Origin: Zootoca vivipara
Lineage: Eukaryota
Direction: 5' to 3'
Assembly (NCBI RefSeq): GCF_963506605.1
Contig: NC_083280.1
Location: 34,100,001 to 34,164,000 of the forward strand
Length of the DNA: 64,000 nt
Part shown: positions 1-64,000 of the stretch, one piece after another
How the letters are laid out: every line of letters starts with the position of its first letter
Position numbering within the stretch: the stretch's first letter is position 1
Notes under the pieces: model-generated
Told to the model about the DNA's origin: nothing
The model's input: the letters and a program-made list of their open reading frames with translations, nothing else
Databases searched by the model: none
Made by a program: the position numbers and the translations under genes

Positions 1-1901
1 TTTACTCTTGGATGGCTCTCCTATGCCTCTGCCAGTCCAAATAATTTGCTTCTTCAATGTGTGACTGGAAATGGCTTCCAATCCGAGAAGTCTCTGGCCT
101 CATTGTAGTTCTGTGTTCAAACCCCACTCAGGATGGGAATGGTTCAGAATGCAAGTGACACCCGGGGAAACTTGTTTATTATTCATGTAAAAGTTGTGAT
201 GGATTGGAGGAGGGATGTGTGTAGGTCTGGATATTAGAGAGGGGTTGGGCTTGAGATAACCCTGTTGTCATGGTCAGACCATTTTCTGTGGAGCTTTAGT
301 CTGAAAGAGTCAACTGCTCCCTGCTGAGGAAGGACGAATTAATATGGCCTGCTCACAGAGATTTCTAGCAGCTGCTGGTGGAATGAAGTGGTAGCTAGAG
401 GATTTTTTTAAACATTCCATCACATTCCTTCCATCACTATCCTATTCCTTATAACATCTTTAGGCTATGGAATACAGCTTGTGAATATATCCTAGGACTA
501 GCCCATCTCCTTTATGGTATCACTTTAGGAATGTGCTGCTTAAAGAAAAATGCAGGTATTTCTTCTCCCTCCCCAGCTCTTATGGATGATGCCGATTAGC
601 AGGTGTTATCTATGATAACTATGTCGATCCTCCAAGCTGACGGGCTCTGGGTGAAAACAGACCAATTTACCACATGGCTAAGTTGGGAGTTTGCCTGCTG
701 CTTGCATGGGCATTAAAATGTGCTAAAAGGAAAACAGATGACCTTGGCTGGCTTTGTGTTTGCTGTGGTTGTCATTGCTCCACCCCTAGTTACTGGCTTG
801 TTCTATTGCTATGGAGTGAAGAGACATTTCTCTCCATGCCTTGCTGCAGTGTTTTATCACTTCTGTACTTGCTGGTTCTCTGCCTTGGGAAGCTGATGGT
901 TAACACACATTCTCACACTCTGAAAAGTAGATGCATAGTGATAACAGTGTTGTTTCAAAGAGGTCAATAAAATATTCCCCCCCGTTTGGAGTTGATCTCA
1001 GGAATTACTTTTTTAAAAAAGGTTGTGCTGCTGTTTAGCTCATGGCACCCATTACTGTGTGTAATTTCACAGTTAACTCTCACACGCCCTCCAAACTCTT
1101 CATTGCACAACACACAGCGATAACAATACCTTCCATAATCACAGAATCTCTCAAACACCGGTGATCTGACCATCTTGTTATGGGATAGATCAAGATTCCA
1201 CCCTTGGGCTTTTGTTCCCCTCTACCCATTGTTTTCCAGTAAGAAACCGCCACTTTTCTTAGCCTGCAGTGGTGAAAGTCTGAGATATTTTTTGAAAAAG
1301 AACTCCTCTGAAAACACAGCAGATATTTTGGAGAACTGCCAAAAGCCCACAGATATTTAACTATTTCAGAATATATAAACACCTCTAGGAACAGAAATCT
1401 GAAATTCTGAAAAACATGGAGAAAAAGCAAAGATGACGATGTTTCTTTAAAAGTAGCTCTTGCTGGGACATAGTAGCCCCGGAGAATAGTTCCCCACTTT
1501 GATATCACCTGCTTTGGGTTATTAATACAAACAAGCCCTTTTCAAACATTCTTCCCTCACATGAATACAATTGCATGAGGGGAAGTTGAGGCACGTTTAT
1601 TGGCTCTGCCCCACCTACAGCATTCTCTGCACCCCATCCATGTGGGGTGGGTGGGGAATAGCTCTGAAGGGGGTGGATCCTGACCTAGAGATGTGGGCTG
1701 CCCCAAATGTTTTAAATTGTGTCCCATGGTAGAGGGGGGGGAGGATGCAGAGCCAGGTCGACCAAACACAGCTCTATAACTTCTGAAAGGGAATGCAATC
1801 AATTTACCAAATGGTTAATGTGGGAGTCTCTTACCACTTCATAAGGACCCCGGTCTTTAGCAAACAGTAGGTTGTTGGTTGGGGGGTGGGAGTCACACCC
1901 C

Positions 1902-2075
1902 AGGAAGCTGCCATATCAGGTCAGACAATGGGTCCATCCAGCTCAGTATTGTTGCCACAGACTGGAAGTTGATCTCCAGGGTTTTAGGCAGGGGATATTG
2001 CCAGTCCTACCTGGGCATACCAAGGATAAAACCTAGAACCTTCTGCATGTAAGGCAAATGCTCTAGCACCAGTAG
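1902..2075 (-). mobile_element. tRNA-derived squamate SINE (Squam3-like), diverged
   Basis: Reverse complement of a tRNA-like head plus GAGCTGGATGGACC...GCAGCTTCC body; related copy at 6443-6600. Confidence 0.6.
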
Positions 2076-2268
2076 CCTTTCCTCAGTGCAGACTATGCAA
2101 ATCTGTGGTCAAAACCAAACCTTAACATTGGGTAGCTGGTTACCTATATTGGATTTATGACTACCATGTCAAGATGTGAAAGAAAAAAATAAGGGGGTGG
2201 GGGACACCCCCCAAAATGGCTAGTGAACTTCCAGAAGCCACTGACCTAAAATAGATTTCTGGACTTAC

Positions 2269-2325
2269 CCAGAAAGGCCATTTTGTTTCCAAGTGTCCAG
2301 ACAATGGCTCATTGTGTGAATCCAG
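2269..2325 (-). CDS. C17orf50-like gene downstream exon (SGFTQ* or LDSHNEPLSGHLETKWPFW depending on upstream donor)
   Basis: Acceptor tttttcatAG and donor TGG|GTAAGT; 57 nt. Confidence 0.45.
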
Positions 2326-2983
2326 CTATGAAAAAGCTTGCTGGATTAGCACCTGTAGCCACATGAGCCGGCCAATACTTTTGAGTGCTGAAACAGAGTA
2401 TTATCTCAGACTTTGCTCATTTTCTGTTCCGCTGTGGCTAGAGATGGAAAGTCTCCAGAACAACTCCTGGTTGTCTGGATTCACCCAGAGAATGCCCTTG
2501 TCCAGTGGCTTTTAAGTAGTCCCAGTCTTCTGTATAAGCCACATACAAACACTGTTTAAAACTTCAATAAAACTTTAATATACTAGAACATCAATGAACA
2601 TTTTTCTGACAACAGGTCCTAGATCAGACAATATATTTTTCTGAACTAGCCTGACCAAGATCTGCATCAATGCAATCCTATTCTTTTCTTGGCAAAGAAG
2701 TGAAACCAATTGTGTTTCATGCAGCAGAGGGAATATAGATTCCTGTGCTTTGTTGGCAATTTCACATACTAACCTTGCACACAAACTCGGCAATGTGCAC
2801 ACTACTGAGCAATTTGAAAAGAATTGATCTGGCTAGTGAATGCCTGCTATGCAGGGCAAGGAAATTTCTTCACTTTGTCTCTACAAAGTCAGGATAGAGA
2901 AAGTCACAGTAGAGATTGGGTTTCCAATGTAGTCAGGTTACAAGACCTGCCATGAGAGAAGGATGATTCTGTGCAGTGCTTAC

Positions 2984-3255
2984 ATACATGGTGGTCTTCG
3001 GGAAATTCAGAATCCAAGCAGCAGGATGAGTGCCTTCCTCTGTCATAGTGATCTAGCAAACTGTGAGCAATGAAGCTGCTTTCAGTATGTAGCATGTGGC
3101 ACACCCTGCAGATGACAATTTCGCATTTGGGGCACATTTTCCCAGAGTGAGCCTTCCCCAAGGAACACATCCCCTTCTGGCCTTTCAGCTGCATAGACTC
3201 TATTCTTTGCACACCTCTCTTCTTGTCTTCAAGGTGCCCATTTTTTTCCTGAGGA
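2984..3255 (-). CDS. C17orf50-like gene exon encoding the CxxC-x4-CxxC-x2-LH-x6-AH-x2-LDH motif
   Basis: Acceptor ttggcttttcAG in phase 2; donors at 2988 (GTATGT) or 2984 (GTAAGC); motif matches recalled human C17orf50 [33 protein letters not shown]. Confidence 0.75.
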
Positions 3256-3330
3256 CTGAAAAGCCAAGACAAAATAGTGATCTGAACAGTCAGCGGCAGC
3301 TACCATTTCCCAAAGTGCATCAGGGCAAAT

Positions 3331-3537
3331 GGCCTTCTGGGTAGTGGCGACCACCTTGTGGAATGCCCTCCCACCAGATGTCAAGGAAATAAACAACTAT
3401 CTAACTTTTAGAAGACATCTGAAGGCAGCCCTGTCTAGGGAAGTTTTTAATGTTTGATAGTTTATTGTGCTTTTAATTCTGTTGGGACTCGGAGCCGCTC
3501 AGAGTGGCTGGGCATAATTAAATAAATTATTAGTATT
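3331..3537 (+). mobile_element. L2 LINE 3' fragment
   Basis: Matches the 3' ends of the L2 copies at 34270 and 55276; AT-rich tail. Confidence 0.8.
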
Positions 3538-5179
3538 ATCACCACTTTTCACTGCATGTATGATGAATCATAGAATTTTAGCGTTGCATAGCAGAAAGAG
3601 GCATCGCACTGGTGAACTACCAAAAAAGGAAACAAGCCATTTGAGTATTTATTTATTTTTGGAAGATTTAAAGGGATTTATTACCTCCTCAGTCTAATAT
3701 CCTGCCACCAAAGCAGAAGGGCCCTGGGAGGGATAGGCCCTGGGTTTGCCTCGGTGGGAGCGAGGGGAATTTAAGTTAATAGTCAGCTGGGACTGTCAGA
3801 GATTGTCTATGGGTTAGACAGGAACCCTGGGATTGGATACAGGTTGGGCAACTGGAATCTGACTATTTCAGTGGACTCGGGTAGGGTATATCTGTCAGTG
3901 GGAACAGATTCTAACTAGCTGAGGGGAAGTTTAGGATTCTAGAAGGGACTGGGTAGTGTAAGACAATAACCATCCTAGAAAGAAAATCTCTTTCCAAAGT
4001 TAGGTTTAAAATATGAAGTTAAGCATAATCTTAAATATCTCTGTAAAGAGTGTTTGTATGAAACAAAGTGTTGTGCCTTACAAAAGTAACCAGTAAGCTA
4101 TACAGTTTGGTTTAGACAAGCCTACCCAGATATCTAGAATGATGTGTTTTTAATTTTTGCTGGTTTAATTTTTGTGAATGTTTTTAATTGTTGTTTTAAT
4201 AGGCGCCCCCCCCCCGGCCCAATAATTCTATTGTTGTATTCTTTTTGTAAACCAAGCATATTTGTGTTACAATCAAGCATATTCTGTTTATTCCCCATTA
4301 TTTCTACATATAATATTCTGGTCCAGAGTTTTCTTACCATTGCTCTTCCTTCGGTGCACAGTGCAAAAAAAATCTACATTTTTCAGATTACACATGAAAT
4401 AGAACACAGTTGATCATAGTTCATGGGAGGGACAATATGGAAGCAGATGGTTGTAAAACATTTATGGCTTTAAAGGTAATCAGCAGAACCTTGAACTGAG
4501 CCAGTGAAGATGGCGATTTTGACTAGGGTTGCCAGCTGGTCAGCAGAGGGATGGTTGTACCTCCCCTTGTACCTTTAACAGCACCTTAATAAGCAAACAG
4601 CAGATAAACCTACAGCACTTCCAGATGAGCCGCTTATGAAGCATTCAGCCCAATTTATTCCCAGGGAGATTCAAGGACACTGGCTAGTTAACAAGCATTA
4701 TTCCAATTTGCTTGCAGGTTAGATGAAGCCGCATCAAAGAAGTAATACTCCCCTCTTTCCGGTTCAATTCTCCCATCGCTTTCCTTATCACAGAACTTCC
4801 AGTATTTGGGGGGAAGTGCCTTTATTGTGCAAACCCTCTAATTAGCTGTAATTTTGCAAACTGAATTCGCCAATTAGTAAATGAATCCCCCCTCGAAAAT
4901 AGCAACGGTCTGAAAGAACCCCCAAGATATTATTAATTAATATTATTAATTGCTGGTGCCTGCATAGCAAGCTGCTGCTCAAGGCAATGGAGCCCCCTGA
5001 AAATATGGCACTCTTTGATCTTGCCGCCCTTTGTCTGTCTCAGCTGTTTAGTTGATCAACCTTCTTTTGGCTTTCATGATTATTCAATGTTCACAATGGC
5101 TCCAGTGTACAATTTTAGTTCAACCCATAGCATTTTAAATTTTCATTAGAAATAAAATATTAAAAAGAGAAACACTTAC

Positions 5180-5312
5180 ATCACATTCCGTGAAGGTCCA
5201 GAAAAGAGACTGAGTGTTGAAAGCCTCTTCTTAAAGAGATGCCCATCCTTTTTCCTGCAGTGTTTTGCATCATCGATACCCTCTTCCCTTCTTGACTTCT
5301 TCAAACTCCGAC
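5180..5312 (-). CDS. C17orf50-like gene exon (GRSLKKSRREEG...GPSRNV); could instead start at ATG 5361
   Basis: Acceptor ...ccattgagacAG and donor AT|GTAAGT; open frame; phase 2 end joins the next exon in frame. Confidence 0.6.
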
Positions 5313-5429
5313 CTGTCTCAATGGCGGAGCAGAATGTAAAAGTATGCTCTCTGATCATCATGTTTGCACATAAGGAGCTTACTCCCCAAAGGAAGGTGGG
5401 ATGGCCATAAGTCCAAGTTGCATACTAAC

Positions 5430-5490
5430 CTGCAGGCATCTTTGGAAAGCAGCGTGTCTCAGGCAATGAAAACTCCAGCTTCAGGGAGCC
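5430..5490 (-). CDS. C17orf50-like gene, candidate exon (GSLKLEFSLPETRCFPKMPA; possible start ATG at 5439)
   Basis: Strong acceptor tctcttctttcttAG and donor CAG|GTTAGT; phase 1 end matches the next exon. Confidence 0.45.
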
Positions 5491-6442
5491 CTAAGAAAGA
5501 AGAGATGGCCAGGTGCGCCTACTTCTTAACACAACAAATCAGAAGCAGCAGTGGTTGCCAAGTTTAAAAATTGCCTCTCTTCCTTTCCAAATGACCCTTA
5601 CAGAGCAGTGGTAGAAGCAACAAGAGTCTCCTGTGTATGCAGAGCATGGGAAGGAGAATTCAGTTCTTATTATGAAGCAAGCGCAAAGCCAGAAAGCGAA
5701 ATGTTGCTCAGGGCACAGCATATAAACAATTTCTTTCTCCTTTTGGTAAATCAACTGATTAGTCTTCATTTCCGCGACGTGTCACTGCATCTCCAAGACA
5801 GATCCTTTTGCCTACTCTAATTGCGTTAGTCTCTCTGCTCTTCAGTTAATATTTTAGTAATTGTATTTACTTTTAGCTGATGGACTTGCCCCACAGTTTA
5901 CACTTGCTCTTGGTCTCCGGTAAGTACCTCTGGCTCATCCTGGTAATTTGTCAGATCTGGAACCACTTCCCAATAATTACTTCTAAGAACAGATAATTAA
6001 AACTAATTTTGAAGAGTAGTTGCAAAGTATTTCTATTCCTGCACTAAACTGCAGTCCCAAACTACATCATACTGACTATTCCTTAATTATAGTCTGTTTA
6101 AGAAGCTATCAAATTATAGAATTGCATAAGGGGGCCCAGTCTGACAGTAAAATTCATAGTCTTATAGGCTTGGGGTCTTTGGGCAGATTCTCTCTCTCTC
6201 TCTTTCTAACATTAAGAAATATATTTACCCAAAATCCAGACTGAAATCCCTTTTCAGAAACAGGGGAAGATAGTCCCATTTTCAATTCACCCTAGAGACT
6301 TCCTCACCTTACTATTCCCATCACCTGCCAAATGTCCAGATTTTACCAGCAGTAATTAAGTCCCACCCCTTTGTGACATCACCTCTGCAAATGAGAGAAA
6401 GGCTCTATGCTTTCTGACCTGGTGGATCATGAATAAGAAAAA

Positions 6443-6600
6443 CTATAGCTCAGTAGCAGAACACATGGATGCCTAAGGGTGCGGGTTCAATCTCCAAGTC
6501 AAACCAACAGAGATCCCTGCCTGAATTCATGAAGAGTTGTTCCCAGTCATTGTAGATGCTGAACTAACTAGATGGACCAGTGGCTTGGCTTGATCAGCTA
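6443..6600 (+). mobile_element. tRNA-derived SINE (Squam3-like), diverged
   Basis: TAGCTCAGTAG and GGTTCAATCTCC A/B boxes; CTAGATGGACCA body. Confidence 0.55.
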
Positions 6601-7174
6601 TGAATCCTACCTCCAATGGATCTAACACAGAGCAGTGAATGAGGCAAAAAGAATTGTTGCGATTGTTCATGGAATCGAAGCTGTCCTCTGTTGGTTTGTT
6701 GGTTTGGAGGCACTGTGTATGCACTATACCTTTAAAGCACGTTCTTTTCCTCAAAGAATTCTGGGCACTGTAGTTTTCTCAGAATGCTAACATTTTGAGG
6801 GGTAAATTGCAGTGCTCAGAATTCGCCAAGGGAAGGAATGTGATCCAAATGCAGCAAGTGACACCCTTCTCTTCCAGTAACAATCTCCTTTTTCATAAGG
6901 TAAAATAACTGCTGTAGGGCATCAACTGCATGTTTAAAACCTATCCACATTTACTAGAGAGTAAATTCATTTAATTCATTGAGACTTGCATCTGTGTAAA
7001 TGTAGACAGGCTTCATATCTCAATATTAATTATTGAATGTATTATCTTTTATACCTGTGGTACCTCAATCAAATTTATCTGCATATTCTTATTTATAATT
7101 ATGATAATTTGTTTATTTGTAGTATTTTTTTTCCTTTCTCTTCAGCAATGAAATGCTTTGTGGGTGGGTGGGTG

Positions 7175-7420
7175 GAGCTCTGGGATAGCTTAGTTGGCAG
7201 AGCATGGGAATCTCAGGGCTGTGAGTTCAAGCCCCACATCATAGCTGCCAAGTTATCCCTTTTTTAAAGGGATTTTCCATTATGCTGAATAGGCTTCCTC
7301 GCGAGAAAAGGGAAAACTTGGCAGCTATGCCACATTGAGAAAAAGATTCCAGCATTGCAAGGGGTTGGACAAGGTGATCCTAGAGGTCCCTTCCAACTCT
7401 ACAAATCTATGATTCTAAGA
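7175..7420 (+). mobile_element. tRNA-head SINE with CR1-like tail (POM/Squam2-like), interrupted by a MITE
   Basis: A/B boxes, then GGGGTTGGAC...GGTCCCTTCCAACTCT...ATGATTCTA tail. Confidence 0.65.
7240..7329. mobile_element. 90-bp MITE (hAT-like), copy 1
   Basis: 15-bp TIR CATAGCTGCCAAGTT; flanking CCACAT repeat. Confidence 0.85.
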
Positions 7421-7785
7421 TCAATAATACCAAGAGATACCCTGACCACAGGGTAGCATTCTGAAAGACATGACACAAAATGGAAGAGAGAACAAGCCAA
7501 CTCAGGCATCACTTCTTAAAGCTACAATGTAGCTTAGATTGACTGTTACAGGTATCTGGGGAATTCCTGACTTCTTATAACAGTATTTTACTACAGAGCT
7601 TTGATACTTTTGGGAATAATATCATTGGGTTTAATCATACTTGGACATTCAACACAGGGAGTCCAGTACACTTAGCACACTGCTTTACTGCAAGTAAAAA
7701 ATAATATTTTCTCTAGGCCTCATACTGTAAAGTATGCAGTTTCTGAAAATATTTGTTGGTCAAAGTAAATTCCTAGGCACTTATG

Positions 7786-7921
7786 CAGGCATCCCCAAAC
7801 TGTGGCCCTCCAGATGTTTTGGCCTACAACTCCCACGATCCCTAGCTAACAGGACCAGTGGTCAGGGATGATGGGAATTGTAGACCAAAACATCTGGAGG
7901 GCCAAAGTTTGGGGATGCCTG
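7786..7921. mobile_element. Palindromic hAT (Charlie-like) MITE
   Basis: TIR CAGGCATCCCCAAACT; perfect 8-bp TSD CACTTATG; degenerate relatives near 8640, 33473 and 49550. Confidence 0.9.
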
Positions 7922-9444
7922 CACTTATGCATAGGAGATTGGGTTCCCTGTTCCTTTAACTGTGTGGGAGAAAATGGAGGGTTCAGTTGCAGCTTTTCTT
8001 ATCCCTGCACAATGAGCTACACCTGCCAAAATTCTTTCTTCTAGACAACCATTTAAAGGCATAGGAACCTATACTCCTTTGCACTTGGTCACCAGAGATC
8101 CAAAACCTGCAATGAGAACTCAAGTTTGACCCTTGAGTTATATATGATAAGAGATGGAGAGGGGGCTTTTATTACTCTTTTTACATTCCTTTCTGTGTAG
8201 CTGGAGGAGATGGGTAGCAGTCACTGTGGAATGATGATGATGATGATGATGTCATTATTTGTACTCCTGACCATTTGACTGGGTTGCCCCCCCAGCCACT
8301 CTAGGAGTTTCCAACAAAATATAAAAACACATTAGGAGCAACCAAAAATTAACAAAATTGTGAGCAAGCTTTCAAGTTCTCAATGCAGATGTTAAATAAA
8401 ATGGGGATGGGAGGGATAGAGGAGGAAAACTCACCTGAGCAAAGCGTGGAGAGGGGGGGAGGCGACTTACAGAATTCCATCCCAAGGGCATAGCCACATG
8501 ACTAATTTTTGTTTGTTTTGTTTTTACAATTCAAACGTTTACTTTATCCAATAGGCCATGCTGCCTGTCAAACTCATGATCTATCCAAGAGGTGTGGCCA
8601 TGGTTTATATTTGCATTCTACTCTGGAGGTGGATCTGTAGGAAGAGGAAACCTGTGGCCCTCCAGTTGCTGTTGGACTGCAAATTCCATCAATCCAGCTA
8701 GCATGGTCAGCAAGCCTCCCTAGTAGACACATGTTTCACTTATCCCCTTTCTAAGAGTCACATGTATTAGAATCCTTGAACCATGGAAATAACATATCTT
8801 GGCAGATTGATTCAATAATGCACACTTATATAGGGACAGTGTTTATTGAGTACCTAAAACAATATATATATATATATGCACGAAGGACAGGGAAATGATT
8901 GTCACTCAGAGCCATTTCAGTGTGTTCGATGTAACATGAAGGTTTAAGCATTTTCATTCTCTTCTTCGTGTTACTAGGAAACTGCTTTGTAGGAGGATAA
9001 AATGGATGATGCTTCTTGTTATATACTGGGAGCTTACATCCTATGGTACCTGAGAGTGCATCAAAGGGACATGTTCTGAAATGAACACATTTCAGTCCTT
9101 TAACAAAACCCCATTCAAAACTGGACCCTACACTCTCTAGGCATCCAAGTAGAATGATGGTGTAAAACTCCCTTGCTTTGATGGGCTGACCCTTCCTTTG
9201 AAGCCTATGTTGCAAGGGCTTTTCTGCATCTTCCAAAGGTGAAGCTTTTCACAGCATGAACACCACTAGTTGCTGCTGTTAAAGACACAGCAACCAGGGA
9301 CTGTCCCAAAAGTTGGCAACATCATATGACAGCCATGTGCTTGTTGCACAGGACATTATTGTAGTCTGGGTCAAATAGCTGGAGTTTACAAAGTGTAACT
9401 TTGTCATGCCAGGGTGCTCTACTAGCTAGACTCTAACCATTAGA

Positions 9445-9610
9445 GCATTGTTAAGGACTGGGGAGACTCAAGTTCAAGTCCGCTCACTGAGTGATCTAGG
9501 GCCAGTCACTGTCTCTCTCACCCTAACCTCACAGGGTTGTTGTGAGAGAGGAAAGGAGGAGCCCTGAACTCATTGGAGGAAAGATGGGTTCAAATATAAG
9601 AAATAAAAAC
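9445..9610 (+). mobile_element. Old MIR/CORE-type SINE
   Basis: GTGATCTAGGGCCAGTCACT...CCTCACAGGGTTGTTGTGAG core; similar copies at about 38530-38730 and 61320-61540. Confidence 0.55.
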
Positions 9611-9937
9611 AATGTTGGCGTTTCACTGCTTAGCCCTCTTTACCAACGCAGCTGCTTGGGATTTCGTTCTTTTTTCCCAGGCAGGAGGGGGACTCAGAAC
9701 TCCACCCCTGCCGGCTGCCCTGGGACTGCCGCTGATACAGAAGGTGGAAAGCAGCGCACTTCGTCTTCGCGGGTGGGAGCGATGAGGTGCAGACATGCTC
9801 AGTAGCTAGTGCCTTCGCCTCAGCAACAGTGCCTACAATCCTAAGAGGCTGTTTGCATCAGAAGGAGAACTGGAAAGCCATCTTTGCTGGCGACTGAGAG
9901 TGAGAAAGGGAAAGCAGAGACTATAAAAAGGGAAACA

Positions 9938-9939
9938 AT
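9938..9939 (+). CDS. VAMP exon 1 coding part (AT of the split start codon)
   Basis: aaacaAT|GTGAGT, a perfect donor in a CpG-enriched region; exon 2 starts with G, completing ATG as in VAMP1/2/3. Confidence 0.8.
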
Positions 9940-10049
9940 GTGAGTATCGCCTATTTGGTTTTGCCTTTAAAAGGTTCGCCCTACCAGCGCCGATGGGTTT
10001 ACTATGGGGGCTCCCGAACGGAACGCGGGTGATGTCGAAGCGGTGTTCG

Positions 10050-10077
10050 GGCGCTGTCCGGCAGCTGTGGTGCTGAA
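10050..10077 (-). promoter_or_regulatory. Non-canonical (9-bp spacer) RE1/NRSE, REST binding site
   Basis: GGCGCTGTCC-ggcagctgt-GGTGCTGAA: both RE1 half-sites perfect and in the correct order. Confidence 0.7.
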
Positions 10078-13000
10078 AAACTCCGACTACTCAGCTTGAG
10101 CTATGGGCGTGTTCCTTCCTATACAACTACAGGAGGGCTACAAGGCTTCGAGGGGTCGAGATTCTTTTGCGGGGACACTCCAAGCCCCAGATAGGCTTCT
10201 GCTTTCAGTAGAAAGTGGGGGAACTTAGACCTCGGAAGGGTTTCTATTTAGGAAAGCCCACACAGTCCCCTGAAAGTTCATGCCTGCTTAGGAACCATGA
10301 AAAGTTGCTATTTGAGCTTTTGTGCGATGGCTTTTTGTTCTGTATTTTGTTCTGAATTGCAGAAGGGGATTACCGTGGAACAGAAAACCTCCATTTGTGC
10401 TTTATGGGGTATAGCTGAGTGGTGAATGAGGCTGTAATAGAAACTCCACTAAAGTAAAGGAGGAGCTCACCCTTGATTTAGCATTGGACCTATAGGCACT
10501 TAAAGGTAGTAATAACTGGCAGTTCAGTAGGTAATATACTTTTCTGAGATTACATTACAAGATATATGTTGGTAAAGAGAGGGCTGGAAATACTCAGTAT
10601 TCTGATTAAGACACATCTCCAATACATATTTCAGCTTGATGTAGAGCAAAATAGTGATCTGATGCCTTTGTTTTAGCAATGGGTGGGCCAAGTAGTCCAC
10701 ACTGAGGTGTGCGAAAATTTCTTACCTGCCTCCTTGTGGGCTGAAAGCTTTAAGCTAGCAGTAGGAAGGAGCAATCAGATGACCATCTTGCTTTGCCGCT
10801 GACTATAATTTACCCAGAACCTTCCTCTCTAGGGAGAGCTGCAATGAAGTGGTCTAACACATACTTTACCTGTACAATAGCTTGGCTTCATCCTGGTCTC
10901 TGGCATATTCAACAAAGAACTTCAGTGAACCCTGGCAAACAAAAACAAAGAAAACTGCAACCATGCAGGGCAGGCAGTACTAGACAGACAGACTATTAGC
11001 CCGACTTGATATAGGTCCTTTCTTTATATTATATTATTTATTATATTTACACACTGCTTTTCAGTCAAGATTGTCTCCCAAAGCAGCTTATAATTAAAAG
11101 CCACACTGTAATATAATTAAGGGTACCAAGGCTGGGGGCAGTAGCTTTGGGCTCCTGGCAGAGGGTGATACACTTTATGTTCCAGGCTTTTTCACCAGAG
11201 AGAAAGGACAAAAAGACATAGGTGGTGGTGGCTGATATTGAAGATGCCAGTTCACAAGCAGTCTGTCTGCTGACCTGCAGAGTCTTCAGACCATGGGAGT
11301 TGGTGTGTTTCTCACAAGGAGGAGGAGGGAAAGGAATTGCAGATGGACTCAGGGACTTAATATATTTTGTGTTTCTATATCCACTGGCCTCCTGTGAATC
11401 GACCTAAAAGTGGGTGGAGCCACAAGTGTGACTTTTACCTTTGTGCAGTAGGCTAGTTTCTATACATGCTCACATTCCCTCTCCATCCAGGCAAGCAAGA
11501 AGAATTACTAGAGTTCAAGGTACATTCCAGCCATGCAGAGTCACTCAAGCAGGACAGCTGGGCTGGGAAGAGTCCCAAGGACTACATTGTAAGGTCTGGA
11601 GGATGGCATTCAATCCACAAGCCTGAGATTACCCATCCCTGCCCTAGATGGTCATTTGTGCTGAATAATGTGCTCACACTTCTGCTAAGACACAGAGTAG
11701 GATACTCATTACTATTACAGAAACAAGACTTTATGATCTGCTCAGGTCTCTAAATTTTCAATAGCTTGCAGAGTTGTGTTTCTAACATTCTTATCTAAGC
11801 AATGTTACAGCAGGGATGTGAAGCCTGTGGCCTTCCAGGTGTTAAGTTCCACCTCCTATCAGAACATCCTCTATTTAATATGTATTGAAATGTTTTGGAA
11901 AGATAGGCACCCATGGCAGAGCACTTTTCTGAATGATGACAGTTGTTAAATCTATTTTCTGGTTTTCACATATTTCATTCATATTATTGACATCAATATT
12001 TATAGGCAGATATAAACTGGAATGAAATTATTAAGGCCAGTGAATCTGTGCAAAGCTAGCCCATATGGACACAGTTGTGTTGATTGCTCCAGAACATGGG
12101 CAACATGCCACTCAGTTGCACTTATCAAACCACTACAAAAAAATATGAAAGGATGAGAAGCCAGTTTGGCACTGTAAATATGAGATACATTACCAGTTAG
12201 GCACATTCTGAAGCTATGGGATAAATATGAGCTGGTTTTTCTCTAGGTCTGGCTCACTTGAAAATAGAATGTGGCTGCACGATGCCAGCTTTTTATTCCC
12301 AGATACCTCCAGGCTCCAGAGATTCATCTGGTGCCAAGCCAAGGCAAGCATAGCCTTCCCATGGAAACATAGATCAGTGCTTGGAGCCAAGCAGATACAA
12401 GAGAACCCATTCATCACTGGGTGTGCCCACCAGGCAAGGAGCAAGCAAAGGCTCTGGAACATTTGCAAGGTCTCCCGTGCAGGGGTTGGCAACCCTGCCC
12501 TGATTTCAAAGGTCCTCAGAAAATGAGCAGGTCAAGCATATGACAGCACTGACCTGTGCTCTTCCAGCAGTCCATTGACTGATGGGGAAGGGTGATTGAG
12601 ATAGACAGGAGGAGTGTCGGAGGGAGGGAGGGAAAATGTTTTCTGCACTGGTTCTGCCCACCTCTGCCTTCTGCCCAGCCTCCACTGGGATGTGGCTCCT
12701 AACAGATTATATGAAGAAAATGAAGTCCGTCCCCCCACCCTGCTCTGTTGCAGAGTGAATTGGATAGGGAACACCTTACCCAAGACAAGCCACCAGACTG
12801 TACTTGTCCCCTGTTCTTACATGAATAGCAGCTACCCCCAGGTAAGCTGCTCCCAGAAGCTATAGCCCTGTTAGATTTACTTTAGAACCAAGATGGGGAA
12901 CATTTTTAATTCTGAGGGCCACACGAAACCTTCCAGGCAGCCTTCCAAGGGCCACTTGCCAATTGTGGGTGGGACCAGAGATAACTGAGCAAACCAAAAA

Positions 13001-16000
13001 ATACCTACAGTCGGCTCATTTCTACACACACAAGCAAATATCAAGTTTGGATACCATGCTAATTCTCACAGGGCTGTAGATTTTACAAAGCTAATTGTAC
13101 ATATGTTTGCACAGTCTGGCTTTCAACACCCAGCCTCCTAAAATCGTGGCATGTAGTAAATACTTATGCTTGCATTTTAAGAGATTCACAGATCCTGCCG
13201 TTCTGAATATGTACATCATAATTTAATTGCTTCACATTTACATACCATTAGAAATGCTTTCCTTCTTCCATGGCAAGACATTGGACATGATTCATCTAAA
13301 GATACGGTAGTCATGCCTGAAGCTTCACTCCTGTGCACCCATACCTTAGAGGAAGCTCCACTGAACACAACAGGACTTCTCAGTAGACATGTGTAAGCTT
13401 GCTCTGTATGTCTCATAAGGAAAAAAGCATTAACAACATTATGTACTGTATGTCACTGATCTGTCCCCGAGGAGCTAAGGCAAAAATTTATTGCCTAGAT
13501 TATTGAAGAGTAAAGCCCACTGACAGCACCCAAACAAAATTTGATGTTGGCTATCAGCTCCTTCAGTCAATCAGTTTCTTAATCATTCATCCTATGCACC
13601 CTATAGGATAATTCTTATTAAACAATTCTTATTAAACAAACACATAACTTAAGATCTTTTTCTTTGATTTAAAATAAAACTCATTTAACTGTGTAGCTAT
13701 TCTTTCAGACACTGCTTGGTTTGATGTGGCACCTTGTATCTTTCCAGCATTTATAAACTTGCCCTGCAGTTCATGCTATTGCTGCTGTGTTGCCTAGCTG
13801 TGTGTATGCAAGTAGGTAGGATGACGTCAAATACCTTTATTTGTGTGGGCTTTGGTGATTAATGCAACTATTTCCTGTTGCCACATTACATAAACTGTAC
13901 TAATAGACCTTCTATATTTATCTTGCTTTGTGTGTTTTCTAGTACTTCCATATTTATTCAAAACAAAGTCATGCACAAAAACCTGACAGGCGACTCAGGG
14001 CAGCTTACAGCTAAAATAGAAGCAGCCAAAAATGTTGGGGGGGGGAGATCAATTAAACATTAATAGAACACATGCATATATATGAGCTATTAAAACAAAC
14101 AGATCATTGCAATGAAAACATCACAGCACCAGCCCTTTTCCTTACAAACAGTCTCTAAAAGCCTGTAGGAACTAGGAAGTTCCAACAAGATATTAGATAG
14201 GAGACATTACTCTTTGGTAGAACATTAGCATTGCATGAAGCAGTTCTTCAGTTTAATCCCCAATTTGGCTCAAGCGAGAACCAAGCTTGAACCTCTAGTT
14301 GATTTTTAGATGTCCAGCCATGGTGACCCTTGATGTCAGCCTTGGTCATAGTGACTAGGAACATTTTTTACTGCCTTCAATTGGTGCACCAGCTGCACAC
14401 TTTCCTAGACAAGATGGACCTGGCTTTGGTCATTCATGCGGTAAGCACACACACCCTGTATGAAACACCTCTGAAGACACTTTAATAACCTGAATTGTTT
14501 CAATTTGCAGCTACCAGAATGTTGATTGGTGCTCCCGTTTTGAAGAGATGTCAAAATGTGTTTCTCATCCAAACATTGCTTCGAGGGGGAGAAAGTTAGA
14601 ATGGCCATTTTGGCTACAGAAGCACCAACACTTGCCTTTGAACATGGTAAATAGAAAGGGTGACCATCTCCCTGCACCACCACATGTTGCTTATGGGGTT
14701 GTTATGTATGAAAGGGCAAGTCTCACATCATCAGATGCCTTGATAACATCAAAGCATGTTTGCAATCTTTTAAAATTAGATGAAGAAACATTCAGAAGCC
14801 TTTAGGTCTTCCGTAAGCCAGCCACCAACTGGAAATGTTACCATCAAAGGATCATATTGGAAATGTCATGGGTGAGTGGGAGTCAAAGATGGGTGTGCTG
14901 GGACCTGACTCAGTGCGTCACACCAGTCCCTTGTCTCACTTGACAGCATCACTGGTCACAGTCATCTCTGTTGTAAGTGCTTCCCAGGGAATGAGTCACT
15001 GATTGAATGACCTTCTGTTCCTGGCATCCTGGCCTTCTGTCACCCTGCAAATGCATTGTCTTCCATTGTTACACCTGGATAACAACAATCGGTTTCACTG
15101 GTGTGGGTTTCATGAGCTTTTAGCTTTTGCACATTGCCTGATTGCAGGGGTAAAGCAGGTTTTAATGGCAGCATATAGATAAAATGGAACGTTCTGTTGT
15201 TATAGTTTCATCCCAGGAAATGATTTAGCCTCCTCCCTTTGTTTTTTCTACCTGTAGCGGATGATGAGTCAACACTACTGATTCAACACTTACTGTTCAC
15301 TACTCTTCCATTCCTGGATGTCTGTTAAGTAGTTTGCAAAAGATCGTGGACAGTGCAGAAGATTATTCAGCCCTCAGCTTTGCAGGAGGCTTATTATACC
15401 TCACACACACACACACACACACACACCCCTACCATTAGGCTAAGCAACACAGCTGCCTCAGGCAGCAGATACTGGAGGGTGGGAAGCCAGTGATGAAGCA
15501 TAAGCATTGGAGGGCACAGCTGCGGATTCCATACAGGGGGCTGCCCAGTGCCCCCTAAGTCACCCTGCTGCTCTCAGGTGCATTGAAGCATGTAAGATTC
15601 AATTACCAGTTTGGGTTGAATGCGGAGGATGTGCCGAATGGGAAATGGGGGTGGTACTTTGTCTCAGGCAATGGAATGTCTTGGGCAGACCAACAAGGAT
15701 ATAGCTGGCAAGGCTTGCTACTCATCATTCACTTCATAAAATCATAAGGCTGTGGAGAGGGGAAGACTTTACCAGGCCCTCCCTTGCCCCATCAGTCTCT
15801 GAAAGGTAGATCTATGCACCACAAATGGAGAAGTGATAGCGATTTCCTTTCCCAATGCCTCTTTGGGAGTATTAATGCTTGCAACTTTTAATGGTAAACC
15901 TATGATGCAGGATGGATGAGCAAAACAAGTAACACTAAGGCTACAATCCTATACACTAGCAGTGGGGAACATACAATGAGCCTGCTGAATCAATTCAGTG

Positions 16001-17261
16001 GCCCATCTAGTTCAGCATCCTGTTCTGACTGTGGCCAACCAGGTGTCCTGGGGAAAACCTGCAAAGTGTACCTGAGCACAAGATCATTCTCCCCTTCTGT
16101 GGTTTCCAGCAACTGGTATTCAGAAGCATTACTGCCGCTGACAGCAATCTTTGGCCTCCAGAAGTTCCTAGCCTGTGTTTTTTCTTTCTTCTTCTTCCTT
16201 TCCTACGGTAGTATTTTTGTGTCCTCTCCTCTCTCTTTTCACCTCCAGATATGCACCGTATGTTAAGATTTGTTAGACTTGGGGAAACAGGCATAGAAAT
16301 AGAATTCCTCCTGTGTGTTTTCACACATCCTTAATTGGCAGTGTTTACTAAAAGTATGCCAAGTTTAGGGATTGGGTATGGCTGGGAGTGAGAAGCAAGT
16401 ATCTGGTTTTATTGGTACTTTCCTGGGATTGTGGTTGGTCAATGGTTAATGGTGTGAATAATCATTTTTAAGGAAGAAAAATCAGCAAGTACGTATCACA
16501 GATGAAAACGTTTTTACGTGCAAAATGTGTGATAACCCTTGGTGTAAATATATTCACTGCTTGTACCAACACTTTTGCTTCACAGGGACAGGAAGTCTTC
16601 GTATCACACAGTTTTTGATGGCTGCATGTGCATAAAGATATAGTTATAACAAGCTACTGCATGCTTCCTTGTTGCTGTTTTAAATGGCATCTGAATGCTT
16701 TTTCTCCGAACAATTTGCACTTGATTATTCTTAGCTTCCGTGCATGCCCTGGAGAATAAATCTAGAAGTCGTTGATGCAAAAAGTAATTTTGTCAAGTAC
16801 ATATTGAAAACTGCCCACATTTTCAACCCCTCGAAAACCCACCCTTTAAATTTTGTTCCACTCACCTTTATTAGGAAAAAACCTTGGATGGTAACGGTGG
16901 TGTAGAAATTTAATAAATAAATAGGGTTTACATAGCTTGACTAGACTGTGTGCTCTATGGGCATATTGACACCATATATTTAAAGCACTCATATCACTTT
17001 AACAGTCATGGAAAGTCCTGGGACTTTTCTTTTTTTCAGCTGGAACTCACTAGAACTCAGTTCTGGCACCTCTCAAATGGCCTTTGTAAGAGAGAACAAG
17101 GGAGGTACTCATGGTGAGTTCTGGCCAGTGATTTGTGGCGACCTGTACCAATCAGGATGCAAGAGTCAGAGGCAAGGGAAGCTTCAGAGCTGGAGGGTGG
17201 AGCACAGGATGCGCTGGAAGAAGAGGAGGAGGTGGTGGGTCAGGCAAGTGAAGGGCTAGGT

Positions 17262-18184
17262 CAGGGGTCTGCAACCTGCGGCTCCGGAGCCGCATGTGGC
17301 TCTTTTACACCTTTGCTGCGGCTCTGGAGCGGATACGAGGGGAGGAGGCGCCCGAGCCATGCGCCGCCGGAGCCATGCGGCGGCGCCCGCCACGCCCGCC
17401 AGACACTCGCGCGGTGCCCACCGCCGCCAGAGCACACTGCTGCGGCGGCGTGCTGTGCGCCTGCGCCCCACATGGCGCCCGCCGGAGTCCACAACTCCGC
17501 TGTGCGCGTGCGCTGTGCAAAAAGGACGCAAGGTGACGTTAGCAGCCCGGGGAGCGTGGTCGGCCCCCTCCCTGCATCAGCCCCTCCCTGCCGCATTTCT
17601 GCAGCCAATAGGCTCACGGGGGGCGGGGGCGGAGTTATTTATTTTTTTAAACGGGCGCGCTTCTTTCCGCCCAGCAGCAGAAAAGGCTTGCGGGCTTGGA
17701 TCGCGTGTTTGCTGCTGCTGCTCCTGCCTGCGGCCTGCCTGTGGCCTCCTGCCGGCCTGGTCAGGAGATTGAGGTAGATGTATTAATCAATGGGTTGATT
17801 CAATATGAGGAAATTTTTATAAGTTCACTTGATGGGAGCAACACACATGAAACCATACAGGTGTCCTAATAAGGGAGTCAGAGTTTTGCCCATTCCCAGT
17901 AATCAAGGCAGCCCAAACTCAGTTATTTTTATAATGACAAGGATGACATTGGGCACTCATTATTAATTATTATTTACATCAGGCACTGATTAGGATTTAT
18001 GGTACACTGGGGCCCTGAATAATTTTCTATGGCATTTTGGGGCATTTATTATTGGGCATAGCAAATTTTGCTATGGGGCCCTCTGATTTCTAATTATGTC
18101 CCTGTTTTGCGGCTCCCAGTTTATTTTTTTTCTTCGGAAACGGGTCCAAGTGGCTCTTTTTGTCTTAAAGGTTGCAGACCCCTG
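17262..18184 (+). mobile_element. Non-autonomous hAT DNA transposon (923 bp) carrying a CpG island
   Basis: 16-bp TIR CAGGGGTCTGCAACCT at both ends; perfect 8-bp TSD GGCTAGGT (17254-17261, 18185-18192). Confidence 0.92.
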
Positions 18185-18395
18185 GGCTAGGTGCTTCCCC
18201 ATCCACTCCTGCACCACTGTCATCCAGAACCAGGAGAAAATTGAAGTGGGAAGAGCAGAGACGACTTCCACACAGGCGTAGTCTCTGGTTGTACGCACAC
18301 AGCCCATCGGGGGGAGCTACCTAAACTGGTGGAGGGGGGTGGCCCATTGCTGCAAATGCTCCAAGGAGTGCAGGCCTGAGAATAGCTGTCTAGAT

Positions 18396-18759
18396 AAGAG
18401 GGTGGTAACCTAAGGCCCATGGGCCAGAAGCAGCCCATGAGGGTCACTTAACCGGCCCATGAGGCGCCCCCGAACTGAGCCACTCACTCGGCTAGTCCCC
18501 GTGTCCTGCGCTAATCCAGCACAGCATGGCATGGGGCCTCTCTTCCGCGGCTCCAGAAATTGCTTCTGCACATGTCCGTGGCACCGGAAATCACTTTTGC
18601 TCATGCCCAGACGCCTCAAATCGCTTCTGCGCAGGTGTGATTTTTGGTGTCTGGGCATGCGCAGAAGCGATTTCCAGTGTCACACTGTGCCGGTCCAGCC
18701 CACAGAGGATCTCCACGGGAGTGATCCAGCCCATGCCCAGTAAGCCTTGCCAACCACTG
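18396..18759. mobile_element. hAT-type MITE
   Basis: Degenerate TIRs; near-perfect 8-bp TSD GTCTAGAT/GCCTAGAT; internal inverted repeats. Confidence 0.7.
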
Positions 18760-20615
18760 GCCTAGATGCTAGACTGGTGTGTGTGTGGGTATTTGGAGTC
18801 ATAGAATGACTGTAAGTGCCAGCTTGACAATAAAGAGTTAACTGCCTGCTGTGTGCGTTCCTTTGAGTGTGGAGTGACTTTGACATCTGGCCTCCAAGGA
18901 GTGTGCCACAGCCCAGCAGTGGGCAATGCGTTGTTTGGAGGCTGGCTCTGCTGCCCCTGTGGATCCTGCAGACTGAAACCTCACCTTGCCTCATGGGTAG
19001 GCCAGCCCTTACTCACGAGGACTGGAGTCCAACAACATCGTTCAGTCTCATCCCCGGTCTAGGCAAATCCAGCTTTCCCCACCTTTATGGGTTTTGTCGT
19101 TTTGCTGTAGAGACAGCAGTGCTCAGTGCTGATCAGCTGACAACAGCAATCAGTCTTATCCAGCACATGTTGCAATATTTTTGCACATTGCTTGTGCTCA
19201 TTTGGGACCCTGTTTTTATTAAAAGCGCAATCAATTTGTAAAATACTGTGAAACGTTTTTGGTGGAGTGGTCTGTTTCCTTGGAGGGAAATAAATCCTTC
19301 TCAGCAGCGCAGTGAGGGCACCTGCAGAGGAGAATGGCTTTTTGCTTGCGAACTGGAGAAAGTGGGGCCAGAGCACAATGGGGGCTGGCAGTTTTGGATC
19401 CTATGTGGCAGCTACAAGAGAGACGGGACCCGCTTGCAGTGTAATGCTATAACTCCTCCATCGTAGGCTCAGGTTGTATATATGTGTAAATAAACCATAT
19501 ATTATGAAGACACTCTCTCGCTGTCCAAAGGGAAACACAGAGCTTGCTAAGTCCCTGGTACGCCTGGTATCTCTCACTGTTCAGAGATTTGGGTGGCATG
19601 TGACAGTATTATTTAGCATTTATTATGATGGTGTGGTCTCTTTGATCGTGAGGTAGAAAAAGAGTTCCCATGCTTATGAGGTAGCCAAAATTTACTGACC
19701 TGTGGAAAATGTTTCAAGGAGACTTAGGCTAGTGGCAAAACAGATGTGTTCCTCACACGGGGTCCAAGAAGATCCCGTCTGAGGAATATATTCCATCATC
19801 AAAACTATGCAACTTAAAAAAGGAAACAAATCTGTGGACCTTATACCACAATAGGTCTTCCTTCTGCTATGTGAGTATTACAAAGTGCTAACCACAGAAG
19901 TGATTCATCTTGGTGCTTGTCAGATGTGTTCATTGTGGATTCAAGGTGAGCAAATGCTACCTTCTGACTCAGTCTGGCTTGAAGAAAGATCTGGTAGGTG
20001 TGATGACAGGTAATAAATCCACTAGTTTAGGGAGTTGGGTCTGGATGATACAATAGGAATCTTCCAAACCTGTGATCCCGTATCTGTGAGAGTAGAGTCT
20101 ATAAGAGGAAATCTGCCAGACCGTTTCTTTTATCAAGATGATGGCCTTAGCTGCTCAGCTAAGTTTCCATTATTCACATTTTGAAAGAGTGAGCTCTGTT
20201 GCCTTAAAGACAATTTTCTCCACCTCTCCTGGCTGGATGCCCATCATTGTAAGATGAAGAACAATGGGATCTGGGCTCATGTTGGAAGCTGGGGACACAT
20301 GTGGTGCTCTGTGCTTGGCTTAGAGATCCCCTGGAAACCTACTGGGGAAGCAAGATCTATAGGAGTGTTAATGCTGTGAGAGCCCCCACCACCACCACCA
20401 ATCCTATCCTACCCGTGGAGAGCAGTAAATTGGGGTGCCACCACTGAGAAGACCCTTTATATTTTATCATCATCAACAACAACATTATTTATTAATACCC
20501 TGCCCATCAGACTTCAAACATAATAAAAACACAGGAAATGTCAAACATTAGAAACAATCCTAATGCATGGAGCTGCCCTAATGAGGCACCTATTTGGAAG
20601 CAAGTCATAAATTAA

Positions 20616-20911
20616 TAGTGGTGCCTTGACTTACGAATTTAATCCGTTCCGAAGGCACCTTCCTAGGTCGAAAAATTTGTAAGTCGAAAAATGCAATTGG
20701 AAATGCGATTTCCCATAGGAATGCATTGGAAACGGAAAAATTCGTAAGTCGAAGCAACCCTATCTAAAAATTCGTAAGTCGAAAAATCCCTATCTAAAAC
20801 CGCCACAGTTTCCTTTCGGATGTCAAGACATTCGTAAGCGTGCGGCCATTAGCCCCATTCGTAAGTCGAAAAAATCAGTTGTCAAGTCGTTCATAAGTCG
20901 AGGTACCACTG
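20616..20911. mobile_element. Tc1/mariner (Tigger/pogo-like) MITE
   Basis: CAGTGGTACCTC-type TIRs; repeated TTCGTAAGTCGAA; same family as 62740-62984. Confidence 0.8.
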
Positions 20912-21071
20912 TAGACGTTGTGAGGAATATTCAGATCGGCTTTAGAAGTCACATCTCAGAACATCACTTATTCTTTGCTCCACCACTCTATTTAGAATAT
21001 TTTTTTCTTGATAAGTTATCTGCTGGCATTAATTGTAGACATTCTGCAGCATGTAGGCATTCACAATTGCA

Positions 21072-21456
21072 GGGACGCGGGTGGCGCTGTGGTCTAAACC
21101 ACTGAGCCTCTTGGGCTTTCCAATCAGAAGGTTGGCGGTTCAAATCCACACAACGGGGTGAGCTCCCATTGCTCTGTCCCAGCTCCTGCCAACCTAGCAG
21201 TTTGAAAGCACGGCAGTGCAAGCAGATAAATAGGTACCACTGTGGCGGGAAGTTAAAGGGTGTTTCTGTGCACTCTGGCACTTGTCACAGTGTTCTGTTG
21301 TGCCAGAAGCAGCTTAGTCATGCTGGCCACATGACCCAGAAAGCTGTCTGTAGACAAATGCCGACTCCCTCGACCTGAAGTGAGATGAGCACTGCACCCC
21401 ATAGTCGCCTTTGACTGGACTTAACTGTCCAGGGGTCCTTTACCTTTTCCTTTTAC
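21072..21456 (+). mobile_element. Sauria SINE, full length
   Basis: GGGACGCGGGTGGCGCTGTGG head, ACCTTT tail, 15-bp TSD TGTAGGCATTCACAA. Confidence 0.9.
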
Positions 21457-21789
21457 TGTAGGCATTCACAAGCATCTCAGCTTGCATATAAACCCACTGC
21501 AAAGCCTCTTACAAACAGATCTTCATTTCTCGCAGCATGGCAATGTGTCTTTGGTAGTAGGCAGTGTTATTAATGTCATTATATGTTGTATGATCAATCA
21601 TTGCAAGGTTGGCAGCCAACTGATAGACTCTGCGCTACCATAGATAGCAACCACTGTCAGTAATGAGTTATAGGCATGCAGCAGAACAATTAATTCATAG
21701 TTAAAACAATAGATTGTAACAGCAGCACACAAATAAACAGAGGGTGATAATGACCGCTCCCCACATCAAATGGGGGGTGCCTTTTGCCT

Positions 21790-22740
21790 GGTTGCGCACA
21801 GCCGCCACGATCCCATGTGGCTCCCGGCAGCACAGCCTGGATTTGCCCCCCCCCCCGCCAGGCTGGACAACTGGAGGTTGCCACCTACCTCTACCAGTTA
21901 TTCAATCCCAGCTGGGGAGGCGTTGCCAGGAGAGAGTTGGCCAGGTAAGGGGAGGGACCGCCCTGCCCACACAATAGAGGCATAGCTGCCAAGTTTTCCC
22001 TTTTCTCGCGAGGAAGCCTATTCAGCATAATGGAAAATCCCTTTTAAAAAGGGATAACTTGGCAGCTATGAATAGAGGGTGGAACTTACCTGGGAATTCT
22101 CAGTCGGCTCCAGAACTTCTCCCACCTTGCCCTCCCTCAGTTAAGCCTTCTTTTGCAGGTTAACCCCTTCTTCACAGGTACGCAGGCGCTGCTATGTTAT
22201 GGCCGCTGTTGAAGGGCCGGAAAATAATTTTCCTGCATTGGCAGGTTTTGCCTTCCCTATAGCAAAACGTCTCAACTTTGGCGGTTTCAGGCCTTGGGCA
22301 GAATCCTTTAGTCTATCTTCCCTAAATGTGGGTTGTGTGTGCGTGTGAAATGGTGACCCACCACCATCCCGCGGCAGCGATCCCAGGGTTCCCCATTAAA
22401 GGGGCTGTTTTGAGGGGAGGTATTGGCCATATGCCAATAGGTTGTCATTGCTCTCCCCTGTGACTGTGGCGAAATGGGGGGCGGGCTCTCTGCTTGAACA
22501 TATGTTCTCCAGAGCCAGCCCAATCCCCACACATTCTGGATAACCCTGAAGTCTCTCACATCCCCGGCTGGGGACTGCGAAGGATAAATGCCCAATGCCT
22601 AAGCCAAGGTCTCCCTACAACCTTAATAAACTTAATAAAGTTGTGGCCAATTTTAATCCCATAGCACGTTGTCTTGCGTCATTATTCCGCTCGGGTGTCA
22701 CCTGGGGTTGGGGGGTCTCCGCCTGTCCACGCAAACCACA
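21790..22740 (+). mobile_element. Probable DIRS/Ngaro- or LTR-type retroelement remnant
   Basis: GC-rich non-coding block ending with AATAAAGTTGTGGCC; no ORF; family assignment from recall only. Confidence 0.35.
21981..22070. mobile_element. 90-bp MITE (hAT-like), copy 2, inverted relative to copy 1
   Basis: Same TIR; 8-bp TSD AATAGAGG; one difference from copy 1. Confidence 0.9.
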
Positions 22741-24013
22741 CACTTCCTTGCCCCTTTGCACTTTCCTAGGGATTTTTCCTGCTCTGTGCCTATAGTTTTC
22801 AAAGTGAGATGTGAAAGATCCCAGGAGCTCTAGAGCCACTCACTGGATGCCGTGTAACATACCCTAATAACACACTATTAAGCTGTGCACACACCACATA
22901 TTTAAAGCACATTCCTTCCTCAAAATAATTGTGGCAGCAGGGGGAGGAATCCTGCTCAGCTTGGCAGAATTCCATGCAGCCCCCTTCTTGATTCATGCAA
23001 CCTGAATCAGTTTTCACCCCATCCCTAATCATTTGCTGTTACAGAGATGTTCAAACCTGGGTCACCATTCTTTCCCCATTACTGTACTCTGGTTGGAGGA
23101 TCTGGAGTGATTCTGATCTTGCAATCCCTTGGCCTGGTATTGGGGGCGGGGCAGGATGTGTGTGTGAGAGAGAGTGTGTGTGCGGAGATATCAGCACTGT
23201 TGGGAGAAGATTTGTGTGGGGTGTTTGATTTTTGCATTTTGCTTCATTCCCATGGATTTCTTTGGCACTTCTAGAGGAGATTGGCTGTCCCCCTACGGGA
23301 TTAAATGACGAGGGACCTTTCAGAAAGGACAGTGAGTCACAGGAGTGTGGGAGGAAGGAATCATTAGGAACTGTCAGGCCAGTGGGCGTGAGGAAGACTT
23401 GCTGGCCGATGTTCAGCCACCAGTACAGATTGAATCTGTCAGGAAACCTCCAAAGGGATGTTATTGGTAATAATAATAAAAAACAGGCTCCTGGAGAGAA
23501 AAGACTTGCCTTGTGGATTAATTTGAACAGAAACAAATGCCAATTTCCTCTCATTCATATATCAATGTATCAGGGGTTGTTTTTTTCTGTTCATTCTTTA
23601 CAAACCTTAGGAAGCTGACCTCGAATGTGAAATACGGATCAATGAAGGGAGGTGGTGCAGATCAGTGGTTAAAGCACTAAACTTCCAGGCCTGGAACTGT
23701 GCAAATAGATGCCTTGTGCGTCCCTAGATTTATACATGGGATAGTGATGCCCTAGGACAAAGTTGAGGAACCTCTTTCTAGCACTTTCCATTGCACCCCA
23801 AGAGGGGGAATGGGATGGAATGTGACGTGCCTCGGCCCCTCCTCAGTGTGCAAAATTCTGGCTGGAATTTGTCCTTGAACTATGAAAATGCCTCTTACTT
23901 GCCTGGATAGAAAACAATGTGTGCATGTAGAACCTGTGACTTAGGTGTGGCTGAAATGTAGCCTTATCAGGCAAAAGTAAGAGTCACTTTTATTGGTCCC
24001 CCTACTTTCAATC

Positions 24014-24464
24014 CGTATAGTTAAAGCTATGGTTTTCCCAGTAGTGATGTATGGAAGTGAGAGCTGGACCATAAAGAAGGCTGATCGCCGAAGAATTGAT
24101 GCTTTTGAATTATGGTGCTGGAGGAGACTCTTGAGAGTCCCATGGACTGCAAGAAGATCAAACCTATCCATTCTGAAGGAAATCAACCCTCAGTGCTCAC
24201 TGGAAGGACAGATCCTGAAGCTGAGGCTCCAATACTTTGGCCACCTCATGAGAAGAGAATAATCCTTGGAAAAGACCCTGATGTTGGGAAAGATGGAGGG
24301 CACAAGGAGAAGGGGACGACAGAGGATGAGATGGTTGGACAGTGTTCTCGAAGCTACAAACATGAGTTGGACCAAACTGCGGGAGGCAGTGCAAGACAGG
24401 AGTGCTTGGCGTCCTCTGGTCCATGGGGTCACGAAGAGTCGGACACGACTAAACAACAACAAAA
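24014..24464 (+). mobile_element. Bov-B (RTE) LINE, 5'-truncated
   Basis: MVFPVVMYGSESWTIKKA...HGVTKSRTRL, (CAA)n tail, TSD ACTTTCAATC. Confidence 0.95.
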
Positions 24465-24882
24465 ACTTTCAATCTGGCCCTGGCTACCACAGGCATCCAA
24501 CCCAACCCTGTTTCTCACCTTCCTTGAGGGATTTTTTCCTTCTTCAGGCTGGAATGTGCCCTTGAACTGTGAGGGTGCCTCTTCCTTGCCTGGAGAATAG
24601 AGAGATAGATATGAATGTTGTGGGGAGAAGAATAGAAACCTAAGACTTTTGTGTGGCTCGAACATAGCCTACTATACACAGGCAGAGCCTCAAATTAATT
24701 GCACCACCATATTTTTGCCTCTGGCCCTAGCCACATTTATCTATCCCCCCCCCTTTACATTGATATCCTGCCTTACATCCAAAGTGGCCTGCATGAGGTT
24801 CCCTTCAACAAGATGGTGAGCTCAGGTGCTTCCAGGCCACAATCTGCGACTTTTGAGGCATGTGGCTAGAGGGGCATGTGGC

Positions 24883-25221
24883 CAGACTCTCCAAGTGTCA
24901 CTGTTTTCCAGGGACAATCCTGGATTTAAAGAAGCCATCCTGGTTTCTGATTTGATCCCGGAATGTCCCACTTTTCCTTAGGACGGGTATGGTTGGAGGG
25001 TATGGAGTGATGCAACCCCTGAGCCAAGGAGATAAGATACAACCTTTAGAAGGCATCGGATGGCAGCCCTGTATAGGGAGGTTTTAAAATGCTTAATGTT
25101 TTATTATGTTTATCTATATGTTGGGGCAACCCAGTCAGGTGGGCGGGGTATGATGATGATGATGATGATGATGATGAAATAGGACATCCTGATTTTCATC
25201 GGATAAATATTGGAGGGTATG
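24883..25221. mobile_element. hAT-like element containing an L2 3'-tail fragment and (GAT)n
   Basis: Ends CAGACTCTCCAA / TTGGAGGGTATG; internal GGCAGCCCTGTATAGGGA L2-like segment. Confidence 0.55.
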
Positions 25222-25544
25222 TGTGGCCCCCAGAAAGTTGCTAATGACACAATATCTGCTGAACCATGTCCTAAAGGCGGCGATATTTCCATAGGCAGCA
25301 TTCTGGGGGAAGAGAGTGGGGTTGGCTGGGTGCACTCTATGCCTTTAAAGCACCTTTGAAGTACATCCTTTCCCCTCAAAGAATTCTGAGCACTGTAGCT
25401 TGTTCAGAGTTTCTCGGAACTGTAACTCAGCAATCAGAGAAAAATACAACATTGCGTGATGTGATGCTCCTGCCAGTGGAACGTGGGTTAGGATGTAAGC
25501 CAAATCATACGAGGGTATAAATATGTGCTGGGTTTCCGATTTAG

Positions 25545-25668
25545 GTCAGCAGCAGCTCCTTCCCAAGGTGCAGGAGGAGCCCCCAGTCCAGGTGCAGCAG
25601 GGCCTCCGCTCCAGACCAACGTGACCAGCAATCGTAGGCTGCAGCAGACACAGGCTCAAGTGAATGAG
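25545..25668 (+). CDS. VAMP exon 2 (Pro/Ala/Gly-rich N-terminus, SNRRLQQTQAQVNE)
   Basis: tttAG acceptor, GAG|GTGAGC donor, 124 nt, synaptobrevin signature. Confidence 0.95.
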
Positions 25669-26215
25669 GTGAGCTGAGCACAAGGCACCTTGCGTTGTCT
25701 TTGTTGAGATCTGTGGATTTCAGGATTGTGATCTGGATCATCTGTTGAGTTTCAGTGTTGAATATGCCACTCACCTAGGGTGCACAGTCATTGTCCCGAG
25801 GTGAAAACTCATGTAACAAATTAGGATTGCACTGGGAATCTATGTGTCACAGCCAGCTGAGTAGCTCTTGTGTCTCAGGTTCTGTGCATCGTCTTTTTTG
25901 TCTCTCTTCTGCCTTAAAAGCTCTTGTATGTTTAAGGCAGAAGCTGAAGACGGAACGGGGCATAGCTGGGGTAGCTTTGGACAACACAGACAGCTTCAAG
26001 AAAGCGACAGGCACACAAACGCTCACTCCTTCATGCATCGACAGACACAAGAAGCAGAGTCAAACACTGTCTATCATCAATGCACAGGACACAGCTAACA
26101 TCACTGGGAGTTTGTGGGAAGAAATCCACTAAAGCAGGGGTGGGGAACCTTTATCGCATGAAGCAAATCTGGCCCAACAGGCGACCTCCCCATTTGGCCC
26201 ACTTGGGGTGGGCAA

Positions 26216-26532
26216 TGAAGTGTAGGTGGGTTCCCACAAGGCAAGACACAGTGATAACAGCACAAACCTTTATTGACTACAGAACTGGGTAATGGGGCAA
26301 AGCAACTGCTTATATACATTTCTGAAAGCCTGGGCCACTCCCACTCTCAACGTGATTGGCTGTCTAAACTTCCAAGCTGCAAATTACAACTCGGAGTTCA
26401 AGGGCCAATGGCAGAGGCCCAAATCCTGAAATGTTCTGTGATTGGACACCATGTATCGAATCAGAACACAGGAGCTCAGAATCCTTAGTCCAGACTCAAG
26501 CTCAGGCAACACAGGCTACTGAATACATAACA
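26216..26532 (-). mobile_element. Solo LTR
   Basis: TG...CA ends, 5-bp TSD GGCAA; CCAAT, TATA and AATAAA in order on the minus strand. Confidence 0.7.
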
Positions 26533-26837
26533 GGCAACCCACCGTTTTGCACTACTGTTGTTATTATGCCTGAGCTCAGAGCTCAGCCTGCCACTGCCAC
26601 CCACCAGCCTCTGCAAATCTGCTGCTTGCTTTTCCCCCCATGCCTGCTTGAGTCACCACTTCTGTCTCAGTACTCTGCCCTTGCATCTGCCTTCACACAT
26701 ACAAATGAATGAGCCAGTCGGCCAGCCAGCCAGCCATCAGGCCAGTGCTTGTGCTTATCGACAACCTTCTCTTCTCCTGCCACCTTCTTGCCACCATCAA
26801 AGACCAAGGAGAGAGGTGAGAGCCAATATGCATTTCA

Positions 26838-26838
<1 letters not shown>

Positions 26839-26878
<40 letters not shown>
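26839..26878. repeat. (AC)n microsatellite
   Basis: Direct read. Confidence 0.95.
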
Positions 26879-26881
<3 letters not shown>

Positions 26882-27308
26882 AACAGCAAACACCAGATTC
26901 CACCAGCTGCCTCCTGTCCCAGAACAAACCTGTAGCCAAGCCAGTTGTGTCCCCTCCCCCTCTACTTCCAAGTCAGTTGACAGTATTGAGTGGCAGTGTG
27001 AGGGGAGCAGCAGTAACAGAAAAATCTGTGCTCAGTTCTCTACAAAATACTGGCATTGGTATTGGGGAAATGCAATATTCCCACAAAAGAATCATTTCCA
27101 TTGGGGATTGCATTGGGATCTTACAGAACAAGCACGTAACAGTTCTTGTCCATTTGCTGTAATTTGGAGAAGTGGGGGGGGGGGTCCATCTGAAAAGATC
27201 CTTAGATAATGTCCATTAAAGTGTGATGCCATATTAAACATATCCTCAAGGTGGCACTAAACATCCACACCATAAAAATCAATTACAATTTTGTGTTTCT
27301 ATGTGTGC

Positions 27309-27309
<1 letters not shown>

Positions 27310-27355
<46 letters not shown>
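27310..27355. repeat. (TG)n microsatellite
   Basis: Direct read. Confidence 0.95.
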
Positions 27356-27356
<1 letters not shown>

Positions 27357-28427
27357 CCTGCTAGTCTGTTGCAATATCTTGTAGCAAAAGCAACTAAAAG
27401 TCCCCCTCTGCACATACCGCAATGACAGCAATATGGTTGAGCAACGTCATAACAATATTGATTGACTGTACCATGACATCATGGGGTTGATCATCATGAT
27501 CATGTTATCTGGTGATTCCGTTCTGGCTAGAACCATGTAGCAAACAGTAATTTGCTACATTTAAGAACGTTTGATTTCTCACTGGAAAGATGTCAAGCTG
27601 TTGAATCAGTTTGGTATTATTTGCAGCTTGCATTCACTGGAGTACTTCATTAAGGAAACCTTTCAGTCTTGAGTGTTTCCACTTTCTTCACCATTAGCTA
27701 AAATTAACTAGTTGAAATTAGAATGGTATTCATTTAACATAGCTACTCTTTTCTCTTTCTAAATGGAAATAAACAGCCCTAGCCTTTCCCTCAGAAAAAA
27801 GTATCACTAAGGGGCTTATTTCCTGGCGAGTGCAATTAGAAATGGAGCCGAAGACATTTACTTGAATAAATTTTTCGTTGGTTTTATATAAAGTTATACA
27901 CGATAACTATAACCATTCCAAATCATAAAAATAACAAGGTTCTTTTGAACCTTCAGACCTCCTCCCCCCTCCCCATGGGTTCCATTTCTAAATGTTTCTT
28001 TCTTTCCTTTTTTCTGCATCGTTTACCATTATCCATGTATTATATAATCATAGTAACCAAAATTCATATCACATTGCAAGTGTCATTGTATCCCTGCCAA
28101 TGATTTTAACTGTCTACAGTGGCCTTTTAAGTATACAATAAAGTTATTCCAGTCTTTTTTTTAAAAAAAAACCTTGCTCTTCCTGGCTTCTGATCTTTCC
28201 CATTAGTCTTGCCATTTCTGCATATTCCATCACAGCCTAAGACATTCAACCATCAATCCCCACCTTGTATTTGGCTAATTCAGTTGTTGCTCTTTCCTGC
28301 AGAGAGCAAATAGACAGAGGGGTTATTGGGACGGGCAGTAGGACATCACTGCTTTCCCCAGCCCCATACCCAGACATCTGCCCATGAATTTGCCCATTGT
28401 CTGAACATGCTTAGTTTCACCTTTTGG

Positions 28428-28876
28428 CATAGCTGCCAAGTACCCCATTTTCCCCAGGAAACCCCCGTTTTAACTTACCTTTTCCCGGTGGTCCCCCATA
28501 TCACTTTGTCTCCCTTTTTTCTCCATTATTATCTTCTGCCAGCGGCCATTTTTTTTCTTTCCGGTTTGCCCTTCTATGGGCACCAAAAATGGCCGCCACC
28601 GGCTTCAAAAGTCGCATCTACGCATGTCCGGAAGTGCATAGACGCAACTTTCGGTGTCGGCAGTGGCCATTTTTGGTGCCCATAGATGGGCGGAGCGACA
28701 CCGGAAGTTGCGTCGATGCACTTCCTGACATGCAAGCAAGCGACTTTCGAAGCTGACGGCGGCCATTTTTTGTGCCCATAGAAGGGCAAAGCGACACCGG
28801 AAGTTACGTCGACGCAACTTCCGGTGTCACACGGCTGCCGGCCCCGGATTCTGCAGTCCGGGACTTGGAAGGTAAG
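28428..28876. mobile_element. hAT-type non-autonomous element sharing its TIR with the 90-bp MITEs
   Basis: CATAGCTGCCAAGT start; perfect 8-bp TSD CCTTTTGG; internal direct and inverted GCGGCCATTTT / CCGGAAGT repeats. Confidence 0.85.
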
Positions 28877-29031
28877 CCTTTTGGACATTGCATAAGTGTG
28901 AAAATGCAGTGGGAGGAGGGGCAAGGATGAAGAGCATAGCTCTCTGTTTCTCTGCATGGAGGGGAAAGACCTGACTAGGCCTATAGGTCACCACCCCAGT
29001 GATTTACAAGCTATTGATATGCCCATTTCAG

Positions 29032-29190
29032 GTGGTGGATATAATGCGAGTCAATGTGGACAAAGTACTAGAAAGAGACCAGAAGCTTTCGGAGTTGGAT
29101 AACCGGGCAGATGCCTTGCAAGCTGGTGCCTCCCAGTTTGAAACTAGCGCAGCTAAACTGAAGAGGAAAAACTGGTGGAAAAACTGCAAG
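29032..29190 (+). CDS. VAMP exon 3 (R-SNARE motif)
   Basis: 159 nt, [57 protein letters not shown] boundaries. Confidence 0.98.
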
Positions 29191-29312
29191 GTAAACGTTA
29201 CTACTGCAAGGGTGTAATCAGGACATAGTTCCAAAATAATGAGTGCAAAGATTAAACCAGGGGTGGCCAAACATTCAGCCTGCAGCAGCAGCAGCAGCTG
29301 TGTTTTCATTGT

Positions 29313-29562
29313 GCCAGTGTGGTGTAGTGGTTAAGAGCGGTAGGCTCGTAATCTGGTGAGCCAGGTTCGCTTCCCTGCTCCTCTACATGCAGCTGCTGGG
29401 TAACCTTGGGCTAGTCACACTTCTTTGAAGTCTCTCAGCCCCACTCACCTCACAGAGTGTTTGTTGTGGGGGAGGAAGGGAAAAGAGAATGTTAGCCGCT
29501 TTGAGACTCCTTCGGGTAGTGCTAAAGCGGGATATCAAATCCAAATTCTTCTTCTTCTTCTT
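29313..29562 (+). mobile_element. Young tRNA/CORE-type SINE with (CTT)n tail
   Basis: GTGGTGTAGTGGTTAAGAGC head, CORE-like body; sister copy at 36388. Confidence 0.8.
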
Positions 29563-30012
29563 CATTTGAACCCCAAGTTCCACCAACAAAAGTCAGGTGC
29601 AAAATAGGTAGAGATGGGAGGTCGTACACTTCAAATTAAGGAAGAGAGCACCTTTTCAGTACCAGAACTGTACCAGAACTGAGTTCAGTACATTCAGTTC
29701 AAACCTCACGTCTGCATTTCTGCCTTTAGCCAGTCTGATTTTGGTGGGAGACGAGCCTAATTGTTTTAGCTATTGTTAAATGACTGGGAGTCAGAAACCA
29801 CATGGCAATCTGTTGCAAGTTGCTCAGACATCTTACAAGTAGATTATGATCTACTTTTCTTACATCACATGTTTGTTGCCTGGAAAAGCTGAAGTATTAG
29901 CTGTAGAAGAAGGCAAACAGCCTGTCCAAATGTACATTCAAAGCTAACCTTTCTCTGTTTTCCTCCCCTGAACTGATTCTCCCTCTCCCTCCCTCCCTCT
30001 CTCTCTATCTAG

Positions 30013-30064
30013 ATGATGATCATTCTGGGTATCGTATGTGCAGTCATTCTCATCATAATTATAA
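30013..30064 (+). CDS. VAMP exon 4 (transmembrane segment MMIILGIVCAVILIIII)
   Basis: Long pyrimidine tract plus AG, donor A|GTGAGT, 52 nt. Confidence 0.95.
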
Positions 30065-31179
30065 GTGAGTGGTTCAATTCTTTGTTTTGAATTACCTTCA
30101 CATTTCATTTCATGACTACTGACAAACCATTCTGAAGAGGGGGGGGGGGAGTGAACAAATAATGTTACAAGTTTGGAATTTCCCAGTGTCCCCTTCTCTT
30201 ACCAACCCCCCCCCCAAAAAAGATCACCAATGCCCCTTCTCAGTGCTTTTTTCTTTAAAAAGTATTTAGGGGTACTCTCATTCTGTCTGAGACTCAGGAA
30301 AATACCGTGATAGGAAATGAGGCCGCCATTGGGGGGTAGCAACAGAACTGATCATTCACCATGCTATTCAACGGAACTGAATATTCTCTCCCATTAAATT
30401 CACAAAATGTTTAGGGGTACGTGTACCCATACATCCCCCCAGAAAAAACCACTGCCCCTTGTATAAGGAGCCACACGAAGTAATGCTTCCTTTATAGCTG
30501 GCTTGTTTTTGCTTAAGTATCCATTGTATAACTGCTTGATTTTCTCATTGCTAAAGGGACAAACCTTTTTCATGATGAAGTAGAACACTTACGTAATTAT
30601 AAAAGCTCTAATCGTGGTCTTAAAATCAACAACAAAAGTCTTTCTGAATCCAGGGTCGGTCATTAAATTAGCTCAGTGGCTGGACAAAGCCCTTCTGGTG
30701 GCTTGGTAGGGGTGGATTAGGAAACCTGAAACCTGGAAAGCTTGAGATGTGTTGAGATTTCATCATAACAAGGTGTATTCCTAGGACAGTAATGTATTTA
30801 TTTTAATACTGTGAACCCACATTCAATGTCCTGTTAAGGCAAGCATTGGTATATTTAGAATATGGCATTGCACCTGAAATTATAGATTTATCTTGTACAG
30901 TACAGTTTCATGACAGTGCAAACCTATGCATTGTGCACAGGATAGCACCTTGAAGGTAATATATTAATAGTGATCTGGTTTGGTAAAAATAATCAACACT
31001 ACCAATGTTTCACTATGACTACCAGCATTTCAAAAGAGTTGCATTAAGTTAACCAGTTTTGCTATGAGCAACAGAAGAAGAAAATACGGCTTTTAAACCT
31101 ACTTGCTGCATTAAAATTGCAGCATAGACACAAGCATGTGGCAATAATTTCATCACCTTGTGGTAGCTATGGACAGATG

Positions 31180-31710
31180 GACTTCAAAAGCGGGTACTGT
31201 ACTCAGCTTGCAGGTACTTCTGGATCCATTGCTGTCGCTTGAGGCTCTGGTGGCCTCAGCGGCACGGAATGCCTCCCATCAGCTTGGGCTGGTACTCTAT
31301 GCTCTGGTATCCTCTAGGTTAGATTACTGCAATGCATTATACGTGGGGCTGCTCTGAAGGTCATTTGGAGACTTTAGCTGGTGCAGAATTCAGCAGCCAG
31401 GTTGCTCACTGGGGCAATACAATTTGAGCATTTAATGCCATTCCAGGCCCAATTCAAAGTGCTGGTTTTGACCCATAAAGCCTTTGTGGAATGCAGTCCC
31501 CAAGGGAGACTTACCTCCTGGTGCCTTCTTTGGATATATTTTTGTGCATGGAAAAAACACCTTTGGGTAATTAAACAATTTATGGTCTTTCAAATTGTTT
31601 GGTGGGGTTATTGTTTTTGTTTGTTGTATTGTTATGTATGTTTGTGTTTTTATATTGTAAACCACTTTTTGAACCTCAGATGAAGAGCGAGGGGTGTGGG
31701 TAGATGTAAT
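31180..31710 (+). mobile_element. Old L2 LINE fragments
   Basis: ALVSSRLDYCNALYVGL and QNSAARLLTG peptides. Confidence 0.75.
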
Positions 31711-31956
31711 ATCCCTCCTGATAAAATGGCCTGCCCCACTGCCCCATTTTTTTTTACTCAAGTCCTGCTAGCTCCAATACAAAACTTGGACATATCCGTG
31801 AATGCCTTTATTTGCTTACTTTATTTAATTTCATTTTAAAATTCGCATATATAATTTTATCATTGAATTTCTCTTTCTGTTTTGTTTGGATAAGCATGCT
31901 CATTTCCCTGACTGAAATATTAAATATTTACCTTCTTCATTCTTCTTTTCTTCCAG

Positions 31957-31973
31957 TCTATTTCTGCAGCTGA
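31957..31973 (+). CDS. VAMP exon 5 coding part (IYFCS-stop)
   Basis: ttcttttcttccAG acceptor; phase 1 gives I-Y-F-C-S-TGA, resembling VAMP1 IYFFT and VAMP2 VYFST. Confidence 0.9.
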
Positions 31974-32102
31974 ACCACTCGTGGCAAATGGCTTGTTTCC
32001 TGATAATCTCTCAAATGAAGCCTGCTTTTTAATTCCTTGTGTCTTGGGGCTCTTAGCCTGCAACAGTATGTAAGAATTCAGTGATTCAGTGTAGTCTGAT
32101 TT

Positions 32103-32230
32103 NNNNNNNNNNNNNNNNNNNNNNNNNNNNNNNNNNNNNNNNNNNNNNNNNNNNNNNNNNNNNNNNNNNNNNNNNNNNNNNNNNNNNNNNNNNNNNNNNN
32201 NNNNNNNNNNNNNNNNNNNNNNNNNNNNNN
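32103..32230. other. Assembly gap (N run) in the VAMP 3' UTR
   Basis: 128 Ns. Confidence 1.
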
Positions 32231-32847
32231 AAATACTGCCAACCAATGCCACTCATTGATCTCTCACTGTGTCTTCACATGTGTCCATGCTGACCTTCAG
32301 AAACTAATTTTTGGAAACATTTTTTTTTTAAAAAAAATAATATTTTACATTGAGCAAGAACAATTTCGGAGCTTGTATGTAAAGGCGCCTTCCAAAACAG
32401 GTATGTGTGATTAGATATTGGGGCCATCATTTTCAAAACGTGCCTAGGAGACCTCTGTCTCAGTGAGATATGATTGTTGTGAAAGCTGAGCGCCCACTAA
32501 ATACGCTGAGGTTAACAAGAGCTTCAGATCTACTGGGCACTTTATCAGCAAGTGTAATTTTACTATCAAAAGGTGGGATCAATCCCAATAAGAGTAGGGC
32601 TCCAAAGTGATGAGAGTTTCTAAATTATTTGTATAGAAATGCAAAGATGGCTTGCTTAAGCCATGCAGCACTTGGAGCATCCGGCTTAGACCTCTTAACT
32701 GGTAGGGTTCACATGGTGAAATGGGAAGAACAAGTGCTTGATAACCCTTCCTTCCCAAGGTGAGGGGCAGTAACCTAGTGAAGCCCAGCAGGACAGCTTA
32801 CTCTATGGTCTTAACCCCTTCATATATTAATTAGACTCAAGCACGTT

Positions 32848-32914
32848 GCTATGGTCCATGGGGTCACGAAGAGCCGGACATGACTAAACGACTAAACAAC
32901 AACAACAACAACAA
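32848..32914 (+). mobile_element. Bov-B extreme 3' fragment
   Basis: GGTCCATGGGGTCACGAAGAG...GACTAAAC(AAC)n. Confidence 0.85.
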
Positions 32915-33043
32915 CATGTTGCTTATATGAGGCTGAATATCCCACACCACCAACAAAAGAGGGAGTCCACCAGAAAACATTTTACTAAGGACGCCCTCAA
33001 ACCTGAAGCCAGCTTTGTCCACCACTCTAAGCATTATACTATA

Positions 33044-33264
33044 CAGTGGTACCTTGGAAGTTGAATGGAATCCTTTCTGGAAGGCTGTTCGACTTCCCAA
33101 ATGTTCAGGAACCAAGGCGGAAGCTCCTGCAGCCAATCGTAAGCCGCATCAGACGTTCGGGTTCCAAAGAATGTTCGAAAACTGGAACAATCACTTCCAG
33201 TTTTCAATTGTTCGGGAGCCAAAACGTTCAACTCCCAAGGAGTTTGAAAACCAAGGTATGACTT
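33044..33264. mobile_element. Tc1/mariner-type MITE
   Basis: TA-CAGTGGTACCTT start; degenerate inverted end. Confidence 0.65.
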
Positions 33265-33283
33265 TATTAACACAGGTTTACCA

Positions 33284-33437
33284 CATGGGCGTAGCCAAGA
33301 TTTATTTTAGGAGGGGCAGGCTTTATGTTGGGGGTGGGGCAGAACCGAGTTATCTGTGATGCAATTGGTCAGTTAAGTATTTTTATTTATTTACTTGATT
33401 GGGGGGGACAGCTGCACCGCCCCCAGCTATGCCCATG
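33284..33437. mobile_element. PIF/Harbinger-like MITE
   Basis: CATGGGCGTAGC / GCTATGCCCATG inverted ends; sister copy at 53876-54006. Confidence 0.6.
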
Positions 33438-34269
33438 GTGCACCACCCCTAAGAGCATTACGTATATTAAAACAGGGGTGGGGAGTGTTCTCTGGCTCTC
33501 CAAGTGTTGTTGGACTCCCATTTCCATCTGCCCCAGCTAGCATGGCCAGGGATGATGGGACTTGTAGTCCAACAGCATGTAGAGAGTTGCAGGTTTCTCA
33601 ACCTTGTATTCAAATGACTACTCATGGGGGAAATAGACAGAGAGATAGATACGCACACTTCTGGACAAATAACACATGTATGTATATTAGGAAAGAATAA
33701 GCAATGCATAGAAAAAGTTTGCAGGGAGTATATGTACCAGTGAGTGAATATTTCTCTTTTTCCGAAGCTGTCTTAGTTATCAGTTCCTCAGGATGTTTTC
33801 AGCTCCCTCCAATGTCAGGAGGCAGGGGTGGGGGGCTTGAGACTCTTCCTGGCTTCTGCTCTTTGGCCCAGAGGGGGTCCTAGTTCACCATCACAGGGGA
33901 GATTTGAGAGCTTACTTCTCTCTCTTTCCCTCCTATGGAAAAACTACCATTCTTGGTGCCTGCCTGCCTTCTCCAGTGCTCTTGCTACTAAATTTCCTCG
34001 GCCAGACCCTCGCTCTCTCGTTCTCTTCTGTTGTCCTCCTCCTCAGTTTTCTGAAACTTTTAAGGGTATGATTCTTTGTGATGAAAACCACGTGTAACTT
34101 CTGACTTGCACCTTGCAGGATAGAACACCACGTAATTGGCTACTTGGCAAGCAGGTGATAAAATGGAACCCACTATTCTGTTTGTTGTTTCTTTTTAAAC
34201 ATTTTTTTTTTAAATCAAATCCAGTCCAGCCTAAAAAAGCCACTTTATGGTCTCCTCCTGAGTTAACCA

Positions 34270-34629
34270 CATAACACCAGTCCTGAGAGATCTACACTGG
34301 CTCCCAGTACGTTTCCAAGCACAGATCAAAGTGTTGGTACTGACCTTTAAAGCCCTAAACGGCCTCGGTCCTGTATACCTGAAGGAGCGTCTCCACCCCC
34401 ATCATTCAGCCCGGACACTGAGATTCAGCATCAAAGGCCTTCTGGTGGTCCCCTCATTGCGAGAGGTGAGGTTGCAGGGAACCAGACAGAGGGCCTTCTC
34501 GGTAGTGGCACCCGCCCTGTTTAGGGAAGTTTTTAATGTTTGATGCTGTACTGTTTTTAATATTAGGTTGGAAGCCGCCCAGAGTGGCTGGGGAAACCCA
34601 GCCAGATGGGCGGGGTATAAATAATAATA

Positions 34630-34672
<43 letters not shown>
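34270..34672 (+). mobile_element. L2 LINE 3' fragment with (TAT)n tail
   Basis: HITPVLRDLHWLP...TFKALNGLGPVYLKERL. Confidence 0.9.
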
Positions 34673-34674
<2 letters not shown>

Positions 34675-36387
34675 GAAACTCTACTTTCAGGACAGGGAAA
34701 TATCTTGAATATATAGCGTAGATCAAGAAAACACATCTCATTAGCAATGTATGCACGTACTCCTAAAAATAGCGTTTTCCTATACGTGTGATATGCAGTG
34801 CATACCGTAAGGTCAATGACTATATTCTTTGCTTAGGATGAACCGAGGACTTTGAAGTAGGAAGGGAGTGTTCATTCACAGTCATGTCTCCAGTTTGGAC
34901 TCCAAGCAGAAAGTACTGTACATTGTTCAGCATATTAAACCCAACCAGCAGACGGCTTCCTCTGCCTTCTTAACCTGTCACCTCTAACCAAAACCTTCTT
35001 CCTTCTCCTCTTGGTGCATGTTGGATTCTTTCATTGCAAAAAAAAAAAATGAGAACTAGGTTTGCCACATAGTTTACCAGCTCTTCTTCTTTACTTTCCA
35101 CAGCCACCTTTCAATACTCTACACATCTATGTTAAATCTACTTTCCTCCTTCAGGTTGGTGCTTTTACAAGATGGGAACTGAGTCTATTTTCACTCAGTC
35201 TGGCACAGAAATCTTCATTCTGTTTTCTCGATTTTCATTGTGCTCCCCAACCCCTTATGATGTACATATTATAATATACACATATACACAAAATATCAAG
35301 TGTAGGGATATAGAAAATATAAAAAGCAAAACCTGTAATACCACACATAAAAATAAAGGGGAATAAAAAGGGGAAAGGTCAATGTGGGGAGAATCTATTC
35401 TGAGGGACTGGATCCCCTGGAACAAATTTGGGGACATAAAGGAGCTTCATGTGGGAGGAGTGGATGGGAAAGTCCCATTGCACAAGTGGAAGTCTGCTTG
35501 CACAGTGCTGGACATCACCCAATACAAATAGACAAATTTTATTTGCCAGAAGCAAATTTCTATATTTGTCAATATCTAAACTAATATCTAAACTGTATCC
35601 ATTTTTCATTCAATTCAGTTCACAAGTTTATTGTTCTAGCCAAAGACCATTACAAACTTGCACTAAGCAATAGTATTAATAAAAATAATACAAAACATAC
35701 ATCTATAATGTAAAAATCTGCAAAGACTTTGCCAAGTTGCTGAGCATTTAAACACAGTTTCCCTTGTGCATCTCTGACAGCTCCGATTCTAATCTTATTT
35801 TGCCTTTTTAAAATCCAGTTGCCAGTATTTATGGCAAAAGAGAGAGAAGTTACCAGAGACACCAACAAACACAAATACGGCTTCAGATTAAACCTCTGAA
35901 TCACCACAACAATTTATAGTGATTTTTATCTAGCTCCTTTTTCCTGATTTTTTTTTTCAGACAGTGAAAAATGAAGTGTGTCATGAAGCTATTATTGTCA
36001 CTCAAAAAAAGCTGAACCATTTCTGCCGGGGTGTGCCTGATTGTTTGTCTGGACAAAGGTTTCAGAAAGCAATCTCTTGAGTCTCTATATAAGGGTCAGG
36101 CTAACATAATGAGTGATGTCTTCCACCAGGTTGACCACACATACAAAGTCTTTCTGTATACTAGACCCTGTTGTAGTGGCCATCCAAGACTGCAGTTGGC
36201 ATCACTTGGAAACACAGCTCAATAAAAGCATTTCTTAAGGTAACTGGTGAGAGTTTGGTCAGATAACTACCAGTATTTCTAAAATGCTCTGTTCTCAAGA
36301 GTGGATGCCAAGGGGGAAATTTGGTGTTTTTACTTAGTTGTAGGTCCTTTCTGGATTCTATCCAGAAGAGCCAATTCCTTAGCTGAC

Positions 36388-36672
36388 ACTCGTAATCTGG
36401 TGAACCGGGTCTGATTCCCTGCTCCTCCACATGCAGCTGCTGGGTGACCTTGGGCTCGTCACACTTCTCTGAAGTCTCTCAGCCTCACTCACCTCACAGA
36501 GTGTTTGTTGCGGGAGAGGAAGGGAAAGGAGATTGTTAGCCGCTTTGAGACTCCTTCGGGTAGTGATAAAGCAGGATATCAAATCCAAACTACTCTTCTT
36601 CTTCTTCTTCTTCTTCTTCTTCTTCTTCTTCTTCTTCTTCTTCTTCTTCTTCTTCTTCTTCTTCTTCTTCTT
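36388..36672 (+). mobile_element. 5'-truncated CORE-type SINE with expanded (CTT)26 tail
   Basis: Near-identical to 29313-29562; CTT repeat at 36595-36672. Confidence 0.85.
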
Positions 36673-38747
36673 CCCAGAATTTGTCTTCACTCTGCTAGTC
36701 ACACTGGGTTGTTTTTTTGTATATTCAGCTTTCTTGTTTTTGAGCAGACTTTCATATTCCAATCTACATTTGATCAAATTTTCCATGACCTCTTCTTTTG
36801 GGTTCTTATGCAAACCCCAAATTGCCTTAGCCAGAAAATTCTTAGCCATTTTGCATTGACTGTCAAACCAACCAAGGTGTGTTGATTGTGTGTAGTTATT
36901 AATTGTACAAGTTATCAAATAGGACCTGAGTTCTGTGACAATTGGCTGGAAGGCTTGGAGATTTGCTTATAAAAAATGGGTGCTTTTTCATCAGAGGATT
37001 ACTATATAGTGTATCTTGAATATTGCTGCTCAAACTGTGAGACCATTTCAGCCTTTTCATACCCTTTATTTCTCCACACATTCTTGAAGATTCAGGTATT
37101 GGTATGCATTCTAATGAAACACATGGGGTCACTGACAGCTGTTCATTCTAACACTTCAAAAGTGTTCACAAAAGTGAATAGTGAAGAAGAGACTATAATG
37201 TGATTGACAGCACTTCCACCATGTTTGTTCAAATATGTATATTGACCCCCCCCCCTGTGCTCCCTGGTCAGGTTCACATGGTGGAAGAGGACAAGCAGTA
37301 GGAAGAAAACAAAGATCTTCCTTAACTGTCATCAGGGGTGAGGGGTGTGACCTAGCTGAGTCTAGGAAAAACAGCTTATTCTATGGTCTTAACCCCTTCA
37401 TGCAGTAACTAGAGCTGAACATGCTAACAGAAACTTACTCTAATTTCTGTTTATCTCTTCATATCATCAGTTCTATCAATTTTGACACTTCTACCACCTT
37501 TTATATTTTAAATGATTCTTTTAACATAGGAGCAGAATGACTTCTCCACTTCTTAGCAGCCAACATTTTTGCAAGAACCAGCCAATTCAGATCCAGAACC
37601 TGTGGAGGGTGAAGCAAGAGGCCAAGAAACATTTAAGCACCACTTTTCCCATTCACTTCTCCCCTGTAAACCCTTGGACATCTTTCCTAAAGAAAAGCAG
37701 AGGGGGGACCGAATGTAGAAGTGACAGTAATTTCACTAGTAAAAGCGGGTTGGTGGAGGAAGGTGATTTTCAGCAGGAAAATAGTTTAAGAGCTGGTTTT
37801 TCTTTCTGTCTCCCTGCATCCACCTGTCTCCTCCGTCAAACTGCAGCCTGCTATTTCTTTTTTTAAAAAAGCTATAAAAAGTATTGCAGAATGGATTTAC
37901 TCATCATATGTGCCTCTGTCACAACTTCAACAGAGCCAAGTTTTGAGATGCTGAGAATGTTTCATGTAGTGGGATCTGCACAGGGCATAAGGGCAACATC
38001 AACACCTGGAAGCACCTTCTCTCTCTCTTCCCCAACTGACTCTTCCTGAAGTCCCACCTCCCATTTCTCCCCCTCCGGTGTTTTCTTTCTGTGGATATCT
38101 CTCCTGCAATTCATTACAGCACTTCAATGCAGCTCATCTCAGGGGCTTGATGTTCCCTTTGTGAACCGGAAGGCCACTATATTAAGCACCTCTGTACACA
38201 AACAATAGGGGCTCAAGTCACTCACCACAGTTACAGCTTCCCATTGAGGTGGCATTTAAAAGGCTACATCTGTGAATGAAAAGGAAGCACAGAGGTGGTC
38301 CAATTACATGTAGCTCTGTGAGTGTAAACACCTAGTTATGCAGCAGTGAGTCATTTAGGCAGTAACCTCATTCTGTCATGAATGTTAACATGCACCATTT
38401 CTCCAGATAAGACTGAGCGAACATCTAGCATGGCTTCGTTGGAAAAGACGAAGAACCATGATTAACAGCTACATTTGCATACAATAGTCAAGTATGTGCC
38501 AAGGCAGAACAGAAGAGACAATGTAGAATGATAGTTAAAGTAGGACTGGGAAGGCCAAGGTTCAGATCTTAGTCATGAAGTTGTCTTACCGGGGGGGGGG
38601 GTCAATAACTCCTTCTCTCAGCCAAATGTACTTCAGAGGATTATTGAGCAGGTAAAATTGTGGGCAAGGAGTGAGCTATTGACGCAGCCACCATCTTGTT
38701 GGAATGAAGGCGGGGTTAATAAAAAAGAATAACTCAAAATAATAATT

Positions 38748-39077
38748 ATTAATTAATTTATTTATACCCCCGCCCATCTATCTACAGCCACTCTGGGCGG
38801 CTTCCAACAAAACATTAAAATACAGAAATCCATCAAACATTAAAAGCTTCCCTAAACAGGGCTGCCGTAAGATGCCTTCTAAATTGTTGTTCTTTTTGAC
38901 CTCTGGTGGGAGGGCGTTCCACAGGGTGGGTGACACTACTGAGAAGGCCCCCTGCCTGGTTCCCTGTAACTTGGCTTCTCATAGCGAGGGAACCGCCAGA
39001 AGGCCCTCGGCGCTGGACCTCAGTGTCCGGGTAGAACAATGGGGGTGGAGACGCTCCTTCAGGTATACTGGACCGAG
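38748..39077 (-). mobile_element. L2 LINE 3' fragment
   Basis: Reverse-strand match to the 55276-55830 copy. Confidence 0.88.
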
Positions 39078-41744
39078 GCAAAAGGAAAAGAAAACAGGCT
39101 TCCCTTTGAAAGATTCAAATTGGTGTCCATTTATCCAAATATAGATGAAAACCTGCCATTTGGTCTCAGAAACCGTCATGTAAATTTGGTTACAACATCT
39201 TAAGAGGTGTCCAAATACACAGCAAACAAACCACTTTCCAAAATATAGAAATAAATCATTTATTGTCTGCAGCTCCATTTGATGGATTGGACACTGGCAC
39301 AGTCAGCTACTTGTAGTCCTGAATTTAATTTTATTGTCTTAACCAATAAATGCTATGTGAACACTCTTGAGTGTCTCCTCTCACATCCCATAATGGTTAC
39401 CAATTGTTACTAAGAACTGTGACACTTGATCATGTAGAAAGTTCTGGGAAGACAGTGGAAACATTAACCAAATGAGCTAAGGTACTTGGATGTCTGAGAC
39501 AGAAATTCAGAATCCTTCCTCCGCCTTTGGTGGCAGATAAAATAACAGAGCTGACCGTATTGTTGCCTTTTAATGTTAATCCGAAGGTCAAAATAAGATA
39601 TCTTATTTATTTCATAAAGTTTACATACTGCTTGATGGTAAGAAAAACAATCTGTAAGCAGTTATATAGCTTACTGTGCCTTGTAGGTAAATAGAGGCAG
39701 CCCCCTCAGGGAGAGTTGCTTTTGCTCTCGGTTGTGTTTGCAGACTTCCCGTGGGTATGTGAGAATGACGTGCTGGACTAGATGGGTGTTTGGTCTAATC
39801 CTGCAGGGCTCTTCTTATGTCCAAATGCTAGGGGGCAGGCAGAGCAGTAAAGTTCTGAAGAACTGAAATGTGTGTGGCCAGCTCTCTGTCTCCTAAACGA
39901 GACTGATGGCTTCAGATATAGCGGAGGAGGATGCTGTCCAGTCACCAGTGCTGAAGTAATATTCAGCCACCAATTTAGTTGGCTTTGGGAGATAAAAGAG
40001 GGGGTGTATCTTGTGCTTTGCCTCAGGCAGCAAAATGTGTTGGGCTGGCCCCAACACCAGCAGTAGATAATCTCTAGCAAAACCAGTTCATGGGATCTGG
40101 AAATCTCAAAAGACTGCCCTGAGAATATATTATCAACCATGAGAAATATACTGCAATAGGGTATTATTTTTTTAGATTCCTCACCCCCCACAAGTGCTCA
40201 CCTAACAAAATATGCATTGCTTGCAACCACAATCCATTTCATACATAATGGGGAAAAGCGAAATGTCTGAAACACAGAGTACCCATTCAGTACAATACAT
40301 TATTTCCTCAAACCTTTTCCCCCAGCTGTTGCTCGCCTTGGCTCATGTGAACCAAGTAAATATATTTACTTTTGAGTAAAAATGCCCAGATGTTACATGT
40401 TAAGCACTTGTTTTGAAAGTACACTTTCTGGAGCTTCGAATCAAGTCATCGCTTTAGAGTTTCTGTGTCTTCCTCTTTATCTGGATAAAGTTTGGTGTGT
40501 GTGTGTGTTTTTTTACTCAAGTGAAATTTATTTTGCATACCAGGTTCAGGATAACAAAGAATATGTTGAATTTAGCAGGAGTTTAATATGCACAGAGAAT
40601 GACAGAGGGACTGGTCTTTTGTCAATCATCCATCTTCCTTTTTTACTGACGCATCCTTTGGTAGCTCAACAGAGCATTTGGATCGCATTAGCACTTGATA
40701 ATGAATATGAAATTTTCATTATCAAAGAAGATGAAATTGTAATTGCAAAGAAAAATAGTTTTCATTCTATTCCCCATCCTTTCTTTCCAATTACTCCAAA
40801 CAGTATTGGTCTCCCCTCTATGCACTAAACTGGTACATATACTCCAGGTTTAATGACCAACACTGGTCACAAAGAGCCCATTCAAGAGCACAGTCTTAAG
40901 TAGGTTTACTCAAAAGTCAGTGTCACTGCATTCAAATCTCATTGATCTCAATGGGAGAGATATAACCACTGTACTTAACATCTGTTTGGTGCTAATGTGT
41001 TTCTGAAACAAATATCGCGCTAGGTAGCACCTCTCATTCTGCACATTTTATTATGCAGAACAAACTGTTGTGATTTACATGCCTCTACAATACATTCCAG
41101 CCACCATGTCTTAATATAGTCACTGGGAAAAGCTGTCAAGAGTCCAGCAATTTTGTTCAAGAAGGTCAGCAAAAATGCACATCTAAGTAATGAAATTCTG
41201 CATGTAAATATCTTGACTTCTTTTGATGTGCACTATTTACAGAATCTGATAGCATTATACTTTTGTGAATAGTGGAATTTTGAAGTGGTGGTGTATTTTT
41301 CGAGGCTACTGTACTCATTTGTAATATGGATGTTTGCACCAATAAATTTTTCTTTTAAGAAGGTGATTACTATAATTGCATTTTTATGTGACTTTGATAA
41401 ATTCAGAGATTTATTTATTGCATATAAAGGGGGGGGGGCTATACTGCATAAACACTGGGGCCGGGATCCAAAAGGCCCACTACTTTCACCCATTCACTAG
41501 GTGTGTTTATGTGCATACCAGTTTTCAAGTGGCAACTCATATCTCATGGGATGCAATTTCAGAGGTGTCTTTGGAAGGAGCTACTCCAAAAAGAGGACAA
41601 GTGGAAATTTACACAGCAATGTATGGCTTTTGGTGTCCTAGTCAAGATAACAAGCTTTTTGGTGCTAGTATATGTGGAGACATACAAACAGATGCCACCA
41701 TGAAGCCAAAGAAGTTGACAAATTCTTTAGGAAGTAATTAGCCA

Positions 41745-42960
41745 GCACCAGGCACCCTATTGGGAAGACCCAGCTTCCTGAGTGCATGTTCTGGAAGTTG
41801 GGCAATAGAGGCAGTACAGGATTCCTACTGGTGTACCAACCTCCTCACTGCAACAAGGATTCCCTGCCCAAGTTGCTTCAGGTCATGGAGGATGTCCTTT
41901 TGGAGACACCTAGCTTGGTTGTCCTAGGGGATTTTAACATCCATGCCAACACAACCTTACAAAGGGTCACTCTGGACATTGTGGAAAGAAAGTGTGGCCT
42001 CCATGGGGCTGTCCCTGAATAAGTTTGGCCCAACTCATAGCCACAGACATGCCTTAGACCTGGTGTTCATCTCTATGGATGTGGTTGATCTGAAACTAAG
42101 TAAAAGTAAAACAAAAGAAGTGCCATGGTTGGATCACTTCCTATTACTACTGGACTTCTCCGCAATCCTTCCCCTCTGCAGGTAGGTGAGACTGATTCGG
42201 ATGATCTGCCCCCGCCACTTAATGGATCCAAATGGTTTCCAGAGAGTGGTAGGGGGTGTTTTATCCCATGTTGATGGCCTTTCAGTTGATTCCCTGGTGG
42301 CCCTCTGGAATGCAGAGCTAACCAGGGTTATCTGGCTCCAAAATGCCCTCTCCAATTGCATGGAGTCTAGACGGCCCCATGGTTTTCCCCAGAGCTGAGG
42401 GTGATGAAACAATCGCTGAGACGGCTAGAGCACCGGTGGAGGAAAACTCATTCTGAATTGGACTGAACACGGGTTAAGAGCTCAATGTCGAGCCTACCAA
42501 GTGGCGATAGCGACGGCGAAGAGGACCTAAAGGATCTTCATTGGTTCCCAGTGTATTTCTGAGCACAATTCAAAGTGTTGGTGCTGACCTTTAAAACCCT
42601 AAACAGCCTTGACCCAGCATACCTGAAGGAGCATCTCCTCCCCCATTGTTCAACCCTAACACTGAGGTTCTCCTTCAGGCATCTTCTGCTGGTTCCCTCA
42701 TTGTGAGAAGCAAGGTTACAAAGAACCAGGCAGAGGGCCTTCTTGGTAGAAGCACCCTCCCTGTGAAACACCTTCCCTTCAGATGTCAAGGAAATAAACA
42801 ATTATCTGAATTTTAGAAGACATCTGAAGGCAGCCCTGTTTAGGGAAGTTTTAAATGTTTGATGTGTTAGTATGTTCTGATATATGCTGTGAGCCACCCA
42901 GAGTGGTTGGGGAAACCCAGCCGGATGGGTGGGGTATAATCATCAGCATCATCACCATCT
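41745..42960 (+). mobile_element. L2 LINE remnant: APE endonuclease region fused to the 3' end (RT deleted)
   Basis: VYQPP...LVVLGDFNIH and ALDLVF motifs, then an abrupt jump at about 42530 to the LKDLHW-type 3' end. Confidence 0.85.
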
Positions 42961-45539
42961 ACCACGTCTGTATTTCAAAATCTTGGCAAGAATATGAAAG
43001 ACATTTAGTTAAATTTAGTAAAATTTTCTGCTGAACACAGCACTCTGCTAGACAGAGTGATTTTTCCTTTGCTAACCTCTGATTCAGTTCCTACAAGACA
43101 TTTAGAAACACAGGAGGACCACCCTACTTACAGTACATAGCCCAGTAAGTGCTAACTCTTTCATCACAAATGACAGGCTCATTCCACTACAAAATCTGAC
43201 CTAGAACTAAGAGGAAATGTCAGTGTAAACTAATGGGATTTGGAAGAGGAGCCTTACAGTTTTCATCCTCTTAAGTGTTCAAAATGCTCTTCTCTGAACA
43301 AGTGTGGAATTAACCTAGAAGGGTGGTGACAGTGAAGCAGTAAGATTAAGGTAAGTTGTGCAGTGCTTGTATGTCAGAAAGACGGACTTTTATGATACAA
43401 GTGCATGTGTACCCACGCCCATGGAAAATGAAATACATAAATGCTTTTAACCAAATGTACCTCATTTAGGATTTGGAAAGTTACTGGATGTATGAAATCC
43501 CTTTAAGATCTTTTCCTATCCTTACTGAAATTCGTCTGACTTCCTGCATATTTCTTCATAACGTTTGCTATGAATCACCTGCATTAGCTTTAAATTTTAC
43601 TTTGGACAAAATTTTGGTGCCAACACTTTTTAATGACATTCCTAGCAATTCCTTGACATAAATGTTGGCAATAACAATTGCTAGAACTATATTGTGGTAT
43701 TTTCTTTGGAATGTTACACTTTACCTGCATCTGCTGGTGTTGTCGCAGCTTTTAAGAGAGAAATCAGGAGCACAGAACTTCTTTTTGAAAAACGGAAGGG
43801 ATCCTACATGGCAAGGAAACAACAGTAGTGCAAATGGGCATTGCACCTGTCTGATTTCTCCAGCATAGCTAAACATCAGCACACAGCCATGTAGTCACAG
43901 GTGTGATGTGCAAGACAAAGCCAATGCATAATTATTTCTTTAAATGTTCTTGGGCAATGAACATCAAAAATCACCACTAAATGAGACAGGATAAAAGTAT
44001 TATCAGTACATAGCAATAGATATATTGCCTTCAACGAAGTGTTATATTGCTGATATCAGAGTAAACATTTTACCTCTTTTAAAAGGCACAGAAAGTATGT
44101 GTAAAGAGGTCAGGCAATTTTTCTGACCTCCTGAGAATCAATGGAGAATCAATTCCACAGCTGGAGACAAAAAATGTGAAAGAAACAGAAGGCAGGCAGG
44201 TTTTAAAAACAAACAACAAGCACCAATTCCACAAATATCTGGGTTACTTTAAAATTTGCTGTTCAGGAACCCTGAATATATTTCATAATATGAAATAATG
44301 TAATCGGGTATCTTCTGCATTTTTTATATATAAAAAAGGAAATGTGGCATTGGTGATGTGTCAAGTGGGCAAGGCAGATTTGGGCTGTCCATTCCTGGTA
44401 TCCTCTACCTATTCTCTCTTTTGTAATTGGATTTCATGGATACTGTCGTTGACTAAGGAATTTTATCTCTGTGTTGTTTACATAGGAGCATCCTCCTGTG
44501 GGACCAGAAACCTGTTTTATTATTGATCACTGAAAGCTGCCTTATCAACCTTGTTTTGGTTAAAGAGCACCAGCAACTTACTGCTATAGAGGGTATGAAC
44601 TGTGACTTTGCTTCAAATCACTCCATTGGTTGCTTTAAAAGCAGATTTTTCAAACATTGTACGTATTGGGATGTCCAAACTTATCTGCGGAAAAGTCTGT
44701 ATGACTAGAGACACACTGGGTAGCATTTACATGGGGTGTTGGGGCACTGATATGGCTAGTTGGGCTTCACTGTTACTCCACAGGAACTGGATTTTAGGAA
44801 GCCTGGTGATGATGGGCAATAGTCTTTCAAGGATGTCTGTCCACTAACTCTGGTATTGTTACTGTGCAATCCCCAACACGCTTTGAAATACTCTGAGGCA
44901 CAACAAAATACATGTAGAAACCAACATACTATAATCTTTTCTACATCCTGATGTTGAAAAAATTGTAAGACAGATGACGTGAAAGGTAACAGGCTCATCT
45001 GAGCCCATTCTTTAAAACCAGTTAGGTGCAACTTCATTACCAAACCAATGTACTTGACGCCAGAAATAATGAATGGCTCTGCAGGGTTAGCAACTTGTGT
45101 GATGCAATAACTACATTTGTAATTACTAGTTTTACGTCATCATCCCTCCTCTGCCTTAATTAAGTTTGCTTTACCCTCGATCTGGCCCTTTGCACAGAGG
45201 TGGAGAGCACTTGCTCCTGGAGGATTTCCTTATTGAAATTGTTAACATCAAAAGCAGCTCATTTAATTGATGTAAAAGTGTGTGAAGGCATCAGCTAATC
45301 TAAAAGGCAGAAAGAACATAAGGGGTATAAATTAATATATAATAATAACATACCACGCTACGGTGCTTTTTAATGTTTAAAGCAGTGGCGTCATGGGGGC
45401 TATTTAAATCGGGGCCACCCCACTGCTTATCAAAGGAACACCATCTGCCCTGTTTTCCTCGCACAGAAAGAAGGCAGACACTCAGGTCCAGCCCAAGCTG
45501 CCCTTTCATGACACCCCAGATTTGCTGCCTCCTTGGGGT

Positions 45540-47230
45540 AGCTTCTCCTGCGGGCCCAACAACGGGGCTGGCCCTGCAGAAGCCTTCCCACCCCGCTAAC
45601 CCTCCAGACACGCGCGAGAAACGTCCTCCTAAGCCAAGGGCGCCGGCAATTCAGGACGCCGGCCGGCCGTCCCCTTCCCCGGGCTCCTCCGGGAAGCCGG
45701 CCCTTCCTTGGGCGAAGATTGAAGCGAGCAGAAGAAGGCGAGCAGCCGCTGCACCGAGAAACAACGTCGCTCCATCCGCCGCCGCTTCTACTAGCCCACT
45801 TGTCGAGGAAACATGGAGTCACACGTGAGGCTTATGCAACTCGAGTGGCGTCCGCCGCGGCCAATGGAGGCTCCCCGAGCGGCGGCGCGGCCCACCCGCT
45901 ATGCAGATGTGGCTTCGCGTCAGCCAATCCTCGCCCGCCCGAGCGGGCCCCCTCAGACACGGTCACGTTTCTGACAGTATGAAGCCCGGAGTTTGCCGGG
46001 CTGTGAGGGGGAAGCGGAGGCGGGGGCAGCTTCCCGGGGAAGGAGGCGGCGCCGAGTGAGCTGTTGAGGGGAGAAACGAGGGAAGCAGCAGAGCGGAGGG
46101 GGTGGGCGAAGGAAGGACTGCCGACCGCTCCCGTTCCTCTCCCTCCTCGCCCCGTTTACGCCCCCGTGGAGCCCCTTCGAGGCAGGCAGCGTCACTCGTT
46201 GTATAACCGGCGGCTGCCGCCAGCCGGGTCAGCCGCTCCTCGCGCCCGTCACCACCGCCGGGGCTGGAGCGGGGGCTGCGGGAGCCTCGGTCAGGGTAAG
46301 CAAGCGATGCTGGTGGTGTTTGGGGGGTCTGGCCTTTTCCCGCCCGTCACACCCCCTTCCTGCGGGAGGGAAGGGGGCGGGGGGCAGCGCCGGTGGAGCC
46401 AAGGCTGCTTTTGTGCGCGGGAGAAAATGCTTGGGTTGGTTTGGTTTCAGGGGCGGGGAGGGTGTCTCTTGCCTATCTATCGGTGGGATGGAGGGACTTA
46501 ACTAATAGGAACCTGGAGGCGGAGGAGGTTCCCACGTTTCCTCTTATTCTGAGGCGTTTCGTTGTGTGGTGATGGTGGAGGTTGTCTTTCTTTTCTCTTT
46601 TTAAATGGGATTCAAGGAAACGAGGTGCTTGGGCATTAAATGCGGCGGTCTGAAGTAGCAGATAATGTAGCTGCGGTGCTTTTGCGACCTTCGGTGAAGG
46701 CGTGTGGGTGGGTGTGTGGCGGCGGTCGAAGGACACGTGGGGATCGGGGTGCAGCGGCGGAAGTTTTTAAGAAGTGGCCTCGCGCGTCCCTGGGTTGTGT
46801 AAGTGTGCTACTAAATAATAAGGCTGCACTGCTCCTGAAACGCACGCACCGGAGCGAGCCCCTCAGGTGCCAACTTGAATAAAATATTGGGGAGGGGTGA
46901 GCCCCGCCCCGCATAATCGATCACGTGACGTGGTGCGCGAACAATGTTTGAATGGCTATACCCATCAAGTTGGGGAGGGGGCGGTCCCGTCAAATTTTTA
47001 TGGGTGGAGAGTGCGAAGGCCCCTCGGAGTTGGTTCCTATAGGGGGTTGTAAGTGACTGACACTGCCGGATCGCCTTAGGCCACTGCTGGGTCACTGGGC
47101 TGCTTTCCGTGTGTCAGTTGTGGCCAAACTCTGCATAGCCTCCGTTGAAGGCAGTACTACACGCTTTGTACGTTGTTGGGGGCGGGAGGAGGGAAGAGGC
47201 GAGCTGTCAGGTAAGCTGCGCAGGGGTTGC
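45540..47230 (+). promoter_or_regulatory. PER2 CpG-island promoter with E-box, D-box-like, CCAAT and E'-box elements
   Basis: CACGTG 45822-45827, CTTATGCAAC 45831-45840, CCAAT 45861 and 45924, GGTCACGTTT 45961-45970, further E-boxes at 46533, 46734 and 46922. Confidence 0.85.
45990..46295 (+). other. PER2: PER2 non-coding exon 1 (start approximate)
   Basis: Just downstream of the E'-box; donor AGG|GTAAGC at 46295/46296. Confidence 0.55.
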
Positions 47231-48776
47231 CAGGGTGGCTTTCTCTAATCCTTTGAGCCTAGCGTTAGGTGGTAGGATAGAATAATTGTTTACACTAAAC
47301 GCTTCACTTGCGCTTTCAGTAAGCCAATATGTGTTTTTAATTCTAGGTGCTGTAAACTCTCCCCGTTGGCTGGCTGCATGCCTTGTTAATTTTGTACGAC
47401 GCCCCCCCACCCCCGCTCCCCAAATTCATTGCAGAATGATGTGATGTAACTGATAGTAGTTGTGTCTTTAGCAACAAGTCCCTAGGTTCATGATTGATTC
47501 TACAAATGCTTGCTGATGCTGAATGGCTATCATTTTAGATAGTGGTTAAATTAGTCTGGATTTTTAATAGTTTTGTAGATTACAAAAGTGATACAGTATT
47601 TCGTCTTTTAGTACTCCTCTGGTAAATTCAGAGTAGTACACCTGTTATATTCATAGATAGTGTATGGGCATTGTTGAGAAAGAGAATGGCAAATTATATT
47701 TTGCTTTCTAAAAGACTTTATAATTTTGCTTTTTAAAACTAGTTTGGATAGTAAACTTTCATGTCACTCTCATCTTTAAAATATTAAAACATCCTGATAC
47801 TAGATGTGCAGCAGTATAGTACTTCAAGAAATACTGCATTGAGTAATTCTCATTGGTTTGGGATTTCAGAATGTTATTTGCAAGGGAAACACCTGCTGCA
47901 GCCTTTCCCAGTGATGTAAAATACGTTTAAGAACTTTTACTGTAGGCTAATCCTATACAGAAGTAACTTTCACTTTGTTGATAAGCCTTTCCCCCAAGTA
48001 GATATGCATAGAATTGGAGCTCTAATTGATACATCATTTATAGCAGCTTATAAGTGGAGTTGAGATTAGTAGTTGAATCTAGGTGAGACATTCTTATCAG
48101 AAGTGTTATTTCAAGTTTCTGCTGTGTTCCTTTAAGCATGCATACTGTTTTTGTGCCTCTGACACAGTCATTTATGTACTTGTGGCCTGGAATTACAAGG
48201 AAGAACATTGCTGCTTTTTATGAAACACAGGAGTGGAATTTTGAAAGCTCTTTAGTAATAGAAAGACAAATGTGGAACTGGAAACCTTTAAGATGGTGGT
48301 CAGCTCTAGTACAAAATGGGGAGCAAATGATGGGCATTTGGGCTGAACAAAACTTATTCTGTTAAAGACTAAAAGGTGATATTTTCAGCAACTTCAGTAA
48401 ACTTGTATGACATCTTATCCATTTTTGTTGGCAATCCTTCTGTTCCTTTCTCCCAGTGCTCTTATTTTTTCCCTGTCCCCTATACTGTACTTCGGGATTC
48501 ATATATCCTGAATAAAAAAGAGGCAATCATGTCATGCTCTGCAATAGAGGTTTTCAGGCTGTGGTCCACGAGGTCCATTCTAGTGGCCCATAGCAAGGTG
48601 GCAGAATACTTGAGAATATCTGTACTTGGCCCTGCACTTGTTTTATTTTTTCTGAGGATGGAATTGAAGCTGTTCTGACCAGAGTTGGATTTTCATACGG
48701 GGCTAACACTTGCTTTCTCAGTTTTGTCAGAATTTGTGGAGCCCTCTTGTTTCGTCACTTCGACAAGACTTTACAC

Positions 48777-49025
48777 CAGGGGTCAGCAAACTTTTTCAGC
48801 AGGGGGCCGGTCCACTGTCCCTCAGACCTTGTGGGGGGCCGGACTATATTTTGAAAAAATATATAAACAAATTCCTATGCCCCACAAATAACCCAGAGAT
48901 GCATTTTAAATAAAAGGACATATTCTACTCAGGTAAAAACATGCTGATTCCCAGACCGTCTGCTGGCCGGATTGAGAAGGCGATTGGGCCGGATCCGGCC
49001 CCTGGGCCTTAGTTTGGAGATCCTG
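48777..49025. mobile_element. hAT MITE
   Basis: CAGGGGTCAGCAAACT / AGTTTGGAGATCCTG ends; perfect 8-bp TSD CTTTACAC. Confidence 0.88.
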
Positions 49026-49734
49026 CTTTACACTGAAATCTAAGTGTCAAATTAGGGGCAGGTCAAATAACATCTTTAATTTAACCTTTCAGCTTCCTTT
49101 TATGAAAACCCTTACGGTACTTCATTTGTAAGAATGGTTCTCTTTTGAAAACAAATGTTACAGTATTGGTGTTTCTTGACAGCTTTTCATTTAAACATAT
49201 GTTGAACATACAGAAGCATATGATGGAAAGGACAGGTAGAGGATTGGTCATAGACCTCTTTATGCGCAAAGATGATTTTAGTAACAAATGTAGCTTGCTC
49301 ATAGCTGAGTCAGTGAAAATGTTTTGTCCTTAAGCTATTATGTAAACTCATGGCACATACCTATGACAGACTGGTTTTCATTGCCAAAAAGGCCTAGTTA
49401 CTAAGTAACATAGCAACAAGCCAATTAATTCTTATACCGTAGTATCTGTAGTGAGCGTCTGGAGATGGTTATGAGATGGAAAGATGTGTCTGCTGTTGAA
49501 GACCATTGGCAAACTGTGAGTGCGGTTCTGTATACCAGCATTTGCTGACCTGGTTCCCCAGCTAGTAAAGTTGTGCATGAGTTGCAGTACAAAACATCTG
49601 GAGGGGTCCAGGTTGGCAAAAGCTGCCATACCCACTTACTTGGAAGAAAGCTCTTTTGAACTCAATATGACCTATTTCTGAGCAAATGTGCACAGCTTTG
49701 CACTGTCAGTTAATGATGGTTGTGATGAACAGTA

Positions 49735-49981
49735 CAGTGGAACCTCATGTTATGTACCATACTTCTTACAAATGCTTTGGGTTACTACGGTAGCTCCGCT
49801 AACCTGGAAGTAGATGCTCCCGGTTGCGAACTTTGCCCCGGGATGCGAGCGGAAGTCGTGTGCCGGCGGCACAGCAGCAGTGGGAGGCACCATTAGTGGA
49901 AACATGCCTCATGTTAAGAACGGTTTCAGATTACAAACGGACCTCCCAAACGAATTAAGTTCGTAACTGGAGGTACTACTG
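49735..49981. mobile_element. Tc1/mariner-type MITE
   Basis: CAGTGGAACCTC / GAGGTACTACTG TIRs with TA flanks. Confidence 0.75.
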
Positions 49982-50016
49982 TACCTGGTAGGGATGCAAC
50001 CTTTGTTCTTAGGTAT

Positions 50017-51372
50017 TTTGTTGTTGTTGTTTAGTCGTTTAGTCGTGTCCGACTCTTCGTGACCCCATGGACCATAGCACGCCAGGCACTCCTGTCCTGC
50101 ACTGCCTCCCACAGTTTGGTCAAACTCATGTTCGTAGCCTCGAGAACACTGTCCAACCATCTTGTCCTCTGTCGTCCCCTTCTCCTAGTGCCCTCAATCT
50201 TTCCCAACATCAGGGTCTTTTCCAGGGAGTCTTCTCTTCTCATGAGGTGGCCAAAGTATTGGAGCCTCAGCTTCACGATCTGTCCTTCCAGGGAGCACTC
50301 AGGGCTGATTTCCTTAAGAATTGATAGGTTTGATCTTCTTGCAGTCCATGGGACTCTCAAGAGTCTCCTCCAGCACCATAATTCAAAAGCATCAATTCTT
50401 CGGCGATCAGCCTTCTTGATGGTCCAGCTCTCACTTCCATACATCACTACTGGGAAAACCATAGGTTTAACTATACGGACCTTTGTAGGCAAGGTGATGT
50501 CTCTGCTTTTTAAGATGCTGTCTAGGTTTGTCATTGCTTTCCTCCCAAGAAGCAGGCGTCTTTTAATTTCGTGACTGCTGTCACCATCTGCAGTGATCAA
50601 GGAGCCCAAGAAAGTAAAATCTCTCACTGCCTCCATTTCTTCCCCTTCTATTTGCCAGGAGGTGATGGGACCAGTGGCCATGATCTTGGTTTTTTTGATG
50701 TTGAGCTTCAGACCATATTTTGCACTCTCCTCTTTCACCCTCATTAAAAGGTTCTTTAATTCCTCCTCGCTTTCTGCCATCAAGGTTGTGTCATCTGCAT
50801 ATCTGAGGTTGTTGATATTTCTTCCGGCAATCTTAATTCCGGTTTGGGATTCATCTAGTCCAGCCTTTCGCATGATGAATTCTGCATATAAGTTAAATAA
50901 GCAGGGAGACAATATACAACCTTGTCGTACTCCTTTCCCAATTTTGAACCAATCAGTTGTTCCATATCCAGTTCTAACTGTAGCTTCTTGTCCCACATAG
51001 AGATTTCTCAGGAGACAGATGAGGTGATCAGGCACTCCCATTTCTTTAAGAACTTGCCATAGTTTGCTGTGGTCGACACAGTCAAAGGCTTTTGCATAGT
51101 CAATGAAGCAGAAGTAGATGTTTTTCTGGAACTCTCTAGCTTTCTCCATAATCCAGCACATGTTTGCTATTTGGTCTCTGGTTCCTCTGCCCTTTCGAAA
51201 TCCAGCTTGCACTTCTGGGAGTTCTCGGTCCACATACTGCCTAAGCCTGCCTTGTAGAATTTTAAGCATAACCTTGCTAGCGTGTGAAATGAGCGCAATT
51301 GTGCGGTAGTTGGAGCATTCTTTGGCACTGCCCTTCTTTGGAATTGGGATGTAGACCGATCTTCTCCAATCC
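50017..51372 (-). mobile_element. Bov-B (RTE) LINE, 5'-truncated, RT frame uninterrupted
   Basis: 412-aa ORF with QAGFR, FIDY, GVRQGCILSP and YADD; (CAA)n tail; TSD TCTTAGGTAT. Confidence 0.97.
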
Positions 51373-51439
51373 TCTTAGGTATAACTGGGCACAATTTAAC
51401 ATATCCGTTACTTCTCCACTTTATTTCTCTTGAAGAATA

Positions 51440-51646
51440 CAGTGGTACCTCTGGTTAAGAACTTAATTCGTTCCGGAGGTCCGTTCTTAACCTGAAACTG
51501 TTCTTAACCTGAAGCACCACTTTAGCTAATGGCACGCCGCCAGAGCACGATTTCTGTTCTCATCCTGAAGCAAAGTTCTAAACCTGAGGTACTATTACTG
51601 GGTTAGCGGAGTTAACCTGAAGCATTTGTAACCCGAGGTACCACTG
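51440..51646. mobile_element. Tc1/mariner-type MITE
   Basis: Perfect CAGTGGTACCTC TIRs; TA TSD. Confidence 0.85.
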
Positions 51647-51951
51647 TACAAATAAAAATGGTGGAGCCATTTGAAGTTTAGAAAAGTTTAGTTTTTCTTG
51701 ATTAAGCAGGAAACGGTATTAGAATATTAACTTGCATTAAATGCTTGATGTTGCAAACCTGAGTAGGAGATTTGGATTTTCAGGAGAGAGGTGCTTGGAC
51801 AGTTCCTACAAGTGGCATGTTAAAATGTTAGCCATGCCTGAATGTTCCATGATCACTGTTCTTCCTAAAAAACAAATGTTGATGCATTAATTTCTAATAT
51901 GAATCCTCCATATTTAAATCCCTGTCCCTGTCCCAGTAACTGAAACAAATA

Positions 51952-52625
51952 CAGTGGTGCCTCACACAACGAAAAACTCGCTAGACGAAAGAGTTTTGCG
52001 TTGCGCGAGGCATTTGTAAGACAACAAAATTTTCTATGACCGCCGCTTCGTCTTACGAAGCGCGGCCATAGAAAGTGACAAAGGAAGATCAGCTCTCAGC
52101 GCGGGAAGCTGACAGCTGATCTTCCTTTGCCAGGGGGGACGGAGCCGAAATGCGGCGGTGCGGCGGCTGCCCCTGCCTGTCTTCCCCTTGGCTCCGGGAA
52201 GACAGGTGGGGGCAAGCAGCGCCCGCCGCGATTCGGCTCTGTCCCCCAGAGCCACAGCACCGCTGCGCACAGCCGGGGAAGACAGGCGGGAGGCGGCGGG
52301 GGAGAGAAGCGCTAAGCGCTTCTCCCCCCCCCCCCATCGCCTCGCTGCGTACCGGCGGCATGAGACGGCGCTTCGGAGACCTTCTCAGATCAGATCTGCA
52401 CTGTGGTGGTCGGGGTGGGGGGAAAGCGGAGTCCACTTCCCCCCCCCACCCTGACCGACACAGCGTCCCCCGGAGCCGAAGTGCGGCGCTGCGGCCGGGG
52501 GCTTTTCGTCGTTTGCCTTCCCCGAGCCAAGGGGGAGGCAGACAGTGAAAAGCCGCAGCGCCGCACTTCGGCTCTGGCACTGGCTTGGCGGCGGTGGGGG
52601 AAAGGCGCAGGGTCGTTCATGACCT
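51952..52625. mobile_element. GC-rich Tc1/mariner-type non-autonomous element (right end not found)
   Basis: TA-CAGTGGTGCCTC left TIR; internal GGAGCCGAA(A/G)TGCGGCG repeats. Confidence 0.6.
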
Positions 52626-54671
52626 GACAACCTGGTGTAAGCTGGCAAAAGCAATGGTGTAACTCAAGCTTGTGTCAGAGTTAGGCTACCTCAGCCAGCA
52701 GTAGACTTGTTGCTGAATGGGTTTAGATCTGGTGCACTTTATACTCGCCTAATTTATGCTGGTTTGCTTTACGCCACTTTCTTGTGTATAGAATTACTCC
52801 CTTGACCAGTATGGAAAAGGTATCTGAGAGCCTTTTAAAGAAGCTCTTCAACTATTCTTGCACTCTGAAATTTGATCCTGGGGGGGGGGGGGAATACAGC
52901 ACTATCTCTGTTCTGCATTAATCTCCTGGGCTGTTAACAAGGCAATGAAACTTCTTTAAAATGTAATTTTAAATACTGTATTTGAAGCTAAAGTGTGTCA
53001 AGAATGTGTTTATTGCAAAAACAATTGTTACTTTTCTTATTCCAAAATGACAGAATCGTGCAAATTTTGCTGACCTCACAAAGTGTATGCCTCAACCATT
53101 TCTGTCCAGAATGACCACTGTTATATTAATATAAGTTTGAATGTCTTACTCAGTTTAGCTTGTGTGGTTTCCACTGTGGAGCTTCTTGATGCACAAGAGA
53201 AAATAATGCTTTCCTAAAAGATGATCTACATATGTAAGCAGTCTGCTTGCATCAGATGCCAAATAATTGATATAAGGCAGTTTAAGTTCTGGCTTCCTTC
53301 AGTTTCTAGTTGTTTTGTTTATGGAGTTCAGCTCATCATCCTCAGATGTGCTGGTAAACAAGTAACGCCCCCAGTTTCAGTGGGACTTACTCCCTTGTAA
53401 AAGTGCACAAGACTGTTGTCTTGCAGTACAATATTTTGCATGTTTACTGTGAAGTAAGTACCATTACAATCAGCATGACTTACTCCCAAACAAGTGTGCA
53501 TAGGGTTGCAAACTTAGTTGCATAAATCATTTTTACTTTTATCATGGATTATATTATAAGTGGCCTTGCCTTTACCAAGATTCAAAAACACTCATAGCAA
53601 ACTTGATGCAGTCAGCCAGGTAACGGTCTCAGAGTGGTATGGGTGAGAAGTCCTTAGTTAGAGTACAATATACATTAGGAGGCTTAGTTTGGTTAGAATA
53701 AAGCATACACTTCCAGAGTTAACATTACCGGTAAATACATTACTTCTGGTAAATGAGGCACCATAGCCACTAGAGGGCCATGAAAATTTGTGTCCTGGTC
53801 TTTTTAGACTCATCATGGTCTTTTTAGACTCATCAATCCATGTACTGTACTGTACTGTCTGAAAACAAAGGGGCACATTGGCGTAGCCAAGATTTTTGTT
53901 GGGGGGCAGGCTTTTGTTAGGAGGGCAGAACCTTGGATTTGTATTGATTTTGATGGGTTATTGAGGGGGGCAGCTGTCCCTTCTGCCCCCCTTGGCTATG
54001 CCCATGGCCAGATGTGAAATACATTGGCATTATTATTAGCTCTCCTACTATGACTATGTGGGTCAATTAGGCACATTAGGAGATGTTGGCTGCTTTTTTT
54101 AAAAAAAGAATGGATTGTGATGGTAGTAGAGACATAGTGGAAATAAATGTCTCAAAATTATAATTAGATGTGTGGGCAAAAGATATATTTGGAACTGTAG
54201 TACACTTTCTTGTATATGCCTTTGTATTTAATGCCTGAAAAGCATGGATTATTTTTGTAGTTTGTGTTTAGTTCAAGGGGTTGTATGGTTCCTGAACACT
54301 AACTTTATGCATATTTGATTGGCTTCCTGTTTCACTCACTGGTCCTTTTAACAATTTCTTTTTTGTTTTGTTTTTGAGATTGCTGGGTTAGGCTGCAAAT
54401 ACACATCTCCTAAATTAGTAAGTAGGATGTGTCACAAGCACTGGCGGGGGGAGCATACTGCTCCCGGCAGTGCGATCCCGGTGGGGTGCCATTGCATCTC
54501 CTCCTCCCCCCCCCCCCGAGCTGGGCGCCCTGCCTCTGCAGGTTGTGTGCCCCGCTCCCAGGACACACGCCAGCCCCACCCCTGCCTGCTCTCCACCACC
54601 ACCCCCTGTGCCAGAGCATGAAGCTCCGCCACTGGTCACAAGTAATGTGTGTCTGATTGGCAAAAGTTATT

Positions 54672-55080
54672 ACTCGAGTATAAGCCGACCTGAATATAAG
54701 CTGAGGCACCTAATTTCACCTCAAAAAAACTGGGAAAATTTATTAACTTGAGTATAAGCCGAGGGTGAGAAATGCAGCAGCTACTGGTAAATTTCAAAAA
54801 TAAAAATAAATACCATCCTATGCCTTTCCCAGCTGTCGGCAGCACGGTGGGGGGAGAAGCGGCGAGGAAGGATCCCTTCCTCGCCGCTTCTTCCTCCCCG
54901 CCGCCTCACACAGAGCAGGCATAGGACGGGGGTCTGGAGAGTCGCAGTTCAGCACTTATCTGAACCCCTGGTCCTGTGCCTTTTTCCTTCGCCGCCCACC
55001 TCACTCGAATATAAGCCGAGGGCGGCTTTTTCAGCACGTTTTTGGTGCTGAAAAAGTAGGCTTATACTCGATTATATATG
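54672..55080. mobile_element. Tc1/mariner (Tc2/pogo-like) MITE
   Basis: TACTCGAGTATAAGCC / GGCTTATACTCGA inverted ends; internal TATAAGCCGAG repeats. Confidence 0.7.
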
Positions 55081-55275
55081 TAATTCTAGGTGGCTAAATA
55101 GCTTAATGAAGGGTATCTAGAACCACTCTGAGATAATGGTCTGGTTCACATGGAGAGGCCAAGAAATGTACTATTCAATGAATAGAAATGTCATTACTGG
55201 AAGTTAGACCTCTGGTTTAACTACTAGTACTATAACTTTGGTGTGCTATGCCTCCGGTACACAGGAGCATATTAG

Positions 55276-55830
55276 TACCCGGAAACTACAACTAATCCAG
55301 AATGCGGCCGCTAGACTGGTGACTGGGAGCGGCCGCCGAGACCACATAACACCGGTCCTGAAAGACCTACATTGGCTCCCAGTACGTTTCCGAGCACAAT
55401 TCAAAGTGTTGGTGTTGACCTTTAAAGCCCTAAACGCCCTCGGTCCGGTATACCTGAAGGAGCGTCTCCACCCCCATCGTTCTGCCCGGACATTGAGGTC
55501 CAGCTCCGAGGGCCTTCTGGCGGTTCCCTCACTACGAGAAGCCAAGTTACAGGGAACCAGGCAGAGGGCCTTCTCGGTAGTGGCACCCACCCTGTGGAAT
55601 GCCCTCCCACTAGAGGTCAAAGAGAACAACAACTACCAGACATTTAGAAGGCATCTCAAGGCAGCCCTGTTTAGGGAAGCTTTTAATGTTTGATGGATTT
55701 CTGTATTTTAATGTTTGATGGATTTCTGTATTTTAGAATTTCTGTTTTGTTGGAAGCCGCCCAGAGTGGCTGGGGGAACCCGGCCAGATGGGCGGGGTAT
55801 AAATAATAAATTATTATTATTATTATTATT
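55276..55830 (+). mobile_element. L2 LINE 3' fragment, young
   Basis: Open frame RKLQLIQNAAARL...ALFREAFNV; (TAT)n tail. Confidence 0.92.
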
Positions 55831-56693
55831 ACTCATGTGTAAGAATAAGCTGGGATGTTGTGCAAAGCTATAGTTTGGTAGCAGCAGTAGCATTTTGATT
55901 TTGCAGAATGCTTTTATTTTGTGTCATAGCTGAACTGTCTGTTGCACATACTTTTTCAATACAGAGTTCATCTTGTGTACAGAAATCTTTAAAAATATTG
56001 CTCTGAGATCATTGGTGGCACAAACTTTATTGTATTATAATTATTGCCATATATTTTGGCATTCTTTCAGTAGCAGAGTTATTCTGCTAATTTGAGATCT
56101 TGAGCATGTCTTAATTTGGTGCCTTCTTGTTAGAGCCCATCAGTATGAACATTTGTGCCTGAACCACAATTTTCTAGCCTCTGAATTTATTTAAATGAGT
56201 TTTGTATACACACACTAGTACTTTAATGACTGCCAGCCAATTCCATGTCAATTTGAAGTTTGTGGGGTCCAATCCACAAATATGGTGTGCTGAACTGACC
56301 ACTTGTGCTGCCTGTCCTCACTCCTTTAAATCCCAGCACAACTGAGGCAGTAATGCCCTCTCTTACTGCTTTGAAATAACCAGCCGTGCTGTTGTGATCT
56401 ATGAGAGTATTTGCAACATCTTGAAGGCAGTGATGGCCATCAACTTCAATAGATTTAAAAGAGGATTATACAGACTCGTGGAGAATAAGGCTATTAATGG
56501 CTATTAGCCATGTTGGCTATTCTCTTCCTCCACAGTTGGAGGCAGTATGCTTCCAGTTGCTGGAAACTGCAGAAGTTCAGAAAGTGCTCCTGTGCTTTGG
56601 TCCTGCTTGTGGGTTTTCCACAGGGACTTGGTTGGACACTGAGAGAACAGGTTGCTAGACTAGATGGGCCATTGGCCTGATAAAGCAGGCGTT

Positions 56694-57878
56694 GTTGTTG
56701 TTTAGTCGTTTAGTCGTGTCCGACTCTTCGTGACCCCATGGACCATAGCAGGCCAGGCACTCCTGTCTTGCACTGCCTCCCGCAGTTTGGTCAAACTCAT
56801 GTTCGTAGCTTCGAGAACACTGCCAACCATCTCGTCCTCTGTCGTCCCCTTCTCCTAGTGCCCTCCATCTTTCCCAACATCAAGGTCTTTTCCAAGGATT
56901 CTTCTCTTCTCATGAGGTGGCCAAAGTATTGGAGCCTCAGCTTCACGATCTGTCCTTCCAGTGAGCACTCAGGGCTGATTTCCTTAAGAATGGATAGGTT
57001 TGATCTTCTTGCAGTCCATGGGACTCTCAAGAGTCTCCTCCAGCACCATAATTCAAAAGCATCAATTCTTCGGCGATCAGCCTTCTTTATGGTCCAGCTC
57101 TCACTTCCATACATCACTACTGGGAAAACCATAGCTTTAACTATACGGACCTTTGTAGGCAAGGTGATGTCTCTGCTTTTTAAGATGCTGTCTAGGTTTG
57201 TCATTGCTTTTCTCCCAAGAAGCAGGCGTCTTTTAATTTCATGACTGCTGTCACCATATGCAGTGATCAAGGAGCCCAAGAAAGTTAAATCTCTCACTGC
57301 CTCCATTTCTTCCCCTTCTATTTGCCAGGAGGTGATGGGACCAGTGGCCATGATCTTGGTTTTTTTGATGTTGAGCTTCAGACCATATTTTGCGCTCTCC
57401 TCTTTCACCCTCATTAAAAGGTTCTTTAATTCCTCCTCACTTTCTGCCATCAAGGTTGTGTCATCTGCATATCTGAGGTTGTTGATATTTCTTCCGACAA
57501 TCTTAATTCCGGCTTGGGGTTCATCTAGTCCAGCCTTTCGCATGATGAATTCTGCATATAAGTTAAATAAGCAGGGAGACAATATACAACCTTGTCATAC
57601 TCCTTTCCCAATTTTGAACCAATCGGCTGTTCCATATCCAGTTCTAACTGTAGCTTCTTGTCCCACATAGAGATTTCTCAGGAGACAGATGAGGTGATCA
57701 GGCACTCCCATTTCTTTAAGAACTTGCCATAGTTTGTTGTGGTCGACACAGTCAAAGGCTTTTGCATAGTCAATGAAGCAGAAGTAGACGTTTTTCTGGA
57801 ACTCTCTAGCTTTCTCCATAATCCAGCGCATGTTTGCTATTTGGTGTCTGGTTCCTCTGCCCTTTCGAAATCCAGCTT
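56694..57878 (-). mobile_element. Bov-B (RTE) LINE, 5'-truncated, with a stop and a frameshift
   Basis: Highly similar to the 50017 copy; TSD GCAGGCGTT; inserted into the tail of an older CR1-like fragment (about 56420-56690). Confidence 0.96.
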
Positions 57879-58838
57879 GCAGGCGTTATGTTATGTTAAA
57901 GAGCTATCAGTAGATTTGTTGATAGCTTTGACAGTTGTCTTTCATGATGTGATCCCAGTAACTTACCATTTCTCTCAATATAGATTTATGCAAATACATA
58001 TATCTAATTATTTGCTTATTCCCTCTTGTTACTAGCTGCTATTTGGTTCAAGGCTGTTTCTTGGTGTAAGAGGAATAGTAAGTTTCACAATAGAAAGTAT
58101 CCAAGTATGGCTAGCAGTACCGTAGTAATGTAGTTTAGCAATGCCCATAAATTGCAATTCCTCTTTCAACCAAAAGCAAATTATCTTGCATGCATCTCTA
58201 GATGGTTGGGAAGAAGAGTGGTGTATGATTGTGAAAGCTTGGGGGCAAGATGTAAAATGTCTAGAAAATCCAGTTAGGGTATATAAACCTTTGGTTCACC
58301 ACGGTTATATTAAGTCTCCTAAATGAGACTCTACTACACTCTAAAAGGGCTTTTGGATAATTTCTCTATCCTTCCATCATTTATATAGAAATGGTGAATC
58401 AGGAAATCAAAAGTGGTGATGTACCATATGACTTTCAACAATATACTAATTTTGTTAATACAACCAAAATATGAACTCATTTTTTCACAATTAATATTTA
58501 TGGGGTTAGATGCAAACTATGTTGGATACACTTAAGATCTGCTGACTTCAATGGGATCAAAGTGTGACTAACTTCATCTAGATTCAACCAGTAGTTCTTT
58601 GCATGCTTATTCAACAACTGTTTTTCTTCCTCCTAGGTGAACTCAAATGTAAAATTTGAAAATGCTGAATACTGATAACAAAAATGGCTTTAAAAATATC
58701 AGAACTGTACAGCAGCTTGTGCTAAGTACAGGTATTCTGTTCTATAACTGAGGAGCTGGATTCTGAACTATATAAAACAATTTGAACTCTTTGAAAATAT
58801 TTTATAACAGTCATTGGCCCTGAAGTTCTTTGCTCAAA

Positions 58839-59062
58839 ATGAGTGAATATTTGGAAATGGCAAATGCAGAAAACATGGATATTCAGATGAAGAATGAACA
58901 GAATTTGGATGCCCTTCAGGAAGATATTGAAATGAATGGTGGATCCAGTGCAAATGATGCAAGTGAAAATTACTCCAGTGGGCATGATTCACATAGCAAT
59001 GAGGGTGAAGAAAATGGGAAAGAGGCAACTATGATTATGGAATCTTTAGACTGTTATAAAAG
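58839..59062 (+). CDS. PER2: PER2 first coding exon (MSEYLEMANA...ESLDCYK)
   Basis: ATG at 58839 with A at -3; aligns to PER2 LQEDVDMSSGSSG...NCSTGRDSQG...GKE; donor AAG|GTAATG, phase 2. Confidence 0.88.
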
Positions 59063-59435
59063 GTAATGATGCTACACAGTAGTTCTGGTTGTATGAATGA
59101 GTGTGTGTATGTATGTATATGTAACATGCACTAATGTAACTACAGAATCATCCAATATGGTGCCTTGGATATGCTTCACTCATCAGTCATTTATATGGAG
59201 ATACTGAGAGTGTTAGTGGTTTTTAAGTCCTAACTTGAGATGTAATATGCTCACATCTTATGAGGGGGTTTCGGTTCCAAGGGTAAAGTGTATACGCAAA
59301 AGTCACCTATAGTCAAAATCATGTTTCCCTTGGAGCTGGGCTGCCGCAAACTGAGGAGGGACCAGAGCCAGCATGCTGAACAGAAAGCAAGGCGAGAGTT
59401 TGAATGCTCTTTTCACTCTGTGTCCTCTTGGGTTA

Positions 59436-59788
59436 GGTAAAGGTAAAGTGACCCCTGACCATTAGGTCCAGTCGTGACCGACTCTGGGGTTGCGCGCTCA
59501 TCTCGCATTATTGGCCGAGGGAGCCGGCGTATAGCTTCCAGGTCATGTGGCCAGCATGACAAAGCCGCTTCTGGAGAACCAGAACAGCACATGGAAACGC
59601 CGTTTACCTTCCCGCTGTAGCGGTTCCTATTTATCTACTTGCATTTTGACGTGCTTTCGAACTGCTAGGTTGGCAGGAGCTGGGACCAAGCAACGGGAGC
59701 TCACCCCGTCACAGGGATTCGAACCGCCGACCTTCTGATCAGCAAGCCCTAGGCTCAGTGGTTTAACCACAGCGCCACCTGGGTCCCT
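59436..59788 (-). mobile_element. Sauria SINE in a PER2 intron
   Basis: Full length; 15-bp TSD TGTCCTCTTGGGTTA (59421-59435, 59789-59803). Confidence 0.92.
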
Positions 59789-60331
59789 TGTCCTCTTGGG
59801 TTACAAGGCACCAAAATAACTTTTAAGCTCTCTACCTTGCTTCTCAGGCAAGGCCTGTTTGATGTGCTGGCTCTGGGACCAGCAGAGATGCTGTCATGAG
59901 ATCTCACAGGATGTCAGACAGACCTGTGAAATCCCATGAGGGCATCCCTACTACGTTAAGAATAAGGCTTCTACTACGAGAATTGTGTTGCACTAGCAGC
60001 TGCTGCATTTAGATCTCACCCACTGAAATAAAAGAGACCTACATTAGTCTTGTCCATTAATTTCATTGGGTCTGCTCTCAAGTAATCTCTTTTATATTAA
60101 ATAACAGTAAATTAAGAATGATCATACCACACATTTTTTAGATCCTTATATGAACAAACAGTCCATATAAGGAAGAAATAATTATAAATCTCAGTTGTCT
60201 TAAGAGCAATGTATACCCAGTCTACATGCAATTAATCATTTTGCTCTTTTAATTAATAAACATTAAGAACTTGGGCTTTGCAGAATACAAACTACATTTA
60301 AACCAGAATTGTTTTTGTTCAGGTTGTCTAG

Positions 60332-60486
60332 CAGCGAACTATCATCTAAATCTAAAACCCAGAAGGAAGTAATAAAAACATTGCAGGAATTAAAAAGGCA
60401 TCTTCCTCCTGATAAAAGGATCAAAGGCAAACCTAGTATCCTGGCAACTCTGAAGTATGCGCTTGGAAGCATTAAGCAAGTTAGAG
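60332..60486 (+). CDS. PER2: PER2 exon (SELSSKSKTQKEVIKTLQELK...LKYALGSIKQVR)
   Basis: 155 nt, phase 2 to 1, AG/GT; alternative in-frame acceptor at 60323. Confidence 0.92.
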
Positions 60487-61059
60487 GTAACTATATCAAA
60501 CCTTCTGTTGAATCAGTGAAATTTAAACTTCATTGTCGAACTACAGTAGCAAGCAGCAAGAGAGATGCTGAATTAATAACTGTCTCTTAGTATGCTGGTT
60601 GGATTCCTGGAGCATTTTATTTGTCATAATCTTCCTCTTCTTGGTCTTTACTTTCTTCAACTAAAACACTAGGGTGGGACTTGTTTGATGTCTATTCAGT
60701 ATGAACACATATTGCACATGAACAGTGTGAAAGCATTGCAGAGTAAAAATTTCAGATTAACTGCTGTAAAACAAGATACCACTTGCATGTTTAGACACAT
60801 TCACTCTCTCTTGCCTTACCTGCCACCTGAGAGGTGGTGTCATAACCCGAGGTGGGGGAGGGTTTTACCCTCTACCTGCTTAGCAACCTGAGAAGGGGTT
60901 GTCTTTTCTGAATGTTTGTTTAAGCCACTGGAAACCTTGATGGTAGAATGCTCACTCCTGAGCTACATTTCTGTTCTAATTACACTACCATGTATTCTTT
61001 ACAGAATATGATTTATTTTAAACAGTGTTATTCAAAATATAAACTTGGTTCTCCTGTAG

Positions 61060-61181
61060 CCAATGAAGAATATTACCAGTTGTTGATGACTAATGAAAGC
61101 TATCCTTGTGGCCTTGATGTATTGTCCTATACTGTGGAAGATGTTGAAAACATTACCACAGAATACATCATGAAGAATGCA
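61060..61181 (+). CDS. PER2: PER2 exon (ANEEYYQLLM...YIMKNA)
   Basis: 122 nt, ctcctgtAG / GTGAGT. Confidence 0.95.
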
Positions 61182-62145
61182 GTGAGTATCCTTGCCCATG
61201 AACACATGCACAAATGATTTTTTAAAAGACTGAACTGGGAGTTGCAGAAATTCACGGTTGTTAATAATCACAGCTTCTATATTTCTAAATCAAATAACAG
61301 CATCACCATGTTACATGACAGGCAGTGTGGTGTGGTGGTTAAAGTGTTAAACCTGGTCTATGAAATGTAGGTTCAAATTCCCTCTTGCCTGTAAATATCA
61401 CTGATGACCCCAGGGCAGGCTGTCTTCTACACACAGTTTGTGTGAGGTTACATTGGGGTAAGGAACTCAGATCCCCATGCTGCTTTCAGCTTTTGGGAGG
61501 AAAGGCAGAATAACATTGTAAGAAATGAAAAATAAAATCTAGAAAACTACTGCCTTCCAAAGTGAACAGAAAATGCTCTCTGTCTAGTTTCAGTGATATA
61601 TGGGGGATCTCTGTGAATTTCCATATTGCACTAATTTTGCAGCCTTTTGAGTGCTTCCAGAGGAAATTCAGTAGCATTAGAAAAACACTTGGGGCTAAAT
61701 TGATCCAACATTCATAATTGTGTAACCATAGTTAAAAGTCAAGAGTAAGCCATGGGGACCTATTCTTTCTAAGTAAATGGGAAGTCTGCCGCAAACAAGT
61801 GCAAAGGCAATCTGCAAGAAGGGGAAGAGGCAAAGAATAGTGTGTATTGATGACTGCTTGGAGTACCCCACACAATCTTATATGTAGTTACTCTTCTGGT
61901 GTGGCATCTAAGAAAATATGCTTTAGATTACAACTGCCAGATTTTTATTACAAAATCATTGATAAATATGCAGGTAAATACTAATACTCTTAACAAGGGA
62001 AAAAATGTAAACCTACCATGTCTCATTGCTTTAGAATATTTGTAACTCACAAAACTTCTGTTTAATATTTTCCCTGACTAAACTAATTTTGACTTGCTAT
62101 GTATTGGGTGCTTTATTGTGTGGTGTTTTTTGTTTTGTTTTTAAG

Positions 62146-62347
62146 GATATGTTTGCTGTAGCTGTTTCTTTGGCTACTGGGAAAATTCTGTACATCTCCG
62201 ATCAGGCTGCCTTTATTCTCCGCTGTAAGAAAGATGTATTTAAAAATGCCAAATTTGTGGAGTTTCTGGCACCTCAGGATGTCAGTGTGTTCTACAGCTC
62301 TACTACTCCATACCGATTGCCATCCTGGACTATTTGCAATGGAGTTG
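62146..62347 (+). CDS. PER2: PER2 exon, PAS-A (DMFAVAVSLATGKILYISDQAA...WTICNGV)
   Basis: 202 nt, AG / GTAAGT. Confidence 0.96.
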
Positions 62348-62739
62348 GTAAGTGTGTTTAAATTGTTGAGCAGTGGGGAGGCACATCTGCATTTGAGCCA
62401 CTAGGATATGTCTTTGCTTAATTGCTGTTTCTTTAGCTTTTTGCTCTTTTTAATTGGCACAGTCATTTGTAACTATTAGATACAAATCTTTTATATTCTG
62501 ATCTTTTTTGCTCATTTCATCTGGCTAATAGGATGATTAAGCACTGTACTTACATGCTCCAGAGAGGTGACTGTGTACGCCTGTTGCTGCAAAATCAACA
62601 AAAAAAGCCTTGTGGTACCTTTAAAAAAAAGGGAAAAAAATATTGTGGCAGAAGCTTTCATGGGGCTGAGCTTACTTAATTGAGTTATTTGTCTGATAAG
62701 GTGGACTCTAGGTGAGGAAAGCTTTTGTTACAGTAAGTA

Positions 62740-62984
62740 CAGTGGTACCTCTACTTACGAATTTAAGGCGTTCCGAACGCACATTTGTAAGTCGAAAAAA
62801 AATTGTAAGTCGAATTCCATAGGAATGCATTGGGAGAAAAAATTCGTAAGTCGAAGCAACCCTATCTAAAAATTCGTAAGTAGAAAAAAATCCTATCTAA
62901 ACTGCATCCAAGATGGCGGATGGAGCTCCATTCGTAAGTAGAAACATTCGTAAGTAGAGTTATTCGTAAGTAGAGGTACCACTG
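62740..62984. mobile_element. Tc1/mariner-type MITE
   Basis: Long perfect TIR CAGTGGTACCTCTACTTACGAAT; TA TSD. Confidence 0.9.
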
Positions 62985-63307
62985 TATATTAGTTTTTAAG
63001 GTCCCGGAAGAATTTTTGTTGGTTTTGTGCATACTTCCATTCAGTTCTTTGGCAAAACAAAACTTTACTTTTGATATTATTCCAGTCCCTTCACTGGAAC
63101 ATCATACAGTTGGTGTGAATATACTCTGTCCAGCTTTTAAAACTGTATTGTTCAGAATAGAACAACAACCTTCATGTCGTTACTTCCCAGTCTTCTGATG
63201 CCCTGAGAGATAGTGAGAGACAGCAACTTTGAACAGGGAGGAGCTTCCAATTTTTAAAATACGGATTTTCTCTTATAGCTTTGAAAACCTATTTTAACAA
63301 TTACATC

Positions 63308-63517
63308 TAGTAGTCATACCTCAGGTTACAGATGCTTCAGGTTGTGCGTTTTTGGGTTGCGTACCACGGCGAACCCAGACGTACCGGAATGGGTTACTTC
63401 CGGGTTTCGGCACTCACGCATGCGCAGAAACACTAAATCACGCTTTATGCCGAAGTGTGCGTACGCAGACATGGCGCTGCGGACATGCCTCCCACACGGA
63501 TCATGTTCGCAACCCGA
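63308..63517. mobile_element. Tc1/mariner-type MITE remnant
   Basis: Degenerate AGTCATACCTCAGGTTAC start; CpG-rich body. Confidence 0.5.
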
Positions 63518-63730
63518 TATTAGATAAATTAGTTTGGTGCAAACACAATGTAGAGTTCTCTTAACTGCACTAAAATAACAAGAATAAAGGCACCTTTTTC
63601 TGCCAGTTACTGTGTTTGAATTGTTTTCAGCTGTGTAATTGCAGAGGACATCTTTCTGACTTTCAGAGTATACACTTCATTCTGTTACTGTAGATTATAA
63701 AGTCATTTTCATACTTTTATATTTTTATAG

Positions 63731-63782
63731 AGTCTACCACCCAGGAGTGCATGGAGGAAAAGTCTTTTTTTTGCCGCATCAG
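63731..63782 (+). CDS. PER2: PER2 exon (ESTTQECMEEKSFFCRIS)
   Basis: 52 nt, tttttatAG / GTGAGG; not in the ORF track. Confidence 0.93.
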
Positions 63783-64000
63783 GTGAGGCAAATTTTAAAG
63801 TCAGCCTGGGGACTAACAGATGTTTTGCTTCAATCTATTTATGTTCATTGGTAGTGGCTTAGCCGACTTACGAAGATGAATTCCAGAATCCTCACGATAA
63901 GCTGAATAGACCTTACAGTTTAAGAAGTCACCACAAAAAGCAGTTTCTAGACTGTTGCATATTCAGTAGTGGCAAGTGAGGTGGTACAGGTGGGCTCTGT

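What the first reader, a model, noticed from the sequence alone, without database searches (positions are those of the whole stretch)
9938..63782. Synaptobrevin directly upstream of PER2: candidate additional VAMP1/2/3 ohnolog lost in mammals
Seen: an intact 117-aa synaptobrevin lies on the same strand about 14 kb upstream of the promoter of an unambiguous PER2. Established: human VAMP2-PER1 (17p13) and VAMP3-PER3 (1p36) are tandem pairs in this same orientation, while human PER2 has no VAMP neighbour and VAMP1 has no PER neighbour. The protein is a mosaic: long Pro/Ala/Gly N-terminus and MMIILG...IYF tail like VAMP1/2, WWKNCK like VAMP1/3. Inference: this is the whole-genome-duplication copy that travelled with PER2, a distinct neuronal v-SNARE that automated pipelines would likely mislabel as VAMP1/2/3-like.
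Basis: partly seen in the sequence, partly recalled or inferred. Interest (0 to 1): 0.85.

Follow-up and report, generated by a model that had tools for sequence, protein, structure and literature searches.

The report
Fourth synaptobrevin gene beside PER2
This lizard has an intact synaptobrevin gene just upstream of the clock gene PER2; the same gene exists under wrong names in birds, turtles, frogs and monotremes, is separate from VAMP1, VAMP2 and VAMP3, and was not found in marsupials or placentals.

Summary
Four canonical coding exons (25545-31973, + strand) plus a probable split-ATG first exon ending at 9939 encode a 117-aa synaptobrevin. It is identical to the database protein "VAMP2-like [Zootoca vivipara]". 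It ends 14 kb before a PER2-type promoter, and PER2 coding exons follow on the same strand. The N gap lies 130 nt after the stop codon, so no reading frame is touched. However, the VAMP-PER2 adjacency rests on that scaffold join.

About 110 retrieved proteins share this gene's signature (ELDNRAD, WWKNCK, MMIILG...IYF[CS]T). They come from squamates, turtles, birds, frogs and monotremes, and are named VAMP1-, 2- or 3-like almost at random. The same or related species also carry separate true VAMP2 and VAMP1. Trees exclude the gene from the VAMP2, VAMP1 and VAMP3 clades and place it beside VAMP2. AU tests disfavour an origin inside tetrapod VAMP1 or VAMP2. Shark, chimaera and sturgeon proteins group with it only weakly, so a whole-genome-duplication age is likely but not proven.

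"Lost in mammals" should read "not found in therians". RNA reads gave no coverage.

The parts
9938..9939 (+). Last two bases (AT) of the putative first exon of the VAMP gene. They are the first two bases of a start codon split AT|G. The 5' limit of the exon is unknown.
   Evidence: Exon 2 begins in codon phase 2 with G and has no in-frame ATG. P0004 starts M-S-A-A-A. This is the best of five AT|GTRAG sites upstream. Inferred, with no read support.
25545..25668 (+). VAMP exon 2: the Pro/Ala/Gly-rich N-terminus and the start of the SNARE motif (SAAAPSQ...RRLQQTQAQVNE).
   Evidence: Acceptor tttag|G, donor GTGAGC.
29032..29190 (+). VAMP exon 3: SNARE core, 53 aa, with the zero-layer Arg, [17 protein letters not shown].
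   Evidence: Pfam PF00957 at 68.4 bits. 50/53 identical to VAMP2 in PDB 1sfc/3hd7; the differences are D>N, Y>N and L>C.
30013..30064 (+). VAMP exon 4: transmembrane helix MMIILGIVCAVILIIII plus one base.
   Evidence: Donor GTGAGT. Read-through of this donor gives the ...IIIISE isoforms seen in databases (P0003).
31957..31973 (+). VAMP exon 5, coding part: (I)YFCS and stop TGA. The 3'UTR runs on towards the gap.
   Evidence: 19/20 pyrimidines before the acceptor.
32103..32230 (.). Assembly gap (128 N) between the VAMP stop codon and PER2.
   Evidence: Not in any coding exon. Continuity untested.
45501..47000 (+). CpG island with a PER2-type promoter: CCAAT, then an E'-box GGTCACGTTT at 45964, with CACGTG E-boxes at 45822, 46734 and 46922.
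   Evidence: The likeness to the mammalian Per2 E2 enhancer rests on my own knowledge.
58839..59062 (+). PER2 first coding exon (MSEYLEMANAEN...).
60323..60486 (+). PER2 exon with the bHLH-like domain.
   Evidence: Pfam PF23170 at 6e-23. Boundaries.
61060..61181 (+). PER2 exon (ANEEYYQLLM...IMKNA).
62146..62347 (+). PER2 exon, start of PAS-A.
   Evidence: Pfam PF21353 at 2.3e-32. PDB best match is mouse PER2 3gdi at 3.7e-28.
63731..63782 (+). PER2 exon (STTQECMEEKSFFCRI).
   Evidence: The donor at 63783 matches the end of the finding.

Best explanation
The gene is a working fourth member of the VAMP1/2/3 (synaptobrevin/cellubrevin) group of R-SNAREs, here called VAMP-X. It has the family's five-exon layout, an almost unchanged SNARE motif and a C-terminal membrane anchor. 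It should therefore pair with syntaxin and SNAP-25-type partners to drive exocytosis, as VAMP2 does; this is inferred from sequence and was not tested. It sits in tandem, on the same strand, directly upstream of PER2. This mirrors VAMP2-PER1 and VAMP3-PER3. Orthologues are kept in squamates, turtles, birds, amphibians and monotremes, and were not found in therian mammals. The most likely origin is the copy of an ancestral VAMP-PER pair that stayed with PER2 after the early vertebrate genome duplications, with VAMP2 as its closest paralogue. VAMP1 would then be the copy whose PER partner was lost.
For: Intact gene:
- The exons equal the database model P0004.
- They match Pfam Synaptobrevin and are 50/53 identical to VAMP2 in solved SNARE complexes.

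Distribution:
- 112 of 430 retrieved proteins carry ELDNRAD plus WWKNCK.
- They come from squamates, turtles, birds, frogs and monotremes. Salamander and caecilian forms keep ELDD.

Separate paralogues in the same or related species:
- Zootoca VAMP2 is P0199.
- In Heteronotia, VAMP2 lies on a 68-Mb record and X on a 150-Mb record.
- In Mauremys mutica the records are 16.6 and 106 Mb.
- Taeniopygia has P0171 (VAMP2) and P0091 (X).
- In Caloenas, VAMP1 lies on a 216-Mb record and X on a 29.8-Mb record. The gecko Euleptes has a VAMP1.

Trees:
- V2 98/96*, V1 94/91 and V3 99/97* all exclude X.
- V2 + X + shark + sturgeon form one clade at 95/84* (the first data set, agrees).

AU tests:
- X with tetrapod VAMP1 gives p 0.016.
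- X with tetrapod VAMP2 gives p 0.072 and 0.024.

Older lineages:
- Chondrichthyan proteins (P0256, P0372-P0381) and sturgeon P0292 share NCK, the MMIILG membrane anchor and the IIYFCT end. They fall with X in the best tree.
- Callorhinchus also has its own VAMP2 and VAMP1.

Literature:
- Vamp2-Per1-Hes7 are contiguous and PER2 is adjacent to HES6.
- Mouse Per2's nearest genes are Ilkap, Hes6 and Traf3ip1, with no VAMP among them.
Against: - The adjacency is seen in one window only and spans an unbridged 128-N scaffold gap.
- The X + shark + sturgeon clade has support of only 51/0. Sharks grouping with VAMP3 is not rejected (p 0.49 and 0.40), and I found no shark VAMP3 to exclude that.
- The alignment has only 116-118 columns, most of them invariant. 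The sturgeon and caecilian rows are long branches.
- One of the two AU tests against a VAMP2 origin is above 0.05.
- No X-type protein was seen in gar, teleosts, coelacanth or lungfish.
- No reads covered exons 3-5 in three RNA runs of the species, so expression is not shown here.
Confidence: 0.65

Rival explanations
1. VAMP-X arose by a segmental duplication of VAMP2 in the tetrapod stem, later than the early vertebrate genome duplications. The copy landed, or was kept, upstream of PER2. The shark and sturgeon look-alikes would then be other paralogues.
For: X is closest to VAMP2 in the trees (95/84* for V2+X+S+A). One AU test does not reject X + tetrapod VAMP2 (p 0.072). No X-type protein was seen in gar, teleosts, coelacanth or lungfish. 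The link of sharks to X is weak (51/0).
Against: The constrained tree is 31-33 log-likelihood units worse, and p is 0.024 in the second data set. The VAMP2 clade, which includes chimaera, sturgeon and gar, excludes X at 98/96*. A chance landing in the same place and orientation as in the two other PER loci is unlikely; this last point is inference.
Confidence: 0.15
2. The tandem is an assembly artefact. The contig with the VAMP gene was wrongly joined, or wrongly oriented, to the PER2 contig at the 128-N gap.
For: The gap at 32103-32230 lies exactly between the two genes. Nothing here bridges it. No read ran over the right end of the laid stretch.
Against: No poly(A) signal lies between the stop codon and the gap, so the transcript has to continue to the right. 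Bird orthologues lie on records of 25-32 Mb. That fits the size class of the avian chromosome that I recall carries PER2, which is weak evidence from my own knowledge. The arrangement copies the known VAMP2-PER1 order. Even if the join were wrong, the gene would still be a distinct paralogue.
Confidence: 0.07
3. The gene is simply the sauropsid and amphibian orthologue of VAMP1 (or VAMP3), and the mammalian copy moved elsewhere.
For: Many bird entries are named 'VAMP1 protein', and some turtle entries 'VAMP3'. It shares WWKNCK with VAMP1 and VAMP3.
Against: X + tetrapod VAMP1 is rejected (p 0.016). True VAMP1 exists in a pigeon on another chromosome and in a gecko. Birds also have VAMP3 fragments with ELDD (P0075). 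The VAMP3 clade, with its MW-type membrane anchor, excludes X at 99/97*. Chickens and finches have a VAMP1 with Q78V (PMC4092145), whereas bird X keeps Q-F.
Confidence: 0.03

Closest known systems
VAMP2 (synaptobrevin-2), the neuronal v-SNARE next to PER1
   Same: Same five-exon layout. The SNARE-core exon is 50/53 identical. It has an MMIILG-type membrane anchor, a long Pro/Ala/Gly N-terminus, and a tandem position upstream of a PER gene on the same strand. It is the nearest clade in the trees.
   Different: WWKNCK instead of WWKNLK, ELDN instead of ELDD, NVTS instead of NLTS, and an IIYF[CS]T end. It lies outside the VAMP2 clade (98/96*). The same species has a separate VAMP2 (P0199). It sits beside PER2, not PER1.
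VAMP1 (synaptobrevin-1)
   Same: WWKNCK. Alternative C-terminal ends arise by skipping the last splice (...SE/SK here, SKYR in VAMP1). YFCT ends occur in chimaera and lungfish VAMP1.
   Different: It lacks QVEE, FESSA and the MMIMLG anchor. An AU test rejects a common tetrapod clade.
VAMP3 (cellubrevin), next to PER3
   Same: WWKNCK and the tandem with a PER gene.
   Different: VAMP3 has a short N-terminus and an MW-type anchor (MWAI...). Its clade is separate at 99/97*.

Membership tests
Synaptobrevin / brevin-type R-SNARE (Pfam PF00957) | Match to the family profile above the curated cut-off | tested here: met
   68.4 bits against a cut-off of 26.4 for exon 3 alone.
Synaptobrevin / brevin-type R-SNARE (Pfam PF00957) | Arginine at the zero layer of the SNARE motif | tested here: met
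   The R in [10 protein letters not shown] aligns with the R of ELDDRADALQ of VAMP2 in 1sfc and 3hd7.
Synaptobrevin / brevin-type R-SNARE (Pfam PF00957) | Single C-terminal membrane anchor straight after a basic, Trp-rich linker | tested here: met
   [10 protein letters not shown] is followed by MMIILGIVCAVILIIIIIYFCS. This is read from the sequence; no topology tool was run.
Synaptobrevin / brevin-type R-SNARE (Pfam PF00957) | Forms a fusion complex with syntaxin and SNAP-25 | not tested
   Inferred from 94% identity to the VAMP2 core. No complex prediction or assay was run.
VAMP2 orthologue group | Falls inside the VAMP2 clade and is the only VAMP2-type gene of its genome | tested here: not met
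   The VAMP2 clade at 98/96* excludes it. Zootoca has a separate VAMP2, P0199.
VAMP1 orthologue group | Groups with tetrapod VAMP1 | tested here: not met
   AU p 0.016 against. Separate VAMP1 genes exist in a gecko and a pigeon.
VAMP3 orthologue group | Groups with VAMP3 and has the MW-type anchor | tested here: not met
   The VAMP3 clade at 99/97* excludes it, and its anchor is of the MMIILG type.
Ohnologue from the early vertebrate genome duplications (paralogon of PER1/2/3) | Lies in the paralogous block, in the same order and orientation as its paralogues | tested here: met
   VAMP then PER2 on the + strand of this window, matching Vamp2-Per1. The caveat is a scaffold gap between the two genes.
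Ohnologue from the early vertebrate genome duplications (paralogon of PER1/2/3) | Orthologues in lineages that split before tetrapods (cartilaginous and ray-finned fishes) | tested here: inconclusive
   Shark, chimaera and sturgeon proteins group with X at 51/0. Sharks with VAMP3 is not rejected.
Ohnologue from the early vertebrate genome duplications (paralogon of PER1/2/3) | The same neighbourhood in other species | not testable with these tools
No vertebrate genome collection was available.

The most novel reading that the evidence does not exclude
The VAMP-PER tandem is older than the vertebrate genome duplications, and all four copies can still be traced: VAMP-X with PER2, VAMP2 with PER1, VAMP3 with PER3, and VAMP1 with a lost fourth PER. 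It has been kept for some 500 million years because the v-SNARE shares the clock gene's regulatory domain. On this reading VAMP-X would be a circadian-tuned synaptic v-SNARE that birds, reptiles, amphibians and monotremes have and therians lost. The only hint for shared regulation is that forced CLOCK/BMAL1 expression raises Vamp2 along with Per1 in mouse cells.
Probability: 0.15. Interest if true: 0.75.

Novelty: new member of a known kind. Interest (0 to 1): 0.55.

Why it matters
VAMP1, 2 and 3 are treated as the full set of synaptobrevin-type v-SNAREs and as the full set of VAMP targets of tetanus and several botulinum toxins. A fourth, strongly conserved member in chicken, zebra finch, Xenopus, lizards and platypus bears on three things. 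The first is how knock-outs, antibody signals, toxin sensitivity and transcript counts in these model animals are read. Zebra finch has two different proteins both called VAMP2, and platypus 'VAMP2' is the X type. The second is the picture of the PER paralogon, which it completes. The third is a dated gene loss on the therian stem. I found no paper that describes it in seven searches of the paper library. Orthology databases may well already separate it, so the novelty lies in recognition and naming rather than in a new kind of protein.

Tried and rejected
- Other VAMP or PER windows of this genome: the search of earlier findings returned only notes on this same window.
- Literature: seven searches found nothing on a VAMP beside PER2.
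- RNA evidence: three raw RNA-seq runs of the species and one contig set were laid on 26103-32102.
  - All depth fell on interspersed repeats (28.3-28.9 kb and 29.3-29.7 kb), at 95-99% likeness and with loose ends.
  - Depth was zero over exons 3, 4 and 5, and there were no joints.
  - Only about 6% of each run was read, the tissue is unknown, and human-like reads are filtered out.
  - This is therefore no verdict on expression.
  - The 5-8% word shares in other organisms' runs may be the repeat and not the exons.
- Rfam: no family matched anywhere in the window.
- CpG island at 17.0-18.0 kb as an alternative first exon: it has no AT|GT donor, and it reads like an inserted GC-rich element.
- Outgroup error: one row first used as an outgroup (P0361) turned out to be a caecilian VAMP1. 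The tree was rebuilt with mollusc outgroups.
- Spliced model: the joined 117-aa model was never sent to any tool. Exons were searched singly by reference, and the identical database protein P0004 was used for whole-protein work.
- Gap: it was neither filled nor looked up.
Full report
**What is in the window**

A motif scan found synaptobrevin peptides on the + strand at 25.6, 29.0 and 30.0 kb. Reading the DNA gave four coding exons:

| Exon | Coordinates | Note |
|---|---|---|
| 2 | 25545-25668 | N-terminus and start of the SNARE motif |
| 3 | 29032-29190 | SNARE core |
| 4 | 30013-30064 | membrane anchor |
| 5 | 31957-31973 | stop TGA at 31971-31973 |

Each has an AG acceptor and a GT donor.

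Exon 2 begins with the third base of a codon and has no in-frame ATG, so the start codon must be split AT|G. Mis-predicted database isoforms of VAMP2 and of this gene begin with R, W or G before the first Ser. All of these are codons ending in G, which suggests the split codon is general to the family.

Five AT|GTRAG sites lie upstream of exon 2. It remains an inference.

The exon translations tile the 117-aa database protein P0004, [quoted passage not shown], without a mismatch. They differ by one residue from the Podarcis muralis protein. The window is therefore from Zootoca vivipara or a very close relative.

I did not send a joined model to any tool. Exons went in by reference, and P0004 served as the whole protein.

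Exon 3 matches Pfam Synaptobrevin (68.4 bits, cut-off 26.4). It is 50/53 identical to VAMP2 of the solved SNARE complexes. The three changes are D>N in ELDD, Y>N before WWKN, and L>C in NLK.

**The gap**

The 128 N at 32103-32230 begin 130 nt after the stop codon, so no coding frame is affected. No poly(A) signal lies between the stop and the gap, and the first signals are at 33466 and 35352. The transcript should therefore run on to the right.

I could not test whether the two sides are truly contiguous. The single read-laying run ended at the left edge of the gap and nothing ran over it. The VAMP-PER2 adjacency therefore rests on the scaffold join.

**PER2**

Stop-free stretches on the + strand give the following exons:

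| Coordinates | Content | Evidence |
|---|---|---|
| 58839-59062 | first coding exon | |
| 60323-60486 | bHLH-like domain | Pfam bHLH_PER, 6e-23 |
| 61060-61181 | ANEEYYQLLM...IMKNA | |
| 62146-62347 | start of PAS-A | Pfam PAS-A, 2.3e-32 |
| 63731-63782 | STTQECMEEKSFFCRI | |

Among solved structures the PAS-A exon is closest to mouse PER2 (3.7e-28), then PER1 (1.4e-23), then PER3 (1.2e-13).

A CpG island at 45.5-47 kb carries CCAAT followed by GGTCACGTTT at 45964, and three CACGTG boxes. From my own knowledge this resembles the non-canonical E-box enhancer of mammalian Per2. The distance from the VAMP stop codon is 14.0 kb.

**Relatives**

Three word-indexed searches, one exhaustive search and three name look-ups gave 430 proteins.

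- **The X type.** 112 proteins share ELDNRAD with WWKNCK. They have an MMIILG-type anchor and an IIYF[CS]T end. They come from squamates, turtles, birds, frogs, platypus and echidna. A salamander (P0231) and a caecilian (P0260) have the same N-terminus and end but keep ELDD.
- **Naming.** Source names are VAMP1-like, VAMP2-like, VAMP3-like, VAMP1, VAMP2 or VAMP3 without pattern. Zebra finch has two different proteins called VAMP2 (P0091 and P0171).
- **Separate VAMP2 in species with the X type.** Zootoca has P0199. Heteronotia has VAMP2 on a 68-Mb record and X on a 150-Mb record. Mauremys mutica has them on 16.6-Mb and 106-Mb records. Taeniopygia, Patagioenas, Pelodiscus and Chrysemys also have both.
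- **Separate VAMP1.** Caloenas has VAMP1 on a 216-Mb record and X on a 29.8-Mb record. The gecko Euleptes has a VAMP1. A paper reports a chicken and finch VAMP1 with Q78V, whereas bird X keeps Q-F.
- **Therians.** No therian protein of the X type appeared, although marsupial and placental VAMP1, 2 and 3 did.

**Trees**

The first tree used 80 rows and 116 columns. It gave VAMP2 98/91*, VAMP3 100/100*, VAMP1 78/84, and 26 of 28 X rows together at 82/86. One "outgroup" row proved to be a caecilian VAMP1. I therefore rebuilt the tree with 61 rows, mollusc outgroups and the sturgeon protein:

| Grouping | Support |
|---|---|
| VAMP3 | 99/97* |
| VAMP1 | 94/91 |
| VAMP2 | 98/96* |
| VAMP2 + X + shark + sturgeon | 95/84* |
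| X + shark + sturgeon | one clade in the best tree, only 51/0 |

AU tests:

| Groups forced into one clade | p-AU |
|---|---|
| X + tetrapod VAMP1 | 0.016 |
| X + tetrapod VAMP2 | 0.072 (80 rows) |
| X + tetrapod VAMP2 | 0.024 (61 rows) |
| X + sharks | 0.476 (not rejected) |
| Sharks + VAMP3 | 0.49 and 0.40 (not rejected) |

The alignment is short and mostly invariant, so deep forks are weak. The firm result is that X lies outside the three known clades, each of which spans cartilaginous or ray-finned fishes to mammals.

**Age of the gene**

Callorhinchus has an X-like protein (P0381) beside its own VAMP2 (P0384) and VAMP1 (P0389). Sharks have the same X-like type. The Atlantic sturgeon protein P0292 also has NCK, MMIILG and IIIIYFCT. 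This fits an origin before jawed vertebrates split.

It does not prove that origin. I found no shark VAMP3, so the shark gene could be their VAMP3 with an ancestral anchor. Sturgeons also have extra genome duplications of their own.

**Comparison with what is known**

- A paper describes Vamp2, Per1, Hes7 and Aloxe3 as contiguous, and PER2 as adjacent to HES6.
- Another names Ilkap, Hes6 and Traf3ip1 as the three genes closest to mouse Per2.
- The PER genes are ascribed to the two early genome duplications.

The simplest reading is that a VAMP-PER pair was duplicated as a block, that the copy beside PER2 survives outside therians, and that VAMP1 lost its PER partner. A tetrapod-stem copy of VAMP2 that happened to land in the same place and orientation is less likely, and the AU tests lean against it.

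**How it most likely works**

It acts as a v-SNARE for exocytosis, given the near-identical SNARE core, the zero-layer Arg and the membrane anchor. This is inferred and not tested.

Tissue and timing of expression are unknown. RNA reads from three runs of the species gave no depth on exons 3-5, and only repeats were covered. With 6% of each run read, unknown tissue and a filter against human-like reads, this is no verdict.

**Verdict**

The gene is real and well conserved, and it is a distinct fourth member of the VAMP1/2/3 group.

The tandem with PER2 is seen here, with a scaffold-gap caveat.

The genome-duplication origin is likely but unproven.

"Lost in mammals" should be narrowed to therians.

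Noticed in passing
window 2904-3272, minus strand: An ORF of 122 aa matches Pfam DUF4637 (C17orf50 C-terminal zinc-binding domain) at 3.6e-14, above the cut-off. This supports another first-stage note on a hidden gene upstream of the VAMP gene.
   Followed up: partly
proteins P0329 and P0365 (Magallana gigas); Mytilus cluster of P0342: Oyster isoforms share their N-terminus and SNARE core but carry either an MMIILG-type or an MW-type membrane anchor. Mussel isoforms of one gene are named both 'synaptobrevin-like' and 'VAMP3-like'. The VAMP3-type anchor may descend from an old alternative exon, which would distort deep VAMP trees.
   Followed up: partly
window 29167-29169 (codon N in KRKNWWKN): The Tyr before WWKN, otherwise nearly invariant in VAMP1/2/3, is Asn in lacertids, in Xenopus laevis and in the sturgeon protein. 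It is His in Elgaria, Salvator, Rhineura and Bufo.
   Followed up: no
window 25660-25665 and 29098-29103: There are Asp-to-Asn changes at QVDE>QVNE (squamates and some amphibians) and at ELDD>ELDN (amniotes and frogs). The tetanus/botulinum B cleavage site Q-F is kept. Another first-stage note covers this.
   Followed up: partly
window 50035-51300 and 56706-57730: Two long copies of one interspersed repeat lie in the same orientation inside PER2 intron 1. Their stop-free translations are near-identical over more than 300 aa.
   Followed up: no
window 52001-52500: A second strong CpG island (GC 0.66, observed/expected 0.88) lies inside PER2 intron 1, about 6 kb after the promoter island. Its purpose is unknown.
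   Followed up: no
window 28300-28900 and 29300-29700: RNA reads of the species pile up here at 95-99% likeness with many loose ends. These are transcribed repeat copies from elsewhere, inside VAMP introns 2 and 3.
   Followed up: no
window 17200-17760: A GC-rich block of about 550 bp (CpG observed/expected 0.69) sits in VAMP intron 1, with GC-rich low-complexity sequence and no fitting splice donor. It is probably an inserted element.
   Followed up: partly
proteins P0003, P0005, P0007, P0014, P0035 and others: Many X-type database models end in ...IIIISE or ...IISK. This is read-through of the exon 4 donor, a variant C-terminus that parallels the SKYR form of VAMP1. Sharks have ...SKYLYWNT.
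   Followed up: no

Follow-up and report, generated by a model that had tools for sequence, protein, structure and literature searches.

Organization of the PER2 5′ Region

The window, that is, the whole stretch of 64,000 nucleotides analysed (G000:C5:34100001-34164000), holds the start of PER2 in its final 5 kb. The gene corresponds to lacertid PER2: exon matches to the annotated Zootoca vivipara protein span residues 1-1270, mostly at 95-100% identity, the exon identities to Podarcis siculus PER2 are lower, and every named match in the protein search was a PER2, the remainder being unnamed. A PER1-like paralogue lies at a separate locus (C13). All PER2 features described here are on the forward strand. 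The first coding exon (58637..59062, with the ATG at 58839) is 100% identical to residues 1-75 of the annotated Z. vivipara PER2 and is covered by contigs over 58700-59060, while its 5′ border was inferred from an acceptor motif. It ends in phase 2 after ...DCYK, at the donor ...TATAAAAG followed by gtaatg, and is separated by a single GT-AG intron of 1,269 bp (59063..60331) from an exon of 155 nt (60332..60486) that starts with SELSSK, also in phase 2, directly after the acceptor tctag. Further exons of 122 nt (61060..61181), 202 nt (62146..62347, the start of the PAS region) and 52 nt (63731..63782) follow, and the gene continues beyond the window. The four exon sizes and the phase-2 borders on both sides of the intron are the same as those given in the first-pass annotation of this DNA.

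As read from protein models, outgroup PER2 genes would have an intron, a 63-nt exon and a second intron in the place of the single Zootoca intron. This 63-nt exon (D1 exon) encodes the N-terminal degron D1, TSGCSS, except for its final serine, which in the outgroups is given by the 155-nt SELSSK exon. In Zootoca, a tandem acceptor lies 9 nt upstream of the 155-nt exon (60323..60331), in frame and adding three residues. The RefSeq models of Zootoca, P0017 and P0018, use the upstream site at 60323, which is used in none of the four contig sets described below, all of which join at 60332.

The PER2 intron carries a high-copy SINE (59421..59803), with an insert at 59436-59788 flanked by 15-bp duplications at 59421-59435 and 59789-59803 and with a very high summed depth; we take it to be of the Sauria-SINE type. 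Without it the intron measures 901 bp. The site is empty in X1 and X19, which carry the organism label of the best holders, and in X8, from another organism. The insertion is recent and, being polymorphic within the species, it was ruled out as the origin of the exon loss. Upstream of the first coding exon, two open frames on the reverse strand (50031-51374 and 56797-57594) matched the Pfam family RVT_1 and are likely LINE fragments. Nine other long frames gave no Pfam match (11 were scanned of the 41 listed in the window), and an Rfam scan of 58600-61300 returned zero matches.

Direct Joining of the Flanking Exons

The first-pass annotation had proposed that PER2 of this genome lost the D1 exon, and had named junction reads and raw sequence across the intron as checks. 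The direct joint from 59062 to 60332 was present in X4, X1, X5 and X8, all four of the transcript-like contig sets with coverage of the exons, which come from four studies and three organism labels. Their RNA status is an automatic guess and none of the listed holders is recorded as RNA; the same four sets also skip the following intron or introns. Raw RNA runs X20-X22, of each of which about 6 in 100 was sampled, had zero depth over the PER2 exons and are hence uninformative.

A collapsed assembly or a mis-annotation might still conceal a D1 exon in the Zootoca genome, given that the intron carries a high-copy SINE and such elements are common sites of collapse. However, the 15-bp target-site duplication points to one insertion event, and four runs, one of them possibly the source sample, hold 1.00 of 244 sampled words. 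Run X19, from another study under the same organism label, supplied overlapping intron-containing contigs that tile 58700-61230, and the sole large difference over this region was the missing 368-bp SINE at 59421-59788; therefore, no sequence is hidden in the intron. The intron is also free of N, the only N run of the window being at 32103-32230, and the transcript-like contigs pass over the site. Since contigs with an empty SINE site tile the whole intron, concealment of the exon is already refuted and we give it practically no chance.

Search for the Lost Exon in the Intron

The statement that nothing like SLM..SEHNPSTSGCS is encoded in the intron was examined with a nucleotide profile of the D1 exon built from 25 outgroup peptides. 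In the 901-bp intron without the SINE, the profile reached 14.0, the shuffles averaged 14.6, and 115 of 200 of them scored as high; in the two intron halves taken separately the corresponding counts were 18/40 and 35/40. The next PER2 intron, used as negative control, was matched by 12/40 shuffles, while the same profile detected the PER1 exon of this genome at 45.5, a score that no shuffle attained (0/40). Hence no relic of the D1 exon rose above the shuffles in the PER2 intron by a profile whose power is low beyond 30% changed sites: planted exons were found in 58, 47, 20 and 3 of 60 trials at 20, 30, 40 and 50% changed sites, respectively. An old decayed copy would escape such a test, and so decay and deletion of the exon cannot be told apart by it. 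Among 148 open, symmetric phase-2 candidates bounded by AG and GT or GC in the intron, 12 had a GT donor together with a pyrimidine-rich acceptor and none of these was D1-like. A genome-wide search with a 35-residue turtle peptide gave one match on C6 with an E value of 3.4, which proved unrelated when inspected; this search also missed the known PER1 exon and is too insensitive for any relocated exon.

The absence of a D1-like segment was thus confirmed with one correction, as an out-of-frame SSGC is present just inside the intron. It belongs to a peptide ending in HSSSGC (59063-59092, forward strand) and similar to the final residues of the lost exon, with SSGC located 19-30 nt past the donor. 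A motif of this type occurred in 40 of 2,000 shuffles, with the full profile at chance (18/40), and it must be noted that the look-alike was spotted after the fact. An in-frame stop precedes it on read-through, and its distance from the donor is too short for an exon. It is likely a coincidence, although deletion of the upstream intron might conceivably have left it as a remnant.

Distribution of the Exon in Reptiles

We examined 70 squamate PER2 proteins, seven of which do not span the site. The D1 exon was found in none of the remaining 63 models, which represent 34 named squamate species (7 geckos, 3 scincoids, 6 lacertids, 1 amphisbaenian, 5 iguanians, 1 varanid and 11 snakes; dibamids are not included) and one unnamed Logan cluster record. 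They include the P. siculus record CAI43981.1, a cloned cDNA as inferred from its accession. Four Naja models had been flagged by the regular expression for D1; the flag was due to SGY in the preceding exon, and they have no D1. Outside squamates, the exon is present in 2 of 3 tuatara models, in 18 turtle species, in 3 crocodilians and in every listed bird species except for one truncated model. The D1 motif was matched in 79 of 89 non-squamate proteins, and the ten non-matches comprised one regular-expression miss, one truncated model, three skip isoforms from species with both forms, one fish protein and four squirrel or rabbit proteins. Outside the Zootoca genome and the four contig sets, this distribution is that of annotated protein models.

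The joint, the intron and the outgroup models agree on a clean in-frame loss of a 21-codon exon, as first suggested for this genome. The loss itself was upheld when mapped across squamates; its restriction to Zootoca was not, given that the models of 34 of 34 species are without the exon. Judged from the distribution among models, the exon was likely lost a single time in the squamate stem lineage, once tuatara had diverged and before the branching of geckos. It could instead be thought that the exon survives in other squamates as a rare unannotated cassette and was lost in lacertids only, or that several losses took place among squamates. In this regard, non-lacertid squamates are known from protein models only, and both protein queries were without the exon, so that the ranking favours skip isoforms. 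Nevertheless, the member lists of 13 squamate clusters contain no form with the exon, and for crocodilians and turtles the same pipelines do annotate the two forms. Additionally, homology-driven models of Naja and Pseudonaja carry 5-6 unrelated residues at the site, and a squamate representative with the exon would be expected above the listed turtles in the ranking. Survival of the exon in part of the squamates, or its repeated loss among them, is thus improbable. We conclude that the squamate loss is real and clade-wide, exon loss in itself being an already-known type of change.

Probable Optional Splicing and Probable Further Losses in Amniotes

In ten pairs of annotated isoforms, the difference between the two members is precisely the 21 residues of the D1 exon. 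They belong to alligator, crocodile, gharial, Lepidochelys, five pinnipeds and pika (e.g., P0069/P0315, P0314/P0313, P0316/P0312, P0320/P0322 and P0302/P0275), and the gap recurs in a pair from Chelydra. Both forms are therefore annotated, as predicted isoforms, in three crocodilians, two turtles, five pinnipeds and pika, and also in tuatara. The symmetry of the exon is indicated by these 21-residue differences, by the in-frame phase-2 joint of the lizard and by the paralogous exon of PER1 (99 nt, phase 2-2). The D1 exon is thus likely an optional cassette in amniotes, and the annotated pairs suggest that degron D1 is alternatively spliced across this group.

Several mammals are represented by models without the exon. 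It is skipped in all 15 listed models of the marmot and ground-squirrel cluster (15 of 34 members) and in the chipmunk record. The same holds for rabbit and hare, in their RefSeq as well as their Logan models, and for degu (3 of 3 models). These records (P0128, P0129, P0136, P0155-P0180, P0209, P0300 and P0301) are all at protein level. The exon is kept in 5 of 5 models of Sciurus carolinensis and in pika, which has both forms. At the site of the gap, the homology-driven rabbit model P0161 contains a segment identical at 10 of 13 positions to the start of the pika exon, and the homology-driven Spermophilus model P0178 one identical at 5 of 13 positions to the exon of the tree squirrel; both segments look like decayed exon remnants. 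The losses in marmotine squirrels and chipmunk, in leporids and in degu would likely be independent. A loss in eared seals and pika was also considered and rejected, as Callorhinus and pika have both forms; Eumetopias is known from one model only. Point changes within D1 were observed in Mastomys (SGSSS, P0211) and, with SSCS for SGCS, in Manis javanica (P0264) and Mirounga leonina (P0342), which hints at a relaxed constraint on the degron.

Degrons Retained in Squamates

With TSGCSS absent from both the joint and the intron, one of the two degrons known from mammalian PER2 is missing in Zootoca. The other degron, D2 (SSGYGS), lies after the PAS domains at G000:C5:34170209, downstream of the window, and occurs in the 34 squamate models inspected for it. 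The FASP serine cluster follows at G000:C5:34171877 and is found in lizards, python and other snakes, except for two models that skip its exon. An apparent loss of this cluster in snakes was a regular-expression miss. The segment with the cluster is skipped in some turtle and snake PER2 models (P0071, P0052 and P0058). In PER1 of the same genome, the D1 exon is intact at G000:C13:49433258-49433160. The SGxxS-type segment SSGHDS, encoded by the first PER2 coding exon, was considered as a replacement degron and discarded, since alligator and falcon share it and most squamates do not have it.

Functional Meaning of the Loss

According to PMC11223080 and PMC11753889, D1 is located at mouse S93 (human S95) and D2 at mouse S478 (human S480). 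D1 is described in PMC11223080 as a CK1 and beta-TrCP degron and as the only degron of PER1, which bears out the first-pass view of TSGCSS as the PER1 degron with a secondary role in PER2. Mouse PER2 over-expressed in HEK293 cells gained no stability from mutation of D1 alone, and D1 affected PER2 stability only when D2 was also mutated; a larger period effect is predicted there for the double-degron mutant, and PER dimer partners are stated to influence the stability and turnover of each other (PMC11223080). The back-up role of D1 is repeated in PMC11753889.

Starting from these data, the following path can be proposed. The first coding exon of Zootoca is spliced straight onto the SELSSK exon, so that PER2 lacks the 21-residue D1 segment, a short region expected to be disordered. 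The exon would already have been an optional cassette in amniotes, and its skipping may have been tolerated because D1 merely backs up D2 and because PER1 would still supply D1 to PER1:PER2 dimers; afterwards the exon would have decayed or been deleted. The same path is likely in progress, independently, in ground squirrels and chipmunk, leporids and degu. By analogy with the mouse data of PMC11223080, we infer a CK1-dependent, beta-TrCP-mediated turnover of squamate PER2, which would be a substrate of D2 only. Its turnover is predicted to be near normal, the cost being a lost fail-safe and not a reset clock. We consider it probable that a single loss on the squamate stem removed an optional, frame-preserving D1 exon and that PER2 is there degraded via D2 alone at a near-normal rate. 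The effect of the loss is likely mild, because the main degron D2 remains and D1 alone was unimportant for the stability of mouse PER2. Nonetheless, the conservation of the exon in most amniotes shows selection on it outside squamates, and the word 'mild' may be too weak for its role.

A marked change in PER2 stability in the lizard is not supported by the cell data, in which the D1 mutation alone left mouse PER2 unstabilised (PMC11223080). Nor is the suggested link with ectothermy supported, as the exon persists in tuatara, turtles and crocodilians and the models of the endothermic rabbit, hare, ground squirrels and degu are without it. An adaptive reading can also be framed more broadly: removal of D1 would stabilise PER2 or retune temperature compensation where body temperature swings, as in squamates and hibernating ground squirrels. 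The loss is apparently fixed across all sampled squamates, and the 15 of 15 listed marmot and ground-squirrel models and the chipmunk lack the exon, in contrast to the 5 of 5 models of S. carolinensis; the coincidence of squamates and ground squirrels keeps the temperature idea alive at low odds. Against it, the exon is retained by ectothermic tuatara, turtles and crocodilians, and also by Myotis davidii, Eptesicus, brown bear, mouse lemur and tenrec, which we take to be heterotherms, and it is skipped in rabbit, hare and degu, which are not known to hibernate. The larger period effect predicted for the double-degron mutant would favour an adaptive role and the ineffectiveness of D1 alone at 37 °C in cells would not (both from PMC11223080). 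On balance, we regard adaptive loss as quite unlikely.

Also unlikely is the bolder proposal that the D1 exon acts across amniotes as a splice switch under regulation whose 'out' state became fixed at least three to four times (squamates, marmotines with chipmunk, leporids and degu), and that the resulting D2-only clocks differ measurably in stability or temperature compensation from those of tuatara, tree squirrel and pika.

No prior report of the squamate loss or of the optional splicing of the D1 exon was found in the literature covered, which leaves out most subscription papers and supplements; the available part of PMC11825846 contains nothing on the loss. An earlier remark may exist, for instance in a paper on the cloning of lizard Per2, and the D1 gap is visible in public protein records. 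The sampled lizards and snakes and, apparently, ground squirrels, rabbits and degu offer a natural D1-less PER2 together with matched sister groups, and therefore bear on the purpose of a back-up degron in vivo. In such species, mutation of D2 is predicted to be more severe than the effect of about one hour reported in mice. That a degron exon is likely spliced optionally in other amniotes is a separate lead. The significance of the loss has a modest ceiling, D1 being secondary and exon loss familiar.

Comparison with Known Systems

Lineage-specific loss of frame-preserving cassette exons is a general mode of gene evolution. The PER2 case resembles it in the symmetric 63-nt exon, in the skip isoforms of outgroups and in the remnants seen in young losses; it differs in that the exon encodes a phosphodegron that has been mapped in a core clock protein, and in that its loss seems to recur in separate clades. 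The squamate state is also similar to that of the engineered PER2 with a mutated D1, although it is a deletion and not a point change. With respect to the phosphoswitch of mammalian PER2, as presented in PMC11223080 and PMC11753889, the protein is orthologous and both D2 and the FASP cluster are conserved in squamates, whereas D1 and the surrounding 21 residues are missing. PER1, described in PMC11223080 as having D1 only and no D2, is matched in Zootoca by a PER1 that keeps the paralogous exon ending in NPSTSGC. Squamate PER2, with D2 only, is its mirror image, so that each paralogue has one characterised degron.
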